Part shown: piece after piece, positions 1 through 30,037 of the stretch
Layout: every line of letters starts with the position of its first letter
Numbering within the stretch: position 1 is the first letter of the stretch
DNA from: an uncultured Planctomycetales bacterium
Lineage (GTDB): Bacteria > Planctomycetota > UBA1135
Reading direction: 5' to 3'
Assembly (NCBI GenBank): GCA_964565175.1
Contig: CAZMDZ010000001.1
Coordinates: forward strand, 1 to 30,037
DNA: 30,037 nt
Notes under the pieces: model-generated
What the model was told of the DNA's origin: nothing
The model's input: the letters and a program-made list of their open reading frames with translations, nothing else
Databases searched by the model: none
Position numbers and translations under genes: made by a program

Positions 1-172
1 CACGAGGTTCAATAAATAATCTGCGGTTATGGGTCAGCCTGCGATTGAGTTGAGCCCAATACGACGCCTGTATACTTCGCTCAGAGTTAATTCGTTGCCT
101 AACATAGTCCGTTTGCACGCACTCCACCCACGAGTCGAACAGGATTTGCTTGATCAGCTTCCGCCCTTTCAT
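1..172 (-). CDS. Partial hypothetical protein (runs off window start), possibly the N-terminus of a PD-(D/E)XK-type nuclease
   Basis: Not in the ORF track because it has no stop inside the window. The ATG at 172 overlaps the TGA of the oxidoreductase (ATGA). 57 open codons: MKGRKLIKQILFDSWVECVQTDYVRQRINSERSIQASYWAQLNRRLTHNRRLFIEPR. The nuclease call is a weak inference from SERSIQA...FIEPR. Confidence 0.55.
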   Translation of the reverse strand, partial: MKGRKLIKQILFDSWVECVQTDYVRQRINSERSIQASYWAQLNRRLTHNRRLFIEPR

Positions 173-1461
173 TTCAGGTATTTCGACGGGAATTTCCACG
201 GCGCACGATACTCCGGCACCGAATGAGGGCTGCGCTTAAATGGAGACGCAATGGTTTCCCCAGAAAGTTGGCTGAGCGTTGCCAAAGTTATCGGCAGATC
301 CACCTTGGAGTGATACTCGACATTGCAGCTTGTTTGGCCGCCGTTGCGAATGCAGTCCAGCCATTCGATTTCGTGAATGCCGCCGTCGGGGGTAACCTTT
401 TCGACGGGGTCCAGCGGATCGAGGTCCATCGACTGAGAAATGATTTCGTGGTTACTGTAATCGGTGCGCAGAGTTCCGTTCGCGCCATGGAAGTAAACGC
501 CTAGCGCCCGGACCTTGGTGCCGAATTCATAACCATGATGATTGAACTGCGAAAAATGCCAGCGCATGGTCAGGTCTGGGTATTGCCAAATCACATCCTG
601 CGTATCGGGCGCGTCGCCATCTCCGCCGAGGATATAGCGGCCGCCGATGCAGCTTGTTTTTACTGGATAACCTAGTTCCAACGCCCACACTGGCAGGTCA
701 AGTAAATGCGGCGCCATGCCCGGCGTCCAACCGCCGGAGTACGCCATCCACGAGCAATGTTGAGCCGCATCATTGACCAGCAAGCGATTAAATTCACACT
801 CCTCGGCCGGGCCTAACCACAGGTCAAAATCAATATCATCCGGCGCCTCTTCTTTGGGCGCGGTGCCAATTCCATCCACCCCCATATTCCAACCCCAAAA
901 CATTTCGACGCGGCCAATTTTGCCCAATCGACCGGACCGGACCCAGTCCACCACTTGACGGTAGTTCGCGGCTTGATGGATTTGAGTACCGACTTGGGTA
1001 ACCACCTGGTGCTCGCGCATCGCATTGCGCACCGCCAGCGTTTCCGCGGGGTACATGGTCATCGGCTTCTGCAAGTAAATGTGCTTGCCCGCTTCGGCCG
1101 CTTCAATGGCTTGTAAGCAATGCCAGTGCGGCGGCGTGGCAATGATCACTGCATCGACCTCAGGGTTGCGCAAGACCTCTCGATAATCGGAGTAAGCCTT
1201 TGCATTCGGGTGAGTTTTCAACCACGCGTCGGTACGGTGTTCCTGCACATCGCAGACCGCAACCAATTCGGTATCTGGATCCGCCAACGACTGGCGCAAG
1301 TTGTGCGACCCCATTCCCCCACAACCAATCAGCGCCAAACCCAGCTTGTTCATTGCCGGACTGGTTTGCCCACGTCGGGATCGCGTCACCGGCAAAACAG
1401 GGCTGGTCAAAAATGCGGCGGCACCGCTGATTAAGGCTTCGCGTCGGGAGAGGGATTTCAT
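169..1461 (-). CDS. Gfo/Idh/MocA family NAD(P)-dependent oxidoreductase with Tat signal
   Basis: Twin-arginine leader SRREAL, Rossmann motif LIGCGGMG, IATPPHWH, YLQKPM, DFDLWLGPA. ATG at 1461 preferred over the GTG at 1470. Confidence 0.92.
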   Translation of the reverse strand: MKSLSRREALISGAAAFLTSPVLPVTRSRRGQTSPAMNKLGLALIGCGGMGSHNLRQSLADPDTELVAVCDVQEHRTDAWLKTHPNAKAYSDYREVLRNPEVDAVIIATPPHWHCLQAIEAAEAGKHIYLQKPMTMYPAETLAVRNAMREHQVVTQVGTQIHQAANYRQVVDWVRSGRLGKIGRVEMFWGWNMGVDGIGTAPKEEAPDDIDFDLWLGPAEECEFNRLLVNDAAQHCSWMAYSGGWTPGMAPHLLDLPVWALELGYPVKTSCIGGRYILGGDGDAPDTQDVIWQYPDLTMRWHFSQFNHHGYEFGTKVRALGVYFHGANGTLRTDYSNHEIISQSMDLDPLDPVEKVTPDGGIHEIEWLDCIRNGGQTSCNVEYHSKVDLPITLATLSQLSGETIASPFKRSPHSVPEYRAPWKFPSKYLK

Positions 1462-1474
1462 CGGCAGCACTAGC

Positions 1475-3169
1475 TTATACGAAGTACATCACTAGCGAGG
1501 CGCCCAAAATGATGGCTACCCACAGCACCATCGAACCGGTCGGCCAGGTACGAGCCAAAACTCCTTCTTGGCGGTGGTAGCCAGCAAGCCACAGGGTTCC
1601 TTTGGTCAGCGCGCCGACCGATGCCGCGCGGAAAGCTTTGTCCATCGCGGTGATGCGATTGGAAATGGTTTCGATCATGTGCGGCACGAAACGGCGGTAA
1701 AGCCAGTTGGCATCAAGGTTGGCCGAGCGCAGTTCCGGTGGGTAGATCTTGTAGATCCGCAGACTCAAGAACGCCAGAGCCGAGAACAGAAGCAATTGCA
1801 GTTGCGCCAAGACGTGACCGCTGGTGTATGGATCATACGTATTGGTGAAGGGCATCAGCGCGTACAGCGCCTGCGGATAACAACCGATGCCGATGCACAA
1901 GGTCGCCGAAATAGTCATGGCAATCAGCATGTTGCGCGGTGCTTCATGCGCGGTTTCGACATGCTTGGAGTCGTGGCTAAAGAAAGCGAAGAACGGGATT
2001 TTGATACCGGCGTGGTGGAACACACCTGCGGCGGCAAACAGCAACCCCAACCAAGCCACTTCGTAACCTTCGGCCAACACCGCCGAAACGATCATCGACT
2101 TACTGACAAAACCATTGAACAGTGGGAAGGCCGAAATCGACGCCGCGCCGATCATGCAAAGAATGACCGTCTTCGGCATCTTCTTATAAAGACCTCCCAA
2201 TTCCGAACCGCGCATTTCACCCGTAACGTGCAACACCGCGCCCATGCTCATCATCAGCAAGCCTTTGAATAACACATCATTAAAGGCATGGCCGACGGCG
2301 CCGTTGATGGCCAACTCGGTCCCCACGCCGATCCCCACCACCATAAAACCTAACTGGTTGATCATGCTGTAAGCCAACACCCGGCGCAGGTCGTTGGCGA
2401 TGACGGCGAAGAAGATCGGGAAGCACGCCATCGCCAGCCCGATGTAAATCATGACCTCGGTGCCAGCGAATCCACGCGCGAGTGCATAAATGGCGACCTT
2501 GGTAGTGAACGCGCAAAGGAATACGGTGCCGCACGGCGAAGCTTCGGGGTAAGCTTCGGTGAGCCAGGTGTGGACGAGCGGAAAACTTGCCTTGATACCA
2601 AAGGCAAGGAAGATCAATTTCCCAGCAACGGAGTCGATGCCGATGTGATTGAACTCCAAACTGTGCCCGAGCCGCATCCAGGCGATGGTGCCCGCGAGGA
2701 GCAGCACGCCCGAAAATACCTGCACCAACAGATAGCGCTTGGCGGCACCCATGGAACGTTTGGTGCGGCGAGCGACCACCAACACTGCCGACGTCAGCGC
2801 GAGGCCTTCCCAGAACAAGAAGAGGGTGAGCAAATCCCCAGCGAACACTGCACCAACCGCGCAGGCGGCATAGGCGATCGAGCAAACCAGCTGCGCGGTT
2901 TTCTTGACGTGAAGCGAATAAATAATGCCGATGAAGGCGGCGATGTGAAACAAGTAACCGAACATGCGCGACATCGCGTCGACGCGAACCGGAACTAATT
3001 CCATGCCAAGGAACTCTGAGCGCACCATTGCTTCGGGCGCCAAGTTGTAGAGGAAAATGCCGCCGACGATGGGCGCTGCCAGCATCAATGCGGCGCGCAG
3101 TTTGCCGCGGGTGACCAGCGCTAATAATGCACCGACGAAAAGTGGGACCGTGACGAAGATTTCAGCCAC
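1475..3169 (-). CDS. mrpD: Mrp antiporter subunit D-like (third copy, with C-terminal extension)
   Basis: Polytopic protein with LFLFWE, GIKASFPLVHTWL, AFTTKVAIY, RRVLAYSMINQLG and HAFNDVLFKGLL. True start is the GTG at 3169 with a GGAGG RBS; the ORF-track start at 3277 is too long. Confidence 0.88.
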   Translation of the reverse strand: MAEIFVTVPLFVGALLALVTRGKLRAALMLAAPIVGGIFLYNLAPEAMVRSEFLGMELVPVRVDAMSRMFGYLFHIAAFIGIIYSLHVKKTAQLVCSIAYAACAVGAVFAGDLLTLFLFWEGLALTSAVLVVARRTKRSMGAAKRYLLVQVFSGVLLLAGTIAWMRLGHSLEFNHIGIDSVAGKLIFLAFGIKASFPLVHTWLTEAYPEASPCGTVFLCAFTTKVAIYALARGFAGTEVMIYIGLAMACFPIFFAVIANDLRRVLAYSMINQLGFMVVGIGVGTELAINGAVGHAFNDVLFKGLLMMSMGAVLHVTGEMRGSELGGLYKKMPKTVILCMIGAASISAFPLFNGFVSKSMIVSAVLAEGYEVAWLGLLFAAAGVFHHAGIKIPFFAFFSHDSKHVETAHEAPRNMLIAMTISATLCIGIGCYPQALYALMPFTNTYDPYTSGHVLAQLQLLLFSALAFLSLRIYKIYPPELRSANLDANWLYRRFVPHMIETISNRITAMDKAFRAASVGALTKGTLWLAGYHRQEGVLARTWPTGSMVLWVAIILGASLVMYFV

Positions 3170-3584
3170 GGTTGTCCTCCGTTTCTTCGTCGGCCAGGAA
3201 GTCTTCACTGGCGTGGCCGATGTGCTCGCCGCCGTGATCGATTTCCTCAACCCCGATAAGGATGTCCGGCCCACCATCCGGCGCGGCGAGCGGGTATTCG
3301 TCGTAATAGTTCTCGGCGCGCATCACCACCTTGCGCAATTGCTTGGCAGCCAGCACCAAAAGCACGCACGAAACAAAACCGTAAACCGGATAGAACGCGA
3401 ACATTGCCTCCCACGGATGATCGTGATGGCAGTGAATCACCGCGTCGAGCAAAACGGTAATCGCGCACAAGACCAGCAGCCCGCGAATCACAAGCTTGAC
3501 GTTCTTCGGGTTGTCGAATAAGTGCTTCTTGTCGACCGACTTGTCCGGGGTCGGCTTAGCGTTGGCATGGGGCTTATCACTCAT
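3162..3584 (-). CDS. Small two-TM Mrp-associated membrane protein with acidic C-terminal tail
   Basis: ATG at 3584 overlaps the upstream TGA (ATGA). Two hydrophobic segments flank HCHHDHPW, followed by MRAENYYDE and an Asp/Glu/His-rich tail. Its stop overlaps the next start. Confidence 0.8.
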   Translation of the reverse strand: MSDKPHANAKPTPDKSVDKKHLFDNPKNVKLVIRGLLVLCAITVLLDAVIHCHHDHPWEAMFAFYPVYGFVSCVLLVLAAKQLRKVVMRAENYYDEYPLAAPDGGPDILIGVEEIDHGGEHIGHASEDFLADEETEDNRG

Positions 3585-5113
3585 TTCCCCACTCCCTGGG
3601 CGAGCGCGTGGAACGGGTGCGGGAAGAAGAACAGTAAAATACAACCCAGCGCGGTGATGCCGATGGCAATCAAACACGGCAGCGGCGCTTCTTGAATGGC
3701 GTCGCCGGAATCGAACTTATGGTCGTGACGGCTGATGGCGCGCGGCGAGAAAAATGCGCGCAACGGGATGACCAAAATGTAGGTGATGTTGAGCAGAGTC
3801 GAGAGCAGCAACACCGACATCAAAATCCAAGCGCCAGCGTCAAGCGTGCCTTGCACCATCATCCATTTACTCCAGGTTCCGCCCATCGGCGGCAGACCGA
3901 TGATCGACAACGCACCGATGGTAAAGCCAGCCATGGTCCACGGCATGTGACGGCCGATGCCATGCAACTCGCTCACCTTGGTGCGGTGCGACGCAACCAA
4001 AATCGCGCCCGCGCAGAAGAACAAAGTGATCTTGCCGAAAGCGTGCATGGCGATGTGCATGCTGCCCCCCACCACGCCAGCCGAGGTACCAATCATGGCG
4101 CCCAACACGATATACGCCAACTGGCTAATGGTGGAATACGCCAACCTTGCTTTGAGATTATCCTTCTTCATGGCGTAGAAGGACCCGGCAAGAATGGTGA
4201 AGCCGGCGACGTAACTGAGGAACAGCGCGCCGTCGAGTTGGGCGATGGTGTCGATGCCGAAGATGTAAACGGCGATTTTCATCACCGTGAAGACACCTGC
4301 TTTGACCACGGCGACGGCGTGCAACAAGGCGGAGACTGGCGTTGGGGCGACCATCGCGGCGGGCAGCCAGCGATGGAAGGGCATCAGCGCGGCCTTGCCG
4401 CTGCCGAAGACAAATAACAGCAGCAGGATGCTGAGCAGACCTTGGTCGATGTCGTCGGGGAAGATACCTCCAGCTGTAAATTCAAGAGTGCCGGTGAGGT
4501 GGTAAGTCCAAATCGTCGCCAGCAGCATCAGGGCGACGGAAGTGCCCATTAAGATCCCCAGATAAATGCGGCCCGCTTTGCGAGCTGCTGAGGTGCCGGC
4601 GTGAGTCACCAGCGGGAAGGTGGCTAGCGTTAACACTTCGTAGAAAACGAAGAGCGTCAGCATGTTAGCAGCCATGGCGATGCCCAGCGTGGCGCAGATC
4701 GAAACGGCGAAGCAGGTGTAAAAGCGCGTTTGATTGATCTCGCCGTGGCCGCGCATGTAGCCGATGGCGTAAGTCGCAGTGACTGGCCAGAGGAAGGAGG
4801 CGATCAGCGCAAAGAGGATGCCAAGCGGTTCAGGGGAAAGCGCAATGGCCAAACCCGGCATAGGCTCGGCAAGGACCAACCTGGGAATGGCGCTGGAGAG
4901 TTGCTTGGTTGCTGGGGCTGCTGCGTTTGCTGCGGCAGTGAGCTGGTCGAAATCGAGTTGGAGTGCGAAGGTGGTGGTGAAGCAGAACAGCACCGCGCCG
5001 AACACCAACATCAAGCCATCGCGTAGATTGGGGTTTTTGCGGGTGAGCAGAATGGCGGCGGCAGCGGCCAAAGGGGTGAGCAAAATGAGCTGCAGCAGGA
5101 GGTCTGGGCTCAT
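3581..5113 (-). CDS. mrpD: Antiporter-like subunit of the MrpD/MrpA-NuoL family (second copy, MrpA/NuoL-type TM8 motif)
   Basis: LFVFYEVLTL, GKAALMPFHRWLPAAMVAPTPVSALLHAVAVVKAG, LKARLAYSTISQL, HAFGKITLFFCAG. ATGA overlaps at both ends. Confidence 0.88.
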   Translation of the reverse strand: MSPDLLLQLILLTPLAAAAAILLTRKNPNLRDGLMLVFGAVLFCFTTTFALQLDFDQLTAAANAAAPATKQLSSAIPRLVLAEPMPGLAIALSPEPLGILFALIASFLWPVTATYAIGYMRGHGEINQTRFYTCFAVSICATLGIAMAANMLTLFVFYEVLTLATFPLVTHAGTSAARKAGRIYLGILMGTSVALMLLATIWTYHLTGTLEFTAGGIFPDDIDQGLLSILLLLFVFGSGKAALMPFHRWLPAAMVAPTPVSALLHAVAVVKAGVFTVMKIAVYIFGIDTIAQLDGALFLSYVAGFTILAGSFYAMKKDNLKARLAYSTISQLAYIVLGAMIGTSAGVVGGSMHIAMHAFGKITLFFCAGAILVASHRTKVSELHGIGRHMPWTMAGFTIGALSIIGLPPMGGTWSKWMMVQGTLDAGAWILMSVLLLSTLLNITYILVIPLRAFFSPRAISRHDHKFDSGDAIQEAPLPCLIAIGITALGCILLFFFPHPFHALAQGVGK

Positions 5114-6684
5114 GGCAACGCCTCCATTAAGTCTGCGGTCGCTCGGTCGGCGAGGCCGAAGGACATTTCGGTGTTAAGACCGAAGTAAATGTTGGCGGCG
5201 GCCAGCAGCAAAATGGGAATCAACATCACCAGCGGTGCTTCCCGAACGTCGCCGGTAACTGGACAGGAGACCGGGCTGCTGGGAGCTTCTTCCGTTTCCC
5301 CGGTTTGCGCGAAGGCGTGGCTGCTGGCAGCGGATTTTTGATCCATCTCGGCGGGGAAAGTGCCGAGGAAGGCAGCCTCCAAAATGCGGCCGATGTAGAT
5401 CAATGCCATGAAGGAGCCAAGCAGCACGAGCAAGGCAAGCGGCCACAGTCCGGCTTCGAAGGTGGCGGTAACCAGGTACCACTTGCTAATGAACCCAGCC
5501 GTTCCCGGTACGCCAATCAAGCTCAGTCCAGCAATGGCAATCGCCGCCATCGTCAGCGGCATCTTGCGCCCCAAGCCGCGGAAAGATTCAATCCGGGTGG
5601 AGCCGACGCGATACATCACTGCGGCCAACGCCAGAAACAAAGCACCCTTCATCAACGCGTGATTGAAGATGTGAGTGATCGCAGCACTGACTCCAGTGTG
5701 ATTGGCCAGCCCAATGCCCATCACGATGTAACCGATTTGAGCAACGCTGGAGTAAGCCAACATGCGCTTGACGTTCTTTTGGAAAATCGCGACCAGCGAC
5801 GCCGACAGGATGCCCGCGCATCCAAGGGTGACCAAAATCAAGTCGTACGGCAGCGCGCCAAGGGCAAAACCTATGCCGAAAATGCTCAGTAAGAATCGCA
5901 GCAGCGAATAAATTGCGACCTTAGTTGCAGTCGCCGCCAGGAATGCGCTGACCACAGATGGTGCGTAGGCATAAGCGTTCGGCAGCCATAGATGCAGCGG
6001 GAACATCGCCACTTTTAAACCGAAGCCGACGGTGACGAAAGCAAAGCCAACTCGAATCGTGCCGGTTTCGGCAACAGCCGGTATGCGCCGAGCCATGTCG
6101 TCCATGTTCAGCGTACCGGTCATCATGTAAAGGAGGCCGACGCCAATCAAAATGAAGGTGGCGCCGATCGAGCCCATAATCAAATATTGATAGGCGGCGC
6201 TTAGTGCGCGTCGGTCGCGGCCCATGCTGATCAAGGCATAGGAGGATAGGGACGAAATCTCGAGGAAGACGAATAGGTTGAAGGCGTCGCCGGTAATCGT
6301 CATGCCGGCGAGTCCGGTGAAGCAGAGCAAGAATGCCGCGTAGAACACCGAGACTCGGCGTTCGATGATCTCTTGGGTGACGCTGAGCCGCGAGGAGCTC
6401 AGCACCAGCGCGGCGATGGCATTGACGATGAGGAGGACGAGACCACCGAGGATGTCGATGCGGTATTCAATTCCCCATGGCGGCTCCCAGCCACCGAGTT
6501 GATAGCGCACTGTTCCGCTTTCGAGCACTTGCTGCAGCAGCAGGCAGGTGACAGCGAATGAACCCCAAACCGCAACTTGAGCAATCAACCGGGCGATGGC
6601 GCCGTTGCGGAACAACGATGCAATCGGCGCAGCAAACAGCGGAATCAAGATGACAAGAATGGGGAGGTGGTCGATCAAATCCAC
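5110..6684 (-). CDS. mrpD: Mrp antiporter subunit D (first copy)
   Basis: YQLGGWEPPWGIEYRID, DAFNLFVFLEISSL, GLKVAMFPLHLWLPNAY, ATATKVAIY, NHALMKGALF. GTG start with GGAGG RBS. Confidence 0.92.
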   Translation of the reverse strand: MDLIDHLPILVILIPLFAAPIASLFRNGAIARLIAQVAVWGSFAVTCLLLQQVLESGTVRYQLGGWEPPWGIEYRIDILGGLVLLIVNAIAALVLSSSRLSVTQEIIERRVSVFYAAFLLCFTGLAGMTITGDAFNLFVFLEISSLSSYALISMGRDRRALSAAYQYLIMGSIGATFILIGVGLLYMMTGTLNMDDMARRIPAVAETGTIRVGFAFVTVGFGLKVAMFPLHLWLPNAYAYAPSVVSAFLAATATKVAIYSLLRFLLSIFGIGFALGALPYDLILVTLGCAGILSASLVAIFQKNVKRMLAYSSVAQIGYIVMGIGLANHTGVSAAITHIFNHALMKGALFLALAAVMYRVGSTRIESFRGLGRKMPLTMAAIAIAGLSLIGVPGTAGFISKWYLVTATFEAGLWPLALLVLLGSFMALIYIGRILEAAFLGTFPAEMDQKSAASSHAFAQTGETEEAPSSPVSCPVTGDVREAPLVMLIPILLLAAANIYFGLNTEMSFGLADRATADLMEALP

Positions 6685-7043
6685 AGATCTACCTCCTTAA
6701 ACTTGTCGATGGCGTTGTCCCGTTCTTGGATTTCATCCTCTTCGACGGTGCCGTAAGCCTCGTGAATGCGAATGACCAACGCCAGCCCCACTGAAGTCGT
6801 CGCCACGCCAACGACGATTGCGGTCAGCATCAAAACGTGCGGAACTGGGTTGGAATAAACCTCGGTCCCCTCTGTCACGATCGGCGCAGTGCCTCCCGCA
6901 ACCTTGCCCATCGAGATATACAGGATGAACACCGACGTCTGGAACATGCCCAAGCCCACCATTTTCTTGCCCAAGTTCCCCTGCGAAATGACGACGTAAA
7001 AGCCTGCCATCATTAAAAACACCGAGAGTAGATAGTTGTACAT
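6675..7043 (-). CDS. mrpC: Mrp antiporter subunit C
   Basis: 122 aa, three TM segments, NPVPHVLMLTAIVVGVAT motif. Confidence 0.92.
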   Translation of the reverse strand: MYNYLLSVFLMMAGFYVVISQGNLGKKMVGLGMFQTSVFILYISMGKVAGGTAPIVTEGTEVYSNPVPHVLMLTAIVVGVATTSVGLALVIRIHEAYGTVEEDEIQERDNAIDKFKEVDLWI

Positions 7044-7044
7044 C

Positions 7045-8031
7045 TCAGTTGGGCAAAGTGGGCCGCCGCAGTCCGGAGAATGCGTAAAAGATGGTGAGGA
7101 TGACTGAGAATACGGCGACGCCGACTCCCAGTTCGATCAGCAAAATACCGAGGTGTTGACCATGCACCGGATCGTGGCCGAGCGCGTTGTAATCGAGAAA
7201 CTCGCGACCAAGGATCATGCAGGCGACGCCAGTTCCGGCGTAGATCAGCACGCCTGCCGCGGAAAGGCGGTACAGCCAATGCGGGGGTAGCACCCGGCGG
7301 ACGTCGGCTTCGCCGAAAACCAAGTCGTAGATGACGAAACCGGTTGCGAAGATCACGCCCGCTTGGAAACCACCGCCTGCGCCGTAGTCGCCGTGGAACT
7401 GCACGTACAAGGCGTAGAGCAGAATGAAGGCAATCAACACTTTGATCGGAACACGCAGTACCAATGCATCGCCGATGGCCAAGCGGCCTTGTTTTTTGTA
7501 TCGACCCTCGCGAATGCCTAGTAACAGCAGCACCGCCAACCCGGCGGTGAAGATCACCGTGGTTTCCCCCAAAGTGTCGTAGCCGCGATAGCTCGCCAAC
7601 ACCGACGTCACCATATTCGGCACGCCGATTTCGGTGGGCGAATCGTTGATAAACCGCGGCGCCATGTGCTGGTGAATGGGCGCCATCGGGTCGCCAAATT
7701 CAGGCATGTCGGTCAAGCCGTACAACAACGCCCCGCCGGTAATGATGACGACTAATAATGGCAGCAACGGACTGCGTCGGCGTTTGCTTTCGAAGCGGCC
7801 GGTTAAGCGCAAGGTGCTGAGCATCAAGACGGTGGATATTCCCGCGCCAACAGCGGCTTCGGTGAAAGCCACGTCGACGGCATCGAGAGTCATAAAGAGA
7901 ACGGCGGTTAAAAAACTGTAAATCCCGAACAGCATGACCACCGCAAAGAGATCCACGGTTCGAATGGCGACCAAGGAGACGAAAATCAAGAACGCCATTA
8001 ACACCAAGTTGATCAGTTGGTCGATACTCAT
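7045..8031 (-). CDS. mrpB: Mrp subunit B: DUF4040 (MrpA C-terminal-like) domain fused to MnhB domain
   Basis: True start is the ATG at 8031 (ATGA overlap, GAGGGGGA RBS). DAVDVAFTEAAVGAGIST (DUF4040), NMVTSVLASYRGYDTLGE, and HGDYGAGGGFQAG (MnhB). Confidence 0.88.
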   Translation of the reverse strand: MSIDQLINLVLMAFLIFVSLVAIRTVDLFAVVMLFGIYSFLTAVLFMTLDAVDVAFTEAAVGAGISTVLMLSTLRLTGRFESKRRRSPLLPLLVVIITGGALLYGLTDMPEFGDPMAPIHQHMAPRFINDSPTEIGVPNMVTSVLASYRGYDTLGETTVIFTAGLAVLLLLGIREGRYKKQGRLAIGDALVLRVPIKVLIAFILLYALYVQFHGDYGAGGGFQAGVIFATGFVIYDLVFGEADVRRVLPPHWLYRLSAAGVLIYAGTGVACMILGREFLDYNALGHDPVHGQHLGILLIELGVGVAVFSVILTIFYAFSGLRRPTLPN

Positions 8032-8378
8032 TCCCCCTCGCCGGGCTTGGCCTCTGCTTCGGTGCCGTTTGGCTGATCGAAGCTCAGCGGGGTTTGACCG
8101 TCGCGCAAGGCCGCTTTGACCATTGCGTGAGTGGCAGTGGGATTGGTGAAGAGCACAAAAAGCAAAACCGCGAGCAGCTTTAAGCTGTCGAGTGACCAAC
8201 CCGTTTGCAGCATGACGCCAGTGAGTATCAATGGCGCTGCAAGAGTTTCGGTGACACTGGCGGCGTGTACGCGCGAGAAGAAATCTGGTAAGCGCAAAAC
8301 GCCAACGCTGCCAGTGATCGCCAGGAAGCCGCCGCTTAAGAAGCAAATCCAACTGAGCACGTCGATCACTAGGCTCAT
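8028..8378 (-). CDS. mrpG: Mrp antiporter subunit G
   Basis: GVLRLPDFFSRVHAAS and LFTNPTATHA motifs. GGAGG RBS, ATGA overlap. Confidence 0.92.
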   Translation of the reverse strand: MSLVIDVLSWICFLSGGFLAITGSVGVLRLPDFFSRVHAASVTETLAAPLILTGVMLQTGWSLDSLKLLAVLLFVLFTNPTATHAMVKAALRDGQTPLSFDQPNGTEAEAKPGEGE

Positions 8379-8659
8379 CGAATTTCCTCCGTTTTTGAAA
8401 TCTCGGTCTCGGAGCGATCGCGTTCGAAGTAGCGCATGATGGCCACCGTGCTAACGAAGTTGACCAACGCGTAAAGCAACGCGATGTCGACGTAACTATT
8501 CCAGCCCAACGCATGACCACCAACTGCAATCAATAACACAGTGTTGGTGCCGAACATATTCGTTGCCAGCATCCGGTCGTATGCAGTGGGTCCGCCGAAG
8601 GAGCGGAGCAAGGCCAACGCCATCGACATAAAAATCGCCAGCAACGCTGCGAGGAACAT
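8375..8659 (-). CDS. mrpF: Mrp antiporter subunit F
   Basis: GPTAYDRMLA and YVDIALLYALVNFVST. ATG at 8659 lies 2 nt after the mrpE stop. Confidence 0.9.
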   Translation of the reverse strand: MFLAALLAIFMSMALALLRSFGGPTAYDRMLATNMFGTNTVLLIAVGGHALGWNSYVDIALLYALVNFVSTVAIMRYFERDRSETEISKTEEIR

Positions 8660-8661
8660 GT

Positions 8662-9129
8662 TCAGAGTTTCAGCTTTCGGATTCTTCTTTCCATCTCGCC
8701 GTCGTTGAGTTCGGCGAGGTTGTCTTGGGTCAAACAATGAACGGAAAGATGGTCGTCACGAGCGCCTGTGGTCAGAGTTCCGGGGGTAAGAGTGATGGAA
8801 TTGGCATAGAGCGTCTTTTTCAACGGGGTTGTAATTTCCGTATCGATGCGTGCCCAAGTGGGGTGGATAGGCAGGTCAGGATTCCAAATGCAGCGCACCA
8901 CACTAATGTTGGCGCGGATCACTGCGCCGCTCAGCCAGAATAAATAGCCAAAAAGGCCGGGGCTGACGCGCATAAAGCTGGCCTCTTGATCGGTGCGATC
9001 CATGCGTGCGAGCAACCACACAACCAACGCCACCGAGACAAATCCCAACCCTAGCAGCAGGGCTGTGAAGTGCCCTGACAGCAGTACCCAGAACAGGCAC
9101 AAGAAAAGAGTGAGAACGAAGTAGTACAC
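8662..9129 (-). CDS. mrpE: Mrp antiporter subunit E
   Basis: FWVLLSGH N-terminus and ANSITLTPGTLT signature. Confidence 0.92.
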   Translation of the reverse strand: MYYFVLTLFLCLFWVLLSGHFTALLLGLGFVSVALVVWLLARMDRTDQEASFMRVSPGLFGYLFWLSGAVIRANISVVRCIWNPDLPIHPTWARIDTEITTPLKKTLYANSITLTPGTLTTGARDDHLSVHCLTQDNLAELNDGEMERRIRKLKL

Positions 9130-9201
9130 GGTGGCGGTCTCGCTCAGAGAACCAAGCCCAACAGTGAGTTAGTTCAATGTAGCCGGCTAGACCAGGGCAA
9201 T

Positions 9202-11838
9202 CTATCGAGCGTAAGCGCGCCAAGCCTGGTCGAGCACGACTGGGTCCATGGCGCCGGGGAGAATGATGAACCGATAACGCAGTCGCAACGGTTCACCCTT
9301 GTTTAAATCATAGCGCTTGCCCGCTTGCGGGAAAGTGGGCTGAAACCACGGCAATTCGGGGTAAGTGACGACGTCGGCGGGGTGCTCGGGGTTGCTGGGG
9401 TGCTCAAGGATGGCCAGCGTGGTCAATTGCGTGCCGCCCTGCCAGACACCACTTGCCGCCGACCACGCAGGTTGGCGAGAGTTTGAAAGTTGCAAATCCT
9501 TGACCGGGGCCAAGCGCACGTTCAAGCCGCCGTACTTGTCCTGACCTCGGCGGGCGATGCTGACGCCATCCTCTAGCGCCTTGAAGCTGAGATCCAAGTC
9601 AACCGTCTTGCCGTACAAGCCGTCGCCGAGCAGCAACGTGACTTCCGCCGTTTCGCGGACGATGGGGGTTTTGTTCTCCCACATCCATTGATTGACCGCT
9701 TTGATGCCAACACGATCACCGCGCCGCACCGACATCGGTCTGCCGAGCGGCTTGGAAAATACCTGCTGCAGCGCGTGCAAATCCCCGATTTGTTCACCGT
9801 ACTTCACTTCGGGCCACGCCCAATAGATCCCGCGATGGTGCGGGTGATCGTGGCTCCAATCCAGGGTCAGGTCTTCGCCGTCTAAGCCGCTGAGCGGGTG
9901 GATGTACCCACTGCGCGGCACCGCGTACTTGTGATTCCCCGGAGCAACTTGATCCAAGTACCCGGTTGGCAGCGCCACTTGCTCACCGAGGTAAGTGAAC
10001 ACCGGCGTCGGGTAGAGATCGAAGCGATACGCGCCCCCTTCACTGCTGACGCCATGCACTCCGGCGTTGTAGAAGCTAGTCGCAGGCCGCATTTTGAAAG
10101 TCCAGGCATGCTGGCAAGGTAGATCATTGATGCCGATCGCAGAAGTGTCGACGGTCAGCATGCCATCATTCCACGTCCACGGCAGCTCGCGATCCAAGCC
10201 AAGCATGCGCACCGCACTCCCCTTACCGGGCTCAGGCGTGTGAAGCAGCAGTTGATCGCCCGGCCAATCCATGGTGATGGCGTAAAGGTTGCCATGGTTT
10301 CGGGTGTAAGCAACCGTTTGCCACTGCGAGCGGTAGCGCACCTTCAATCCATTTTCATTCCCTAGCTTGGTGGTAAAGAGCGAATCGCTTGGGATGACGT
10401 GCTTCAATCCATCTTCATGCGCCCAATGCAAACGAGCGACGGCTTGATGGGTGGTTTCTTTGAACTCGACGCGAATCGGCAGGCGCTCGCCTGCGGTCAT
10501 GTAGCGAATGCCTGGCTCTTCGCTGGTGGCAACGGGTTGGCCTTCGATCCACAACGTGGCGGAGTCGTCGGCTTCGAGCTCGAACAAGTAGGCGCCGTCG
10601 GCTGGGGAATCGAGAAAGCCAGTCCACTCGGCGGTGAAATGATCGGGCTCAATTCGATCGGCCGGTGAGTTGCGCACCCAATCAAAATCGATGTTGGCGT
10701 CGACGCGCTCCACATCCAAATGGATCCACTCTCCTAGACGCTTGGTGGGAGTGGCTCCATAAATCGCTTCGTTGTTGACCTCAATCCATGCACCAAGTTG
10801 GCGCAATCGTTCTTGCTGCAGCAGTGGAATTTGCCCATCCGCGCCCGGCCCGACGTTGAGCAGCATGCCGCCGCCGTGACTGACGGCGCGGGCGAAATAG
10901 TGAATCAATTGATCCGGTCGCAGGTAGGCGTCGAGTTTTTCATTGCGATTCAGGCCAAAACTCCGCCCCAGACCGCGGCACTCCGCCCATGGCCGATCGC
11001 CCGGGGGCGCTCCAGCTGAATACTCAGGGGTGCGGAATCCGACCTTGGATCCACCGCCCCAGCGATCGTTCACCGCAAGGTCATCGGGACAGCCAGATTC
11101 GGTGTAAAGCCAGTTCAAGAGTTCTGCACTTTTCCAAGTGCTGGCCGGGTGATCCCATTCGCCATCCGAAAACAGCACCGCCGGTTTGTAACGAGACATG
11201 ACGTCCTTGAATTGCGGAATCATGTGCTCGGCCACGTAACGATCGACGTCGTTCTTGGGTCGGTCGTTGGCCCAAGAGTATATCGGGTGATTCCACTCCG
11301 GCAGCGAGTAATACAAACCCATGCGCAAGCCGGCTGCGCGTACCGCGTTGGTCAAATCGCCAACCAAGTCACGTTTCGGCCCGACCTCCATCGAGTTCCA
11401 AGGGAAGCCGCGCGATTCGGACGCGTGACTGCTCGGCCACAAGGCAAAGCCGTCATGGTGCTTGGAAGTCAGCACGACATATTGCGCCCCAGATGCGCGA
11501 AAGAGCTCGGCCCATTCCGTCGGCTCGAACAACTCAGCCTTGAAATGCGGCGCCAAATCTTCATAGGTGAAGTCTTCACCGTAGACTCGCTTCAAATAAT
11601 CAATCCGCGGCTGATCGCCGGACTGCAAACCGCGCAAATACCACTCGGCGTACTGCTCCTTGCCACTCCACGACGGCACCGAGTACAAGCCCCAGTGAAT
11701 GAAAATGCCCAACTTGGCATCGCTGAACCATTGCGGGAACGGCCGGTCGGCCAGTCCCTCCCAGGTTGGAGTTTCTTGGGATGCTACTGGGTTTGCAAGC
11801 ACCAGAACGGCGAGTACGCTAGACACGGACCACTTCAT
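9202..11838 (-). CDS. GH29 alpha-L-fucosidase with PA14-type insertion and C-terminal DUF6807 (PF14100 'PmoA'-named) domain
   Basis: Sec signal, WFSDAKLGIFIHWGLYSVP, YVVLTSKHHDGFALW, LFSDGEW and LLNVGPGADGQIP (GH29). IDFDW..FTAEWTGFL..ADDSATLWI (PA14, ~10330-10730). YIHPL..DHPHHRGIYWAW..YGGLNVR (DUF6807, ~9202-10080). Confidence 0.88.
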   Translation of the reverse strand: MKWSVSSVLAVLVLANPVASQETPTWEGLADRPFPQWFSDAKLGIFIHWGLYSVPSWSGKEQYAEWYLRGLQSGDQPRIDYLKRVYGEDFTYEDLAPHFKAELFEPTEWAELFRASGAQYVVLTSKHHDGFALWPSSHASESRGFPWNSMEVGPKRDLVGDLTNAVRAAGLRMGLYYSLPEWNHPIYSWANDRPKNDVDRYVAEHMIPQFKDVMSRYKPAVLFSDGEWDHPASTWKSAELLNWLYTESGCPDDLAVNDRWGGGSKVGFRTPEYSAGAPPGDRPWAECRGLGRSFGLNRNEKLDAYLRPDQLIHYFARAVSHGGGMLLNVGPGADGQIPLLQQERLRQLGAWIEVNNEAIYGATPTKRLGEWIHLDVERVDANIDFDWVRNSPADRIEPDHFTAEWTGFLDSPADGAYLFELEADDSATLWIEGQPVATSEEPGIRYMTAGERLPIRVEFKETTHQAVARLHWAHEDGLKHVIPSDSLFTTKLGNENGLKVRYRSQWQTVAYTRNHGNLYAITMDWPGDQLLLHTPEPGKGSAVRMLGLDRELPWTWNDGMLTVDTSAIGINDLPCQHAWTFKMRPATSFYNAGVHGVSSEGGAYRFDLYPTPVFTYLGEQVALPTGYLDQVAPGNHKYAVPRSGYIHPLSGLDGEDLTLDWSHDHPHHRGIYWAWPEVKYGEQIGDLHALQQVFSKPLGRPMSVRRGDRVGIKAVNQWMWENKTPIVRETAEVTLLLGDGLYGKTVDLDLSFKALEDGVSIARRGQDKYGGLNVRLAPVKDLQLSNSRQPAWSAASGVWQGGTQLTTLAILEHPSNPEHPADVVTYPELPWFQPTFPQAGKRYDLNKGEPLRLRYRFIILPGAMDPVVLDQAWRAYAR

Positions 11839-11844
11839 TCTCGG

Positions 11845-12839
11845 ATGCTATCGCCGCCCCCACCGACCGACACGATTCCGCGTTGGCGACGTCGGCTTGC
11901 CAAACGACAAGTAGCCGACATCCTCATTTTCGTGTCATGGCTGAGCTTGGCGGTTTTTGGTTTACTGACCGAGGTGTCGATATGGGGTGCCACAGTCCTG
12001 CTTGTGCTTGGTTTAACAATCTTTTTGACGCTGCGGGCCAATGAGCACCAATGGAAGGAATTGAATGCGCGCGGAATGAATTTTCCTTCCCGCGTACTTT
12101 GCTCAACCGGCTGGCTTACTACTCACCCATGGCCTTCATGGTCAGCTATTACTTTTTTCATTCCATGGGAGTCAGCCCGCTGGCCTTTGCCACGCTGTTG
12201 ATTGCAGTCTTGATTCTGCGCACCTATCTCTACCCCATAATCCTCACCCCTGCGCTCACTCGCCATCCAGACAAGGAAACCCAACTTGCGGAGATTGCAG
12301 GCGACCTGATGCAGCGAGCGGAAACAATGCGCTGCCCGGTGATGGTGGCGGATCGCTTTTACGACGTCGATGACAAAGACGAAGCTGAAAACAACGAGCC
12401 CGACTTAAATGCGTTTGCCTGCGGTTTTCGCAAATCTCGCCGGGTGGTGATCTATGCAGACTTAATGGATCATTATTCAGGCCATGCCGTGCGTGGCGTG
12501 CTGGCCCACGAGCTTGCTCATATTCATCATCATCACACGGTGAAAGCGCTGATCCTGAATACACCGCCGTTTGCCCTCTTGCTATTTTTGCTGAGATCCG
12601 GGGATTCGCTAGAGCTCGTTTACTTCGCCATCGGAACACTAGTGTTGCTAGCCTTTATGCGCAAAGTCTCGCGCGTGCATGAATTCCAAGCAGATCGCAC
12701 CGCCGCTGATTGGGTTGGGCCGGAAGTGATGCATGAGTTGATCGACAACTTTGGCACCGAGCCCGACGTCGGCCGGGCAGATCGTTTGATGCGCACGCAT
12801 CCGCTTCATCAGCAGCGCAAGGACGCACTTTCCAATTGA
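11845..12839 (+). pseudogene. Membrane M48 (HtpX/Ste24-like) zinc metallopeptidase, split by a -1 frameshift at ~12089-12091
   Basis: The 12051-12839 ORF has GVLAHELAH and SRVHEFQADR. A two-TM N-terminus is encoded from ATG 11845 in another frame (tail of the 11149-12201 ORF). One extra C in the CCC at 12089-12091 would give ...MNFPSPRTLLNRL..., about 331 aa. Confidence 0.7.
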
Positions 12840-12893
12840 TCCTCCAAATTCATCGTGGCGTCGGAGGACCTGCTTATCCCTTGATCCTTCGAC

Positions 12894-14777
12894 TCACGGC
12901 ATCAGCGTCCATTTCCATGTCACCACCCGCAGCACGCCGTCGACGGTGCCAGAAACTTTGGCGGTCAGCTGGTCGTGCTCGCGGAAGTATTCGATGTGAG
13001 TGGGGAAGTCGTGATCCTCGTTGACGAAAACGGCACGGCGGGGTTCGAGCGTTTGTAGGACGAACTCGGCGGGCTCTTGGTTGGAAGGAAAGGCGCGGTA
13101 GACCACCAAGCCATCGCGCTCGACGATTTCCAAATGCTCCAAACTAAAACCGCCTTCGGCGTTGCAGTCGCGGTGGGTGCCGACCATGACGCCATTGCGC
13201 GGCGCGAACCAGCCTTCTTCTTGGACACTCTTTTTGTGTCTGGAACTCCAGTGACCAGCCAGCCAACGCAACTGATTGATTTTTGATCCCCCATTGACCG
13301 TTGGCATTTTGGCGCCGATTTCCTTTTGCCAGTCATGGAGTTTAGCCAGCAACTCGTTGCGCTTTTCCTTGTGTTGAGTTGCCAAATCAAATTGTTCGCT
13401 AGCGTCCACATCCAAACGGAATAGTTCAACCTTGCCGCTATCAAACCACTCAATCAACTTCCAATCGCCGTCGCGCACCGCCGCGCCGGGTTGGCCTCCT
13501 TGATTTCCGTAATGAGGGTAGTGCCAAAAAACCGGCCCGCGCTGGTACTCCTCATGCCCCAACAAAGGACCGACAAAGTTGACGCCATCCACATGCTGCG
13601 CCGGAGTGCTTTGGATTCCAACCAAACTCAAAATGGTTGGATAAAAATCGGTGCTGGTCACCACCGCACTGCAGACCGAAGGCTGCTTCACCGAGGGATC
13701 CACCGAGGTCATCCCTTCCGGCAAATGCACAATCAATGGCTCGCGGATTCCGCCTTCATACAACCAACCTTTACCCGCACGCAGCGGCAAGTTGCTGGTT
13801 GGACTGCCTTCCGAAGTGGATAAGCCGCCGTTGTCCGAGGTGAAAATCACAATGGTGTTTTTGTCCGCGCCGGTTTCGGCCAGCGCATCCATCACCGTAC
13901 CGACCGCCATGTCCATGGCTTCGACCATGCCGGCATAAACCGCGTGGTTCTGCACCATGCGCACCCGACGCTCCCCTTCTTTACCCCACGCCTCGGCCGG
14001 TCCGGCCTCGCGCTTTTTCAAATACTTCTGCTTCAAATCCTCACGCGCAATCAACGGCGTGTGCACCGAGTAGAACGACAAGAATGTAAAAAACGGTTGG
14101 CCTTGATTTGCGCGAATAAACGCCGCCGTTTCATTCGCCAAACGCTGCGGCAAATGCTCGCCGTCGGGGCCGTCTTGCAAACGCGGGTTGCCATACGGAG
14201 AGAAGTATTTTTTGCCGCCATAAGGACCGCCACGAGTGATGCCGCCTATGTTGACGTCAAAACCATGGTCTTCGGGCCAAAATCCTTCGGGGCCTAAGTG
14301 CCATTTGCCAGCGAAAAAAGTTGCGTAGCCATTGGCCTTCAACGCTTCGGCCAACGTCACTTCTTCATGCGCCATCCGATCGGTGTATTCCGCGGGCAGC
14401 AGCGCGGTTTTGCGCTTCCACTTCTCCGGTTGGTTGAATCGACCTTCGTTGATGTAGTCCGTAATGCCAGTCCGTGCTGGATACTTGCCGGTCATGATGC
14501 TCGACCGCGTTGGGCTGCACACCGGGCACGAAGCATAAGCATTGGTGAAGCGTGTCCCGCCATCGGCTAACCGCTGAATGTTGGGCGTGTCATAAAACGT
14601 ATTCGGATTGTTGGGCGACACATCCATATAGCCGAGGTCATCCACCAAAATGAAAACTACATTCGGCGGCGCCAACCCCTGCTCTTGAGCCAAAGAACTC
14701 GCTCCCACCAAGAAACATGCTGCGATTGCCGCAAAGGCCGTCGCCCAGCCCGAAGGTCTTTCCGCGCGATGGATCAT
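12894..14777 (-). CDS. Formylglycine-dependent (Cys-type) sulfatase fused to a C-terminal DUF6265-like domain
   Basis: Signal peptide, FILVDDLG, CSPTRSSIMTG and FAGKWHLG. The last ~130 aa (LRWLAGHW..EEGW..AVFVNEDHDFPTHIEY) resemble DUF6265. Confidence 0.88.
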   Translation of the reverse strand: MIHRAERPSGWATAFAAIAACFLVGASSLAQEQGLAPPNVVFILVDDLGYMDVSPNNPNTFYDTPNIQRLADGGTRFTNAYASCPVCSPTRSSIMTGKYPARTGITDYINEGRFNQPEKWKRKTALLPAEYTDRMAHEEVTLAEALKANGYATFFAGKWHLGPEGFWPEDHGFDVNIGGITRGGPYGGKKYFSPYGNPRLQDGPDGEHLPQRLANETAAFIRANQGQPFFTFLSFYSVHTPLIAREDLKQKYLKKREAGPAEAWGKEGERRVRMVQNHAVYAGMVEAMDMAVGTVMDALAETGADKNTIVIFTSDNGGLSTSEGSPTSNLPLRAGKGWLYEGGIREPLIVHLPEGMTSVDPSVKQPSVCSAVVTSTDFYPTILSLVGIQSTPAQHVDGVNFVGPLLGHEEYQRGPVFWHYPHYGNQGGQPGAAVRDGDWKLIEWFDSGKVELFRLDVDASEQFDLATQHKEKRNELLAKLHDWQKEIGAKMPTVNGGSKINQLRWLAGHWSSRHKKSVQEEGWFAPRNGVMVGTHRDCNAEGGFSLEHLEIVERDGLVVYRAFPSNQEPAEFVLQTLEPRRAVFVNEDHDFPTHIEYFREHDQLTAKVSGTVDGVLRVVTWKWTLMP

Positions 14778-16438
14778 TTCTCGCCCTCCGCCGAGTCGTC
14801 TTGGTATTGCGCCTGCAATTCGCCCAACTGTTGGGCCATCGAAACGGCAAGGTCGCGGTATTCAGGGTCTAAGTACAAATTGTTCAATTCATCCGGATCA
14901 TTCTTCAAATCGAACAACTCCCACTCACCCACCTGGTAATAACGAATTAGCTTGTAGCGGTCAGTGCGAATGCCGTAATGCCGTTGCACCTTGTGTACAT
15001 CGGGGAAGCCGTAGTAGTGGTAATAAATCGAATCGCGCCACGATTCCTTTGCCAACGACAACTCCAAAATCTCGGCATCGTCTAAGTTGAAGTCGCCGCT
15101 GTTTTGCAAGAGCGGCAGCAAGGACATGCCTTGAAAATCATCCGGGACCTCCGCTCCTGCTGCCTGCAAAAATGTCGGTGCATAATCCAAGTTTTGCACC
15201 AAGTTCTTATTCACTGTTCCCGGCGGCGTTTTCCCTGGCCATTTCACCACTAGCGGCATCTTCAACGACTCTTCATACATCCAACGCTTGTCGTACCAGC
15301 CATGATCACCCAGAAAAAACCCCTGGTCCGAAGAATAGACCACGATCGTATTTTCAGCCAAACCCGCGTCTTCTAAATACTTCACAATTTTGCCGACGCT
15401 ATCGTCGACGGCTTTTGAAGTGCGCAAATAGTTCTTCATGTAGCGCTGATACTTCCAACGCACCAAATCCTTGCCGGTCAGATTCGCGTCGTAAAAAGCT
15501 TTGTTCTTCTCGGCATAACCCGCGCGCCATTTTTCCAGCTGCTCAGGCGTCATCTTCTTCAAATTGCGAAACCCAGATTTGTCGGTGGCAATTCCCGAAA
15601 TGGTGTCTTCCCGCGGATCCAAAAATAAATCATAAGCCGAATTCATGTGCCGATCGATTTCCATCTCTTGCCCAGCTGCCGGGCTGGCGTTGTCGGCATA
15701 ATCATCAAACAAAGTATCTGGCACAGGCAACTCGACGTCGTCCCACAAATTCAAATAACGCAGCGGCGGCATCCAGTTGCGATGCGGGCCCTTGTGTTGC
15801 GCCATCAGCAAAAACGGCTTGCCATCTTTACGCTGCTGCTCCATCCAACCAATCGCCATGTCGGTGATCAAGTCAGTGCAATAACCCTGCACCCGACGAC
15901 GCCCTTCCGGCGAAATAAAATCCGGGTTGTAGTAGTCGCCCTGGCCCGGCAGGATGTCCCAGTAATCAAACCCCTGCGGATCGCTATGCAAATGCCATTT
16001 GCCAATCATCGCCGTTTGATAGCCCGCTTTCTGCAACAACTTCGGAAAGGTAACCTGGTCCCCATCAAATCGATTGCCGTTGGCCATAAATCCATTTTTA
16101 TGACTGTGCTTGCCGCTCAAAATCACCGCCCGGCTAGGCCCGCAAATCGAATTGGTGCAGAAGCTGTTACGGAACAACATGCCTTGCGACGCAAGTTGAT
16201 CAATGTTCGGTGTCGGATTGAGTTCGGCGTATCGGGTTCCATAAGCGCCGATCGCATGCGGCGCGTGATCGTCGCTAAAAATGAAAACGATGTTGGGTTG
16301 CTTTCTGGCGCTGGCGTCGGCGGCTTGAGCCACGGCCGGCGCGGCGGCGGTGTGTGCGGCGGCCGGAGCGACGGCGGCTTGGGCGACGACCGGTGCGGCG
16401 AGCAACAGCGATGGAATTTGGAAGTGGAGCAGCTTCAT
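14774..16438 (-). CDS. Cys-type sulfatase, N-acetylglucosamine-6-sulfatase-like
   Basis: FIFSDDH, CGPSRAVILSG, MIGKWHL, YQRYMKNYLR, SSDQGFFLGDHGWYDKRWMYEES. Ala-rich spacer after the signal peptide. The subfamily call is by resemblance. Confidence 0.9.
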   Translation of the reverse strand: MKLLHFQIPSLLLAAPVVAQAAVAPAAAHTAAAPAVAQAADASARKQPNIVFIFSDDHAPHAIGAYGTRYAELNPTPNIDQLASQGMLFRNSFCTNSICGPSRAVILSGKHSHKNGFMANGNRFDGDQVTFPKLLQKAGYQTAMIGKWHLHSDPQGFDYWDILPGQGDYYNPDFISPEGRRRVQGYCTDLITDMAIGWMEQQRKDGKPFLLMAQHKGPHRNWMPPLRYLNLWDDVELPVPDTLFDDYADNASPAAGQEMEIDRHMNSAYDLFLDPREDTISGIATDKSGFRNLKKMTPEQLEKWRAGYAEKNKAFYDANLTGKDLVRWKYQRYMKNYLRTSKAVDDSVGKIVKYLEDAGLAENTIVVYSSDQGFFLGDHGWYDKRWMYEESLKMPLVVKWPGKTPPGTVNKNLVQNLDYAPTFLQAAGAEVPDDFQGMSLLPLLQNSGDFNLDDAEILELSLAKESWRDSIYYHYYGFPDVHKVQRHYGIRTDRYKLIRYYQVGEWELFDLKNDPDELNNLYLDPEYRDLAVSMAQQLGELQAQYQDDSAEGEK

Positions 16439-16480
16439 CTTCGGTAGGGTTCGCCCAAGTTAGCAGGTATGCTCGGAGAG

Positions 16481-18631
16481 ATGCGCTTTGCCCCCCTCCT
16501 TTTGTTGGCGGCTCTATTTTCCGCCGCGCTATCCACTCCCACCCGCGCGCAGGATGCCAAGCCAAATATCGTTTTCATCATGGCGGACCAAATGCGCGCC
16601 GACTTCCTCGGGTGCGCGGGGAATGAAGCGGTGCACAGCCCCAACCTGGATCGTTTCGCCAGCGAAGGTGCGCATTTCCGCCGGGCGTATGCCTCCACCC
16701 CTTCTTGCACCCCAGCACGCGCCGCCATTTTGACCGGCCAGTCGCCCTGGAGCCACGGCATGCTCGGCTATTCCCAAGTGGCCGAGCGCTACCCGATTGA
16801 GCTGCCCCGGCTGATGAACGAGGCGGGCTACTACACCTACGCCATCGGCAAGCAACATTTCCACCCCCAGCGAAACACCCACGGCTATCAGGGAATGGAA
16901 TTAGACGAATGCGGACGGCGTCGGGATCCGGGGTTTCTTTCGGATTACCACCGCTGGTTCGATCAAGTGGCCGGCCGCCAAGATCCTGACGCAACCGGCT
17001 TGGGCTGGAACGATTACCGCGCCAAGGCTTATCGCTGGCAAGAGGAACTGCATCCGACTGCCTGGACCGGTGAACGCGCTACCGAGTTCTTGCATGAATA
17101 CGATCGCGATCAACCGTTTTTCCTGAAAGTCAGTTTCGCACGGCCTCACAGCCCTTATGACCCGCCCTCCAATTTTTTGGCGAAAGTCGACCCGAAGACG
17201 GTGCCAGCAGCGGCGGTGGGCGATTGGTCCGACGAACAATTTGGTCATTTCCATCAGCCCGAAAAGTTCTCCGCCCCACGCAACAACTTGGGCGCCGAAG
17301 TCAATCAAGCGGCACGCCGAGCCTATGCAGCGAACATTGCTTTTATCGATGAGCAAATTGGCAACATACTTCAGGTTTTGGAAGCACGAGGCATGCTGAA
17401 GAACACTTTGCTGATTTTCACTTCCGATCACGGCGACATGCTCGGCGACCATCACCTTTGGCGCAAAACTTATGCCTACGAAGGCTCGGCAGGAGTTCCC
17501 ATGTTGATGTACTGGGGCGACGACGTCCTGCGTGCGCCGCGCGGGCAAGTGCGCCATGAATTGGTTGAGCTTCGCGATTTACTTCCCACTTTCCTCGACG
17601 CGGCGGGCGCACCGGTGCCGGACGCAGTCGATGGTTTGTCGATGCTGCATCCAGTCAAAGGCCTGCGCACGGCGTGGCGCCGATGGTTGGATTTGGAGCA
17701 CTCGACCTGTTATTGGCCGGGGAATAACTGGACCGCGCTGACCGATTCGCAATGGAAGTACATCTTTCATGCCTTTGACGGCAGCGAGCAATTGTTCGAC
17801 CTGAAGGCAGATCCGCAGGAGTTAGTCGACTTGTCCGCGAGTCAAGATCATCAGCAAGTTCTCAAGCAATGGCGCGGACGCATGGCCGAGCACTTGGCGC
17901 CGCGCGGTGATGCATGGGTGGCCGATGGCGCCCCAGCGATACGCAAGAAGGGTCAAGCCCGAGGGGCGAATTATCCCGCCTCGGAAGAGAAGAAGAGCAA
18001 GCAAGAACCAGCGATGGCATCGCCTCAATCGGTCAGCGGAATTTATCCACACTTGGCATTCTTCAATGACGAAAACGAATGCGGAACCGGGGCACTGGTG
18101 CCGTGGGCAGATCGATTATGGGCAATCACCTATGCACCGCACGCGCCGCGGGGGTCGTCGGACAAGTTGTATGAGATCACGCCCGAGTTGGACTTGATCG
18201 TGCGCCCGGAATCGATCGGCGGCACCCCAGCCAATCGCATGATTCACCAGGAGTCGCAGCAGTTGTTTCTTGGACCTTACGTGATTGATAAGGATCGCAA
18301 CGTACGCACCATTCCCTATGAAAAAATGTTTGGCCGCCACACGGGCAACGCGCGCCACCTCACTGACCCGGCCAATAAAATTTACTACGCAACCATGGAA
18401 GAGGGTTTGTACGAGGTCGATGTCCATACCCTCGACGTCAACGTGTTGTACGCAGACAACCACGGCGACAAGGCGATGGTCCACTCCGCCGCTCCGCAAT
18501 CTGAGTTGCCCGGTTACCACGGCAAGGGTCTGTACTCTGGCCAGGGACGGGTGGTTTATGCCAACAATGGCGAAGTTGGAAAAACCGTGTTTACCGATCC
18601 TTCGACGCCGTCGGGATCGTTGGCGGAATAG
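16481..18631 (+). CDS. Cys-type sulfatase fused in frame to the N-terminal part of a large uncharacterised domain; ends at a premature TAG
   Basis: GGAGAG RBS before ATG 16481, signal peptide, FIMADQMR, CTPARAAILTG, TSDHGDMLGDH. The sulfatase domain ends at ~17980. After a linker a different domain starts at SVSGIYPHLAFFN (~18030). Confidence 0.85.
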   Translation: MRFAPLLLLAALFSAALSTPTRAQDAKPNIVFIMADQMRADFLGCAGNEAVHSPNLDRFASEGAHFRRAYASTPSCTPARAAILTGQSPWSHGMLGYSQVAERYPIELPRLMNEAGYYTYAIGKQHFHPQRNTHGYQGMELDECGRRRDPGFLSDYHRWFDQVAGRQDPDATGLGWNDYRAKAYRWQEELHPTAWTGERATEFLHEYDRDQPFFLKVSFARPHSPYDPPSNFLAKVDPKTVPAAAVGDWSDEQFGHFHQPEKFSAPRNNLGAEVNQAARRAYAANIAFIDEQIGNILQVLEARGMLKNTLLIFTSDHGDMLGDHHLWRKTYAYEGSAGVPMLMYWGDDVLRAPRGQVRHELVELRDLLPTFLDAAGAPVPDAVDGLSMLHPVKGLRTAWRRWLDLEHSTCYWPGNNWTALTDSQWKYIFHAFDGSEQLFDLKADPQELVDLSASQDHQQVLKQWRGRMAEHLAPRGDAWVADGAPAIRKKGQARGANYPASEEKKSKQEPAMASPQSVSGIYPHLAFFNDENECGTGALVPWADRLWAITYAPHAPRGSSDKLYEITPELDLIVRPESIGGTPANRMIHQESQQLFLGPYVIDKDRNVRTIPYEKMFGRHTGNARHLTDPANKIYYATMEEGLYEVDVHTLDVNVLYADNHGDKAMVHSAAPQSELPGYHGKGLYSGQGRVVYANNGEVGKTVFTDPSTPSGSLAE

Positions 18632-19950
18632 GTAGATGGTGAATGGAATGTGGTGCTGCGCAATCAATTTACCGAGGTGACTGGTCCAGCTGGAATCTAC
18701 GGTAGTGAAGATCCGGCCAACGACCCGATTTGGAGTATCGGTTGGGATCACAAGTCTTTGATTTTGATGCTGCTCGACAAAGGCGAGTGGCACCGCTTCC
18801 GCCTACCAAAAGCTAGCCATAGTTACGACGGCGCCCACGGCTGGAACACCGAATGGCCGCGAATTCGTGACATTGGGGAAGAGGATTTGCTGATGACCAT
18901 GCACGGCATGATGTGGCGTTTCCCGCGCACATTTTCTGCGGCCAACACAGCTGGCATTACACCGCGATCGACTTACCTGAAAGTGATCGGAGATTTTTGT
19001 CGCTGGCAGAATCGGGTGGTGTTCGGCTGCGACGACACCGCACGCAGTGAGTTTCAGAATAAGCGCAAAGCCAAAGGCGAAATTGCCGCCCCGCGATCGC
19101 AATCAAATTTATGGTTTGTCGAACCAGAGCAGTTGGACCACCTGGGTCCGGTGTTTGCGCGCGGCGCGCTGTGGTTGAACGAAGAGGTTCAAGCTGGGCA
19201 AGTTTCCGACCCAATGTTGGTCCATGGTTTTGATTCGCAATCCATGCACTTGGTCACCGACAAGCCGAGCAAAATCTACATAGAAGCGGACCTAACAGGG
19301 CGCGGCGACTGGCGCGTGGTCGACATCTTGAAGGCCGACGGCTATCAATGGCACAACCTTGCCCTGAGCCCAACCGTGCAGTGGGTTCGCTTGCGCAGTA
19401 AAGAAAAGTTGGACCGGGCAACCGCATGGTTCCAGCTGCAAGAACGGCGAAGCGACCTGTTCCCCATCCTTTCTTTTTACGACAAACCAGCGCCTCCCCC
19501 CGAAGCGTTCCTGGGCATGCCATTGGTTTTGGATCGGGAAGCTGTCGGCGGGGTCATTCGTGCGCGAGGCGAAAAAGAAGGCACGCTGCATTTTGCGGCG
19601 CGAGTCGCCTTTGCCGCGAAGTTGCCACCGAGCGCGATTTATTTCACTTCGGCGGAATTTTTTATGAACTACCCGCCGAAAATGCCGGCGGCTTTTCCAA
19701 GATCAAGCCGATCAGCGCCCACCACTTGCAGATCAGTGATTTCTGTAGCTACCGAGGCATGCTCGTCATGTCGGGCGTCAGCTTGGAGCGGGCAAGCGAA
19801 GCCGATAGCTCGCACATCATTCTCAGCGACGACGGCCAAGCCGCGCTCTGGGTGGGCGCAGTCGATGACTTATGGGAGCTTGGGAAACCACGTGGCGAAA
19901 TGGGGCTCTTCCCCTTTGGGAGAGTGAAAGCAAATGTGCCATCCGAGCCT
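18632..19950 (+). pseudogene. Continuation of the uncharacterised domain: in frame after the TAG, frameshifted at ~19600, truncated at ~19950
   Basis: Reads SLAE*VDGEWNVVLRNQFTEV in one frame. Protein-like sequence switches at ~19598-19605 from the 18650 frame (..TLHFAA) to the 19426 frame (SRLCREVATERDLF..GAVDDLWELGKPRG). Confidence 0.75.
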
Positions 19951-22082
19951 GGCTTGAGCAACGGGTCGCCGGAGCCAGCAAACCGGCATGTGAGCTTGAC
20001 TTGGTATTCGCCGGTGGGGACGAGTAGGTAAGTCGAACTGCGGAAGACTTCGCCCGGCTGCAACGATGTGCCAAGGTCCAGTTCGGTACCGTTGATCTCG
20101 AGCACGATTTCCTCGGCGGCAATTTTGTCACCGCATTGGAAGATGAACTCGACCGGCTGCGGGGCAAAGGGATTGCTGACTGTGAATTCAGTGGAGGTCG
20201 GCATGCCAGGCTGTTCGCGGCGCGTGTGCTTGCCTTTGAAGGAGTGGACTTCGCTTAAGCTCCAACCTTCGTTGGTTTCGCGCAGGGTGAATTCACGCTT
20301 GATGTCTTGCAACGCTGGCAGCATTTCGGGCGGGAAGGCGTTGGCCATGCGCGCCGCTTCCCAAATGCGAATTTTCTTGAGGATGGCGTCGCCGTTGGCA
20401 TTGGCGGCGATGACGTCGGCGCCGGTGACGAAAGCAAAGCCAGCGTTGAAACCTGCGGACCGTGCCATCAACCATTCCGCGTCTTCCAGCGAAGTTTGGC
20501 CGGTCATTTTGAACCAACCAAGCATGCGCGGCATCAGGTTGCGCTCGAAGTAATGCTGGTTGAGCAGACGATAATGCGTTTGGCTTTCGCGAAAACCTGC
20601 GTACCAAGGCTCGCCCCAATTCATCCGCGTGTAGATATGCCAGAAGTAATGGCCCGGATTGCTGGCATCGTTGATGACGGCGCCGCGCAGTTCAGGTTTG
20701 AGCGCGTCCATCCACCATTGCGCCATCAATGTGCGGCCGTATTGCCCCAAGCCAGTCGACCACATGCCTTCCAAACCATCAAACGAGATCTGCCGCAAGC
20801 CGGTTTGGTTGAACAAGTCGGCCAAAGTTTCGGCGACGCGTTTGCTTAACGAATAATCGGTGAGGAAGGTGCGGTAAGCATGGTCAATCAGCTTGTGCAC
20901 CTCAGCGCCAGTTTCGTGTGCGGCAGCCGTCGTGCCGAATGCGCCGCGTTTGCAACCCGTCAGTCGATCACCATCGACCGTTTGGTATTGAATGAGTTCG
21001 TCCCCAATCCGCGCCGTGCGCAACGCTCCTTTGTTTTCAAACCAACCGCCGTCGGCGACCACCAATTCATCCGCACTGGCGCCGACCGACTCCATCAACT
21101 CGGTCGTGCCGACTACCGCCAAACCAGGATCCGGAACCGGCGTCACCAGTGGATCGTTGGTGGTAATGAAATTGCTCAAAGTGTGCAAACCCACATCGAC
21201 GCCTTCGGCCCGCGCCTTGTCCACACACGCTTTCATCCCCTTCCAACCATTGGGGAATTGCTGCGGGTTGAGTTCGAATTTACCCCAGGTGCGGAACGGT
21301 CCACCGTGATAAAGGTAGCGCAACCCGGCCTTTTTGGTCAGTGCAATGACGTCGTCGATATTGTCTTCGCTGAAACTGATAATCAAATACGCCGCCGTCG
21401 CTGAACGCGAAGTTTTGCCCCATTCGCCATCAATGATCGGATGCGGCAGTCCTTCTGCCACTTCAATTTTGCCGATGGTTTGCAGGGTTTGTTCCACCGG
21501 ACACCCAAACAACGCAATCGCCGATCCAATCAGTCCACCATCCTCTACCGCTGGCGCCACAAATCGTTTGTGCCCCCAGTTTTCAATCACCCGCGTCTTC
21601 GACCGGTCGCGCACATAAGCCTGAATGGTGCTGCCAAAATCGGTCTTCAATGCCGCGTCTCCGCGATACAACAACTTCGTCTCCTTGCCGACGTCGACGT
21701 AATCACTCTGCGCAAAAATGTTGTAGTTGGGCATCTGATCGTGATCATGCTTCGCCGCTCCGCCCATCGTTTTTGGGTTGAGCGCCTGCAAGCCGATCGC
21801 GAATTTCTCGCCGCGCACCACGCCAATCGTTTCGCCGATGGTTTTTTGAATGGTGGTCGGGTAAGGCCCCCACATCAACAACTCGGCTTCGGCGGGTCCA
21901 CTCGGACTGACGCTGACCACCTCCAACCGCAGATGACTCTTCTTCTGCTCAACCTGCAGCTCCACGTCGGCCGCTGCGAACTTCAGCGTTGCTCGGTCTT
22001 CGTGCCAAGTGACCGCAGTCGGCAACTGATACTCACCCTCTACTTTCAATCGAGCCATCGGCGCTGGCTGCCCATTCGGCAA
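19749..22082 (-). CDS. Large uncharacterised protein, putative TIM-barrel glycoside hydrolase; 5' end and probably 3' end damaged
   Basis: 777 codons rich in Trp/Gly/aromatic motifs (WGPYPT, YLYHGGPFRTWG, VGLHTLSNF, ISFDGLEG, RMNWGEPWY, PRMLGWF). TTG start with no RBS or signal peptide. The last ~65 aa look like the shadow frame of the opposite gene. Confidence 0.7.
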   Translation of the reverse strand: MPNGQPAPMARLKVEGEYQLPTAVTWHEDRATLKFAAADVELQVEQKKSHLRLEVVSVSPSGPAEAELLMWGPYPTTIQKTIGETIGVVRGEKFAIGLQALNPKTMGGAAKHDHDQMPNYNIFAQSDYVDVGKETKLLYRGDAALKTDFGSTIQAYVRDRSKTRVIENWGHKRFVAPAVEDGGLIGSAIALFGCPVEQTLQTIGKIEVAEGLPHPIIDGEWGKTSRSATAAYLIISFSEDNIDDVIALTKKAGLRYLYHGGPFRTWGKFELNPQQFPNGWKGMKACVDKARAEGVDVGLHTLSNFITTNDPLVTPVPDPGLAVVGTTELMESVGASADELVVADGGWFENKGALRTARIGDELIQYQTVDGDRLTGCKRGAFGTTAAAHETGAEVHKLIDHAYRTFLTDYSLSKRVAETLADLFNQTGLRQISFDGLEGMWSTGLGQYGRTLMAQWWMDALKPELRGAVINDASNPGHYFWHIYTRMNWGEPWYAGFRESQTHYRLLNQHYFERNLMPRMLGWFKMTGQTSLEDAEWLMARSAGFNAGFAFVTGADVIAANANGDAILKKIRIWEAARMANAFPPEMLPALQDIKREFTLRETNEGWSLSEVHSFKGKHTRREQPGMPTSTEFTVSNPFAPQPVEFIFQCGDKIAAEEIVLEINGTELDLGTSLQPGEVFRSSTYLLVPTGEYQVKLTCRFAGSGDPLLKPGSDGTFAFTLPKGKSPISPRGFPSSHKSSTAPTQSAAWPSSLRMMCELSASLARSKLTPDMTSMPR

Positions 22083-22119
22083 GTAGTTCCGTCCGTCTCG
22101 GAGGTGGAGGTTGGTGGGA

Positions 22120-22175
22120 GTCCGGGAGACCAGGTGTCCGGGGGTCCGAGCGTTCGAGCGTTCGAGCGTTCCACT
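22120..22175. repeat. Degenerate 8-bp tandem repeat, 7 units
   Basis: gtccggga/gaccaggt/gtccgggg/gtccgagc/gttcgagc/gttcgagc/gttccact read directly from the sequence. Confidence 0.75.
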
Positions 22176-22215
22176 AAGTGGCGGAAGTAGCCGCGGGCAC
22201 TCTTCCCAAAAAGCG

Positions 22216-23622
22216 CTATTCCTGCTTCTGGAAGACAGCCAATGCCTCGTTGTGAAGGGCGCGCAAAGTCTTCATCTGCTCAGGCTCGCGGCCGCGAATG
22301 TTCGTTTGCTCGCCGACGTCTTCCGCCAAGTTCACCAGGAAAAACTTATCCCGTTCATCGGCATCGGCCAATCGACTGCGGTCGGTGTCGCGCGGATTGA
22401 CGATCAATTTAAACTCGCCGCTGCGCACAGCCCATTGATCACTCACCAGCCAATGCAAAACTTCATGTGGCGTGGTGGCCGTGGCATCGTGAATCAACGG
22501 CACCAAACTTTCACCGTCCAAGTCCATGCCAGGATGCAGCGGAATGTTGGCCAACTCGGCGAGCGTCGGCAGCCAATCGGTGGCGTGGGCAATTTGGTCG
22601 CGGAGTTGGCCGCCCTCAATCCGTCCCGGCCAAGTGATGGTGGCAGGCACGCGGATTCCACCCTCAAACAAACTAAACTTCGACCCGCGGAAAGGCCCGG
22701 CGCTGCCACCGCCATAAAAGGCGCGCTGCTCGGTGGAGTGCCCATGATCCGACTGGAAAACAACGATGGTATTTTCACGCTGACCCAAACGGTCGACCTC
22801 GGCCAAAATCTGACCAAGCTGTTCATCCATCGTCGCCAACAAAGCCAAATAATCACGCCGACGCTCCTCCAATTCGGCATAAGCCTCGGTGGCAAAATGC
22901 GCGCGCCACTTTGCTTTGCCCTGTAGCGGATAGTGCGGAGTATTGAACGGCAGGTACAAGAAAAATGGCGTGCGCCCGGGTGGCGGCCGACTATCGACGG
23001 ACGCCGCCATCAATTGGTTATGCGCTTGATTGTCCTGCAAGAAGTCGATGGCTTCCCGCACCACCATGTCGCCGAAGTGGCTGCCGTCCTCAAAATACTC
23101 TTCATCCCCGCGCCACAGATCGTGACGGTTTGGACCATTCCAATAAAAGAAGTGCGACCAGTTATCGATGCAGCCTTGGCGATGACCAAAATAGCGATCG
23201 AAACCTTGCTGCAACGGACTCTGCGGCAGCGTGGTTCCTAAATGCCACTTCCCGATCAGCGCAGTTTGATAACCGGCGGCTTGGAAAACTTCGGCGATGG
23301 TGGTTTCATCGAGCGGCAAACCAGGACCGCCAGGCGAGACATTGCCCGGCACTCCGCAGCGCCATGGATAACGACCGGTCAAAAGCGCGGCGCGTGAAGG
23401 CGAGCAAATCGAAGAGGCGGCATAAAACTGAGTGAAGCGGATGCCGTCGGCGGCGAGTTGGTCGAGCGTGGGCGTGACCACATTCGGCGTGCCAGCCGCG
23501 CCGATGTCCATGGTGCCCTGGTCGTCGCTCAAAACAACAATGACATTTGGTTGTTGCCCCACGGCATCTGCGGGGAATGCCAGCAACCAAGCCGCGATTG
23601 AGATTTGCAGGAAAATCTTCAC
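22216..23622 (-). CDS. Cys-type arylsulfatase A-like sulfatase
   Basis: Signal peptide, VVLSDDQG, CSPSRAALLTG, LIGKWHLG, QSDHG, GSKFSLFEGGIRVP. Confidence 0.92.
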   Translation of the reverse strand: MKIFLQISIAAWLLAFPADAVGQQPNVIVVLSDDQGTMDIGAAGTPNVVTPTLDQLAADGIRFTQFYAASSICSPSRAALLTGRYPWRCGVPGNVSPGGPGLPLDETTIAEVFQAAGYQTALIGKWHLGTTLPQSPLQQGFDRYFGHRQGCIDNWSHFFYWNGPNRHDLWRGDEEYFEDGSHFGDMVVREAIDFLQDNQAHNQLMAASVDSRPPPGRTPFFLYLPFNTPHYPLQGKAKWRAHFATEAYAELEERRRDYLALLATMDEQLGQILAEVDRLGQRENTIVVFQSDHGHSTEQRAFYGGGSAGPFRGSKFSLFEGGIRVPATITWPGRIEGGQLRDQIAHATDWLPTLAELANIPLHPGMDLDGESLVPLIHDATATTPHEVLHWLVSDQWAVRSGEFKLIVNPRDTDRSRLADADERDKFFLVNLAEDVGEQTNIRGREPEQMKTLRALHNEALAVFQKQE

Positions 23623-23657
23623 GGCTACGATTCTAATTCATTTCCTATGATGAACCC

Positions 23658-26600
23658 ATGCCGGTGATTTCCTCCATCATTCTGTCACTCGCCATTTGCT
23701 CCCCCATGGCTCCGCAAGACCGAGCCCAGGCCCCAGACTTCGATCGCGAAGTGCGGCCGATCTTGGCGGACAAGTGCTTCGCCTGCCACGGTCCCGACAA
23801 AGATGGACGCAAAGGCAAGCTGCGGCTGGACAAACGCGATCGCATCTTGGGCATTTCCGGTGGCGACGCGGTTGTCGTGCCCGGCGACCGGGAAGACAGC
23901 GAGTTGTGGTACCGCATCACCACCGACTACAGCGACGACTTGATGCCGCCCACCGATCACGGCAAGTCGCTGACCGCCGCTGAGATTGAGATTCTTGGCA
24001 AGTGGATCGACGACGGCGCACCATGGGCGGAGCACTGGGCATTTGTTTCACCAGTGAAGCCGAAACTGCCGGAAGTCGCCAACCGCGAATGGATCCGCGA
24101 TGAGGTGGATACTTTTGTCTTGGCCAACCTCGAGAAGAATGGATTGCAGCCCAATCACCACGCAGAAAAGGGCAAATGGCTACGTCGGGCGAGTTTGGCG
24201 CTGACCGGCTTGCCGCCGACCGAGATGGAGGTGCGCGCATTCCTCGGCGACTGGTCGGCGGATGCTTACGACAAGGTGGTCGATCGGTTGTTTGCCTCGC
24301 CGGCTTACGGAGAACACATGGCGTCGGCATGGCTGGATGGTGCTCGCTACGCCGACACCAATGGCTATCAAAATGATTTTCACCGGGCGCAGTGGCCGTG
24401 GCGCGACTGGGTGGTGCAGGCTTACAACAACAACTTGCCCTTTGATCAATTCGCCACCTGGCAGTTGGCCGGGGACTTATTGCCTAACGCGAGCAATGAG
24501 CAAATTTTGGCGACCGGCTTTGGCCGCAATCATCGCACCGTAACGGAGGCGGGATCGCTGGATGAAGAGTGGCGCGTCGAGAACGTGGTCGACCGAGTGG
24601 AGACGACGGCGACGGTGTTCATGGGGTTGACGATGGGTTGCGCGCGCTGTCACGATCATCGCTACGATCCGATTTCGCAAAAGGAGTTTTATTCGTTCTA
24701 TGGGTTTTTTAATTCACAGGATGAAAAAGGTGTTTATCAAGAAACACGCGGCAACGCAGGCCCGATGGTCAGGGTGCCGTCGGCATCGGACAAAGCGCGG
24801 TTGGCAGAATTGCGCCGGGCGAAAAAAGCGGCGCGAATGAGAAATGAGGAAGCAATTGCCAAGCGCGGAGAAGCCTTTGAAAATTGGCAGGATATGTTAG
24901 AAAAGCAATCGCTTTCGAATAACGACTCATGGACCGACATACTGCGGTTTAATCAAAACGAAGACCCGCGACCCAATTTCGGCGGCGAAGTCTTTTCACC
25001 GGAGCACGATCAATCGTTCACCATTTCGGCTTGGGTCCGACCGCGTTCCGACGGCACCGTGATCGGCAAAATGGATGCGGAGGCTGCGTATCGGGGAGTG
25101 GATTTGACCTTGATCGAAAACCGCAAGATTTCGGTTCACCTCATTCATGACTGGCCGAACAATGCCATCAAAGTTGTTTCGAATGAGGCTCTGGACGATG
25201 GAGTATGGAATCACGTCGGCGCGAGTTATGACGGCAGTGGCAAAGCGTCGGGGGTGCAGTTGTTTTTGAATGGCCGGGCGATTGATGCGCGAGTGGCAGC
25301 CGACAACTTGGACGGCAGCATTCTGACGGACACACCGCTGCGCTTGGGCCAGCGTTCGACTCGCGAGCATCTTCGCGGCGACCTTCACACGGCGCGCTTT
25401 GAAATGGCAACCTCGGATGAAGCCAAAGTACGAATGCACGTCAACGCCGACGCTCATGGTTTGTGGAGACGGTTGGGTTCGAAAGTAATCTCTGCGGACA
25501 GCAACAACGATGGGGGTTCCAAGGCTTCGGCTAGCGAACTCAGTGGTCAAGACCTAAGCGAAGTTTTTGCTTCATGCTTTCATCAAGAAAGTCGTCAAGC
25601 GCGACTGGAAATGCAACGGCAGAACAAAGCTATGGCGGAGTTTGAAAAGAACATTCCGTCCGTGATGGTGATGAAAGATCGCGCCGAGCCGCGGCCGACT
25701 TACTTGCTGAATCGCGGCCTGTACGATCAACCGGTTGAAGAGGAAGAAATTCAAACCGGAGTTCCAGATGTGCTGCCAGGGTGGCAGCAGTCTTACCCGC
25801 GAAACCGCTTGGGCCTGGCCCAATGGATGGTTTCCGCGGAAAATCCACTGACCTCGCGAGTGGCAGTGAACCGCATCTGGCAACAGTTGTTTGGCACAGG
25901 CTTAGTCAAGACTTCTGAGAACTTCGGCATTCAAGGATCGCGGCCGAGTCATCCGCAACTGTTGGATTGGCTGGCGTTGGAATTTGTTGAATCCGGCTGG
26001 GATGTACAAGCTTTGCAAAGACGCTTAGTGCTGTCGGCCACTTTCCGTCAAAGTTCGTCGGCGACGGCCGAAAGCTATGCCAGTGACCCGGGCAACCTTA
26101 AACTTGCCCGTGGACCTCGTTATCGATTGAGCGCCGAACAGGTACGTGATCAAGCGTTGATGGCGAGTGGATTGTTAGTGCAGAAGTTAGGCGGTCCGCC
26201 CACGCGTCCCCATCAGCCGCCTGGTTTATGGACCGAATTGGCGGGCGGTGCTGGCCAAGGCCCTTATGTGCAAGATACCGACGATGGCTTGTGGCGGCGC
26301 AGCCTGTACACCCACCGCAAACGCTCGGTCCCCCACCCGACGCTTACCACTTTCGATGCACCCAGTTTTGAGGTGTGCTTGGTTCGACGTCCACGCACCA
26401 ATACACCACTGCAGGCGTTGGCAACCTTGAATGATCCTACTTATGTGGAGGCGGCACGGCGCCTTGGTGAACGCATGATGGATTTGGATCGCTCCAACGA
26501 ACAACGCTTGGCGTGGGCATTTTCGCTTTTGACCTGCCGCCCGCCTACGGCGAAAGAGCAGACCATTTTGAAGGATGCGCTCTATGCAGAATTGCGCTAC

Positions 26601-26681
26601 ACCCCCAAAGACCCTGCTGCCGCGTGGACTGCAGTTGCGGCAATCCTTCTTAACTTGGACGAGGTGTTGAACTGTGACTAA
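23658..26681 (+). CDS. Planctomycete cytochrome c / DUF1549 / LamG-like / PSD1 (DUF1553) protein
   Basis: [21 protein letters not shown] (CxxCH, 23775-23789), [24 protein letters not shown] (24639-24653), LamG-like [38 protein letters not shown]. Confidence 0.92.
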
Positions 26682-28089
26682 ATTCGACGAAAAACTGAAG
26701 CGCGCCGGAATGCACCTCAACCGCCGCAGCTTTTTGCGCAACAGCATGGGTTTGCTGGGCGGTGCCGCACTAACCGATCTTGGCCTGGCCGCAACTCGTC
26801 CGCGCATCGGCAAAGCCAAGCGAATTATTTACCTATTCCAATCCGGCGCGCCGTCGCAATATGAAACCCTGGATTGGAAACCCAAAATCGCCGAACTGCG
26901 CGGACAAGATTTACCCGCATCGGTGCGCATGGGCCAACGCTTGACGACGATGACTTCGGGGCAAGACAAGTTTCCAATGGCCAACTCGCTGTTCGGCTTT
27001 CAGCAAAACAAAGAGTGTGGCACTTGGATCAGCGACATGTTGCCGCACACCCGCGCCATTGCCGACAAGATTTGCGTGATCAATTCGATGCACACCGACG
27101 CGATCAATCACGATCCGGCGGTGACCTTTTTCCAAACCGGATCGCAGCTTGCAGGCCGACCGAGTTTTGGCGCGTGGTTGTCGTATGGCTTGGGTTCGAT
27201 GAACCAGGACTTGCCGACTTTCATGGTGATGATTTCGCGCACGGTGTCGGCGCAACCCTTGTACGACCGACTGTGGGGACCAGGGTTCTTGCCCTCGCAA
27301 CACCAGGGTGTGAAGCTGCGCAGCGCGGCCGACCCGGTGCTTTATTTGCAGAATCCGGGCGGCGTCACCCGGGCGATGCGGCGCGAGCAGTTGGACAAAT
27401 TGAACGAGCTCAATCGCGAGCGCAATCAGGTCAGCGGCGACCCGGAAACGTTGGCGCGGATCGAGCAGTACGAGCTGGCCTTCCGCATGCAAACGGCGGT
27501 GCCTGAGCTGACCGACATCCGCGACGAGCCTGGTCACGTGCTGGAAATGTACGGTCCGAAGGTTCATGAACCCGGAAGCTATGCGCGTAACTGCTTACTA
27601 GCAAGACGGATGGCCGAGCGCGACGTGCGCTTTGTCCAGCTCTATCACATGGGTTGGGACCACCACGACAACCTGCCGTCGAAAATGCGCGCGACTTGTG
27701 GCGACACCGATCAACCCACCGCGGCGCTGATCAAAGACCTCGAACAGCGCGGCTTGCTCGACGACACGCTGGTCGTTTGGGGCGGTGAATTCGGCCGCAC
27801 CGTTTACTCGCAAGGGCAGCTGACTGCCGAAAATTACGGCCGCGATCACCACCCACGTTGTTTCAGTATGTGGATGGCTGGCGGCGGCATCAAAGGTGGG
27901 ATCAGCTATGGCAAAACCGATGACTTCGCTTACAACATCGTTGAAAACCCGGTCGACGTTCACGATCTACATGCAACTTTGCTGCATCAGCTCGGCATCG
28001 ATCACCAACGCCTGACCTACCCCTTCCAAGGCCGCGACTTCCGTCTCACCGACGTCGGCGGCAAAGTTCTGACGCCGCTGCTAGCTTGA
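26674..28089 (+). CDS. DUF1501 domain protein with Tat signal
   Basis: NRRSFLR leader, [58 protein letters not shown] start overlaps the upstream gene. Confidence 0.92.
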
Positions 28090-28096
28090 TAGAGAA

Positions 28097-30037
28097 ATGA
28101 TGATGCTGTCCCCCCTACTTTTGACCGCGCTGGCGATGGGGATGGCATCGCCGCAGTCCGATGGACAATGGCTAAGCGGTTATCAAACCGAAGTCAAAGG
28201 CGAGCAAATTGACTATGAGTCGGCGCTGCCGGATGTGCGCTCGGCATTGCTGGTGAGGTCGCTGGAAGCGGAAAGATCGATCGCTTGGCAGACACCGGTA
28301 ATGCCCGAAGTTGTGCCTGCCGAAGGCGTCGCGCTGACCTGGTTGTTCGGCATGGATGCCAATCCGGAACAGCATGAATTCAAGTTGTTGCTGAACGGGA
28401 AAGAGTTGTTGCGCTTCCACAATCCGGCGACTGCAACAACCGAATCGTGAACGACCGAGGGCATCGCATCTCTCAAATTCCGCCCCACCCACATCGACCG
28501 CCATCAGGATGTATTCGGTTTTGCGGTGCTGCAGCTGCCAGCGGAGTTGATCACGGCTGGCAAGGCGATGACCTTGGAAGTCGTCGGCGAATCGGCGGGG
28601 AGTTGGATTTGGTACATGACCTTCCGCCACTCGCCGCAAGAGTCGATTCGCATGACCGAGCACAACGCTCTGCGGCGGACCGAAGATATGGGTGCTCCCG
28701 GTGCGTTCCAGGAAATGATGATGGAAGTGGTGCACTTGGGCGAACCGATGCGGGTGCGAGTGGAGGCAAGTTGGGGCTTTGTTTCTGCACACGATTTGAA
28801 ACTTGGGGCCAATCGCATTTGGATTCATCGCGGCTACGAAGTCGCGGAACCGGTCAAACCGTGGGTCATCCACCTTGTCCAACACAGTCACACCGACCTC
28901 GGTTACACCCGGCCGCAAACCGAAATCCTCGCTGACCATCTGCGCTACATCGACTTCGCGCTGGATTATTGTGATCAAACCGATCACTTCCCCGACGACG
29001 CCAAGTTCCGCTGGACATGTGAAGCAGCGTGGCCTGTGCAGGAATATTTGCGCTACCGCCCCGAAGCGCAAATTGAGCGCCTGCGCCAACGCATAGCCGA
29101 AGGTCGCGTGGAACTGACCGCCATGTTCGCCAACCTCAGTGAACTGCTCGACGACCGCGCTTGTTCCGCCAGCCTCGCCCCCATCGCCGAAATGCGCAAG
29201 CACGGCCTGCCGGTGGAAAGCGCGATGCAGAATGACGTCAACGGGATCCCGTGGATCTACGCCGACCTACTTTCCGAAATGGGCGTGCGCTATTTGACCA
29301 TGGGCGAGCACGGCCATCGCGCGCTGATTCCCTTTGATGTGCCGACTGCGTTCTGGTGGGAGTCGCCGAGCGGTTCGCGGATGTTGGCTTGGAGGCCAGA
29401 TCATTACAACACCGGCAATTTCTGGGGTGTGCATTCCGGCAGCGTCGAAGCCGTCGAGCCTGCGGTGTTCCGCTACCTTGGTGAAATCGTTGAAAACGGT
29501 TACACCATGGATCACATTTCGGTTCAGTACGGCGGTGTGTTTTTGGATAACGCCCCGCCTGGAATCAAAGCTAATGAGTTGATCCGCGATTGGAATGAAA
29601 AGTACATCTGGCCGAAGATGCGTTCGTCGCTGGGTACAGAATTGCCAAAGTGGGTTGAGCGAAATCATGGCGACGCACTTCAAACTTTCCGCGCGGCATG
29701 GCCGGATTGGTGGTCAGATGGAATTGCATCGGCGCCTCGCGAAGTTGCGGCAGTGCGCAAAACGCAGAAGCAATTAGCCGCGACCGAATCGATGTTGGCG
29801 ATGGCGCAGTTGGCCGGACACAAGATCCCTCAACAGTTACTGGATCGCGTCGCCCGCACTTGGGAGCAGCTCGTGATTTACGGCGAGCACACTTATGGCG
29901 CCGCTGAATCGGTGACGGATCCAGGTGCCGAAAATACCAAGGTGCAGTGGGCACAGAAATCGGCGTTTGCTTGGGACGCGGTGAAGGAAGCTGCCATTTT
30001 GCAAGAGGCTGCCTTCGGGTTATTGCAAGACGCGTGG
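28097..30037 (+). pseudogene. GH38-like (alpha-mannosidase family) glycoside hydrolase with an in-frame TGA at 28448-28450; runs off window end
   Basis: Signal peptide from ATG 28097. After ..TES* the same frame stays open to 30037 and encodes LVQHSHTDLGY, FRWTCEAAW, GRVELTA, AMQNDVNG, FWWESPSGSRMLAW and EHTYGA. This long frame is missing from the ORF track. Confidence 0.82.

Follow-up and report, generated by a model that had tools for sequence, protein, structure and literature searches.

A putative group 3 (mrpA-less) Mrp operon with three antiporter-like subunits and a conserved two-helix protein in a planctomycete

The window, by which we mean the whole 30,037-nucleotide stretch of DNA analyzed, carries a planctomycete operon of nine genes at positions 1475-9129, all on the minus strand and in the order E-F-G-B-C-D1-D2-x-D3. 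The gene models bear out the order and content given by a first-pass annotation. The operon starts with mrpE-like (8662..9129, 155 aa, GTG start; PF01899 MNHE, 9.7e-31), mrpF-like (8375..8659, 94 aa; PF04066, 1.8e-17) and mrpG-like genes (8028..8378, 116 aa; PF03334, 1.8e-24; TIGR01300, 77.9 bits against a cut-off of 63.1), followed by a fused B gene (7045..8031, 328 aa; PF13244 MbhD, PF20501 MbhE and PF04039 MnhB) and an mrpC/NuoK-like gene (6675..7043, 122 aa; PF00420; NF005624, 128.5 bits against a cut-off of 95). Downstream lie D1, an MrpD-type antiporter-like subunit (5110..6684, 524 aa; PF00361); D2, an antiporter-like subunit with a NuoL/MrpA-type TM8 (3581..5113, 510 aa; PF00361); x, a small two-helix membrane protein (3162..3584, 140 aa); and D3, the putative distal antiporter-like subunit (1475..3169, 564 aa, GTG start; NF009310/PRK12668, 660.7 bits against a cut-off of 564). 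For D3, the most likely start is GTG 3169 rather than the ATG of a 600-aa ORF, because the resulting 564 aa is the modal length of the D3 family.

All seven Mrp domain families are thus present in one operon, and every gene except x has a Pfam or NCBIfam match. No single ORF joins an antiporter-like domain to an MbhD/E domain; there are three PF00361 genes instead, so both the proposed absence of a full-length mrpA and the presence of three different antiporter-like subunits stand. Adjacent genes share 4-10 nt or have 0-2 nt between them and are translationally coupled, and a GGAGG-like ribosome site precedes most of the nine genes. Promoter and terminator scans gave matches no more numerous than in shuffled sequence.

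The operon has all its domain families in common with canonical group 1/2 Mrp (6Z16, 7QRU, 7D3U) and retains the Asp, Glu and Pro residues of the Na+ path. MrpE keeps the TPG motif with its essential Pro, MrpF the GPTxxDR motif, whose conserved Asp is part of the Na+ path (PMC7419157), MrpG the conserved Pro of TM3, and the fused B the YDTLGE carboxylates, which correspond to the MrpA-C Asp/Glu. Two coupling-site positions depart from canonical Mrp: the His pair is missing from MrpC, and at the equivalent of MrpA-C Glu706 the fused B has Gly and, four residues before it, a Glu. Ion specificity or coupling could therefore differ. The fusion of DUF4040 (MbhD/E) to MrpB, noted previously, is real at the level of domains: residues ~1-185 of B form the MrpA C-terminal-like part (MbhD plus MbhE) and ~186-328 the MrpB part (MnhB), and residues 5-322 align with positions 10-333 of NF009161/PRK12507 (403 bits, cut-off 272). 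The fusion is a lineage-variable detail, as B is fused in 26 related operons and split in 36.

TM8 of D1 (...ATKVAIY) and of D3 (...TTKVAIY) carries the Lys of the MrpD/NuoM/N type, and TM8 of D2, APTPVSALLHAVAVVKAG, carries the NuoL/MrpA-type His plus Lys (His265 and Lys271); these motifs, as well as the end of D2 at ~510 aa, had been read correctly from the start. Loss of the charged axis from one D copy would speak against three working channels, and the axis is complete in D1, D2 and D3. The TM5 Glu, TM7 Lys, TM8 Lys/His, TM11 His/Lys and TM12 Lys are retained in essentially all of the 73-85 orthologues per subunit. In D1, all 73 orthologues have E142, K224, K255, H342, K346 and K401, and 71 of them have H338; in D3, E121, K193, K224, H294, K302 and K357 are invariant in 85; and the axis of D2 is retained in nearly all of 78.

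The solved structures closest to D1 are MbsH, MbhH and MrpD, while those closest to D2, which has 14 TM and no lateral helix, are MrpA 7d3u_A, NdhF and NuoL. We compared the three subunits in a neighbor-joining tree built with few reference sequences and having weak deep nodes, which included rhizobial 'green complex I', described as carrying two MrpD-like subunits in place of NuoL (Degli Esposti & Martinez Romero 2016 and Chadwick 2018, as reported in PMC9040806). D1 is the sister of canonical MrpD (86% support), D2 forms its own clade with green-complex-I D2 (88% support), and the Mrp D2 and Mrp D3 clades each have the corresponding green subunit as their sister. As two separate, old clades, D2 and D3 fall outside the one formed by MrpA and NuoL and are not orthologues of NuoM or NuoL. 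Judged by sequence comparison, D1 is the MrpD orthologue, and D2 and D3 are separate old clades rather than halves of MrpA. This placement argues against the earlier idea that D2, D3 and B are the pieces of a split MrpA, as does the order E-F-G-B-B'-C-D, which is the group 3/MBH-type order of Pyrococcus (PMC8415708) and in which MbhD/E is never within an antiporter-like subunit.

D3 aligns over residues 7-564 with positions 10-583 of NF009310 (PRK12668, Na+/H+ antiporter subunit D, 584 positions). Its AlphaFold model (pLDDT 78) places TM15 at 450-472, a long helix at 487-532 and TM16 at 545-563, and the top Foldseek matches are MrpA chains 7qru_A and 6z16_A (TM-score 0.76-0.79), so that the fold of D3 is closest to MrpA. 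However, canonical MrpA combines channel, lateral helix, TM16 and C-terminal domain in one chain, whereas D3 ends right after TM16, and the MbhD/E domain is found five genes upstream, at the N-terminus of B. The C-terminal extension had been described as an amphipathic stretch plus a final TM; the long helix and the final TM are present in the model, but by a simple test the helix is not significantly amphipathic, its hydrophobic moment of 0.29 (0.23 +/- 0.06 in shuffled sequence) being reached by 144 of 1000 shuffles. The linker between TM15 and TM16 is ~71 aa long in D3, compared with 77 in NuoL and 46-50 in canonical MrpA, a difference of ~23 aa from the latter with TM boundaries accurate to ~5 aa only. 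The model thus makes D3 NuoL-like in architecture. As the linker is near NuoL length and longer than that of MrpA, the lateral helix of D3, by analogy, probably braces two neighbors.

The x gene separates D2 from D3 in 78 of 79 loci and has 94 homologues, with 2295 clusters at 50% identity. Its conserved core covers approximately residues 20-95, the acidic tail being limited to planctomycete versions, and AlphaFold gives a hairpin with helices at 26-50 and 64-88 (pLDDT 66). Searches of Pfam (even at E <= 1), NCBIfam and PDB sequences returned no relatives. Thus, x is a conserved two-helix protein without a Pfam family. We considered whether x could be the detached TM15/TM16 of a NuoL-like D2 and rejected this, as the positive-inside rule places both ends of x in the cytoplasm, opposite to a TM15-helix-TM16 arrangement. 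An in-frame D2-x fusion in one locus (L035) was likewise rejected as a sign of contact: where TM14 should be, the sequence looks like a translation of the wrong frame, so that an assembly frameshift is more probable than a true fusion.

Group 3 Mrp systems have been defined as those with no mrpA gene and with mrpD-type antiporter-like genes only, sometimes several (PMC8415708). The window operon is without mrpA and has three PF00361 genes, and its domain order, the absence of mrpA and the three D genes together identify it, as far as sequence goes, as a group 3 (mrpA-less) Mrp in which a D2-x-D3 cassette is added to the mrpEFGBB'CD layout of Pyrococcus. Pyrococcus furiosus has such a stand-alone mrpEFGBB'CD operon, in the same order as the MBH/MBS operons (PMC8415708). 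The first seven domains of the two operons are in equal order, and both lack mrpA and a redox module. Unlike the P. furiosus operon, the window has B and B' fused and adds D2, x and D3, which would bring the number of proton channels to three and supply a lateral helix like that of NuoL. Canonical Mrp, in contrast, has two channels and no subunit x. Pyrococcus MBS had also been listed among the systems with three antiporter-like subunits, but of the chains in 6u8y, only H and X match.

The operon also resembles the membrane arm of complex I (NuoL/M/N, NuoJ/K): three antiporter-like subunits share the same charged axis, the distal one has TM15, a lateral helix and TM16, and NuoK-like and NuoJ-like parts are found at the junction. 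In place of NuoH/A and a quinone or NADH module, however, it has the cation module E/F/G/B. The cassette itself recurs in green complex I of Rhizobium sp. Pop5, where D2-like, x-like and D3-like genes stand in equal order (48%, 43% and 41% identity, respectively). There the cassette takes the position of nuoL in a complete nuo operon that includes the redox arm, with nuoK on one side and nuoM on the other, and beside NuoM and NuoN it makes four channels; in the window it follows mrpC-D1, and there are no nuo genes. The linker of the rhizobial D3-like subunit is 87 aa, ~16 aa longer than that of the window. With TM boundaries accurate to ~5 aa only, the two linker steps of ~+23 and ~+16 aa differ from the 26 aa per subunit by which the lateral helix has been reported to lengthen (PMC9040806).

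We hypothesize, and consider it likely, that the nine genes encode one stand-alone group 3 Mrp (CPA3) membrane complex, an electrogenic Na+(K+)/H+ antiporter that has gained one more proton channel. In our model, the cation (Na+ or K+) path would be built from E, F, G and the MnhB part of B, and the junction from the MbhD/E part of B together with the NuoK-like C. From gene order and analogy, we infer three antiporter-like proton channels in a row, D1, D2 and then D3, with x as a two-helix accessory protein specific to D2 and D3. D3 would sit at the far end, its lateral helix running on the cytoplasmic side back over D2 and D1 to a TM anchor near the junction, as in NuoL. The membrane potential would drive protons in through the three channels while one cation leaves, probably with one H+ per cycle more than in a two-channel Mrp. 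That a third channel could change the H+/Na+ stoichiometry, as first suggested, is a reasonable inference.

It is unlikely, although conceivable, that the same complex performs another task, either K+ or Ca2+ exchange or the use of the Na+ gradient to expel protons in marine cells. K+ and Ca2+ specific Mrp systems exist (PMC5703873), the stand-alone Pyrococcus group 3 Mrp has been suggested to take up Na+ and expel H+ (PMC8415708), the coupling-site residues differ from canonical Mrp as described above, and most carriers are marine; but the sequence points to no specific other ion, the Na+-path carboxylates and prolines are retained, and direction is set by the gradients in the cell and is unreadable from sequence.

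Far from being a local oddity, the three-D operon is a fixed and very widespread type. The order E-F-G-B(B')-C-D1-D2-x-D3 is identical in 62 of 62 complete loci, found in Gamma- and Alphaproteobacteria, Nitrospiraceae, Myxococcota, Longimicrobiales and Planctomycetales, and the D3 family exceeds 8000 protein clusters. This constancy also bears on whether D1, D2 and D3 might belong to separate assemblies, D2 and D3 being alternative partners in at least two two-channel complexes, for example by condition. Canonical Mrp needs just two such subunits, and for a three-channel Mrp there is no solved structure, the closest PDB relatives being only ~24% identical. Nonetheless, we find this arrangement improbable: translational coupling in one operon means that the subunits are made together, none of the three D families is lost or reordered across the 62 operons, and the D3 linker has NuoL rather than MrpA length. 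Moreover, the lateral helix is confined to D3 and the MrpD-like character to D1, which would leave D2 alone without a clamp.

Searches of the 30-kb window for hydrogenase, quinone-module, NuoH/MbhM, NuoB, NuoD and Fe-S subunit genes found none, in agreement with the first-pass annotation as regards hydrogenase and quinone modules. Redox genes were also absent beside the operon in the related contexts read (L001/L002, L003/L004 and L090; L091 was too fragmented to read), and so was the NuoH/MbhM-like plus NuoB/NuoD-like module that accompanies the membrane arm in complex I, MBH and MBS. A reading in which the operon supplies the membrane arm of an MBH-, MBS- or complex I-type redox pump whose electron-input module lies elsewhere in the genome would fit the E-F-G-B-B'-C-D order of MBH/MBS operons (PMC8415708), the cassette within rhizobial complex I and four related loci in which the operon is directly 3' of nuoL-M-N, but is very improbable given these absences, neighbors that vary between loci (ATP synthase, Cox-like genes, parAB), a complete nuoL in each of the four nuo-adjacent loci and the equal basic layout of the stand-alone Pyrococcus Mrp (PMC8415708).

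The subtype bears on the H+/Na+ ratio of Mrp and on how energy passes between antiporter-like neighbors, questions common to complex I. Related parts form a natural series, with two channels in canonical Mrp, three in the window subtype, four in green complex I and five in Manganitrophus, along which the lateral helix grows with channel number; this series offers a direct way to ask whether each added channel adds one proton. More tentatively, and with the balance somewhat against it, D2-x-D3 may be a portable 'pump extension' cassette that joined both complex I, where it replaced NuoL, and an MBH-type Mrp core. In that case, x would be an obligatory and hitherto undescribed subunit of the module; the three-channel Mrp would move ~3 H+ per Na+, which would let bacteria of marine and alkaline habitats expel sodium at low proton-motive force; and the abundant Mrp subtype would have donated extra pump subunits to green complex I and to the five-pump complex I of Manganitrophus.

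The subtype was already known as an annotation: NCBIfam models for D3 (PRK12668) and the fused B (PRK12507) pass, genome papers write "MrpEFGBCD1D2D3", and literature searches for a functional study, assay or structure gave genome-annotation mentions only. What sequence comparison and modeling add here are the D1/D2/D3 classes, the NuoL-like architecture of D3, the conserved x and the homology of D2-x-D3 with the module found in place of NuoL in green complex I. The window is merely one further planctomycete example of a subtype that is very common in marine bacteria, and its cultured carriers include Shewanella gelidii, Alteromonas, Amphritea and Dasania.

Nine genes make up the operon (minus strand, 1475-9129), in which neighbours overlap by 4-10 nt or lie 0-2 nt apart, and GGAGG-like sites precede most of them. 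Using Pfam and NCBIfam, we identified mrpE (9129-8662, 155 aa), mrpF (8659-8375, 94 aa), mrpG (8378-8028, 116 aa), a fused B gene (8031-7045, 328 aa; N-terminal half MbhD+MbhE, C-terminal half MnhB), an MrpC/NuoK-like gene, C (7043-6675, 122 aa), and three genes encoding antiporter-like PF00361 proteins, D1 (6684-5110, 524 aa), D2 (5113-3581, 510 aa) and D3 (3169-1475, 564 aa). Between D2 and D3 lies the small gene x (3584-3162, 140 aa), which matches no family. In canonical MrpA, MbhD+MbhE forms the C-terminal domain. For D3, the GTG at 3169 is the most likely start, not that of a 600-aa ORF: it yields 564 aa, a length from which the family hardly deviates. The first-pass annotation had described an MrpA-less Mrp complex with three antiporter-like subunits, and its observations were borne out: the gene content and order, the B fusion, the lack of mrpA, the three channels and all the motifs quoted for D1, D2 and D3 were found in the window.

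The three-channel operon is of a known kind, annotated but unstudied, and is common, not rare. Group 3 Mrp systems were defined as lacking mrpA and carrying mrpD-type genes only, sometimes several (PMC8415708; see also PMC5703873). In Pyrococcus furiosus, the stand-alone Mrp has the order mrpEFGBB'CD (PMC8415708). Genome papers have written exactly this nine-gene layout as 'MrpEFGBBCDD' for the Solemya velum symbiont (PMC4287430) and as 'Mnh/MrpEFGBCD1D2D3' for Verruconatronum alginivorum (PMC13274419), and a Nitrospira genome paper presents it as a group 3 Mrp with two nuoM/nuoL-like genes after it (PMC7784846). No functional or structural study of the three-channel subtype was found in the literature searched. 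Counted in 90% clusters, the D3 relatives among the matches listed numbered more than 8000, nearly all of 562-575 aa and named 'Na(+)/H(+) antiporter subunit D' by NCBI, with 62-70% identity even in Gammaproteobacteria. D3 passed the curated NCBIfam model PRK12668 and fused B passed PRK12507; separate NCBIfam models exist for the unfused B halves.

We located the nine window proteins by phmmer in 84 related loci. Wherever the upstream sequence was long enough (62 loci), the order was E-F-G-B(B')-C-D1-D2-x-D3 throughout; B was fused in 26 of these operons and split in 36. Of 79 loci, 78 had x placed between D2 and D3. In the sole exception (L035:6661-9975), D2 and x form one in-frame ORF; a true fusion is unlikely there, and the assembly is probably frameshifted, because the stretch replacing the last helix of D2 resembles out-of-frame translation. 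The carriers include Shewanella, Alteromonas, Amphritea, Dasania, Cellvibrionaceae, Alphaproteobacteria, Nitrospiraceae, Myxococcota, Longimicrobiales and Planctomycetales, the nearest related locus being that of an uncultured Planctomycetales genome (D3 88% identity). Flanking genes vary from locus to locus, and the operon context is not conserved. F1Fo ATP synthase genes follow the operon in one lineage (related loci L001/L002:12500-18900), and CoxG/CoxS/CoxM-like genes follow it in an alphaproteobacterial one (L003:11963-13927).

When D1, D2 and D3 were aligned to E. coli NuoL/M/N, the TM5 Glu, TM7 Lys, TM8 Lys, TM11 His/Lys and TM12 Lys were present in all three, and D2 additionally had the NuoL/MrpA-type TM8 His, in APTPVSALLHAVAVVKAG. 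The objection that one D copy might lack this charged axis fails, as these residues are conserved across essentially all orthologues (73-85 per protein). By sequence, the nearest solved structures were MbsH, MbhH and MrpD for D1 and MrpA, NdhF and NuoL for D2, while MrpA, MbhH and MrpD scored about equally for D3; identity between D2 or D3 and any solved structure stayed at ~24% or below, and x matched no solved structure. The phylogeny suggested in the first-pass annotation was computed by neighbour joining over 436 columns with 100 bootstraps. Its references were the NuoL/M/N proteins of E. coli, the Rhizobium subunits and MrpA/MrpD pairs from three canonical systems, with MbhH/MbsH left out, and its deep nodes are weak. 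D1 was the sister of MrpD (86% support), and MrpA grouped with NuoL (94%). D2 (88%) and D3 (98%) formed separate clades, both outside the MrpD and MrpA/NuoL groups. This separation argues for two distinct old families and against a recent split of one MrpA into D2 and D3. The earlier interpretation stands for the three channels, the missing mrpA and the B fusion, but not for a recent division of MrpA among D2, D3 and B.

Searched against plasmids by tblastn, D2 matched megaplasmids of rhizobia (identity about 50%). The gene order in Rhizobium sp. Pop5 is nuoJ-nuoK-[D2-like, 487 aa]-[84-aa hypothetical]-[D3-like, 591 aa]-nuoM-nuoN-nuoA-B-C-D-E-F. This operon is that of green complex I, the rhizobial complex I in which, as reported in PMC9040806, NuoL is replaced by two MrpD-like subunits. 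Identity between Pop5 and the window is 48% for D2, 43% for x (core) and 41% for D3, and in the tree the Pop5 D2-like and D3-like proteins each branch as sister to the corresponding Mrp clade. The homologous trio and this placement show that D2-x-D3 is a three-gene module used in two settings, with x in both. As far as our searches reach, the cassette common to the Mrp subtype and green complex I is new, as is x as a constant subunit. In four gammaproteobacterial loci (L056, L060, L075 and L084; upstream 1-4400), nuoL-nuoM-nuoN lies directly upstream of the three-channel mrp operon on the same strand, an adjacency that could have eased the exchange that gave rise to green complex I.

Proteins of the x family vary at the N-terminus and share a conserved core after it, FDxPxNV...C..L...D.F.H.H...PWE...GFY..YGFVSCVLLVLAAKQLRK..MR.EDYYD., consisting of two helices with a His-rich loop. 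The AlphaFold model of x, of modest confidence, is a hairpin (helices 26-50 and 64-88); both ends are Lys/Arg-rich and should therefore face the cytoplasm. Among 1.84 billion representatives, a profile search found 2295 clusters, all of 77-168 aa. The window protein ends in an acidic tail of ~45 residues rich in Asp/Glu/Gly/His (3162-3300, minus strand), which occurs only in the closest planctomycete relatives; other versions end directly after EDYYD. Its constant link with D2 and D3 makes a position at or close to the D2-D3 interface the most likely one for x.

The cation module was set against three canonical Mrp systems and the residues that the Anoxybacillus structure paper names (PMC7419157). 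It retains the Asp of MrpF (in GPTAYDR), the Pro in TM3 of MrpG, the Pro of the MrpE TPG motif and both MrpA-C carboxylates (in YDTLGE). In contrast, the equivalent of MrpA Glu706 is Gly here, with a Glu four residues earlier (FTEAAVGAG; 7045-8031, minus strand), and MrpC has FQT where the His37/His40 pair is named (6675-7043, minus strand). Both differences are subtype-wide and fall at the proposed Na+/H+ coupling site. With the Na+-path residues kept and the coupling site changed, a cation path is likely present, although its ion cannot be read from the sequence. The nine-gene complex most likely works on its own as a Na+ (or K+)/H+ antiporter driven by the membrane potential. The extra channel would plausibly give a higher H+ per Na+ ratio, which could aid Na+ extrusion at low proton-motive force or at high external pH and salt and would fit the mostly marine carriers. 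Transport of another ion, or in the reverse direction, would accord with the altered coupling site and less well with the kept Na+-path residues; we consider it rather unlikely.

The AlphaFold model of D3 (87-sequence alignment, pLDDT 78) has 14 core helices and a periplasmic beta-hairpin, after which come TM15 (450-472), a single helix of 46 residues (487-532) and TM16 (545-563). Foldseek placed MrpA first (7qru_A and 6z16_A, TM-score 0.76-0.79), then MbhH and NuoL/ND5 chains, and the predicted architecture is NuoL-like. The model reproduces the C-terminal extension and final TM noted previously, but the long helix, described as amphipathic, was not clearly so in a hydrophobic-moment test. 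We measured the TM15-TM16 linker in six proteins by hydropathy and by eye, to within about 5 aa. It spans 46 aa in S. aureus MnhA2, 48 aa in Deinococcus ficus MrpA and 50 aa in Rhizobium sp. SL42 MrpA (two channels each), about 71 aa in window D3 (three proposed), 77 aa in E. coli NuoL (three) and 87 aa in the Rhizobium green-complex-I D3-like protein (four). Helix length thus rises with the number of channels to pass, a relation already published for complex I variants (26-aa insertion per extra subunit, as cited in PMC9040806); the steps seen here, about +23 and +16, do not match that figure exactly. By analogy, this growth supports a single complex in which D3 would be distal and brace D2 and D1. 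Separate two-channel complexes would agree with the channel number of canonical Mrp but not with the longer D3 linker, and are quite improbable. The series, which puts the three-channel subtype between Mrp and green complex I, is likewise new within our searches.

As first noted, the window holds no hydrogenase or quinone module, and NuoH/B/D are likewise absent; a redox partner encoded elsewhere, which the complex I setting of D2-x-D3 might invite, is very improbable for an operon with such variable neighbours. The remaining window genes (fucosidase, sulfatases, a Gfo/Idh/MocA oxidoreductase and a PSCyt1/PSCyt2/PSD1 protein) are typical of planctomycetes. The Gfo/Idh/MocA gene (169-1470, minus strand), whose product carries a twin-arginine-like signal (SRREALISGAAAF), may be co-transcribed with the operon, because its start lies only 4 nt beyond the end of D3 in the same orientation; in the other loci read for gene content, the operon occurs without it. 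Two long ORFs, 18650-19927 (+) and 19749-22082 (-), had no Pfam match. The region 9202-26681 is a polysaccharide-degradation neighbourhood typical of Planctomycetes, comprising a fucosidase with PA14 and DUF6807 domains (9202-11838), four sulfatases (12894-14777, 14774-16438, 16469-18631 and 22216-23622), an M48 peptidase and the PSCyt1/PSCyt2/PSD1 protein (23658-26681).

Follow-up and report, generated by a model that had tools for sequence, protein, structure and literature searches.

A candidate planctomycete gene cluster for sulfated, fucosylated glycans with two very large uncharacterised enzyme-like families and disrupted genes

PUL-like clusters of Planctomycetota and Verrucomicrobiota have been described as the fucoidan PULs of planctomycete strains 892 and 913 (PMC11685898) and as the sulfatase-PSCyt neighbourhoods of freshwater Verrucomicrobia (PMC5615132). 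The fucoidan PULs of planctomycetes are marked by sulfatases of subfamilies S1_17, S1_22 and S1_25 (PMC11685898). A second point of comparison is provided by the host-glycan sulfatases of Bacteroides thetaiotaomicron, which include BT1918 (S1_46, 3S-GlcNAc), BT4656, BT3177 and BT1628 (S1_11, 6S-GlcNAc), and BT3796 and BT3057 (S1_16, 4S-Gal/GalNAc).

The DNA analysed here (the window) is a stretch of 30,037 nucleotides from an uncultured Planctomycetales bacterium. Like the PVC clusters cited above, it encodes an exported GH29 and several S1 sulfatases without SusC/D, carries PSCyt/PSD1 and DUF1501 genes beside the sulfatases, and is arranged in small transcription units of mixed strand. Unlike them, it has no endo-fucanase or fucan-type sulfatase, its sulfatase set is of the GlcNAc/Gal(NAc) type, a fusion of sulfatase and beta-propeller and a member of an unclassified (beta/alpha)8 family are among its genes, and three of its genes are pseudogenes. 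We lean towards reading the region as a marine planctomycete cluster that strips a sulfated glycan of the GlcNAc and galactose type of its sulfate, fucose and further sugars. It is an ordinary locus of PVC type, yet one with two very large uncharacterised enzyme-like families, F and G.

Composition and layout of the locus

An earlier sequence-only reading had listed a GH29, a GH38-like gene, four Cys-type sulfatases, two large unknown proteins and a PSCyt/DUF1501 pair. All were found in place, and signal peptides are visible in the translations of the intact genes, as it had said. Neither unknown protein has a Pfam match; one of them (F), however, is not a separate gene and forms the C-terminal part of the gene for sulfatase E. 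The absence of transporters and of an FGE was also borne out: Pfam identified no SusC/D, TonB-dependent receptor or ABC transporter among the window ORFs, there is no adjacent SusC/SusD pair of the Bacteroidota PUL type in the window, and no maturase (FGE or anSME) for FGly is encoded in these 30 kb. Missing SusC/SusD is expected for Planctomycetota, and sulfatase maturase genes are usually located elsewhere in the genome. No regulator was found in the region. The cluster genes form six small transcription units on both strands, with a D-C overlap, an I-J overlap and a 7-nt J-K gap as the junctions within the cluster; upstream of it, positions 1-9129 hold a Gfo/Idh/MocA oxidoreductase and an Mrp antiporter operon.

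Gene A (9202..11838, minus strand, intact) encodes a secreted protein of 878 aa in which the fucosidase domain is joined to PA14, Fucosidase_C and DUF6807 (Pfam), an architecture identical in relatives (882 aa). The match to Alpha_L_fucos PF01120 (E=4e-108) covers profile positions 12-345 of 345 and places the protein in GH29. Its best PDB matches are human FUCA1 (7PLS, 290 bits) and TmFuc (1HL8, 241 bits), and the sequence identifies it as a predicted GH29-A, FUCA1-like exo-fucosidase. The neighbouring gene B (12051..12839, plus strand) encodes an M48-type metallopeptidase-like protein (Peptidase_M48, E=3e-22; HELAH motif). The spacer between C and A varies, relatives having AAA_14/DUF4143 or adh_short, AraC and M48 genes where B sits, and B probably stands outside the glycan system.

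Sulfatases C, D, E and H all match Sulfatase PF00884 (E from 1e-52 to 1e-63) and carry an FGly motif, which places them in S1. Their motifs (CSPTR, CGPSR, CTPAR and CSPSR, respectively) have Cys as the FGly precursor and not Ser as in the B. thetaiotaomicron set, whose host, moreover, is not a marine planctomycete. Subfamilies were called by the nearest PDB relative, with PDB subfamilies taken from PMC11760155 and bioRxiv 10.1101/2021.07.23.453482. Gene C (12894..14777, minus strand, intact, with a C-terminal DUF6265) is nearest to 6UST (413 bits) and 9FO1 (374 bits), both of S1_16 (PMC11760155), and this makes its predicted S1_16 assignment convincing; it also matches the B. thetaiotaomicron enzyme 7OZA (212 bits). 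Gene D (14774..16438, minus strand, intact; SGSH_C, E=2e-60) matches 9S03 (551 bits) and, among the B. thetaiotaomicron enzymes, 5G2V (519 bits) and 7P24 (515 bits), and aligns end to end with S1_11 (6S-GlcNAc) enzymes over residues 35-550. The sequence-only reading, which had called the sulfatases visibly different and one of them GlcNAc-6-sulfatase-like, was thus correct, D being that one. Since C and D overlap by 4 nt, D and C form an operon. Gene H (22216..23622, minus strand, intact) lies 5' of G on the same strand and appears weakly closest to S1_19, with 6PRM (224 bits) and 9HH3 (205 bits) not decisively ahead of ARSA (192 bits).

Gene I (23658..26681, plus strand, intact) encodes 1007 aa with the Pfam domains PSCyt1 (CxxCH haem c), PSCyt2 (DUF1549), Laminin_G_3 and PSD1 (DUF1553), and is 79% identical to its orthologue in lineage L002. 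It is followed directly by J (26674..28089, plus strand, intact), a DUF1501 protein (Pfam, E=8e-161) with a Tat leader (NRRSFL), 92% identical to its L002 orthologue. Such pairing of PSCyt/PSD1 with DUF1501 has been reported in PVC bacteria (PMC5615132), and the pair is recurrently associated with sulfatases. I and J overlap by 8 nt, J ends 7 nt before K, and the three genes are probably a single transcript.

Gene K (28097..30037, plus strand) runs past the window end, its C-terminal domain lying beyond; relatives have 1,159-1,167 aa. Like GH38 alpha-mannosidases it has Glyco_hydro_38N (88 bits against a cutoff of 25) and an HxHxD motif, HSHTD, and its L014 relative also has Glyco_hydro_38C. 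Unlike them, it has no sequence match to a PDB GH38 structure at E<=0.01, Alpha-mann_mid is below cutoff, and there is an N-terminal extension of ~290 aa. We describe K as a very divergent, putative GH38-like gene.

The F and G families

Comparison by tblastn with an intact orthologue of 1,349 aa, PDB matches and a fold search define E-F (16469..19965, plus strand) as the pseudogene of a fusion protein that, in relatives, is a single chain of 1,333-1,349 aa, with F as its C-terminal half to two-thirds. The E part, an S1_46-like sulfatase, reaches ~17980. Its closest PDB match, over the full length, is 7OZ8 (551 bits), which we take to be BT1918 by elimination from the PDB list of the paper and by matching motifs. 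E retains equivalents of all five sugar-contact residues of BT1918 (Y94, R143, N174, R327 and Y408; bioRxiv 10.1101/2021.07.23.453482), including those that bind the N-acetyl group, and so is predicted to be of the S1_46 (3S-GlcNAc) type, although it bears a C-terminal extension of ~800 aa that BT1918 does not have.

This extension, F (about 17980-19965), matched nothing in Pfam, NCBIfam or PDB sequences. Its fold is a beta-propeller with two beta-sandwich domains, for which a fold search returned generic propellers only. Over 7,400 close homologues, at about 60% identity, place F in PVC bacteria, Omnitrophota and Latescibacterota, and it is frequently found in non-CAZyme contexts. In a separate lineage (the L157 group), F, GH29 and an S1_16-like sulfatase form a same-strand operon within a GH2/GH43 cluster. 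An action of F on the residue exposed by desulfation would explain both this operon and the fusion to a sulfatase.

Gene G (19953..22139, minus strand; mechanical ORF 19749-22082) is also a pseudogene, delimited by orthologue comparison. Sequence and profile searches of Pfam, NCBIfam and the PDB gave no match, and G thus falls in no existing GH family by these means. A structural model (pLDDT 91.5) predicts an N-terminal beta-sandwich, a (beta/alpha)8 barrel and C-terminal beta-sandwiches, and Foldseek matched it to 8K1A (1.4e-15), 2ZXQ and 9AYU, with GH36, GH101 and GH31 matches from 1e-15 to 1e-12 at a probability of 1.00. The predicted fold is that of a clan GH-D or GH101-like glycosidase. 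The architecture resembles those of GH36 alpha-galactosidase and GalN-ase (8K1A, 9AYU), GH101 endo-alpha-GalNAc-ase (2ZXQ, 3ECQ) and GH31 (5I0D, 1WE5); invariant acidic residues (D479/E482 and D516) follow barrel strands as in these enzymes, and distant G members share CBM32-like, NPCBM_assoc and GH101_dom-5 accessory modules with them, and also bear CBM4/9. On the other hand, identity to these families is just 9-10% and TM-scores are about 0.4. An assignment of G to the GH139 2-O-methyl-fucosidases was rejected, since GH139 has an (alpha/alpha)6 toroid fold (PMC12282258) and G is a predicted beta/alpha barrel.

The G family comprises about 2,500 clusters at 50% identity and is present in at least 573 species. 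Of 80 species, 11 have GH29 within 10 kb on either side of G, 21 have a sulfatase there and 10-12 have SusC/D. G-GH29 fusions exist (P0059, P0085 and others), and a Bacteroidota PUL has the order SusCD-G'-GH172-G-GH29. The proposal that the two unknowns are candidate new CAZyme families fits G well, by its fold, CBM and GH29 fusions and PUL context; F is tied to GH29 and sulfatases in the independent operon. Both genes, however, are pseudogenes in the window. We tentatively suggest that G and F may be the catalytic modules of two undescribed glycan-active enzyme families, G a retaining alpha-glycosidase, clan-level kin of GH36/GH101/GH31, acting on fucosylated, often sulfated glycans, and F a beta-propeller enzyme acting on a residue that desulfation of the S1_46 or S1_16 type uncovers. 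Both families merit characterisation through intact orthologues.

Substrate and a possible order of degradation

By their nearest relatives, the four sulfatase types are mutually coherent, each indicating sulfated GlcNAc or Gal/GalNAc. With the GH29-A exo-fucosidase added, a sulfated and fucosylated target resembling glycoproteins, mucins or GAGs is reasonable. Glycoconjugates like mucin, keratan, GAGs or N-glycans could serve as substrate, as could an analogue from algae or invertebrates. The sequence-only reading had allowed for a fucoidan-like chain or a sulfated mannan as well as mucin or N-glycan; the glycoprotein and mucin side of that proposal remains reasonable, while among the evidence gathered only the very divergent GH38-like gene speaks for a mannan.

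If the locus served the use of fucoidan or sulfated fucan, chains of sulfated fucose would be the target of GH29 and the sulfatases, with F and G as novel endo-fucanases. GH29 is indeed present, G and F co-occur with it or are fused to it, and the fucoidan PULs of planctomycetes contain S1_16 sulfatases in abundance, which are induced (PMC11685898). We nevertheless consider this very improbable. Pfam detected no domain of GH107, GH168, GH141 or GH95 in the window, and no fucan sulfatase is among the close PDB relatives of its four sulfatases, two of which are of GlcNAc-specific types, with the N-acetyl-binding residues retained in E. The GH29 is a FUCA1-like exo-enzyme, and in its fold G is similar to enzymes for alpha-Gal, alpha-GalNAc and alpha-Glc.

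A lineage-specific PUL-like cluster without SusC/D, whose exported enzymes would jointly dismantle a sulfated, fucosylated glycan of GlcNAc and Gal/GalNAc, seems to us moderately probable. In such a system the GH29-A fucosidase, with its PA14 binding module, would take off terminal fucose, after which the divergently transcribed S1_11-like and S1_46-like sulfatases would strip 6-O- and 3-O-sulfate from GlcNAc, and the S1_16-like and S1_19-like enzymes would desulfate Gal/GalNAc. G, as a retaining-type (beta/alpha)8 glycosidase distantly like GH36/GH101/GH31, could then cut an alpha-linked hexose or hexosamine, and the F propeller, tethered to the S1_46 sulfatase, might bind or cleave the residue that this sulfatase exposes. 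Finally, the GH38-like enzyme, co-transcribed with the PSCyt/PSD1-DUF1501 pair, may remove a further, possibly mannose-type, residue.

Conservation and decay of the cluster

Gene order is identical in four related Planctomycetota lineages (L002-4, L005-7, L015 and L016; G protein 78-87% identical). Sulfatase genes are so numerous in PVC genomes that chance alone should bring about some adjacency; at this shallow depth clustering exceeds chance, because the same order is found in all four lineages. Retention of the full gene set is limited to lineages with G at 78% identity or more; at 62-69%, just the sulfatase-G adjacency and the GH38-like gene remain, or nothing, and beyond close relatives the cluster breaks into modules. 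Co-conservation is real for an export-directed cluster in related Planctomycetota, but shallow. The locus is absent from the metatranscriptomes of the same study.

The loss of synteny beyond about 78% G identity, the six small units on both strands, the variable C-A spacer and the lack of a regulator or transporter in the region would all suit sulfatases and glycosidases that act independently of one another and have accumulated here, as they commonly do in PVC genomes with many sulfatases; the shared order in close relatives would then reflect recent common descent, and there would be no functional unit. We judge this unlikely, since the sulfatase specificities cohere with one another and the pairings are found again, independently, in distant lineages: sulfatase-G in L014, G-GH29 in fusions and in L010, F-GH29-S1_16 in the L157 group, and PSCyt-DUF1501-GH38-like.

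What is new in this window is gene disruption. As the sequence reads, E-F, G and K are pseudogenes here, and the cluster is decaying in this population. E-F has a TAG at 18629-18631 (Trp in relatives), a deletion of ~80 aa with a frameshift at ~19594-19603, and has lost its final ~72 aa at ~19965. G is without its signal peptide and first ~30-50 aa and without its last ~19 aa; one deletion joins the 3' end of G to that of E-F. In K the reading frame is interrupted by TGA at 28448-28450, where relatives have Trp, and ~23 aa of its relatives are missing just upstream of nt ~28850. Still intact are the GH29, the three stand-alone sulfatases (C, D and H) and the PSCyt/DUF1501 pair. Because their genes are broken here, this organism is unsuited for testing the unassigned enzymes.

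Position 18630 is G in runs X1 and X2 and A in X3 and X4, so the TAG is polymorphic in the population. Read depth is just 3-5x, and two of the four runs have an intact TGG, as would be the case if the disruptions had arisen as artefacts in sequencing or assembling a low-coverage MAG and the locus were intact and functional in the cell. We give this little credence. Contigs assembled separately from different metagenome runs cross the ~19600 and ~19960 junctions without differences, and a run X1 contig spans the TGA of K, again with no difference. Stop-codon recoding was excluded, as TAG and TGA serve as genuine stops in adjacent genes. What is more, the lesions number five or six, are independent and of different kinds, and affect three genes, while the genes beside them have their full length and share 79-92% identity with their orthologues.

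Gene content and conservation of the cluster

The anatomy of the window was drawn from the ORF listing and Pfam scans. A Gfo/Idh/MocA oxidoreductase gene (169-1470, minus strand) and an Mrp/Mnh antiporter operon (1475-9129, minus) lie outside the locus of interest. The operon encodes three Proton_antipo_M subunits, an Oxidored_q2 subunit, an MnhB+MbhD+MbhE fusion and MNHE; it contains a 300-bp gap at 3278-3580, and the mechanical ORF at 7045-8529 looks non-coding over its first ~165 aa. The locus itself begins with gene A (GH29 with PA14, Fucosidase_C and DUF6807; 9202-11838, minus) and B (M48-like peptidase; 12051-12839, plus), followed by the sulfatase genes C (with DUF6265; 12894-14777, minus), D (with a strong SGSH_C domain; 14774-16438, minus) and E (with a tail of ~220 aa lacking a Pfam match; 16469-18631, plus). 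Next come F (18650-19927, plus) and G (19749-22082, minus), two ORFs without a Pfam match, then the sulfatase gene H (22216-23622, minus), I (PSCyt1-PSCyt2-LamG-PSD1; 23658-26681, plus), J (DUF1501 with a Tat leader; 26674-28089, plus) and K (GH38N-like; 28097 to the window end, plus). All four sulfatases have a Cys-type FGly motif, and the intact proteins of the cluster carry signal peptides. Neither a transporter nor a formylglycine-generating enzyme is encoded in the window according to the ORF listing and Pfam scans. The observations of the sequence-only reading, including these two absences and the export signals on the intact genes, are confirmed by this inventory.

I, J and K overlap or lie 7 nt apart, an arrangement kept in relatives, which suggests that I and J are co-transcribed with the GH38-like K. 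The pairing of PSCyt/PSD1 with DUF1501 proteins, and their closeness to sulfatases, was already known (PMC5615132); our literature search found no published function for DUF1501/DUF1553. Between the divergent genes D and E lie just 30 bp, and between H and I just 35 bp (16439-16468 and 23623-23657; 30 and 52 bp in relatives), so either promoters must sit inside neighbouring coding regions or start codons are mis-set.

The same gene order was found in contigs L002-4, L005-7, L015 and L016, all from Planctomycetota MAGs with G 78-87% identical: GH38-like, DUF1501, PSCyt/PSD1, sulfatase H, G, a sulfatase-F fusion, D, C, a variable spacer and GH29. At 62-69% G identity there are fragments only; L014 and L018 keep a sulfatase adjoining G, with the GH38-like gene ~4 kb off, and L013, L017 and L033 retain no part of the cluster. 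Co-conservation of the whole cluster is therefore shallow, yet modular pairs recur. The proposal that these genes belong together thus holds for their order in four related lineages and for the recurring pairs, but the full cluster is confined to a narrow clade. The kind of locus is ordinary for PVC bacteria; its noteworthy parts are two large unassigned families and decay in progress. The C-GH29 spacer holds the M48 peptidase gene in the window (12051-12839), AAA_14/DUF4143 in L002 (20130-21401), and adh_short, AraC and M48 in L005 (20047-22313).

Lesions in E-F, G and K

Three genes in the window are disrupted. E and F share one frame and are separated solely by a TAG at 18629-31, F shifts frame near 19600, and the reading frame of K is interrupted by a TGA at 28448-50. 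Close relatives were reached through the G homologues P0002 (87% identical) and P0003 (84%). In their contigs (L002-L007) the sulfatase and F form a single intact protein of 1,333-1,349 aa, G has 770-773 aa and a signal peptide, and the GH38-like protein has 1,159-1,167 aa.

The lesions were mapped by tblastn of these intact orthologues against the window and by local alignments. In E-F, a Trp codon has become TAG ('LAEWVDG'), orthologue residues 1074-1154 are missing together with a frameshift, and the last 72 aa are absent. G has lost its first ~30-50 aa, homology restarting at 'DGRNYLP', and ~19 aa at its C-terminus. E-F and G abut by their 3' ends at ~19953-19965, the signature of one deletion spanning the convergent gene ends. 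K shows a Trp to TGA change ('TEAWSVS') and an in-frame deletion of ~23 aa. The remaining genes of the cluster are full length by tblastn, with 79-92% identity to their orthologues. Recoding of TGA and TAG as Trp was rejected, since intact neighbours stop at TGA (C, D, J) and at TAG (A, H), so that both are genuine stops here. The segment 22083-22215, which separates the truncated start of G from the stop of H, is a remnant not alignable to relatives and holds a short direct repeat, GAACGCTC, three times.

Sequence of the window was present in four marine-metagenome runs, at a depth of only 3-5x. Single-run contigs cross the ~19600 junction, the ~19960 junction and the TGA of K without differences, and the runs with contigs across the deletion junctions show no other version of these junctions. 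Position 18630, on the other hand, is G (TGG, Trp, intact) in runs X1 and X2 and A (TAG) in X3 and X4; the nonsense allele is thus polymorphic. In X4, one contig carries two extra bases (TG) after 18620, so at least two inactivating alleles of E-F may be segregating at 18620-18631. That the lesions in E-F, G and K are artefacts we consider quite improbable; we read them as genuine gene decay that is still ongoing. The window copies of these genes are pseudogenes. The locus sequence was absent from the metatranscriptomes of the same study. The locus offers a natural example of the piecemeal loss of a degradation cluster in a wild population, and a caution that CAZyme and sulfatase genes in MAGs are not all functional, so that plain counts mislead.

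Sulfatase types, the fucosidase and the substrate

Sulfatase subfamilies were assigned from the nearest solved structures rather than with SulfAtlas tools. The nearest structures to D (9S03, 5G2V and 7P24; 515-551 bits) place it in the predicted S1_11, 6S-GlcNAc type. 6S-GlcNAc is found in keratan sulfate and mucins, and sponge aggregation-factor glycans contain 3-O-sulfo-GlcNAc linked to fucose. E matches 7OZ8 over its full length (551 bits). This structure, identified as BT1918 by elimination from the published PDB list and by matching motifs, is an S1_46 sulfatase of the set of Luis et al., in which Y94, R143, N174, R327 and Y408 bind GlcNAc and its N-acetyl group (bioRxiv 10.1101/2021.07.23.453482); in the alignment E keeps the equivalents of Y94 (GMLGY), R143, N174 (GWND), R327 (LWRK) and Y408 (HSTCY). 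C is nearest to 6UST (413 bits) and 9FO1 (374 bits), both S1_16 (PMC11760155), and H matched 6PRM and 9HH3 (S1_19) weakly, at 205-224 bits. The fucosidase A is closest to human FUCA1 and Thermotoga TmFuc, a similarity that assigns it to a predicted GH29-A.

A sulfated, fucosylated GlcNAc/Gal(NAc)-type glycan would be the coherent reading of these types. The sequence-only reading had allowed a fucoidan-like substrate beside mucin or N-glycan. Planctomycete fucoidan PULs are typified by endo-fucanases of GH168/GH107 and by sulfatases of S1_17/22/25 (PMC11685898). None of these was seen in the window, and the nearest structures of its sulfatases differ from that set, so the fucoidan option was down-weighted. 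The locus is probably one for a sulfated, fucosylated glycoconjugate and not for fucoidan. The proposed interpretation is supported in part, for a sulfated and fucosylated substrate; E-F, G and K, however, are broken in the window, and conservation is narrow.

The G and F families

Sulfated glycans form a large marine carbon pool with slow turnover, and PVC bacteria are specialist degraders whose enzyme repertoire is, to our knowledge, mostly still unassigned. The locus links two very abundant proteins without assigned function, F and G, to fucosidases and defined sulfatase types. This tie gives concrete candidate substrates, namely fucosylated glycans with 3S/6S-GlcNAc or Gal(NAc) sulfation, and alpha-glycosides.

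A word-indexed search returned more than 3,193 homologues of G, carried by at least 573 species representatives, and when 1.84 billion representatives were searched with a profile, 2,485 clusters matched at E<=1e-3, 841 of them at E<=1e-30. Hosts include Planctomycetota, Verrucomicrobiota, many Bacteroidota (among them the cultured Maribellus, Negadavirga, Larkinella and Parapedobacter), KSB1, Acidobacteriota and others. No match to G was found by sequence in Pfam, NCBIfam or PDB (phmmer and profile). Its confident AlphaFold model (pLDDT 91.5) shows a (beta/alpha)8 barrel into which a beta subdomain is inserted, with one beta-sandwich on its N-terminal side and further beta-sandwiches on its C-terminal side. 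The best PDB matches in Foldseek, at 9-10% identity, were led by the GH36 alpha-galactosidase 8K1A (1.4e-15) and included GH101 EngBF and SpGH101, the Flavonifractor GH36 GalN-ase and GH31 enzymes. Invariant acidic residues follow barrel strands: D479 and E482 in 'SFDGLEG' and D516 in 'INDAS'.

Some homologues are fused to GH29 (P0059, P0085, P0087, P0088, P0098, P0114) and P0025 to a sulfatase/phosphodiesterase-like domain; among distant members, F5/8-type-C, LamG, CBM_4_9, NPCBM_assoc, GH101_dom-5, Big and FIVAR modules occur. Of 80 species loci, 11 have GH29 within 10 kb of G, 21 a sulfatase and 10-12 SusC/D. A Bacteroidota PUL (L010 304-22430) contains a pair of G-family paralogues, with 36% identity to P0002, in the order SusC, SusD, G', GH172, G, GH29, Gfo/Idh/MocA, a double 3-keto-disaccharide hydrolase, an unassigned 804-aa protein and GH35. 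Identity with GH139 was rejected on fold (GH139 fold from PMC12282258). The literature yielded no published family matching G, CAZy itself lying outside the search. In all likelihood G belongs to a glycoside hydrolase family that is absent from Pfam, NCBIfam and PDB. Of the two proteins put forward as new CAZyme families, G is thus credible on fold, fusions and PUL context, and F is a plausible glycan-active partner.

F has more than 7,400 homologues of ~800 aa, ~60% identical across phyla and none annotated, and no match by sequence in Pfam, NCBIfam or PDB (phmmer and profile). In the model (pLDDT 91), a beta-propeller is accompanied by two beta-sandwich domains that are related to each other; tblastn likewise shows an internal repeat. 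Foldseek returned generic beta-propellers only (the BT4663 sensor, phage tail proteins, GH43/GH32 at 1e-7 to 1e-6) and no nameable family. Only in this planctomycete clade (P0241-P0245) is F fused to an S1_46-like sulfatase. Elsewhere, sulfatases of the S1_46-like kind are joined instead to GH43, GH172 or an AXE1-type esterase (P0246-P0253, P0255, P0260, P0261, P0266), which suggests that the partner is usually a glycan-active catalytic module. Eukaryotic algae (Prymnesium, Aureococcus) have long homologues as well.

F lies in varied genomic contexts; of 80 metagenomic loci, 14 have a sulfatase nearby and 8 have GH29. In an independent lineage, L157 (8980-16650; also L161, L163, L170 and L171) encodes in close succession on one strand a GH43/32-like protein, F, GH29 and an S1_16-like sulfatase fused to GH43. 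Flanking genes encode a pair of GH2 proteins, a GDSL esterase, an FAD oxidoreductase, an SSF transporter and a beta-helix protein. This independent unit links F to fucosidase and sulfatase action. In a Verrucomicrobiaceae contig (L008 1-22367), F lies amid repeated ECF-sigma/FecR-LamG anti-sigma pairs, a sulfotransferase and a PSCyt/PSD1-DUF1501 pair; ECF/FecR neighbours of F recur in L113, L150 and L165.

What the first reader, a model, noticed from the sequence alone, without database searches (positions are those of the whole stretch)
16481..19950. Hidden giant gene: sulfatase fused to a large uncharacterised Trp-rich domain
Three ORF-track fragments (16469-18631, 18650-19927, 19426-20031) read as one gene of more than 1100 aa: sulfatase, linker, then a domain with SGIYPHLA, ECGTGALVPWADRLW, GYHGKGLYSGQG, HGWNTEWPRIR and CREVATERDLF. 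I recall this domain as a conserved stand-alone hypothetical protein in Bacteroidota/PVC glycan loci (recollection, not a search). Its short beta-strand pattern suggests beta-propellers. Fusion to a sulfatase makes it a strong candidate for a new glycoside hydrolase or lyase family acting on sulfated glycans.
Basis: partly seen in the sequence, partly recalled or inferred. Interest (0 to 1): 0.75.

Follow-up and report, generated by a model that had tools for sequence, protein, structure and literature searches.

The report
Broken sulfatase–propeller fusion gene
The three fragments are the decayed remains of one ~1,330-residue gene that in related planctomycetes joins a sugar-desulfating enzyme to a large, very widespread, unstudied beta-propeller module; the module family deserves study, but this copy is dead.

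Summary
The three ORFs exist and derive from one gene, but that gene is broken here. Intact orthologues of 1330-1339 aa occur in related Planctomycetota with the same gene order.

Against them the window copy has three lesions:
- a Trp-to-TAG nonsense codon at 18629-18631;
- a net 256-nt deletion with frameshift at 19601-19606, removing about 83 aa;
- a ~0.29-kb 3' deletion at 19953-19965, removing 69-72 aa and clipping the convergent neighbour gene.

The N-terminal part is an intact S1 formylglycine sulfatase. It is closest to BT1918 (S1_46, GlcNAc-3-O-sulfatase), and all five BT1918 specificity residues are conserved.

The C-terminal module belongs to a very large family:
- more than 7500 clusters at 90% identity, about 1957 at 50%;
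- mostly stand-alone secreted ~800-aa proteins of Verrucomicrobiota, Planctomycetota and allied phyla;
- no Pfam, NCBIfam or PDB sequence match.

AlphaFold gives a confident all-beta model: a 7-bladed propeller plus beta-sandwiches. It has no close solved analogue.

The module is fused to two different sulfatase subfamilies, and once to a FecR anti-sigma domain. A functional link to sulfatases is therefore well supported. Catalytic activity (hydrolase or lyase) remains an inference.

The parts
16481..16558 (+). Start codon and predicted signal peptide (MRFAPLLLLAALFSAALSTPTRAQDA) of the fusion gene
   Evidence: Aligns with the N-terminus of intact orthologue P0121. It is the start used in the source's own gene call, P0391. 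The signal-peptide character is read from the sequence.
16562..17980 (+). S1 formylglycine sulfatase domain with no lesion. It carries the Cys-type FGly motif CTPAR at 16706-16720 and is S1_46-like.
   Evidence: Pfam Sulfatase 1.2e-54 and SGSH_C 1.4e-15. Phmmer to PDB 7OZ8 gives E 2.7e-164 over the full length. 7OZ8 is BT1918, an S1_46 3S-GlcNAc sulfatase (PMC10154620).
17981..18028 (+). Low-complexity linker between the sulfatase and the beta-propeller module
   Evidence: This stretch is poorly conserved and of variable length between the window, P0001, P0121 and L005.
18029..18628 (+). Propeller module, segment A (roughly blades 1-4)
   Evidence: tblastn with P0121, L005 and P0001 at 73-80% identity. 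Blade assignment comes from the DSSP of the AlphaFold model of homologue P0033.
18629..18631 (+). Lesion 1: in-frame TAG where the family has an invariant Trp (LAEW; W218 in P0033 numbering)
   Evidence: TAG also ends other ORFs in the window, including three with their own domain or homology support, so it is an ordinary stop here.
18632..19603 (+). Propeller module, segment B (blades 5-7 and the first beta-sandwich), in the same frame as segment A
   Evidence: Colinear alignment to P0121 aa 729-1052 and L005 up to aa 1059.
19601..19606 (+). Lesion 2: junction of a net 256-nt deletion. About 83 codons are lost (P0121 aa 1053-1135) and the frame shifts from +2 to +1.
   Evidence: L001 and L005 both have 261 nt between the LH[FL]AA and RLCREVA codons, where the window has 5 nt.
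19607..19965 (+). Propeller module, segment C, in frame +1 (RLCREVATERDLF ... PSEPGLSNG)
   Evidence: tblastn to P0121 aa 1136-1261 at 70% identity and to L005 aa 1143-1265. The segment has 9 window-specific substitutions against 2 in P0121, including the family-invariant W700F.
19953..19965 (.). Lesion 3: junction of a ~0.29-kb deletion that removed the 3' ends of both convergent genes. Across these 13 nt, homology to both genes overlaps.
   Evidence: blastn of L001 against the window: L001 nt ~2835-3125 are absent. The fusion gene loses 69-72 codons. The neighbour loses its last 21 codons and its stop.
19966..20031 (+). Non-homologous read-through tail of the pseudogene up to a chance TAA. 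It is the antisense of the neighbour gene.
   Evidence: There is no similarity to the family C-terminus. The same DNA on the minus strand is 80% identical to the L001 neighbour gene.
19953..22160 (-). Convergent syntenic partner gene of family 'Y' (GH36/GH101-like barrel). It is damaged at both ends in the window: the start and signal peptide are missing, and the native C-terminus is replaced by 66 antisense-derived residues running to 19749.
   Evidence: Gene order is the same in L001, L004, L005 and the P0121 contig.

Best explanation
**Shown**
- Window 16481-19965 (+) is a pseudogene of a conserved planctomycete gene.
- The intact gene encodes a secreted ~1330-aa two-module protein.
- The N-terminal module is a Cys-type formylglycine (S1) sulfatase of the BT1918/S1_46 type.
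- A ~30-aa linker joins it to an ~800-aa all-beta module: a seven-bladed propeller, a beta-sandwich, about four more blade-like sheets and a second beta-sandwich.
- The second half of the module is an ancient duplicate of part of the first half.
- The module belongs to a very large, strongly conserved and unannotated family, whose members are usually stand-alone secreted proteins.
- In this window the module has been inactivated by a Trp-to-TAG mutation, a 256-nt frameshifting deletion and a ~0.29-kb 3' deletion.
- The sulfatase part has no lesion. At most it could be made as a 716-aa protein carrying four orphan propeller blades.

**Inferred**
- In intact orthologues the two modules act on the same sulfated glycan outside the cytoplasm.
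- The syntenic GH36/GH101-like partner gene, the neighbouring GH29 fucosidase and the other sulfatases are part of the same pathway.
- My preferred reading (about 0.4) is that the propeller module is catalytic, a hydrolase or lyase for an anionic glycan. Candidate active-site residues are the family-invariant carboxylates and arginines R93, D259, E294, R297 and D645 (P0033 numbering).
- The joint damage to the fusion gene and its partner suggests that this two-gene unit is being lost in this lineage.
For: **One gene, now broken**
- Colinear tblastn to intact proteins: P0121 (1330 aa, 80% identity over aa 1-1052), L005 (1337 aa) and L004 (1339 aa).
- Flanking gene order is identical in the P0121 contig: Mrp, GH29-PA14-DUF6807, M48, sulfatase-DUF6265, sulfatase, fusion, 776-aa gene.
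- The three lesions are mapped.
- TAG also ends other ORFs in the window, three of them with independent domain or homology support.
- Window-specific substitutions are in excess only in the propeller part: 36 against 20 for P0121 (p = 0.044). The sulfatase part shows 10 against 9. The excess includes the invariant W700F.

**Sulfatase identity**
- Pfam match.
- 7OZ8/BT1918 at E 2.7e-164, about 57% identity.
- CTPAR motif present.
- The BT1918 residues Y94, R143, W173/N174, R327 and Y408 are all conserved.

**Module family**
- 7542 hits at 90% clustering and 1957 representatives at 50% clustering.
- No Pfam hit (hmmscan reporting cut-off E = 10), no NCBIfam hit (cut-off E = 1), and no PDB sequence or profile hit.
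- AlphaFold pLDDT 92.2, pTM 0.91.
- Foldseek finds only generic propellers, with TM no higher than 0.29 for full-length matches.

**Link to sulfatases**
- Fusions occur to two S1 subfamilies that are only 25-29% identical to each other: P0121 versus P0122, P0131, P0150 and P0158.
- An Akkermansiaceae fusion also exists.
- Sulfatase genes lie adjacent in L009 and nearby in L022.

**Catalysis hint**
- Only 13 positions are invariant across 49 representatives down to 37% identity. Five are charged: R93, D259, E294, R297 and D645.
Against: - No read-level or independent-assembly confirmation of the lesions exists. The window's protein is found on a single 44-kb contig, and the junction 40-mer is absent from the metagenome collection.
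- The rate acceleration is modest, so inactivation would have to be recent.
- Nothing shows that the module is catalytic. There is no fold-level match to a known hydrolase or lyase active site.
- One family member replaces the sensor domain of a FecR anti-sigma factor in a sigma/anti-sigma operon.
- Stand-alone members have no conserved glycan-locus neighbourhood.
- I could not inspect the model coordinates, so I do not know whether the invariant residues cluster.
Confidence: 0.8

Rival explanations
1. The propeller module is not an enzyme but a glycan-recognition module. Fused to a sulfatase it would target or position the substrate, as a very large CBM does. Fused to FecR it would be the extracytoplasmic sensor of an ECF sigma/anti-sigma switch. 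As a stand-alone secreted protein it would be a binding protein.
For: - P0129 is a FecR-module fusion encoded directly downstream of an ECF sigma factor.
- P0033 lies next to an ECF sigma / FecR-LamG pair.
- The periplasmic heparin-sensing domain of BT4663 (4A2L/4A2M) recurs among the best Foldseek hits.
- No known catalytic signature or enzyme fold match was found.
- Other fusion partners are adhesion or anchoring elements: TSP3, F5/8 type C, PEP-CTERM and the T9SS sorting domain.
Against: - Conservation is unusually high for a binding module: 55-65% identity across phyla and 182 invariant columns among 52 sequences.
- Invariant carboxylate and arginine residues persist down to 37% identity.
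- TM-scores to BT4663 are only 0.17-0.29.
- Most members are stand-alone proteins with signal peptides and are not attached to any signalling or catalytic partner.
Confidence: 0.3
2. The gene is intact in the organism. The stop codon, the two deletions and the damaged ends of the neighbour are errors of metagenome assembly or sequencing.
For: - The sequence is known from a single 44-kb contig with no second assembly.
- A further probable frameshift in the nearby M48 peptidase gene could indicate an error-prone assembly.
- Most family-invariant residues are still present.
Against: - The lesions are of three different kinds: a base substitution and two deletions of 256 and ~290 nt. None is the homopolymer indel typical of sequencing error.
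- No repeats were seen that would cause an assembly collapse.
- The 3' deletion joins the two genes across 13 nt of shared homology.
- The propeller part, but not the sulfatase part, shows an excess of lineage-specific substitutions, including the family-invariant W700F.
- About a dozen other genes in the window are full length.
Confidence: 0.1
3. The TAG is read through or recoded, or the gene is split into separately translated functional pieces, so the module is still made.
For: ORFs 1 and 2 are in the same frame, and a GTG at 18650 could restart translation.
Against: - TAG also ends other ORFs in the window, three of them with independent domain or homology support.
- All homologues have Trp at this position.
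- Even with read-through, the 83-aa deletion with frameshift and the missing 69-72 C-terminal residues remove conserved strands and nine further invariant positions.
Confidence: 0.02

Closest known systems
BT1918 of Bacteroides thetaiotaomicron (SulfAtlas S1_46, N-acetylglucosamine-3-O-sulfatase, PDB 7OZ8)
   Same: The N-terminal 500 aa align end to end with it (E 2.7e-164, about 57% identity). The formylglycine motif is present. All five residues that bind 3S-GlcNAc in BT1918 are conserved (Y94, R143, N174, R327, Y408), as is W173.
   Different: The window enzyme is Cys-type (CTPAR) where BT1918 is Ser-type. It comes from an environmental planctomycete. In intact orthologues it carries an ~800-aa C-terminal module that BT1918 and most subfamily members (~500 aa) lack. 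Substrate specificity was not tested.
Bifunctional glycosidase-sulfatase proteins such as the GH78 rhamnosidase / S1 sulfatase of the ulvan pathway (PDB 6HR5, named 'Alpha-L-rhamnosidase/sulfatase (GH78)')
   Same: A precedent for one polypeptide that combines an S1 sulfatase with a second module acting on the same sulfated polysaccharide. The sulfatase of the second fusion type (P0122) is related to 6HR5 (E 5.9e-52).
   Different: The partner module there is a recognised CAZy family with a different fold (my own knowledge). Here the partner has no family assignment, and its activity is unknown.
Periplasmic double beta-propeller sensor domain of the hybrid two-component system BT4663 (PDB 4A2L/4A2M)
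   Same: An extracytoplasmic multi-propeller protein with an appended beta-sandwich that recognises a sulfated glycan. It is repeatedly among the top Foldseek hits (E 6.5e-9 to 2.8e-7). One family member occupies the sensor position of an anti-sigma factor.
   Different: TM-scores are only 0.17-0.29 and sequence identity 9-10%. No sequence-level relationship was found: the Pfam scan returned no family at all. The family is mostly stand-alone or sulfatase-fused, not part of histidine kinases.
Beta-propeller carbohydrate-active enzymes (GH43, GH181 and GH183 among the hits; from my own knowledge also lyase families PL22, PL24 and PL25)
   Same: A propeller scaffold, secretion, and a glycan-degradation context. 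Weak Foldseek hits to GH183 EndoMA1, a GH43 enzyme and a GH181 sialidase.
   Different: These hits are no better than those to WD40 or LRP propellers (TM 0.18-0.29). No Pfam, NCBIfam or PDB sequence match exists. The architecture, with about 11 blade-like sheets and two sandwiches, differs.

Membership tests
S1 formylglycine-dependent sulfatases (Pfam PF00884) | Significant match to the sulfatase domain model over its full length | tested here: met
   PF00884 at E 1.2e-54, covering profile positions 1-301 of 301. PF16347 (SGSH_C) at 1.4e-15.
S1 formylglycine-dependent sulfatases (Pfam PF00884) | C/S-x-P/A-x-R formylglycine motif | tested here: met
   C-T-P-A-R at 16706-16720, aligned to S-T-P-A-R of BT1918.
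SulfAtlas subfamily S1_46 (BT1918-like) | Closest characterised relative is an S1_46 member, with the 0-subsite residues conserved | tested here: met
   7OZ8 scores 551 bits; the next PDB sulfatase scores 240 bits. The motifs GYxxVA, GRR, GWND, WRKTY and HSTCY are conserved (residues as defined in bioRxiv 10.1101/2021.07.23.453482).
SulfAtlas subfamily S1_46 (BT1918-like) | Assignment by the SulfAtlas subfamily HMM or phylogeny | not testable with these tools
Beta-propeller fold | Repeated four-stranded antiparallel sheets arranged around an axis | tested here: met
   AlphaFold model of homologue P0033: pLDDT 92.2, pTM 0.91, all-beta, with seven consecutive four-strand units in residues 34-384. 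All 448 Foldseek hits with E <= 0.001 that were listed are propeller proteins. Tested on a homologue, not on the broken window copy.
Any described glycoside hydrolase or polysaccharide lyase family | Sequence or fold match to a family member with conserved catalytic residues | tested here: not met
   No Pfam hit (hmmscan reporting cut-off E = 10), no NCBIfam hit (cut-off E = 1), and no PDB hit by phmmer or profile. Foldseek hits to GH43, GH181 and GH183 have TM no higher than 0.29. CAZy's own models were not available.
Arylsulfotransferase (ASST), the name UniRef gives to homologue P0061 | Match to the ASST Pfam models | tested here: not met
   P0061 gives no Pfam family at all when hmmscan reports hits up to E = 10.
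HTCS-type periplasmic propeller sensors (BT4663-like) | Structural superposition over both propellers and the Y_Y_Y domain, plus sequence match to the Reg_prop/Y_Y_Y models | tested here: not met
   Foldseek E 6.5e-9 but TM only 0.17-0.29. The Pfam scan returned no family, so no match to those models either.
Functional (intact) gene | Uninterrupted reading frame covering the full length of orthologues | tested here: not met
   In-frame TAG, a 256-nt frameshifting deletion and a 3' truncation, relative to P0121, L004 and L005.

The most novel reading that the evidence does not exclude
The ~800-aa propeller module defines a new, very widespread family of secreted enzymes (more than 7500 sequence clusters in PVC and allied phyla). 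It would cleave or otherwise process sulfated or anionic glycans in concert with sulfatases, using the invariant D259/E294/D645 and R93/R297 set. That would make it a new glycoside hydrolase or polysaccharide lyase family with a new propeller architecture. The syntenic GH36/GH101-like partner would be a second new family from the same pathway.
Probability: 0.35. Interest if true: 0.75.

Novelty: new variant of a known kind. Interest (0 to 1): 0.5.

Why it matters
**Background.** Planctomycetota and Verrucomicrobiota degrade recalcitrant sulfated polysaccharides such as fucoidans, mucins and GAG-like polymers. They do this with hundreds of sulfatases and with many proteins of unknown function.

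**What is new here.**
- This family is one of the larger unannotated ones. It has thousands of members with 55-65% identity across phyla, and no Pfam, NCBIfam or PDB relative.
- It now has a concrete functional anchor: independent fusions to two sulfatase subfamilies. One of them has a predicted 3-O-sulfo-GlcNAc-type pocket.
- This gives a testable route to a possible new enzyme or recognition activity.
- It also identifies usable intact genes for the work: P0121 and L005 6001-10014.

**For annotation.** The three ORFs should be annotated as one pseudogene, not as three hypothetical proteins. The neighbour's long ORF ends in antisense-derived sequence.

Tried and rejected
- **Pfam, NCBIfam and PDB sequence searches** of the module, both single sequence and 52-sequence profile: no hit.
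- **Arylsulfotransferase lead** from a UniRef name: no Pfam support.
- **Whole-model Foldseek against the PDB:** only generic propeller similarity.
- **Hub metal site built from the seven His residues** invariant among close homologues: dropped, because only H181 stays conserved in representatives down to 37% identity.
- **The 800-aa unannotated gene near P0033** (L002 4454-6856) as a possible paralogue: no similarity.
- **Conserved neighbours of stand-alone members:** none was found beyond occasional sulfatases, across 14 loci compared all against all.
- **Source genome or an independent copy of the lesions:** not found. The genome scan gave relatives of at most 77% identity. The exact junction 40-mer was absent from the metagenome collection. 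The protein-guided metagenome scan gave nothing closer. The protein database holds only the window's own 716-aa call.
- **Literature searches** for a description of the family or of sulfatase-propeller fusions: nothing relevant.
- **TAG recoding:** rejected.
Full report
**1. The observation**

- The ORF list reproduces the three fragments at 16469-18631, 18650-19927 and 19426-20031 on the + strand.
- All five quoted peptide motifs are present at 18029-19644.
- The first two ORFs are in the same frame and are separated by a single TAG at 18629-18631. The third is in the +1 frame.
- Pfam finds Sulfatase (E 1.2e-54) and SGSH_C in the first ~475 residues. It finds nothing in the remaining ~700 residues.

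**2. One gene, but broken**

A stitched translation of the C-terminal region finds more than 7500 homologues. Three intact relatives cover both the sulfatase and the module in one protein:

| Relative | Length | Source |
|---|---|---|
| P0121 | 1330 aa | 26-kb metagenome contig |
| L005 6001-10014 | 1337 aa | Planctomycetota MAG NIOZ-UU23 |
| L004 5932-9951 | 1339 aa | Planctomycetales MAG |

- The P0121 contig has the same gene order as the window: Mrp antiporter, GH29-PA14-DUF6807 fucosidase, M48 peptidase, sulfatase-DUF6265, sulfatase, fusion gene, convergent ~776-aa gene.
- P0121 is 80% identical to the window over its residues 1-1052.

Against these relatives the window shows three lesions:

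| Lesion | Position | Effect |
|---|---|---|
| (i) Trp to TAG | 18629-18631 | Stop at a position that is Trp in every homologue and invariant in the 52-sequence alignment |
| (ii) Net 256-nt deletion | 19601-19606 | 261 nt in L001 and L005 against 5 nt here; removes P0121 residues 1053-1135 and shifts the frame |
| (iii) ~0.29-kb deletion | 19953-19965 | Loss of the last 69-72 residues |

- The third deletion also removed the last 21 codons and the stop of the convergent neighbour. The neighbour's ORF now runs 66 codons into the antisense of the pseudogene.
- The neighbour additionally lacks its start codon and signal peptide.
- TAG also ends other ORFs in the window, three of them with independent domain or homology support, so recoding is not an explanation.
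- I ran a relative-rate count with L005/L004 or P0001 as outgroups. The sulfatase part has 10 window-specific against 9 P0121-specific substitutions. The module has 36 against 20 (binomial p = 0.044), including the family-invariant W700F.
- This fits recent relaxation of selection on the module only.
- I could not confirm the lesions in reads or in a second assembly. I therefore keep about a 10% chance that they are artefacts.

**3. The sulfatase part**

- It has no lesion.
- It aligns end to end with PDB 7OZ8 (E 2.7e-164, about 57% identity).
- 7OZ8 is BT1918, the S1_46 N-acetylglucosamine-3-O-sulfatase (PMC10154620).
- The formylglycine motif is the Cys type (CTPAR, 16706-16720).
- The residues that the BT1918 study identified as binding the N-acetyl group and the sugar ring (Y94, R143, N174, R327, Y408) are all conserved in the alignment, as is W173.
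- Most members of this sulfatase subfamily are stand-alone ~500-aa proteins. One 69%-identical stand-alone orthologue is in L006.
- The fusion is therefore a lineage-specific elaboration.

**4. The module family**

*Size and distribution*
- Members are typically 757-898 aa and carry an N-terminal signal sequence.
- They are annotated only as hypothetical proteins.
- They come from Verrucomicrobiota, Planctomycetota, Kiritimatiellia (Tichowtungia), Omnitrophota and Latescibacterota.
- They are 53-74% identical to the window.
- An exhaustive profile search finds 1957 representatives at 50% clustering, 626 of them below E 1e-30.
- There is no Pfam match (hmmscan reporting cut-off E = 10), no NCBIfam match, and no PDB match by sequence or profile.

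*Structure*
- AlphaFold2 on homologue P0033 with a 52-sequence alignment gives pLDDT 92.2 and pTM 0.91.
- The model is all-beta:
  - seven four-stranded blades (residues ~34-384);
  - a beta-sandwich (397-490);
  - about four further blade-like sheets (516-682);
  - a second beta-sandwich (695-787).
- Residues ~576-788 are 25-30% identical to ~263-490. This is an internal duplication of 'blades plus sandwich'.
- Foldseek against the PDB returns only generic multi-propeller proteins with TM no higher than 0.29 over the full length: BT4663 sensor, PorZ, DDB1, LRPs, and GH183, GH43 and GH181 enzymes.

**5. Clues to function**

*Fusion partners among the 50% representatives*

| Partner | Members |
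|---|---|
| S1_46-like sulfatase | P0121 |
| A second S1 subfamily, 25-29% identical to the first and nearest to S1_11/S1_25 structures | P0122, P0131, P0150, P0158 |
| FecR anti-sigma domain, encoded directly after an ECF sigma factor | P0129 |
| WD40, TSP3, F5/8 type C, M14 peptidase, PEP-CTERM, T9SS sorting domain | various |

- An Akkermansiaceae MAG also carries a sulfatase-module fusion.
- Sulfatase genes lie adjacent in L009 and nearby in L022.
- Apart from that, stand-alone members have no conserved neighbourhood.
- Two independent sulfatase fusions are good evidence that the module works on sulfatase substrates.
- They do not show whether it cuts or merely binds them.

*For catalysis*
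- Conservation is very high.
- Across 49 full-length representatives down to 37% identity, only 13 positions remain invariant. Five are charged: R93, D259, E294, R297 and D645. This composition suits an active site for an anionic sugar.

*For recognition*
- The FecR fusion.
- The recurring, though weak, resemblance to the BT4663 sensor.

I put catalysis at about 0.4, recognition at about 0.3, and leave the rest undecided.

**6. The surrounding pathway**

- The convergent partner gene (family Y) is syntenic with the fusion in all four relatives.
- It also has no Pfam, NCBIfam or PDB sequence match.
- Its AlphaFold model (pLDDT 89.9) is a beta-sandwich, a (beta/alpha)8 barrel and further beta-sandwiches.
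- Its best structural matches are GH101, GH36, GH31 and GH66 glycosidases.
- Elsewhere it is fused to GH29 fucosidases or to a sulfatase.
- The window also contains a GH29 fucosidase and three more sulfatases. Together these look like a locus for a sulfated, fucose- and/or GlcNAc-containing glycan.
- Both members of the fusion/Y pair are damaged in this window, while the flanking sulfatases are full length. This suggests the pair is being lost as a unit.

**7. Comparison, novelty and verdict**

- The sulfatase half is an ordinary new member of a known subfamily.
- The combination with a large module of unknown family is a new variant of the known 'multimodular sulfatase' theme. A precedent is the GH78-sulfatase protein of PDB 6HR5, seen.
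- The module family is undescribed in every library I could search. It is a reasonable target for discovering a new activity.
P0121, L005 or L004 should be used instead.
- Interest: 0.5. The module family is large and uncharacterised with a clear experimental handle, but nothing here would overturn expectations, and the function remains inferred.

Noticed in passing
window 19749-22082 (-); relatives L005 10021-12369, L004 9954-12266, L001 3061-5385: The convergent neighbour belongs to a second large unannotated family: more than 2700 hits, ~800 aa, with no Pfam, NCBIfam or PDB sequence match. Its AlphaFold model (pLDDT 89.9) is a beta-sandwich plus a (beta/alpha)8 barrel plus beta-sandwiches. 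The best Foldseek hits are GH101, GH36, GH31 and GH66 glycosidases. Elsewhere it is fused to GH29 fucosidases or to a sulfatase. It is a candidate new glycosidase family. In the window it lacks its start and signal peptide and its native C-terminus.
   Followed up: partly
window 11866-12839 (+): The M48 peptidase ORF is 262 aa (12051-12839), against 338 aa in the syntenic relative. A membrane-helix-rich N-terminal part reads in a different frame (about 11866-12080). This suggests a frameshift near 12040-12100, which could be either another decayed gene or a sequencing error.
   Followed up: partly
window ~22150-22175: Three tandem copies of the 8-mer GAACGCTC lie in the degenerate 5' region of the neighbour gene, where relatives encode the signal peptide.
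   Followed up: no
window 9202-11838 (-) and 12894-14777 (-): Two other multi-domain glycan enzymes are present: a GH29 alpha-L-fucosidase fused to PA14, Fucosidase_C and DUF6807, and a sulfatase fused to DUF6265. The second overlaps the next sulfatase gene (14774-16438) by 4 nt.
   Followed up: no
window 1475-8529 (-) and 23658-28089 (+): The locus is flanked by an Mrp-type cation/proton antiporter operon and by a PSCyt1/PSCyt2/PSD1 (DUF1549/DUF1553) plus DUF1501 gene pair, which is typical of Planctomycetota and Verrucomicrobiota. The same pair type lies near the stand-alone homologue P0033.
   Followed up: no
protein P0404 (1156 aa; not in the window): A sulfatase 60% identical to the window's is fused to AXE1/Hydrolase_4 esterase domains. 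This hints that substrates of this sulfatase clade may also be acetylated.
   Followed up: no
L026 1461-5342: In a termite-gut metagenome contig, an ECF sigma factor gene is followed directly by a FecR-propeller-module fusion (P0129, 1108 aa). Here the module sits where the sensor domain of an anti-sigma factor normally is.
   Followed up: partly

Follow-up and report, generated by a model that had tools for sequence, protein, structure and literature searches.

Which reaction does the large minus-strand gene between two sulfatase genes of this window (the whole 30,037-nt stretch analyzed here) encode, and is this copy of the gene still intact? A sequence-only reading had delimited it at 19950-22082, had described the product as a protein of about 700 residues with glycoside hydrolase (GH) features, and had proposed it as a candidate new GH family. 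Marine Planctomycetota and Verrucomicrobiota break down fucoidans and the sulfated polysaccharides of diatoms, which are recalcitrant carbon pools, and to our knowledge many steps in these pathways are without an assigned enzyme.

The Gene and Its Features

Coordinates are those of the window.

16469-18631, plus strand: sulfatase (PF00884)
19749-22082, minus strand: full ORF, 777 codons from TTG
19749-19952, minus strand: read-through tail, 67 codons (residues 711-777) plus stop, non-homologous
19953-22082, minus strand: conserved coding region of 710 codons, with homology from end to end to proteins of 770-815 aa
19953-20297, minus strand: C-terminal β-sandwich, residues 596-710, incomplete
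20298-21497, minus strand: (β/α)8 barrel, residues ~196-595 (DSSP, Foldseek)
20610-20612, minus strand: codon of E491 (NWGEPW), favored candidate general acid/base
20667-20669, minus strand: codon of D472, alternative candidate acid/base, strand 5
20778-20780, minus strand: codon of D435 (ISFDGLEG), proposed nucleophile, C-terminal end of barrel strand 4
20859-21155, minus strand: β module after barrel strand 3, residues ~310-408 (IGDELIQY...CKRGAFGT)
21498-22082, minus strand: N-terminal β-sandwich, residues 1-195, incomplete (DSSP, alignment to relatives)
22080-22082, minus strand: start codon TTG; codon 9, at 22056-22058, is the earliest ATG
22083-22215, minus strand: gap of 133 nt between the stop of the upstream sulfatase and the ORF
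22216-23622, minus strand: sulfatase upstream of the ORF (PF00884)

Alignment shows that only codons 1-710 of the ORF are homologous to relatives, a stretch that fits the extent given earlier. The protein is 87% identical to an intact relative (P0002), and a blastn block joins window positions 22097-19952 to positions 10118-12263 of a related locus (L001). The motifs quoted in the sequence-only reading were all located in the window protein: FSEDNIDDVIALTKKAG at residues 237-253, GMKACVDKARAEGVDVGLHT at 282-301, IGDELIQY..RGAFGT at 359-384, and ISFDGLEG at 432-439. Its placement of the gene between sulfatases is also correct, both neighbors matching PF00884.

A Large Family of Hypothetical Proteins

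Homologues of the window protein amount to 3,193 matches and reach E = 0, which puts the observation far above chance. They form 2,508 clusters at 50% identity from at least 573 species, mainly of the Planctomycetota, Verrucomicrobiota, and Bacteroidota with other phyla represented too, and carry only the label “hypothetical protein” in their sources. Cultured hosts, which make an activity test practical, include Algoriphagus formosus, Larkinella arboricola, L. terrae, Lunatimonas salinarum, Negadavirga shengliensis, and Maribellus sp. CM-23.

NCBIfam returned zero matches, and the Pfam models for GH31, GH36, GH27, GH101, and GH129 gave none at E <= 10 with the window protein, 61 diverse members, or 10 barrels from which the insertion had been deleted. 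Single-sequence and profile searches of PDB sequences produced 0 matches, or E 0.46 at best (FpGalNase). The earlier statement that the protein could not be placed in a named family thus holds across all of these searches.

Predicted Fold

The family is a large bacterial one, without a name, whose predicted fold is like that of sugar-cleaving enzymes. The AlphaFold2 model of the window protein has a pLDDT of 92.4 and a pTM of 0.90, and that of an intact homologue a pLDDT of 92 and a pTM of 0.90; domain and strand limits were taken from DSSP on these models. The architecture is much as had been read from the letters: a β-rich N-terminal region (residues 10-195), alternating strands and helices that build a barrel (~196-595), a β module inserted at ~310-408, and a C-terminal β-sandwich (597-702). 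Barrel strands were assigned to residues 232-234, 256-259, 296-302, 431-435, 470-473, (486-487), 519-525, and 547-552.

With either model, all of the best 50 PDB matches listed by Foldseek are glycoside hydrolases or transglycosidases, the leading groups being GH101, GH31, GH36, GH129, and GH13, with E values down to 7e-16, TM-scores of ~0.4 (0.33-0.41, and 0.3-0.48 against clan GH-D), and ~10% identity. For the intact homologue the top order is EngBF (GH101, 7e-16), lmo2446 (GH31), FpGalNase (GH36), SpGH101, sulfoquinovosidases, TmGalA, and GH13. The clan GH-D set (YicI, sulfoquinovosidases, FpGalNase, and TmGalA) was matched with a probability of 1.00 at E 1e-13 to 1e-9, and the window model reached GH101 entries 5a55 and 3ecq at E 1e-9. 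The best structural neighbors are therefore the very groups, clan GH-D, GH101, and GH129, whose TIM-barrel layout the sequence-only reading had recognized. Of the two outcomes that it held would refute its proposal, a confident match to a known family and a fold other than a TIM barrel, neither was found; the models show a TIM barrel flanked by β-sandwiches.

Comparison with Known Glycoside Hydrolases

GH101 enzymes (EngBF, SpGH101) resemble the intact homologue (6qep, E 7e-16, TMq 0.40; 3ecq, E 7e-13) in having an N-terminal β-sandwich, a (β/α)8 barrel, and then β-sandwiches, and some distant family members bear a GH101_dom-5-type accessory module. Enzymes of GH101 retain the anomeric configuration, using an Asp of the barrel as nucleophile and a Glu as acid/base. 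They differ in that identity to the family is only ~9-10%, the Pfam GH101 model is unmatched, the GH101 PDB chains are much bigger (1,100-1,350 residues), and the inserted module of the family is a different one. GH129 (the 3,6-anhydro-D-galactosidase ZgGH129, 5opq, and the Bifidobacterium α-GalNAc-ase) combines a GH101-like barrel with flanking β domains and is matched at E 1.3e-12, whereas identity is 12%, TMq 0.33, and the Pfam GHL1-3/GH129 model goes unmatched. ZgGH129 acts in the pathway for carrageenan, a sulfated algal galactan.

GH36 and GH27 enzymes (FpGalNase, 8x1b/9awt; TmGalA, 1zy9) share the domain order (E 5e-13 to 7e-10, TMt <=0.48) and probably a conserved Asp at the end of strand 4. 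GH36 sequences are the sole PDB sequences reached by the family profile, over the segment from strand 2 via the FPxG loop to helix 2, where “aGlkylyhp.gpFkswGhFelnkkkfpng” aligns with “AGVKQITLDdGWYTNAGDWALNPEKFPNG” at an insignificant E of 0.46. In contrast, the family has a module of ~100 residues after strand 3, Glu takes the place of Asp as its candidate acid/base, and H-G-G and S-F-D stand in for the DD and K-x-D of these enzymes.

GH31 (the α-xylosidase YicI, YihQ-type sulfoquinovosidases, and lmo2446; E 1e-12 to 1e-10) has, as GH36 does, β-sandwiches on both sides of its barrel, and likewise bears an insertion past strand 3. Using hhalign, residues 195-299 align with YicI 246-344, that is, YicI strands 1-3, at E 0.009-0.03 and a probability of only 2-5%; the likeness takes in the linker helix as well as strands 1-3 (LPHPIIDGEWGKTS versus LPPAWSFGLWLTTS; FELNPQQFPNG versus FEWDPLTFPDP). 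A low-confidence extension places MNWGEPWYAGF over VHWGGDCYANY of YicI, the segment with the acid/base D482, so that NWGEPW of the family resembles HWGGD482C. We take D435..E438 (D-x-x-E after strand 4) to parallel W-x-D-M-N-E of GH31 and KTD416FGE of YicI. Nevertheless, PF01055 is unmatched by the family even with the insertion removed, and the alignment past strand 3 is unreliable.

Candidate Active Site

Conservation was scored over 150 representatives of the 50%-identity clusters. The earlier proposal that the Asp of SFDG is the nucleophile agrees with the conservation of D435 (98%; D in 127 of 130 representatives and E in the other three) and with its position closing strand 431-435. This is the fourth strand of the barrel if strands 2-3 are anchored by the FpGalNase (GH36) and YicI (GH31) alignments, which are statistically weak. 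Topology and conservation together make D435 a putative nucleophile. The position of E491 holds E in 92% and D in 4%, and that of D472 holds D in 42% and E in 19%; K223 (95%), D310 (92%), E438 (91%), and H300 (91%) are conserved as well. E491 follows a two-residue strand (486-487) and is adjacent to D482 of YicI in the low-confidence alignment, and no conserved Asp is found at the post-strand-6 acid/base site.

The clan GH-D signatures are missing. The DD of strand 2 (FpGalNase ITLDDGWY) has the counterpart YLYH259-G-G-P-F, and the K-x-D motif is represented by S433-F-D435, with S in 67% of cluster representatives and Lys nowhere in the majority. The family would be one of retaining, double-displacement glycosidases in which D435 serves as nucleophile and E491, more likely than D472 of strand 5, as general acid/base. 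The sugar itself is left unpredicted because the galactose-binding DD and the Lys of clan GH-D have been replaced.

The Inserted Module

Among 61 members of the family, 31 match PF23666 (Rcc01698_C), the best at E 1.5e-7, while the window copy scores E 0.09 and 13.5 bits, under the 27-bit cutoff. The likeness, to the C-terminal domain of Rcc01698, the RcGTA “megatron” baseplate protein, covers window residues 357-395 (G-D-E-L-I-x-Y...R-G-A-F-G-T). In RcGTA this C-terminal region is a structural, fiber-binding domain of the tail baseplate (PMC7296036); unlike the module described here, it belongs to no enzyme barrel. The barrel of the family may have gained, after strand 3, a module resembling a phage-tail or gene-transfer-agent domain. 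E362 and R379 within it are conserved in 98-99% of the 150 representatives, and because they are the most conserved charged residues they may have a catalytic role.

Gene Neighborhoods and Possible Role

A C-terminal GH29 domain is present in 6 of the top 120 clusters and a sulfatase-like domain in one; modules of the F5/8-type-C, CBM4_9, Laminin_G_3, and Ig types occur in distant members. In one relative, the gene remains syntenic with three sulfatases and with a GH29-PA14 gene, and the SusC/SusD PUL that houses one member also contains GH172, GH29, and GH35. Across 84 loci, sulfatases occur at 19, GFO/IDH/MocA oxidoreductases at 15, GH29 at 11, and SusC or SusD at 10-11; these and transporters are the neighbors identified in the annotated part of the 22 clusters. 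Since sulfatases are very common in the genomes of Planctomycetota and Verrucomicrobiota, 19 of 84 is a weak enrichment.

Members of the family, at ~800 aa, would be secreted or lipoprotein glycoside hydrolase-like enzymes that remove an α-linked sugar from fucose-containing, often sulfated glycans, with S1 sulfatases and GH29 fucosidases as likely partners. We regard as moderately probable the combined reading of an unnamed GH-like family with a D435/E491 retaining mechanism, a role in fucose-glycan breakdown, and a window copy that was recently inactivated. The stronger version, to which we give slightly less than even weight, is that of a new GH family that is kin to GH101, GH129, and clan GH-D at the level of fold only, carries a phage-tail or GTA-type module, and has an undescribed specificity. 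The specificity would follow from the replacement of the clan GH-D DD and Lys, and could be for an α-linked sugar, sulfated or modified in another way, of fucose-containing sulfated polysaccharides. Large, with no Pfam or NCBIfam model or structure, and combining a confident glycosidase fold with recurrent GH29 fusion, the family is a concrete, testable candidate for a missing polysaccharide activity and for a new CAZy family.

Two other assignments of the barrel deserve consideration. The family might be, or be a subfamily of, a recent CAZy family, the obvious candidate being the GH_New2 α-D-galactosidases (ZOBELLIA_334, Bovatus_03161, STSP1_01769, and B2K_10610), proposed for clan GH-D; to this we give a slim chance. 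In the account consulted, GH_New2 has the same layout, a TIM barrel between N- and C-terminal sandwiches, is without an InterPro domain, shows a remote relationship to GH27 and GH36, includes a member from the Planctomycetota, and in Zobellia neighbors GH29, GH95, and sulfatase genes (bioRxiv 10.64898/2026.05.19.726164). Its entries 29RM and 29SO are missing from the PDB copies searched, and GH_New2 could therefore not be hit there. Its conserved residues are given as W313, D345, D346, W403, K435, D437, D470, T472, and N492, and the spacing D437/D470-x-T472/N492 resembles D435/D472-A-S474/N488-E491 of the family (bioRxiv 10.64898/2026.05.19.726164). Compared by position and from the description, however, D345-D346 faces H259-G-G and K435-x-D437 faces S433-F-D435. 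In the same account, GH_New2 is reported to be free of accessory modules and to be partnered by GH2 and GH3, whereas members of the family are fused to GH29, sulfatase-like, and CBM domains and neither GH2 nor GH3 is among its annotated neighbor clusters (part of 22). Three domains are described there, the N-terminal one of 281 aa, with no mention of an inserted β module, and ZOBELLIA_334 measures 80 kDa against 770-815 aa for family members. By this description the family is probably distinct from GH_New2, and it can plausibly be proposed as a candidate new GH family.

It is also improbable, in our judgment, that the barrel is catalytic but belongs to something other than a GH-D- or GH101-type retaining hydrolase: a lyase, transglycosidase, phosphorylase, or xylose-isomerase-like metal enzyme, the last acting, for example, on 3-keto-glycosides from the neighboring GFO/IDH/MocA oxidoreductases. 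These TAT-signal oxidoreductases are the second commonest neighbor (15/84 loci), one PUL also encodes a 3-keto-disaccharide hydrolase domain protein, H300, H389, and H482 are conserved beside acidic residues, and GH31 itself contains lyases and transglycosidases, such as the cycloalternan-forming enzyme among the Foldseek matches. PF01261 (xylose isomerase-like TIM barrel) is matched weakly by 6 of 61 members (best E 2.9e-4; 1.3e-4 and 22.2 bits on an insertion-deleted barrel), but scores of ~14-22 bits (14.4 for the window protein) fall short of the 31.1-bit Pfam gathering cutoff and come from a generic β-α-β stretch alone, residues 240-307. Moreover, GFO/IDH/MocA genes are common in the host phyla, and the best 50 Foldseek matches listed for either model contain no xylose-isomerase-like barrel, all being GH or transglycosidase structures with flanking β-sandwiches.

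Truncation of the Window Copy

Whatever the activity of the family, the window copy is probably inactive or defective, because its ends have been lost and both junctions are confirmed by contigs from independent runs. It is without the ~44 N-terminal residues found in all close relatives; the losses comprise the signal peptide, the first three strands at the N terminus, and the last two at the C terminus, and a search of all frames of 22083-22215 revealed no signal peptide coding sequence. The last two C-terminal strands of relatives run L-E-M-R-T... to the stop. At the 3′ side a deletion junction lies at ~19950-19953, with ~290 nt missing relative to L001, and residues 711-777 are the antisense of a convergent plus-strand gene remnant; Logan contigs from three runs cross this junction without differences. 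Upstream, the 22083-22215 region is ~40 nt shorter than that of L001, cannot be aligned to it, and is crossed by contigs of runs X1 and X2. Small deletions, real in the population, would thus have removed both ends of the gene.

A copy that still functions, starting from TTG 22082 or ATG 22058 and located in the cytoplasm or elsewhere, would have to tolerate both the lost edge strands and a foreign tail of 67 residues, and we consider this unlikely. The 710-codon body is free of internal stops and frameshifts, every conserved candidate active-site residue is kept, and its dN/dS of 0.056-0.083 in comparisons with three intact relatives equals that among intact copies; on the window copy's own branch it is ~0.058 (three-point estimate), again no higher. 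From this equality, either inactivation is of very recent date or truncation of the product is tolerated, although dS is saturated (>1), which hides any recent relaxation of constraint. Against a working copy, the lost segments are modeled as strands with pLDDT 87-98 in the intact homologue, both ends are intact in seven of seven close relatives, and the adjoining convergent gene is broken too, by a polymorphic nonsense codon and two deletions, as in a locus that is decaying as a whole. Loss of the signal peptide and edge strands makes recent inactivation in such a locus the most likely history, and the locus offers a view of ongoing erosion, through small deletions together with a polymorphic nonsense mutation, in a marine population. 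The 133-nt gap upstream of the ORF also contains the repeat (GAACGCTC)x3 at 22148-22171.

Fold and sequence relationships

In the structural model (pLDDT 92.4, pTM 0.90), the window protein is organized as follows:

Residues 10-195: N-terminal β-sandwich
Residues 196-210: long helix
To about residue 595: barrel of alternating strands and helices
Residues 310-408: inserted β module of about 100 residues, between the strand at 296-302 and the helix at 410-427
Residues 597-702: C-terminal β-sandwich

Foldseek comparison of this model with the PDB gave 392 matches at E ≤ 1e-3, the best 50 of which are all glycoside hydrolases or transglycosidases. These 50 include α-galactosidase 8k1a, GH31 YicI-type xylosidases, sulfoquinovosidases, ZgGH129, GH36 FpGalNase and TmGalA, GH101 EngBF and SpGH101, and GH13 neopullulanases; the top match of an intact homologue is EngBF (E 7e-16). 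A xylose-isomerase-like barrel is absent from the Foldseek matches listed. The closest solved folds are those of GH101, GH31, GH36, and GH129. TM-scores of 0.3-0.48 and identities of 7-12% were observed and, as modeled, the likeness is one of fold or clan, not of family membership. Membership in these four families fails at the level of sequence models, and clan GH-D also fails on its hallmark motifs.

In Pfam, the window protein found only a generic sub-threshold match (PF01261, at 14.4 bits, the cutoff being 31.1), and in NCBIfam it found none. Neither phmmer nor two different family profiles returned anything significant from the PDB sequences, and ten diverse members from which the inserted module had been cut gave no GH31 or GH36 match in Pfam at E ≤ 10. 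The family itself is large: a word-indexed search revealed 3,193 homologues, whose source names, where given, are "hypothetical protein," except for fusions named "alpha-L-fucosidase" after their GH29 portion. When the profile was searched exhaustively, 2,508 representatives of clusters defined at 50% identity fell at E ≤ 1e-3, 856 of them at ≤ 1e-30; with two peptide patterns alone, the genomes of at least 573 species were seen to contain relatives. The best 80 loci belong to Planctomycetota, Verrucomicrobiota, Armatimonadota, KSB1, Gemmatimonadota, Balneolaceae, and many Bacteroidota, the latter including the cultured Algoriphagus formosus, Larkinella, Lunatimonas, Negadavirga, and Maribellus. 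This is a large, testable "dark" CAZyme-like family, yet one familiar in kind and with no surprising mechanism.

Candidate catalytic residues

A profile of 61 diverse members touched one group among the PDB sequences, GH36 FpGalNase, at a non-significant E of 0.46; the alignment ("aGlkylyhp.gpFkswGhFelnkkkfpng" versus "AGVKQITLDdGWYTNAGDWALNPEKFPNG") coincides exactly with the canonical stretch of strand 2, FPxG loop, and helix 2. With hhalign, residues 195-299 were independently placed on residues 246-344 of E. coli YicI (linker helix and strands 1-3) at E 0.009-0.03 and a probability of 2-5%. Beyond strand 3 the YicI alignment, in low-MAC and global modes, was unreliable (a chance "FDG" was matched, for example), and a GH31 profile built from YicI homologues was of no help, its 120 proteins all being ≥82% identical (Neff 1.37). 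By these two statistically weak anchors, residues 256-259 would be strand 2 and 296-302 strand 3, and the barrel strand after them, at 431-435 (RQISF-D), would be strand 4. Strand 4 bears the nucleophile in GH27, GH31, GH36, GH13, and GH101. At position 435, the Asp of ISFDGLEG, 127 of 130 sequences have D and the other 3 have E (from 150 cluster representatives; conservation was read from an hmmalign alignment to the family HMM, a MAFFT alignment of multi-domain representatives being too gappy at 4,262 columns). D435-G-L-E438 also resembles the D-x-x-E in the signature of GH31 and the KTD416FGE of YicI. D435 is thus the probable nucleophile. A candidate new GH family with the Asp of SFDG as nucleophile had been proposed from the sequence alone; the GH101/GH-D-type fold and the lack of a sequence-model match support this as a hypothesis.

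There are two candidates for the acid/base. E491 (NWGEPW) is 92% conserved, comes after a two-residue strand, and in the low-confidence alignment adjoins D482 (HWGGDC), the acid/base of YicI. It lies 56 residues from D435, compared with 66 between D416 and D482 in YicI; in GH27 and GH36 the corresponding spacing is 55-60. D472, on strand 5, would fit the arrangement in GH13 and GH101; it is invariant in the window's own subfamily, while family-wide this position is 42% D and 19% E. H259-G-G stands in place of the galactose-binding DD on strand 2, and S433 in place of the Lys in K-x-D, and for this reason a plain α-galactoside appears an unlikely substrate.

Inserted β module

For the core of the module (window residues 357-395), 31 of 61 members match Pfam PF23666, the best at E 1.5e-7; for the window copy by itself the E-value is 0.09. 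PF23666 is the C-terminal domain of Rcc01698, the "megatron" baseplate protein of RcGTA, where the C-terminal region is a structural, fiber-binding domain (PMC7296036). Of all charged residues in the glycosidase-like family, E362 (99%) and R379 (98%) are the most conserved; both lie inside the module, and we infer that they are fold-stabilizing hallmarks of it. Conceivably, the module carrying these residues might instead contribute to the active site, in the manner of GH13 domain B or GH31 insert 1.

Comparison with GH_New2

A literature search for a characterized member found none, the nearest being GH_New2, a family of α-D-galactosidases described in May 2026 (bioRxiv 10.64898/2026.05.19.726164). 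According to this preprint, GH_New2 shares the three-domain plan, likewise has no InterPro domain, and in Zobellia is found beside GH29, GH95, and sulfatases. That the two families are one and the same is nevertheless very improbable. The conserved D345/D346 and K435 of GH_New2 have no counterpart here; GH_New2 is reported to be without accessory modules and to have GH2 and GH3 as partners; and no inserted β module figures in the account of it that was consulted, unlike in the present family. On account of these differences we think that the two are different families.

Gene neighborhood

The genes noted in the window are:

1475-8529, minus: Mrp/Mnh-type cation:proton antiporter or NADH-quinone-oxidoreductase-like membrane subunits
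9202-11838, minus: GH29-PA14-DUF6807 α-L-fucosidase (878 aa) with a fucosidase C-terminal domain
12894-16438: two further sulfatases
16469 onward, plus: sulfatase fusion, neighbor of the target gene
19749-22082, minus: target ORF, 777 codons counted from TTG
22216-23622: sulfatase, neighbor of the target gene
23658-28089, plus: PSCyt1-PSCyt2-Laminin_G_3-PSD1 protein (1,007 aa), then a DUF1501 protein (471 aa)
28172-29203, minus: 343-aa ORF without a Pfam match

The syntenic locus L001, which carries an intact relative (P0002) with 87% identity, keeps the order of the genes from the fucosidase to the DUF1501 protein, with an additional GH38. The PA14 and C-terminal DUF6807 architecture of the fucosidase is also retained there, as is the position of the PSCyt/PSD1-DUF1501 pair, a pair typical of Planctomycetes, next to the sulfatase cluster.

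Fusion to a C-terminal GH29 domain, regarded as the strongest functional link, occurs in 6 of the 120 top clusters (e.g., P0085, where residues 1 to ~800 are the family domain and 808-1140 are GH29); a sulfatase/phosphodiesterase-like domain is fused in one. Distant members carry F5/8-type-C (CBM32-like), CBM4_9, Laminin_G_3, GH101_dom-5, Ig-like, and DUF7402 modules. When ORFs within 10 kb were clustered across 84 non-redundant loci, the most frequent neighbors were sulfatases (19 loci, a count not clearly above chance for sulfatase-rich PVC genomes), TAT-signal GFO/IDH/MocA oxidoreductases (15), GH29 (11), SusD (11), SusC (10), an unannotated 929-aa family (10), and MFS transporters (7-8). 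One Bacteroidota member, P0065, belongs to a SusC/SusD PUL that also contains GH172, GH35, GH29-like, and oxidoreductase genes; further loci inspected had uninformative context. The best reading is of a predicted exported glycosidase that would share its substrates, glycans that contain fucose and are often sulfated, with fucosidases and sulfatases.

The family of about 929 aa, without a Pfam match, comprises L080:9893-12682 and 13 similar ORFs, mainly in Bacteroidota, and is a candidate further uncharacterized PUL enzyme. The PUL holding P0065 (locus L004) encodes a further pair of ~800-aa proteins that have no Pfam domain (L004:5753-8206 and L004:18374-20788), which adjoin the GH172, GH29-like, GH35, GFO/IDH/MocA, and 3-keto-disaccharide-hydrolase-domain genes.

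Truncation of the window allele

The sequence-only reading had placed a protein of about 700 aa at 19950-22082, which is correct for the conserved part: alignment restricts homology with the closest relatives to codons 1-710 (nt 19953-22082), and all of the sequence motifs it quoted are present. The truncation of the allele at both ends, which probably leaves it inactive, is added here. After K710 (…GSGDPLLK) the relatives continue with L-E-M-R-T… and about 15 residues before ending, while the window ORF runs on for 67 unrelated codons antisense to the convergent plus-strand gene. At the N-terminus the relatives possess about 44 additional residues, comprising a short signal peptide and a T-D-x-F…G-H-F-T-x-F-V-D-x-R-D-G block; nothing similar was found in three frames upstream of 22082.

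By blastn, window 22097-19952 is collinear with L001 10118-12263; the window lacks about 40 nt at the target gene's 5′-end, about 290 nt at the convergent 3′ junction, and about 250 nt within the convergent gene. Both ends are retained in seven close relatives from other MAGs. The truncations are real; misassembly is ruled out, because independently assembled Logan contigs cross both regions without differences, the 19952 junction in three marine-metagenome runs of one study and the 5′ region in two runs. The spacer between the target ORF and the upstream sulfatase stop measures 133 nt and takes the place of the signal-peptide-coding 5′-end. It contains a perfect tandem repeat, (GAACGCTC)x3, at 22148-22171 (minus), possibly a scar of the deletion or rearrangement by which this end was lost.

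In the AlphaFold2 model of intact P0002 (pLDDT 92.3), the missing parts correspond to a signal helix (2-9) and strands 15-18, 22-26, and 31-37 of the N-terminal sandwich, and to strands 753-760 and 764-767 of the C-terminal one; pLDDT averages 87-98 over the blocks at residues 11-40 and 751-770. Evidence of a pseudogene was also sought as relaxed selection, but the gene body is free of decay. Comparison with three intact relatives gives a dN/dS of 0.056-0.083 (ω 0.06-0.08), and a three-point estimate puts the window branch at about 0.058, though dS is saturated, so that a recent loss of constraint would escape detection. A copy that still functions is unlikely, and most likely this is a recently disabled allele.

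Other genes in the window

The convergent gene (16469-20031, plus) is broken; its intact counterpart in L001 encodes a protein of 1,349 aa, in which an N-terminal S1 sulfatase is fused to a C-terminal region of roughly 850 aa (SGIYPHLAFFNDENECGTGALVPW...) that has no Pfam or NCBIfam match. The lesions of the window copy are an in-frame TAG at 18629-18631, the loss of about 250 nt near 19354-19606, and that of about 290 nt at the 3′-end. Position 18630 is polymorphic in the population, being G (TGG, Trp) in contigs of runs X1 and X2 and A (TAG) in run X3 and the window. The Mrp/Mnh-type cluster, which consists of three Proton_antipo_M proteins and an MnhB/MbhD/MbhE fusion, appears unconnected with the glycan genes.
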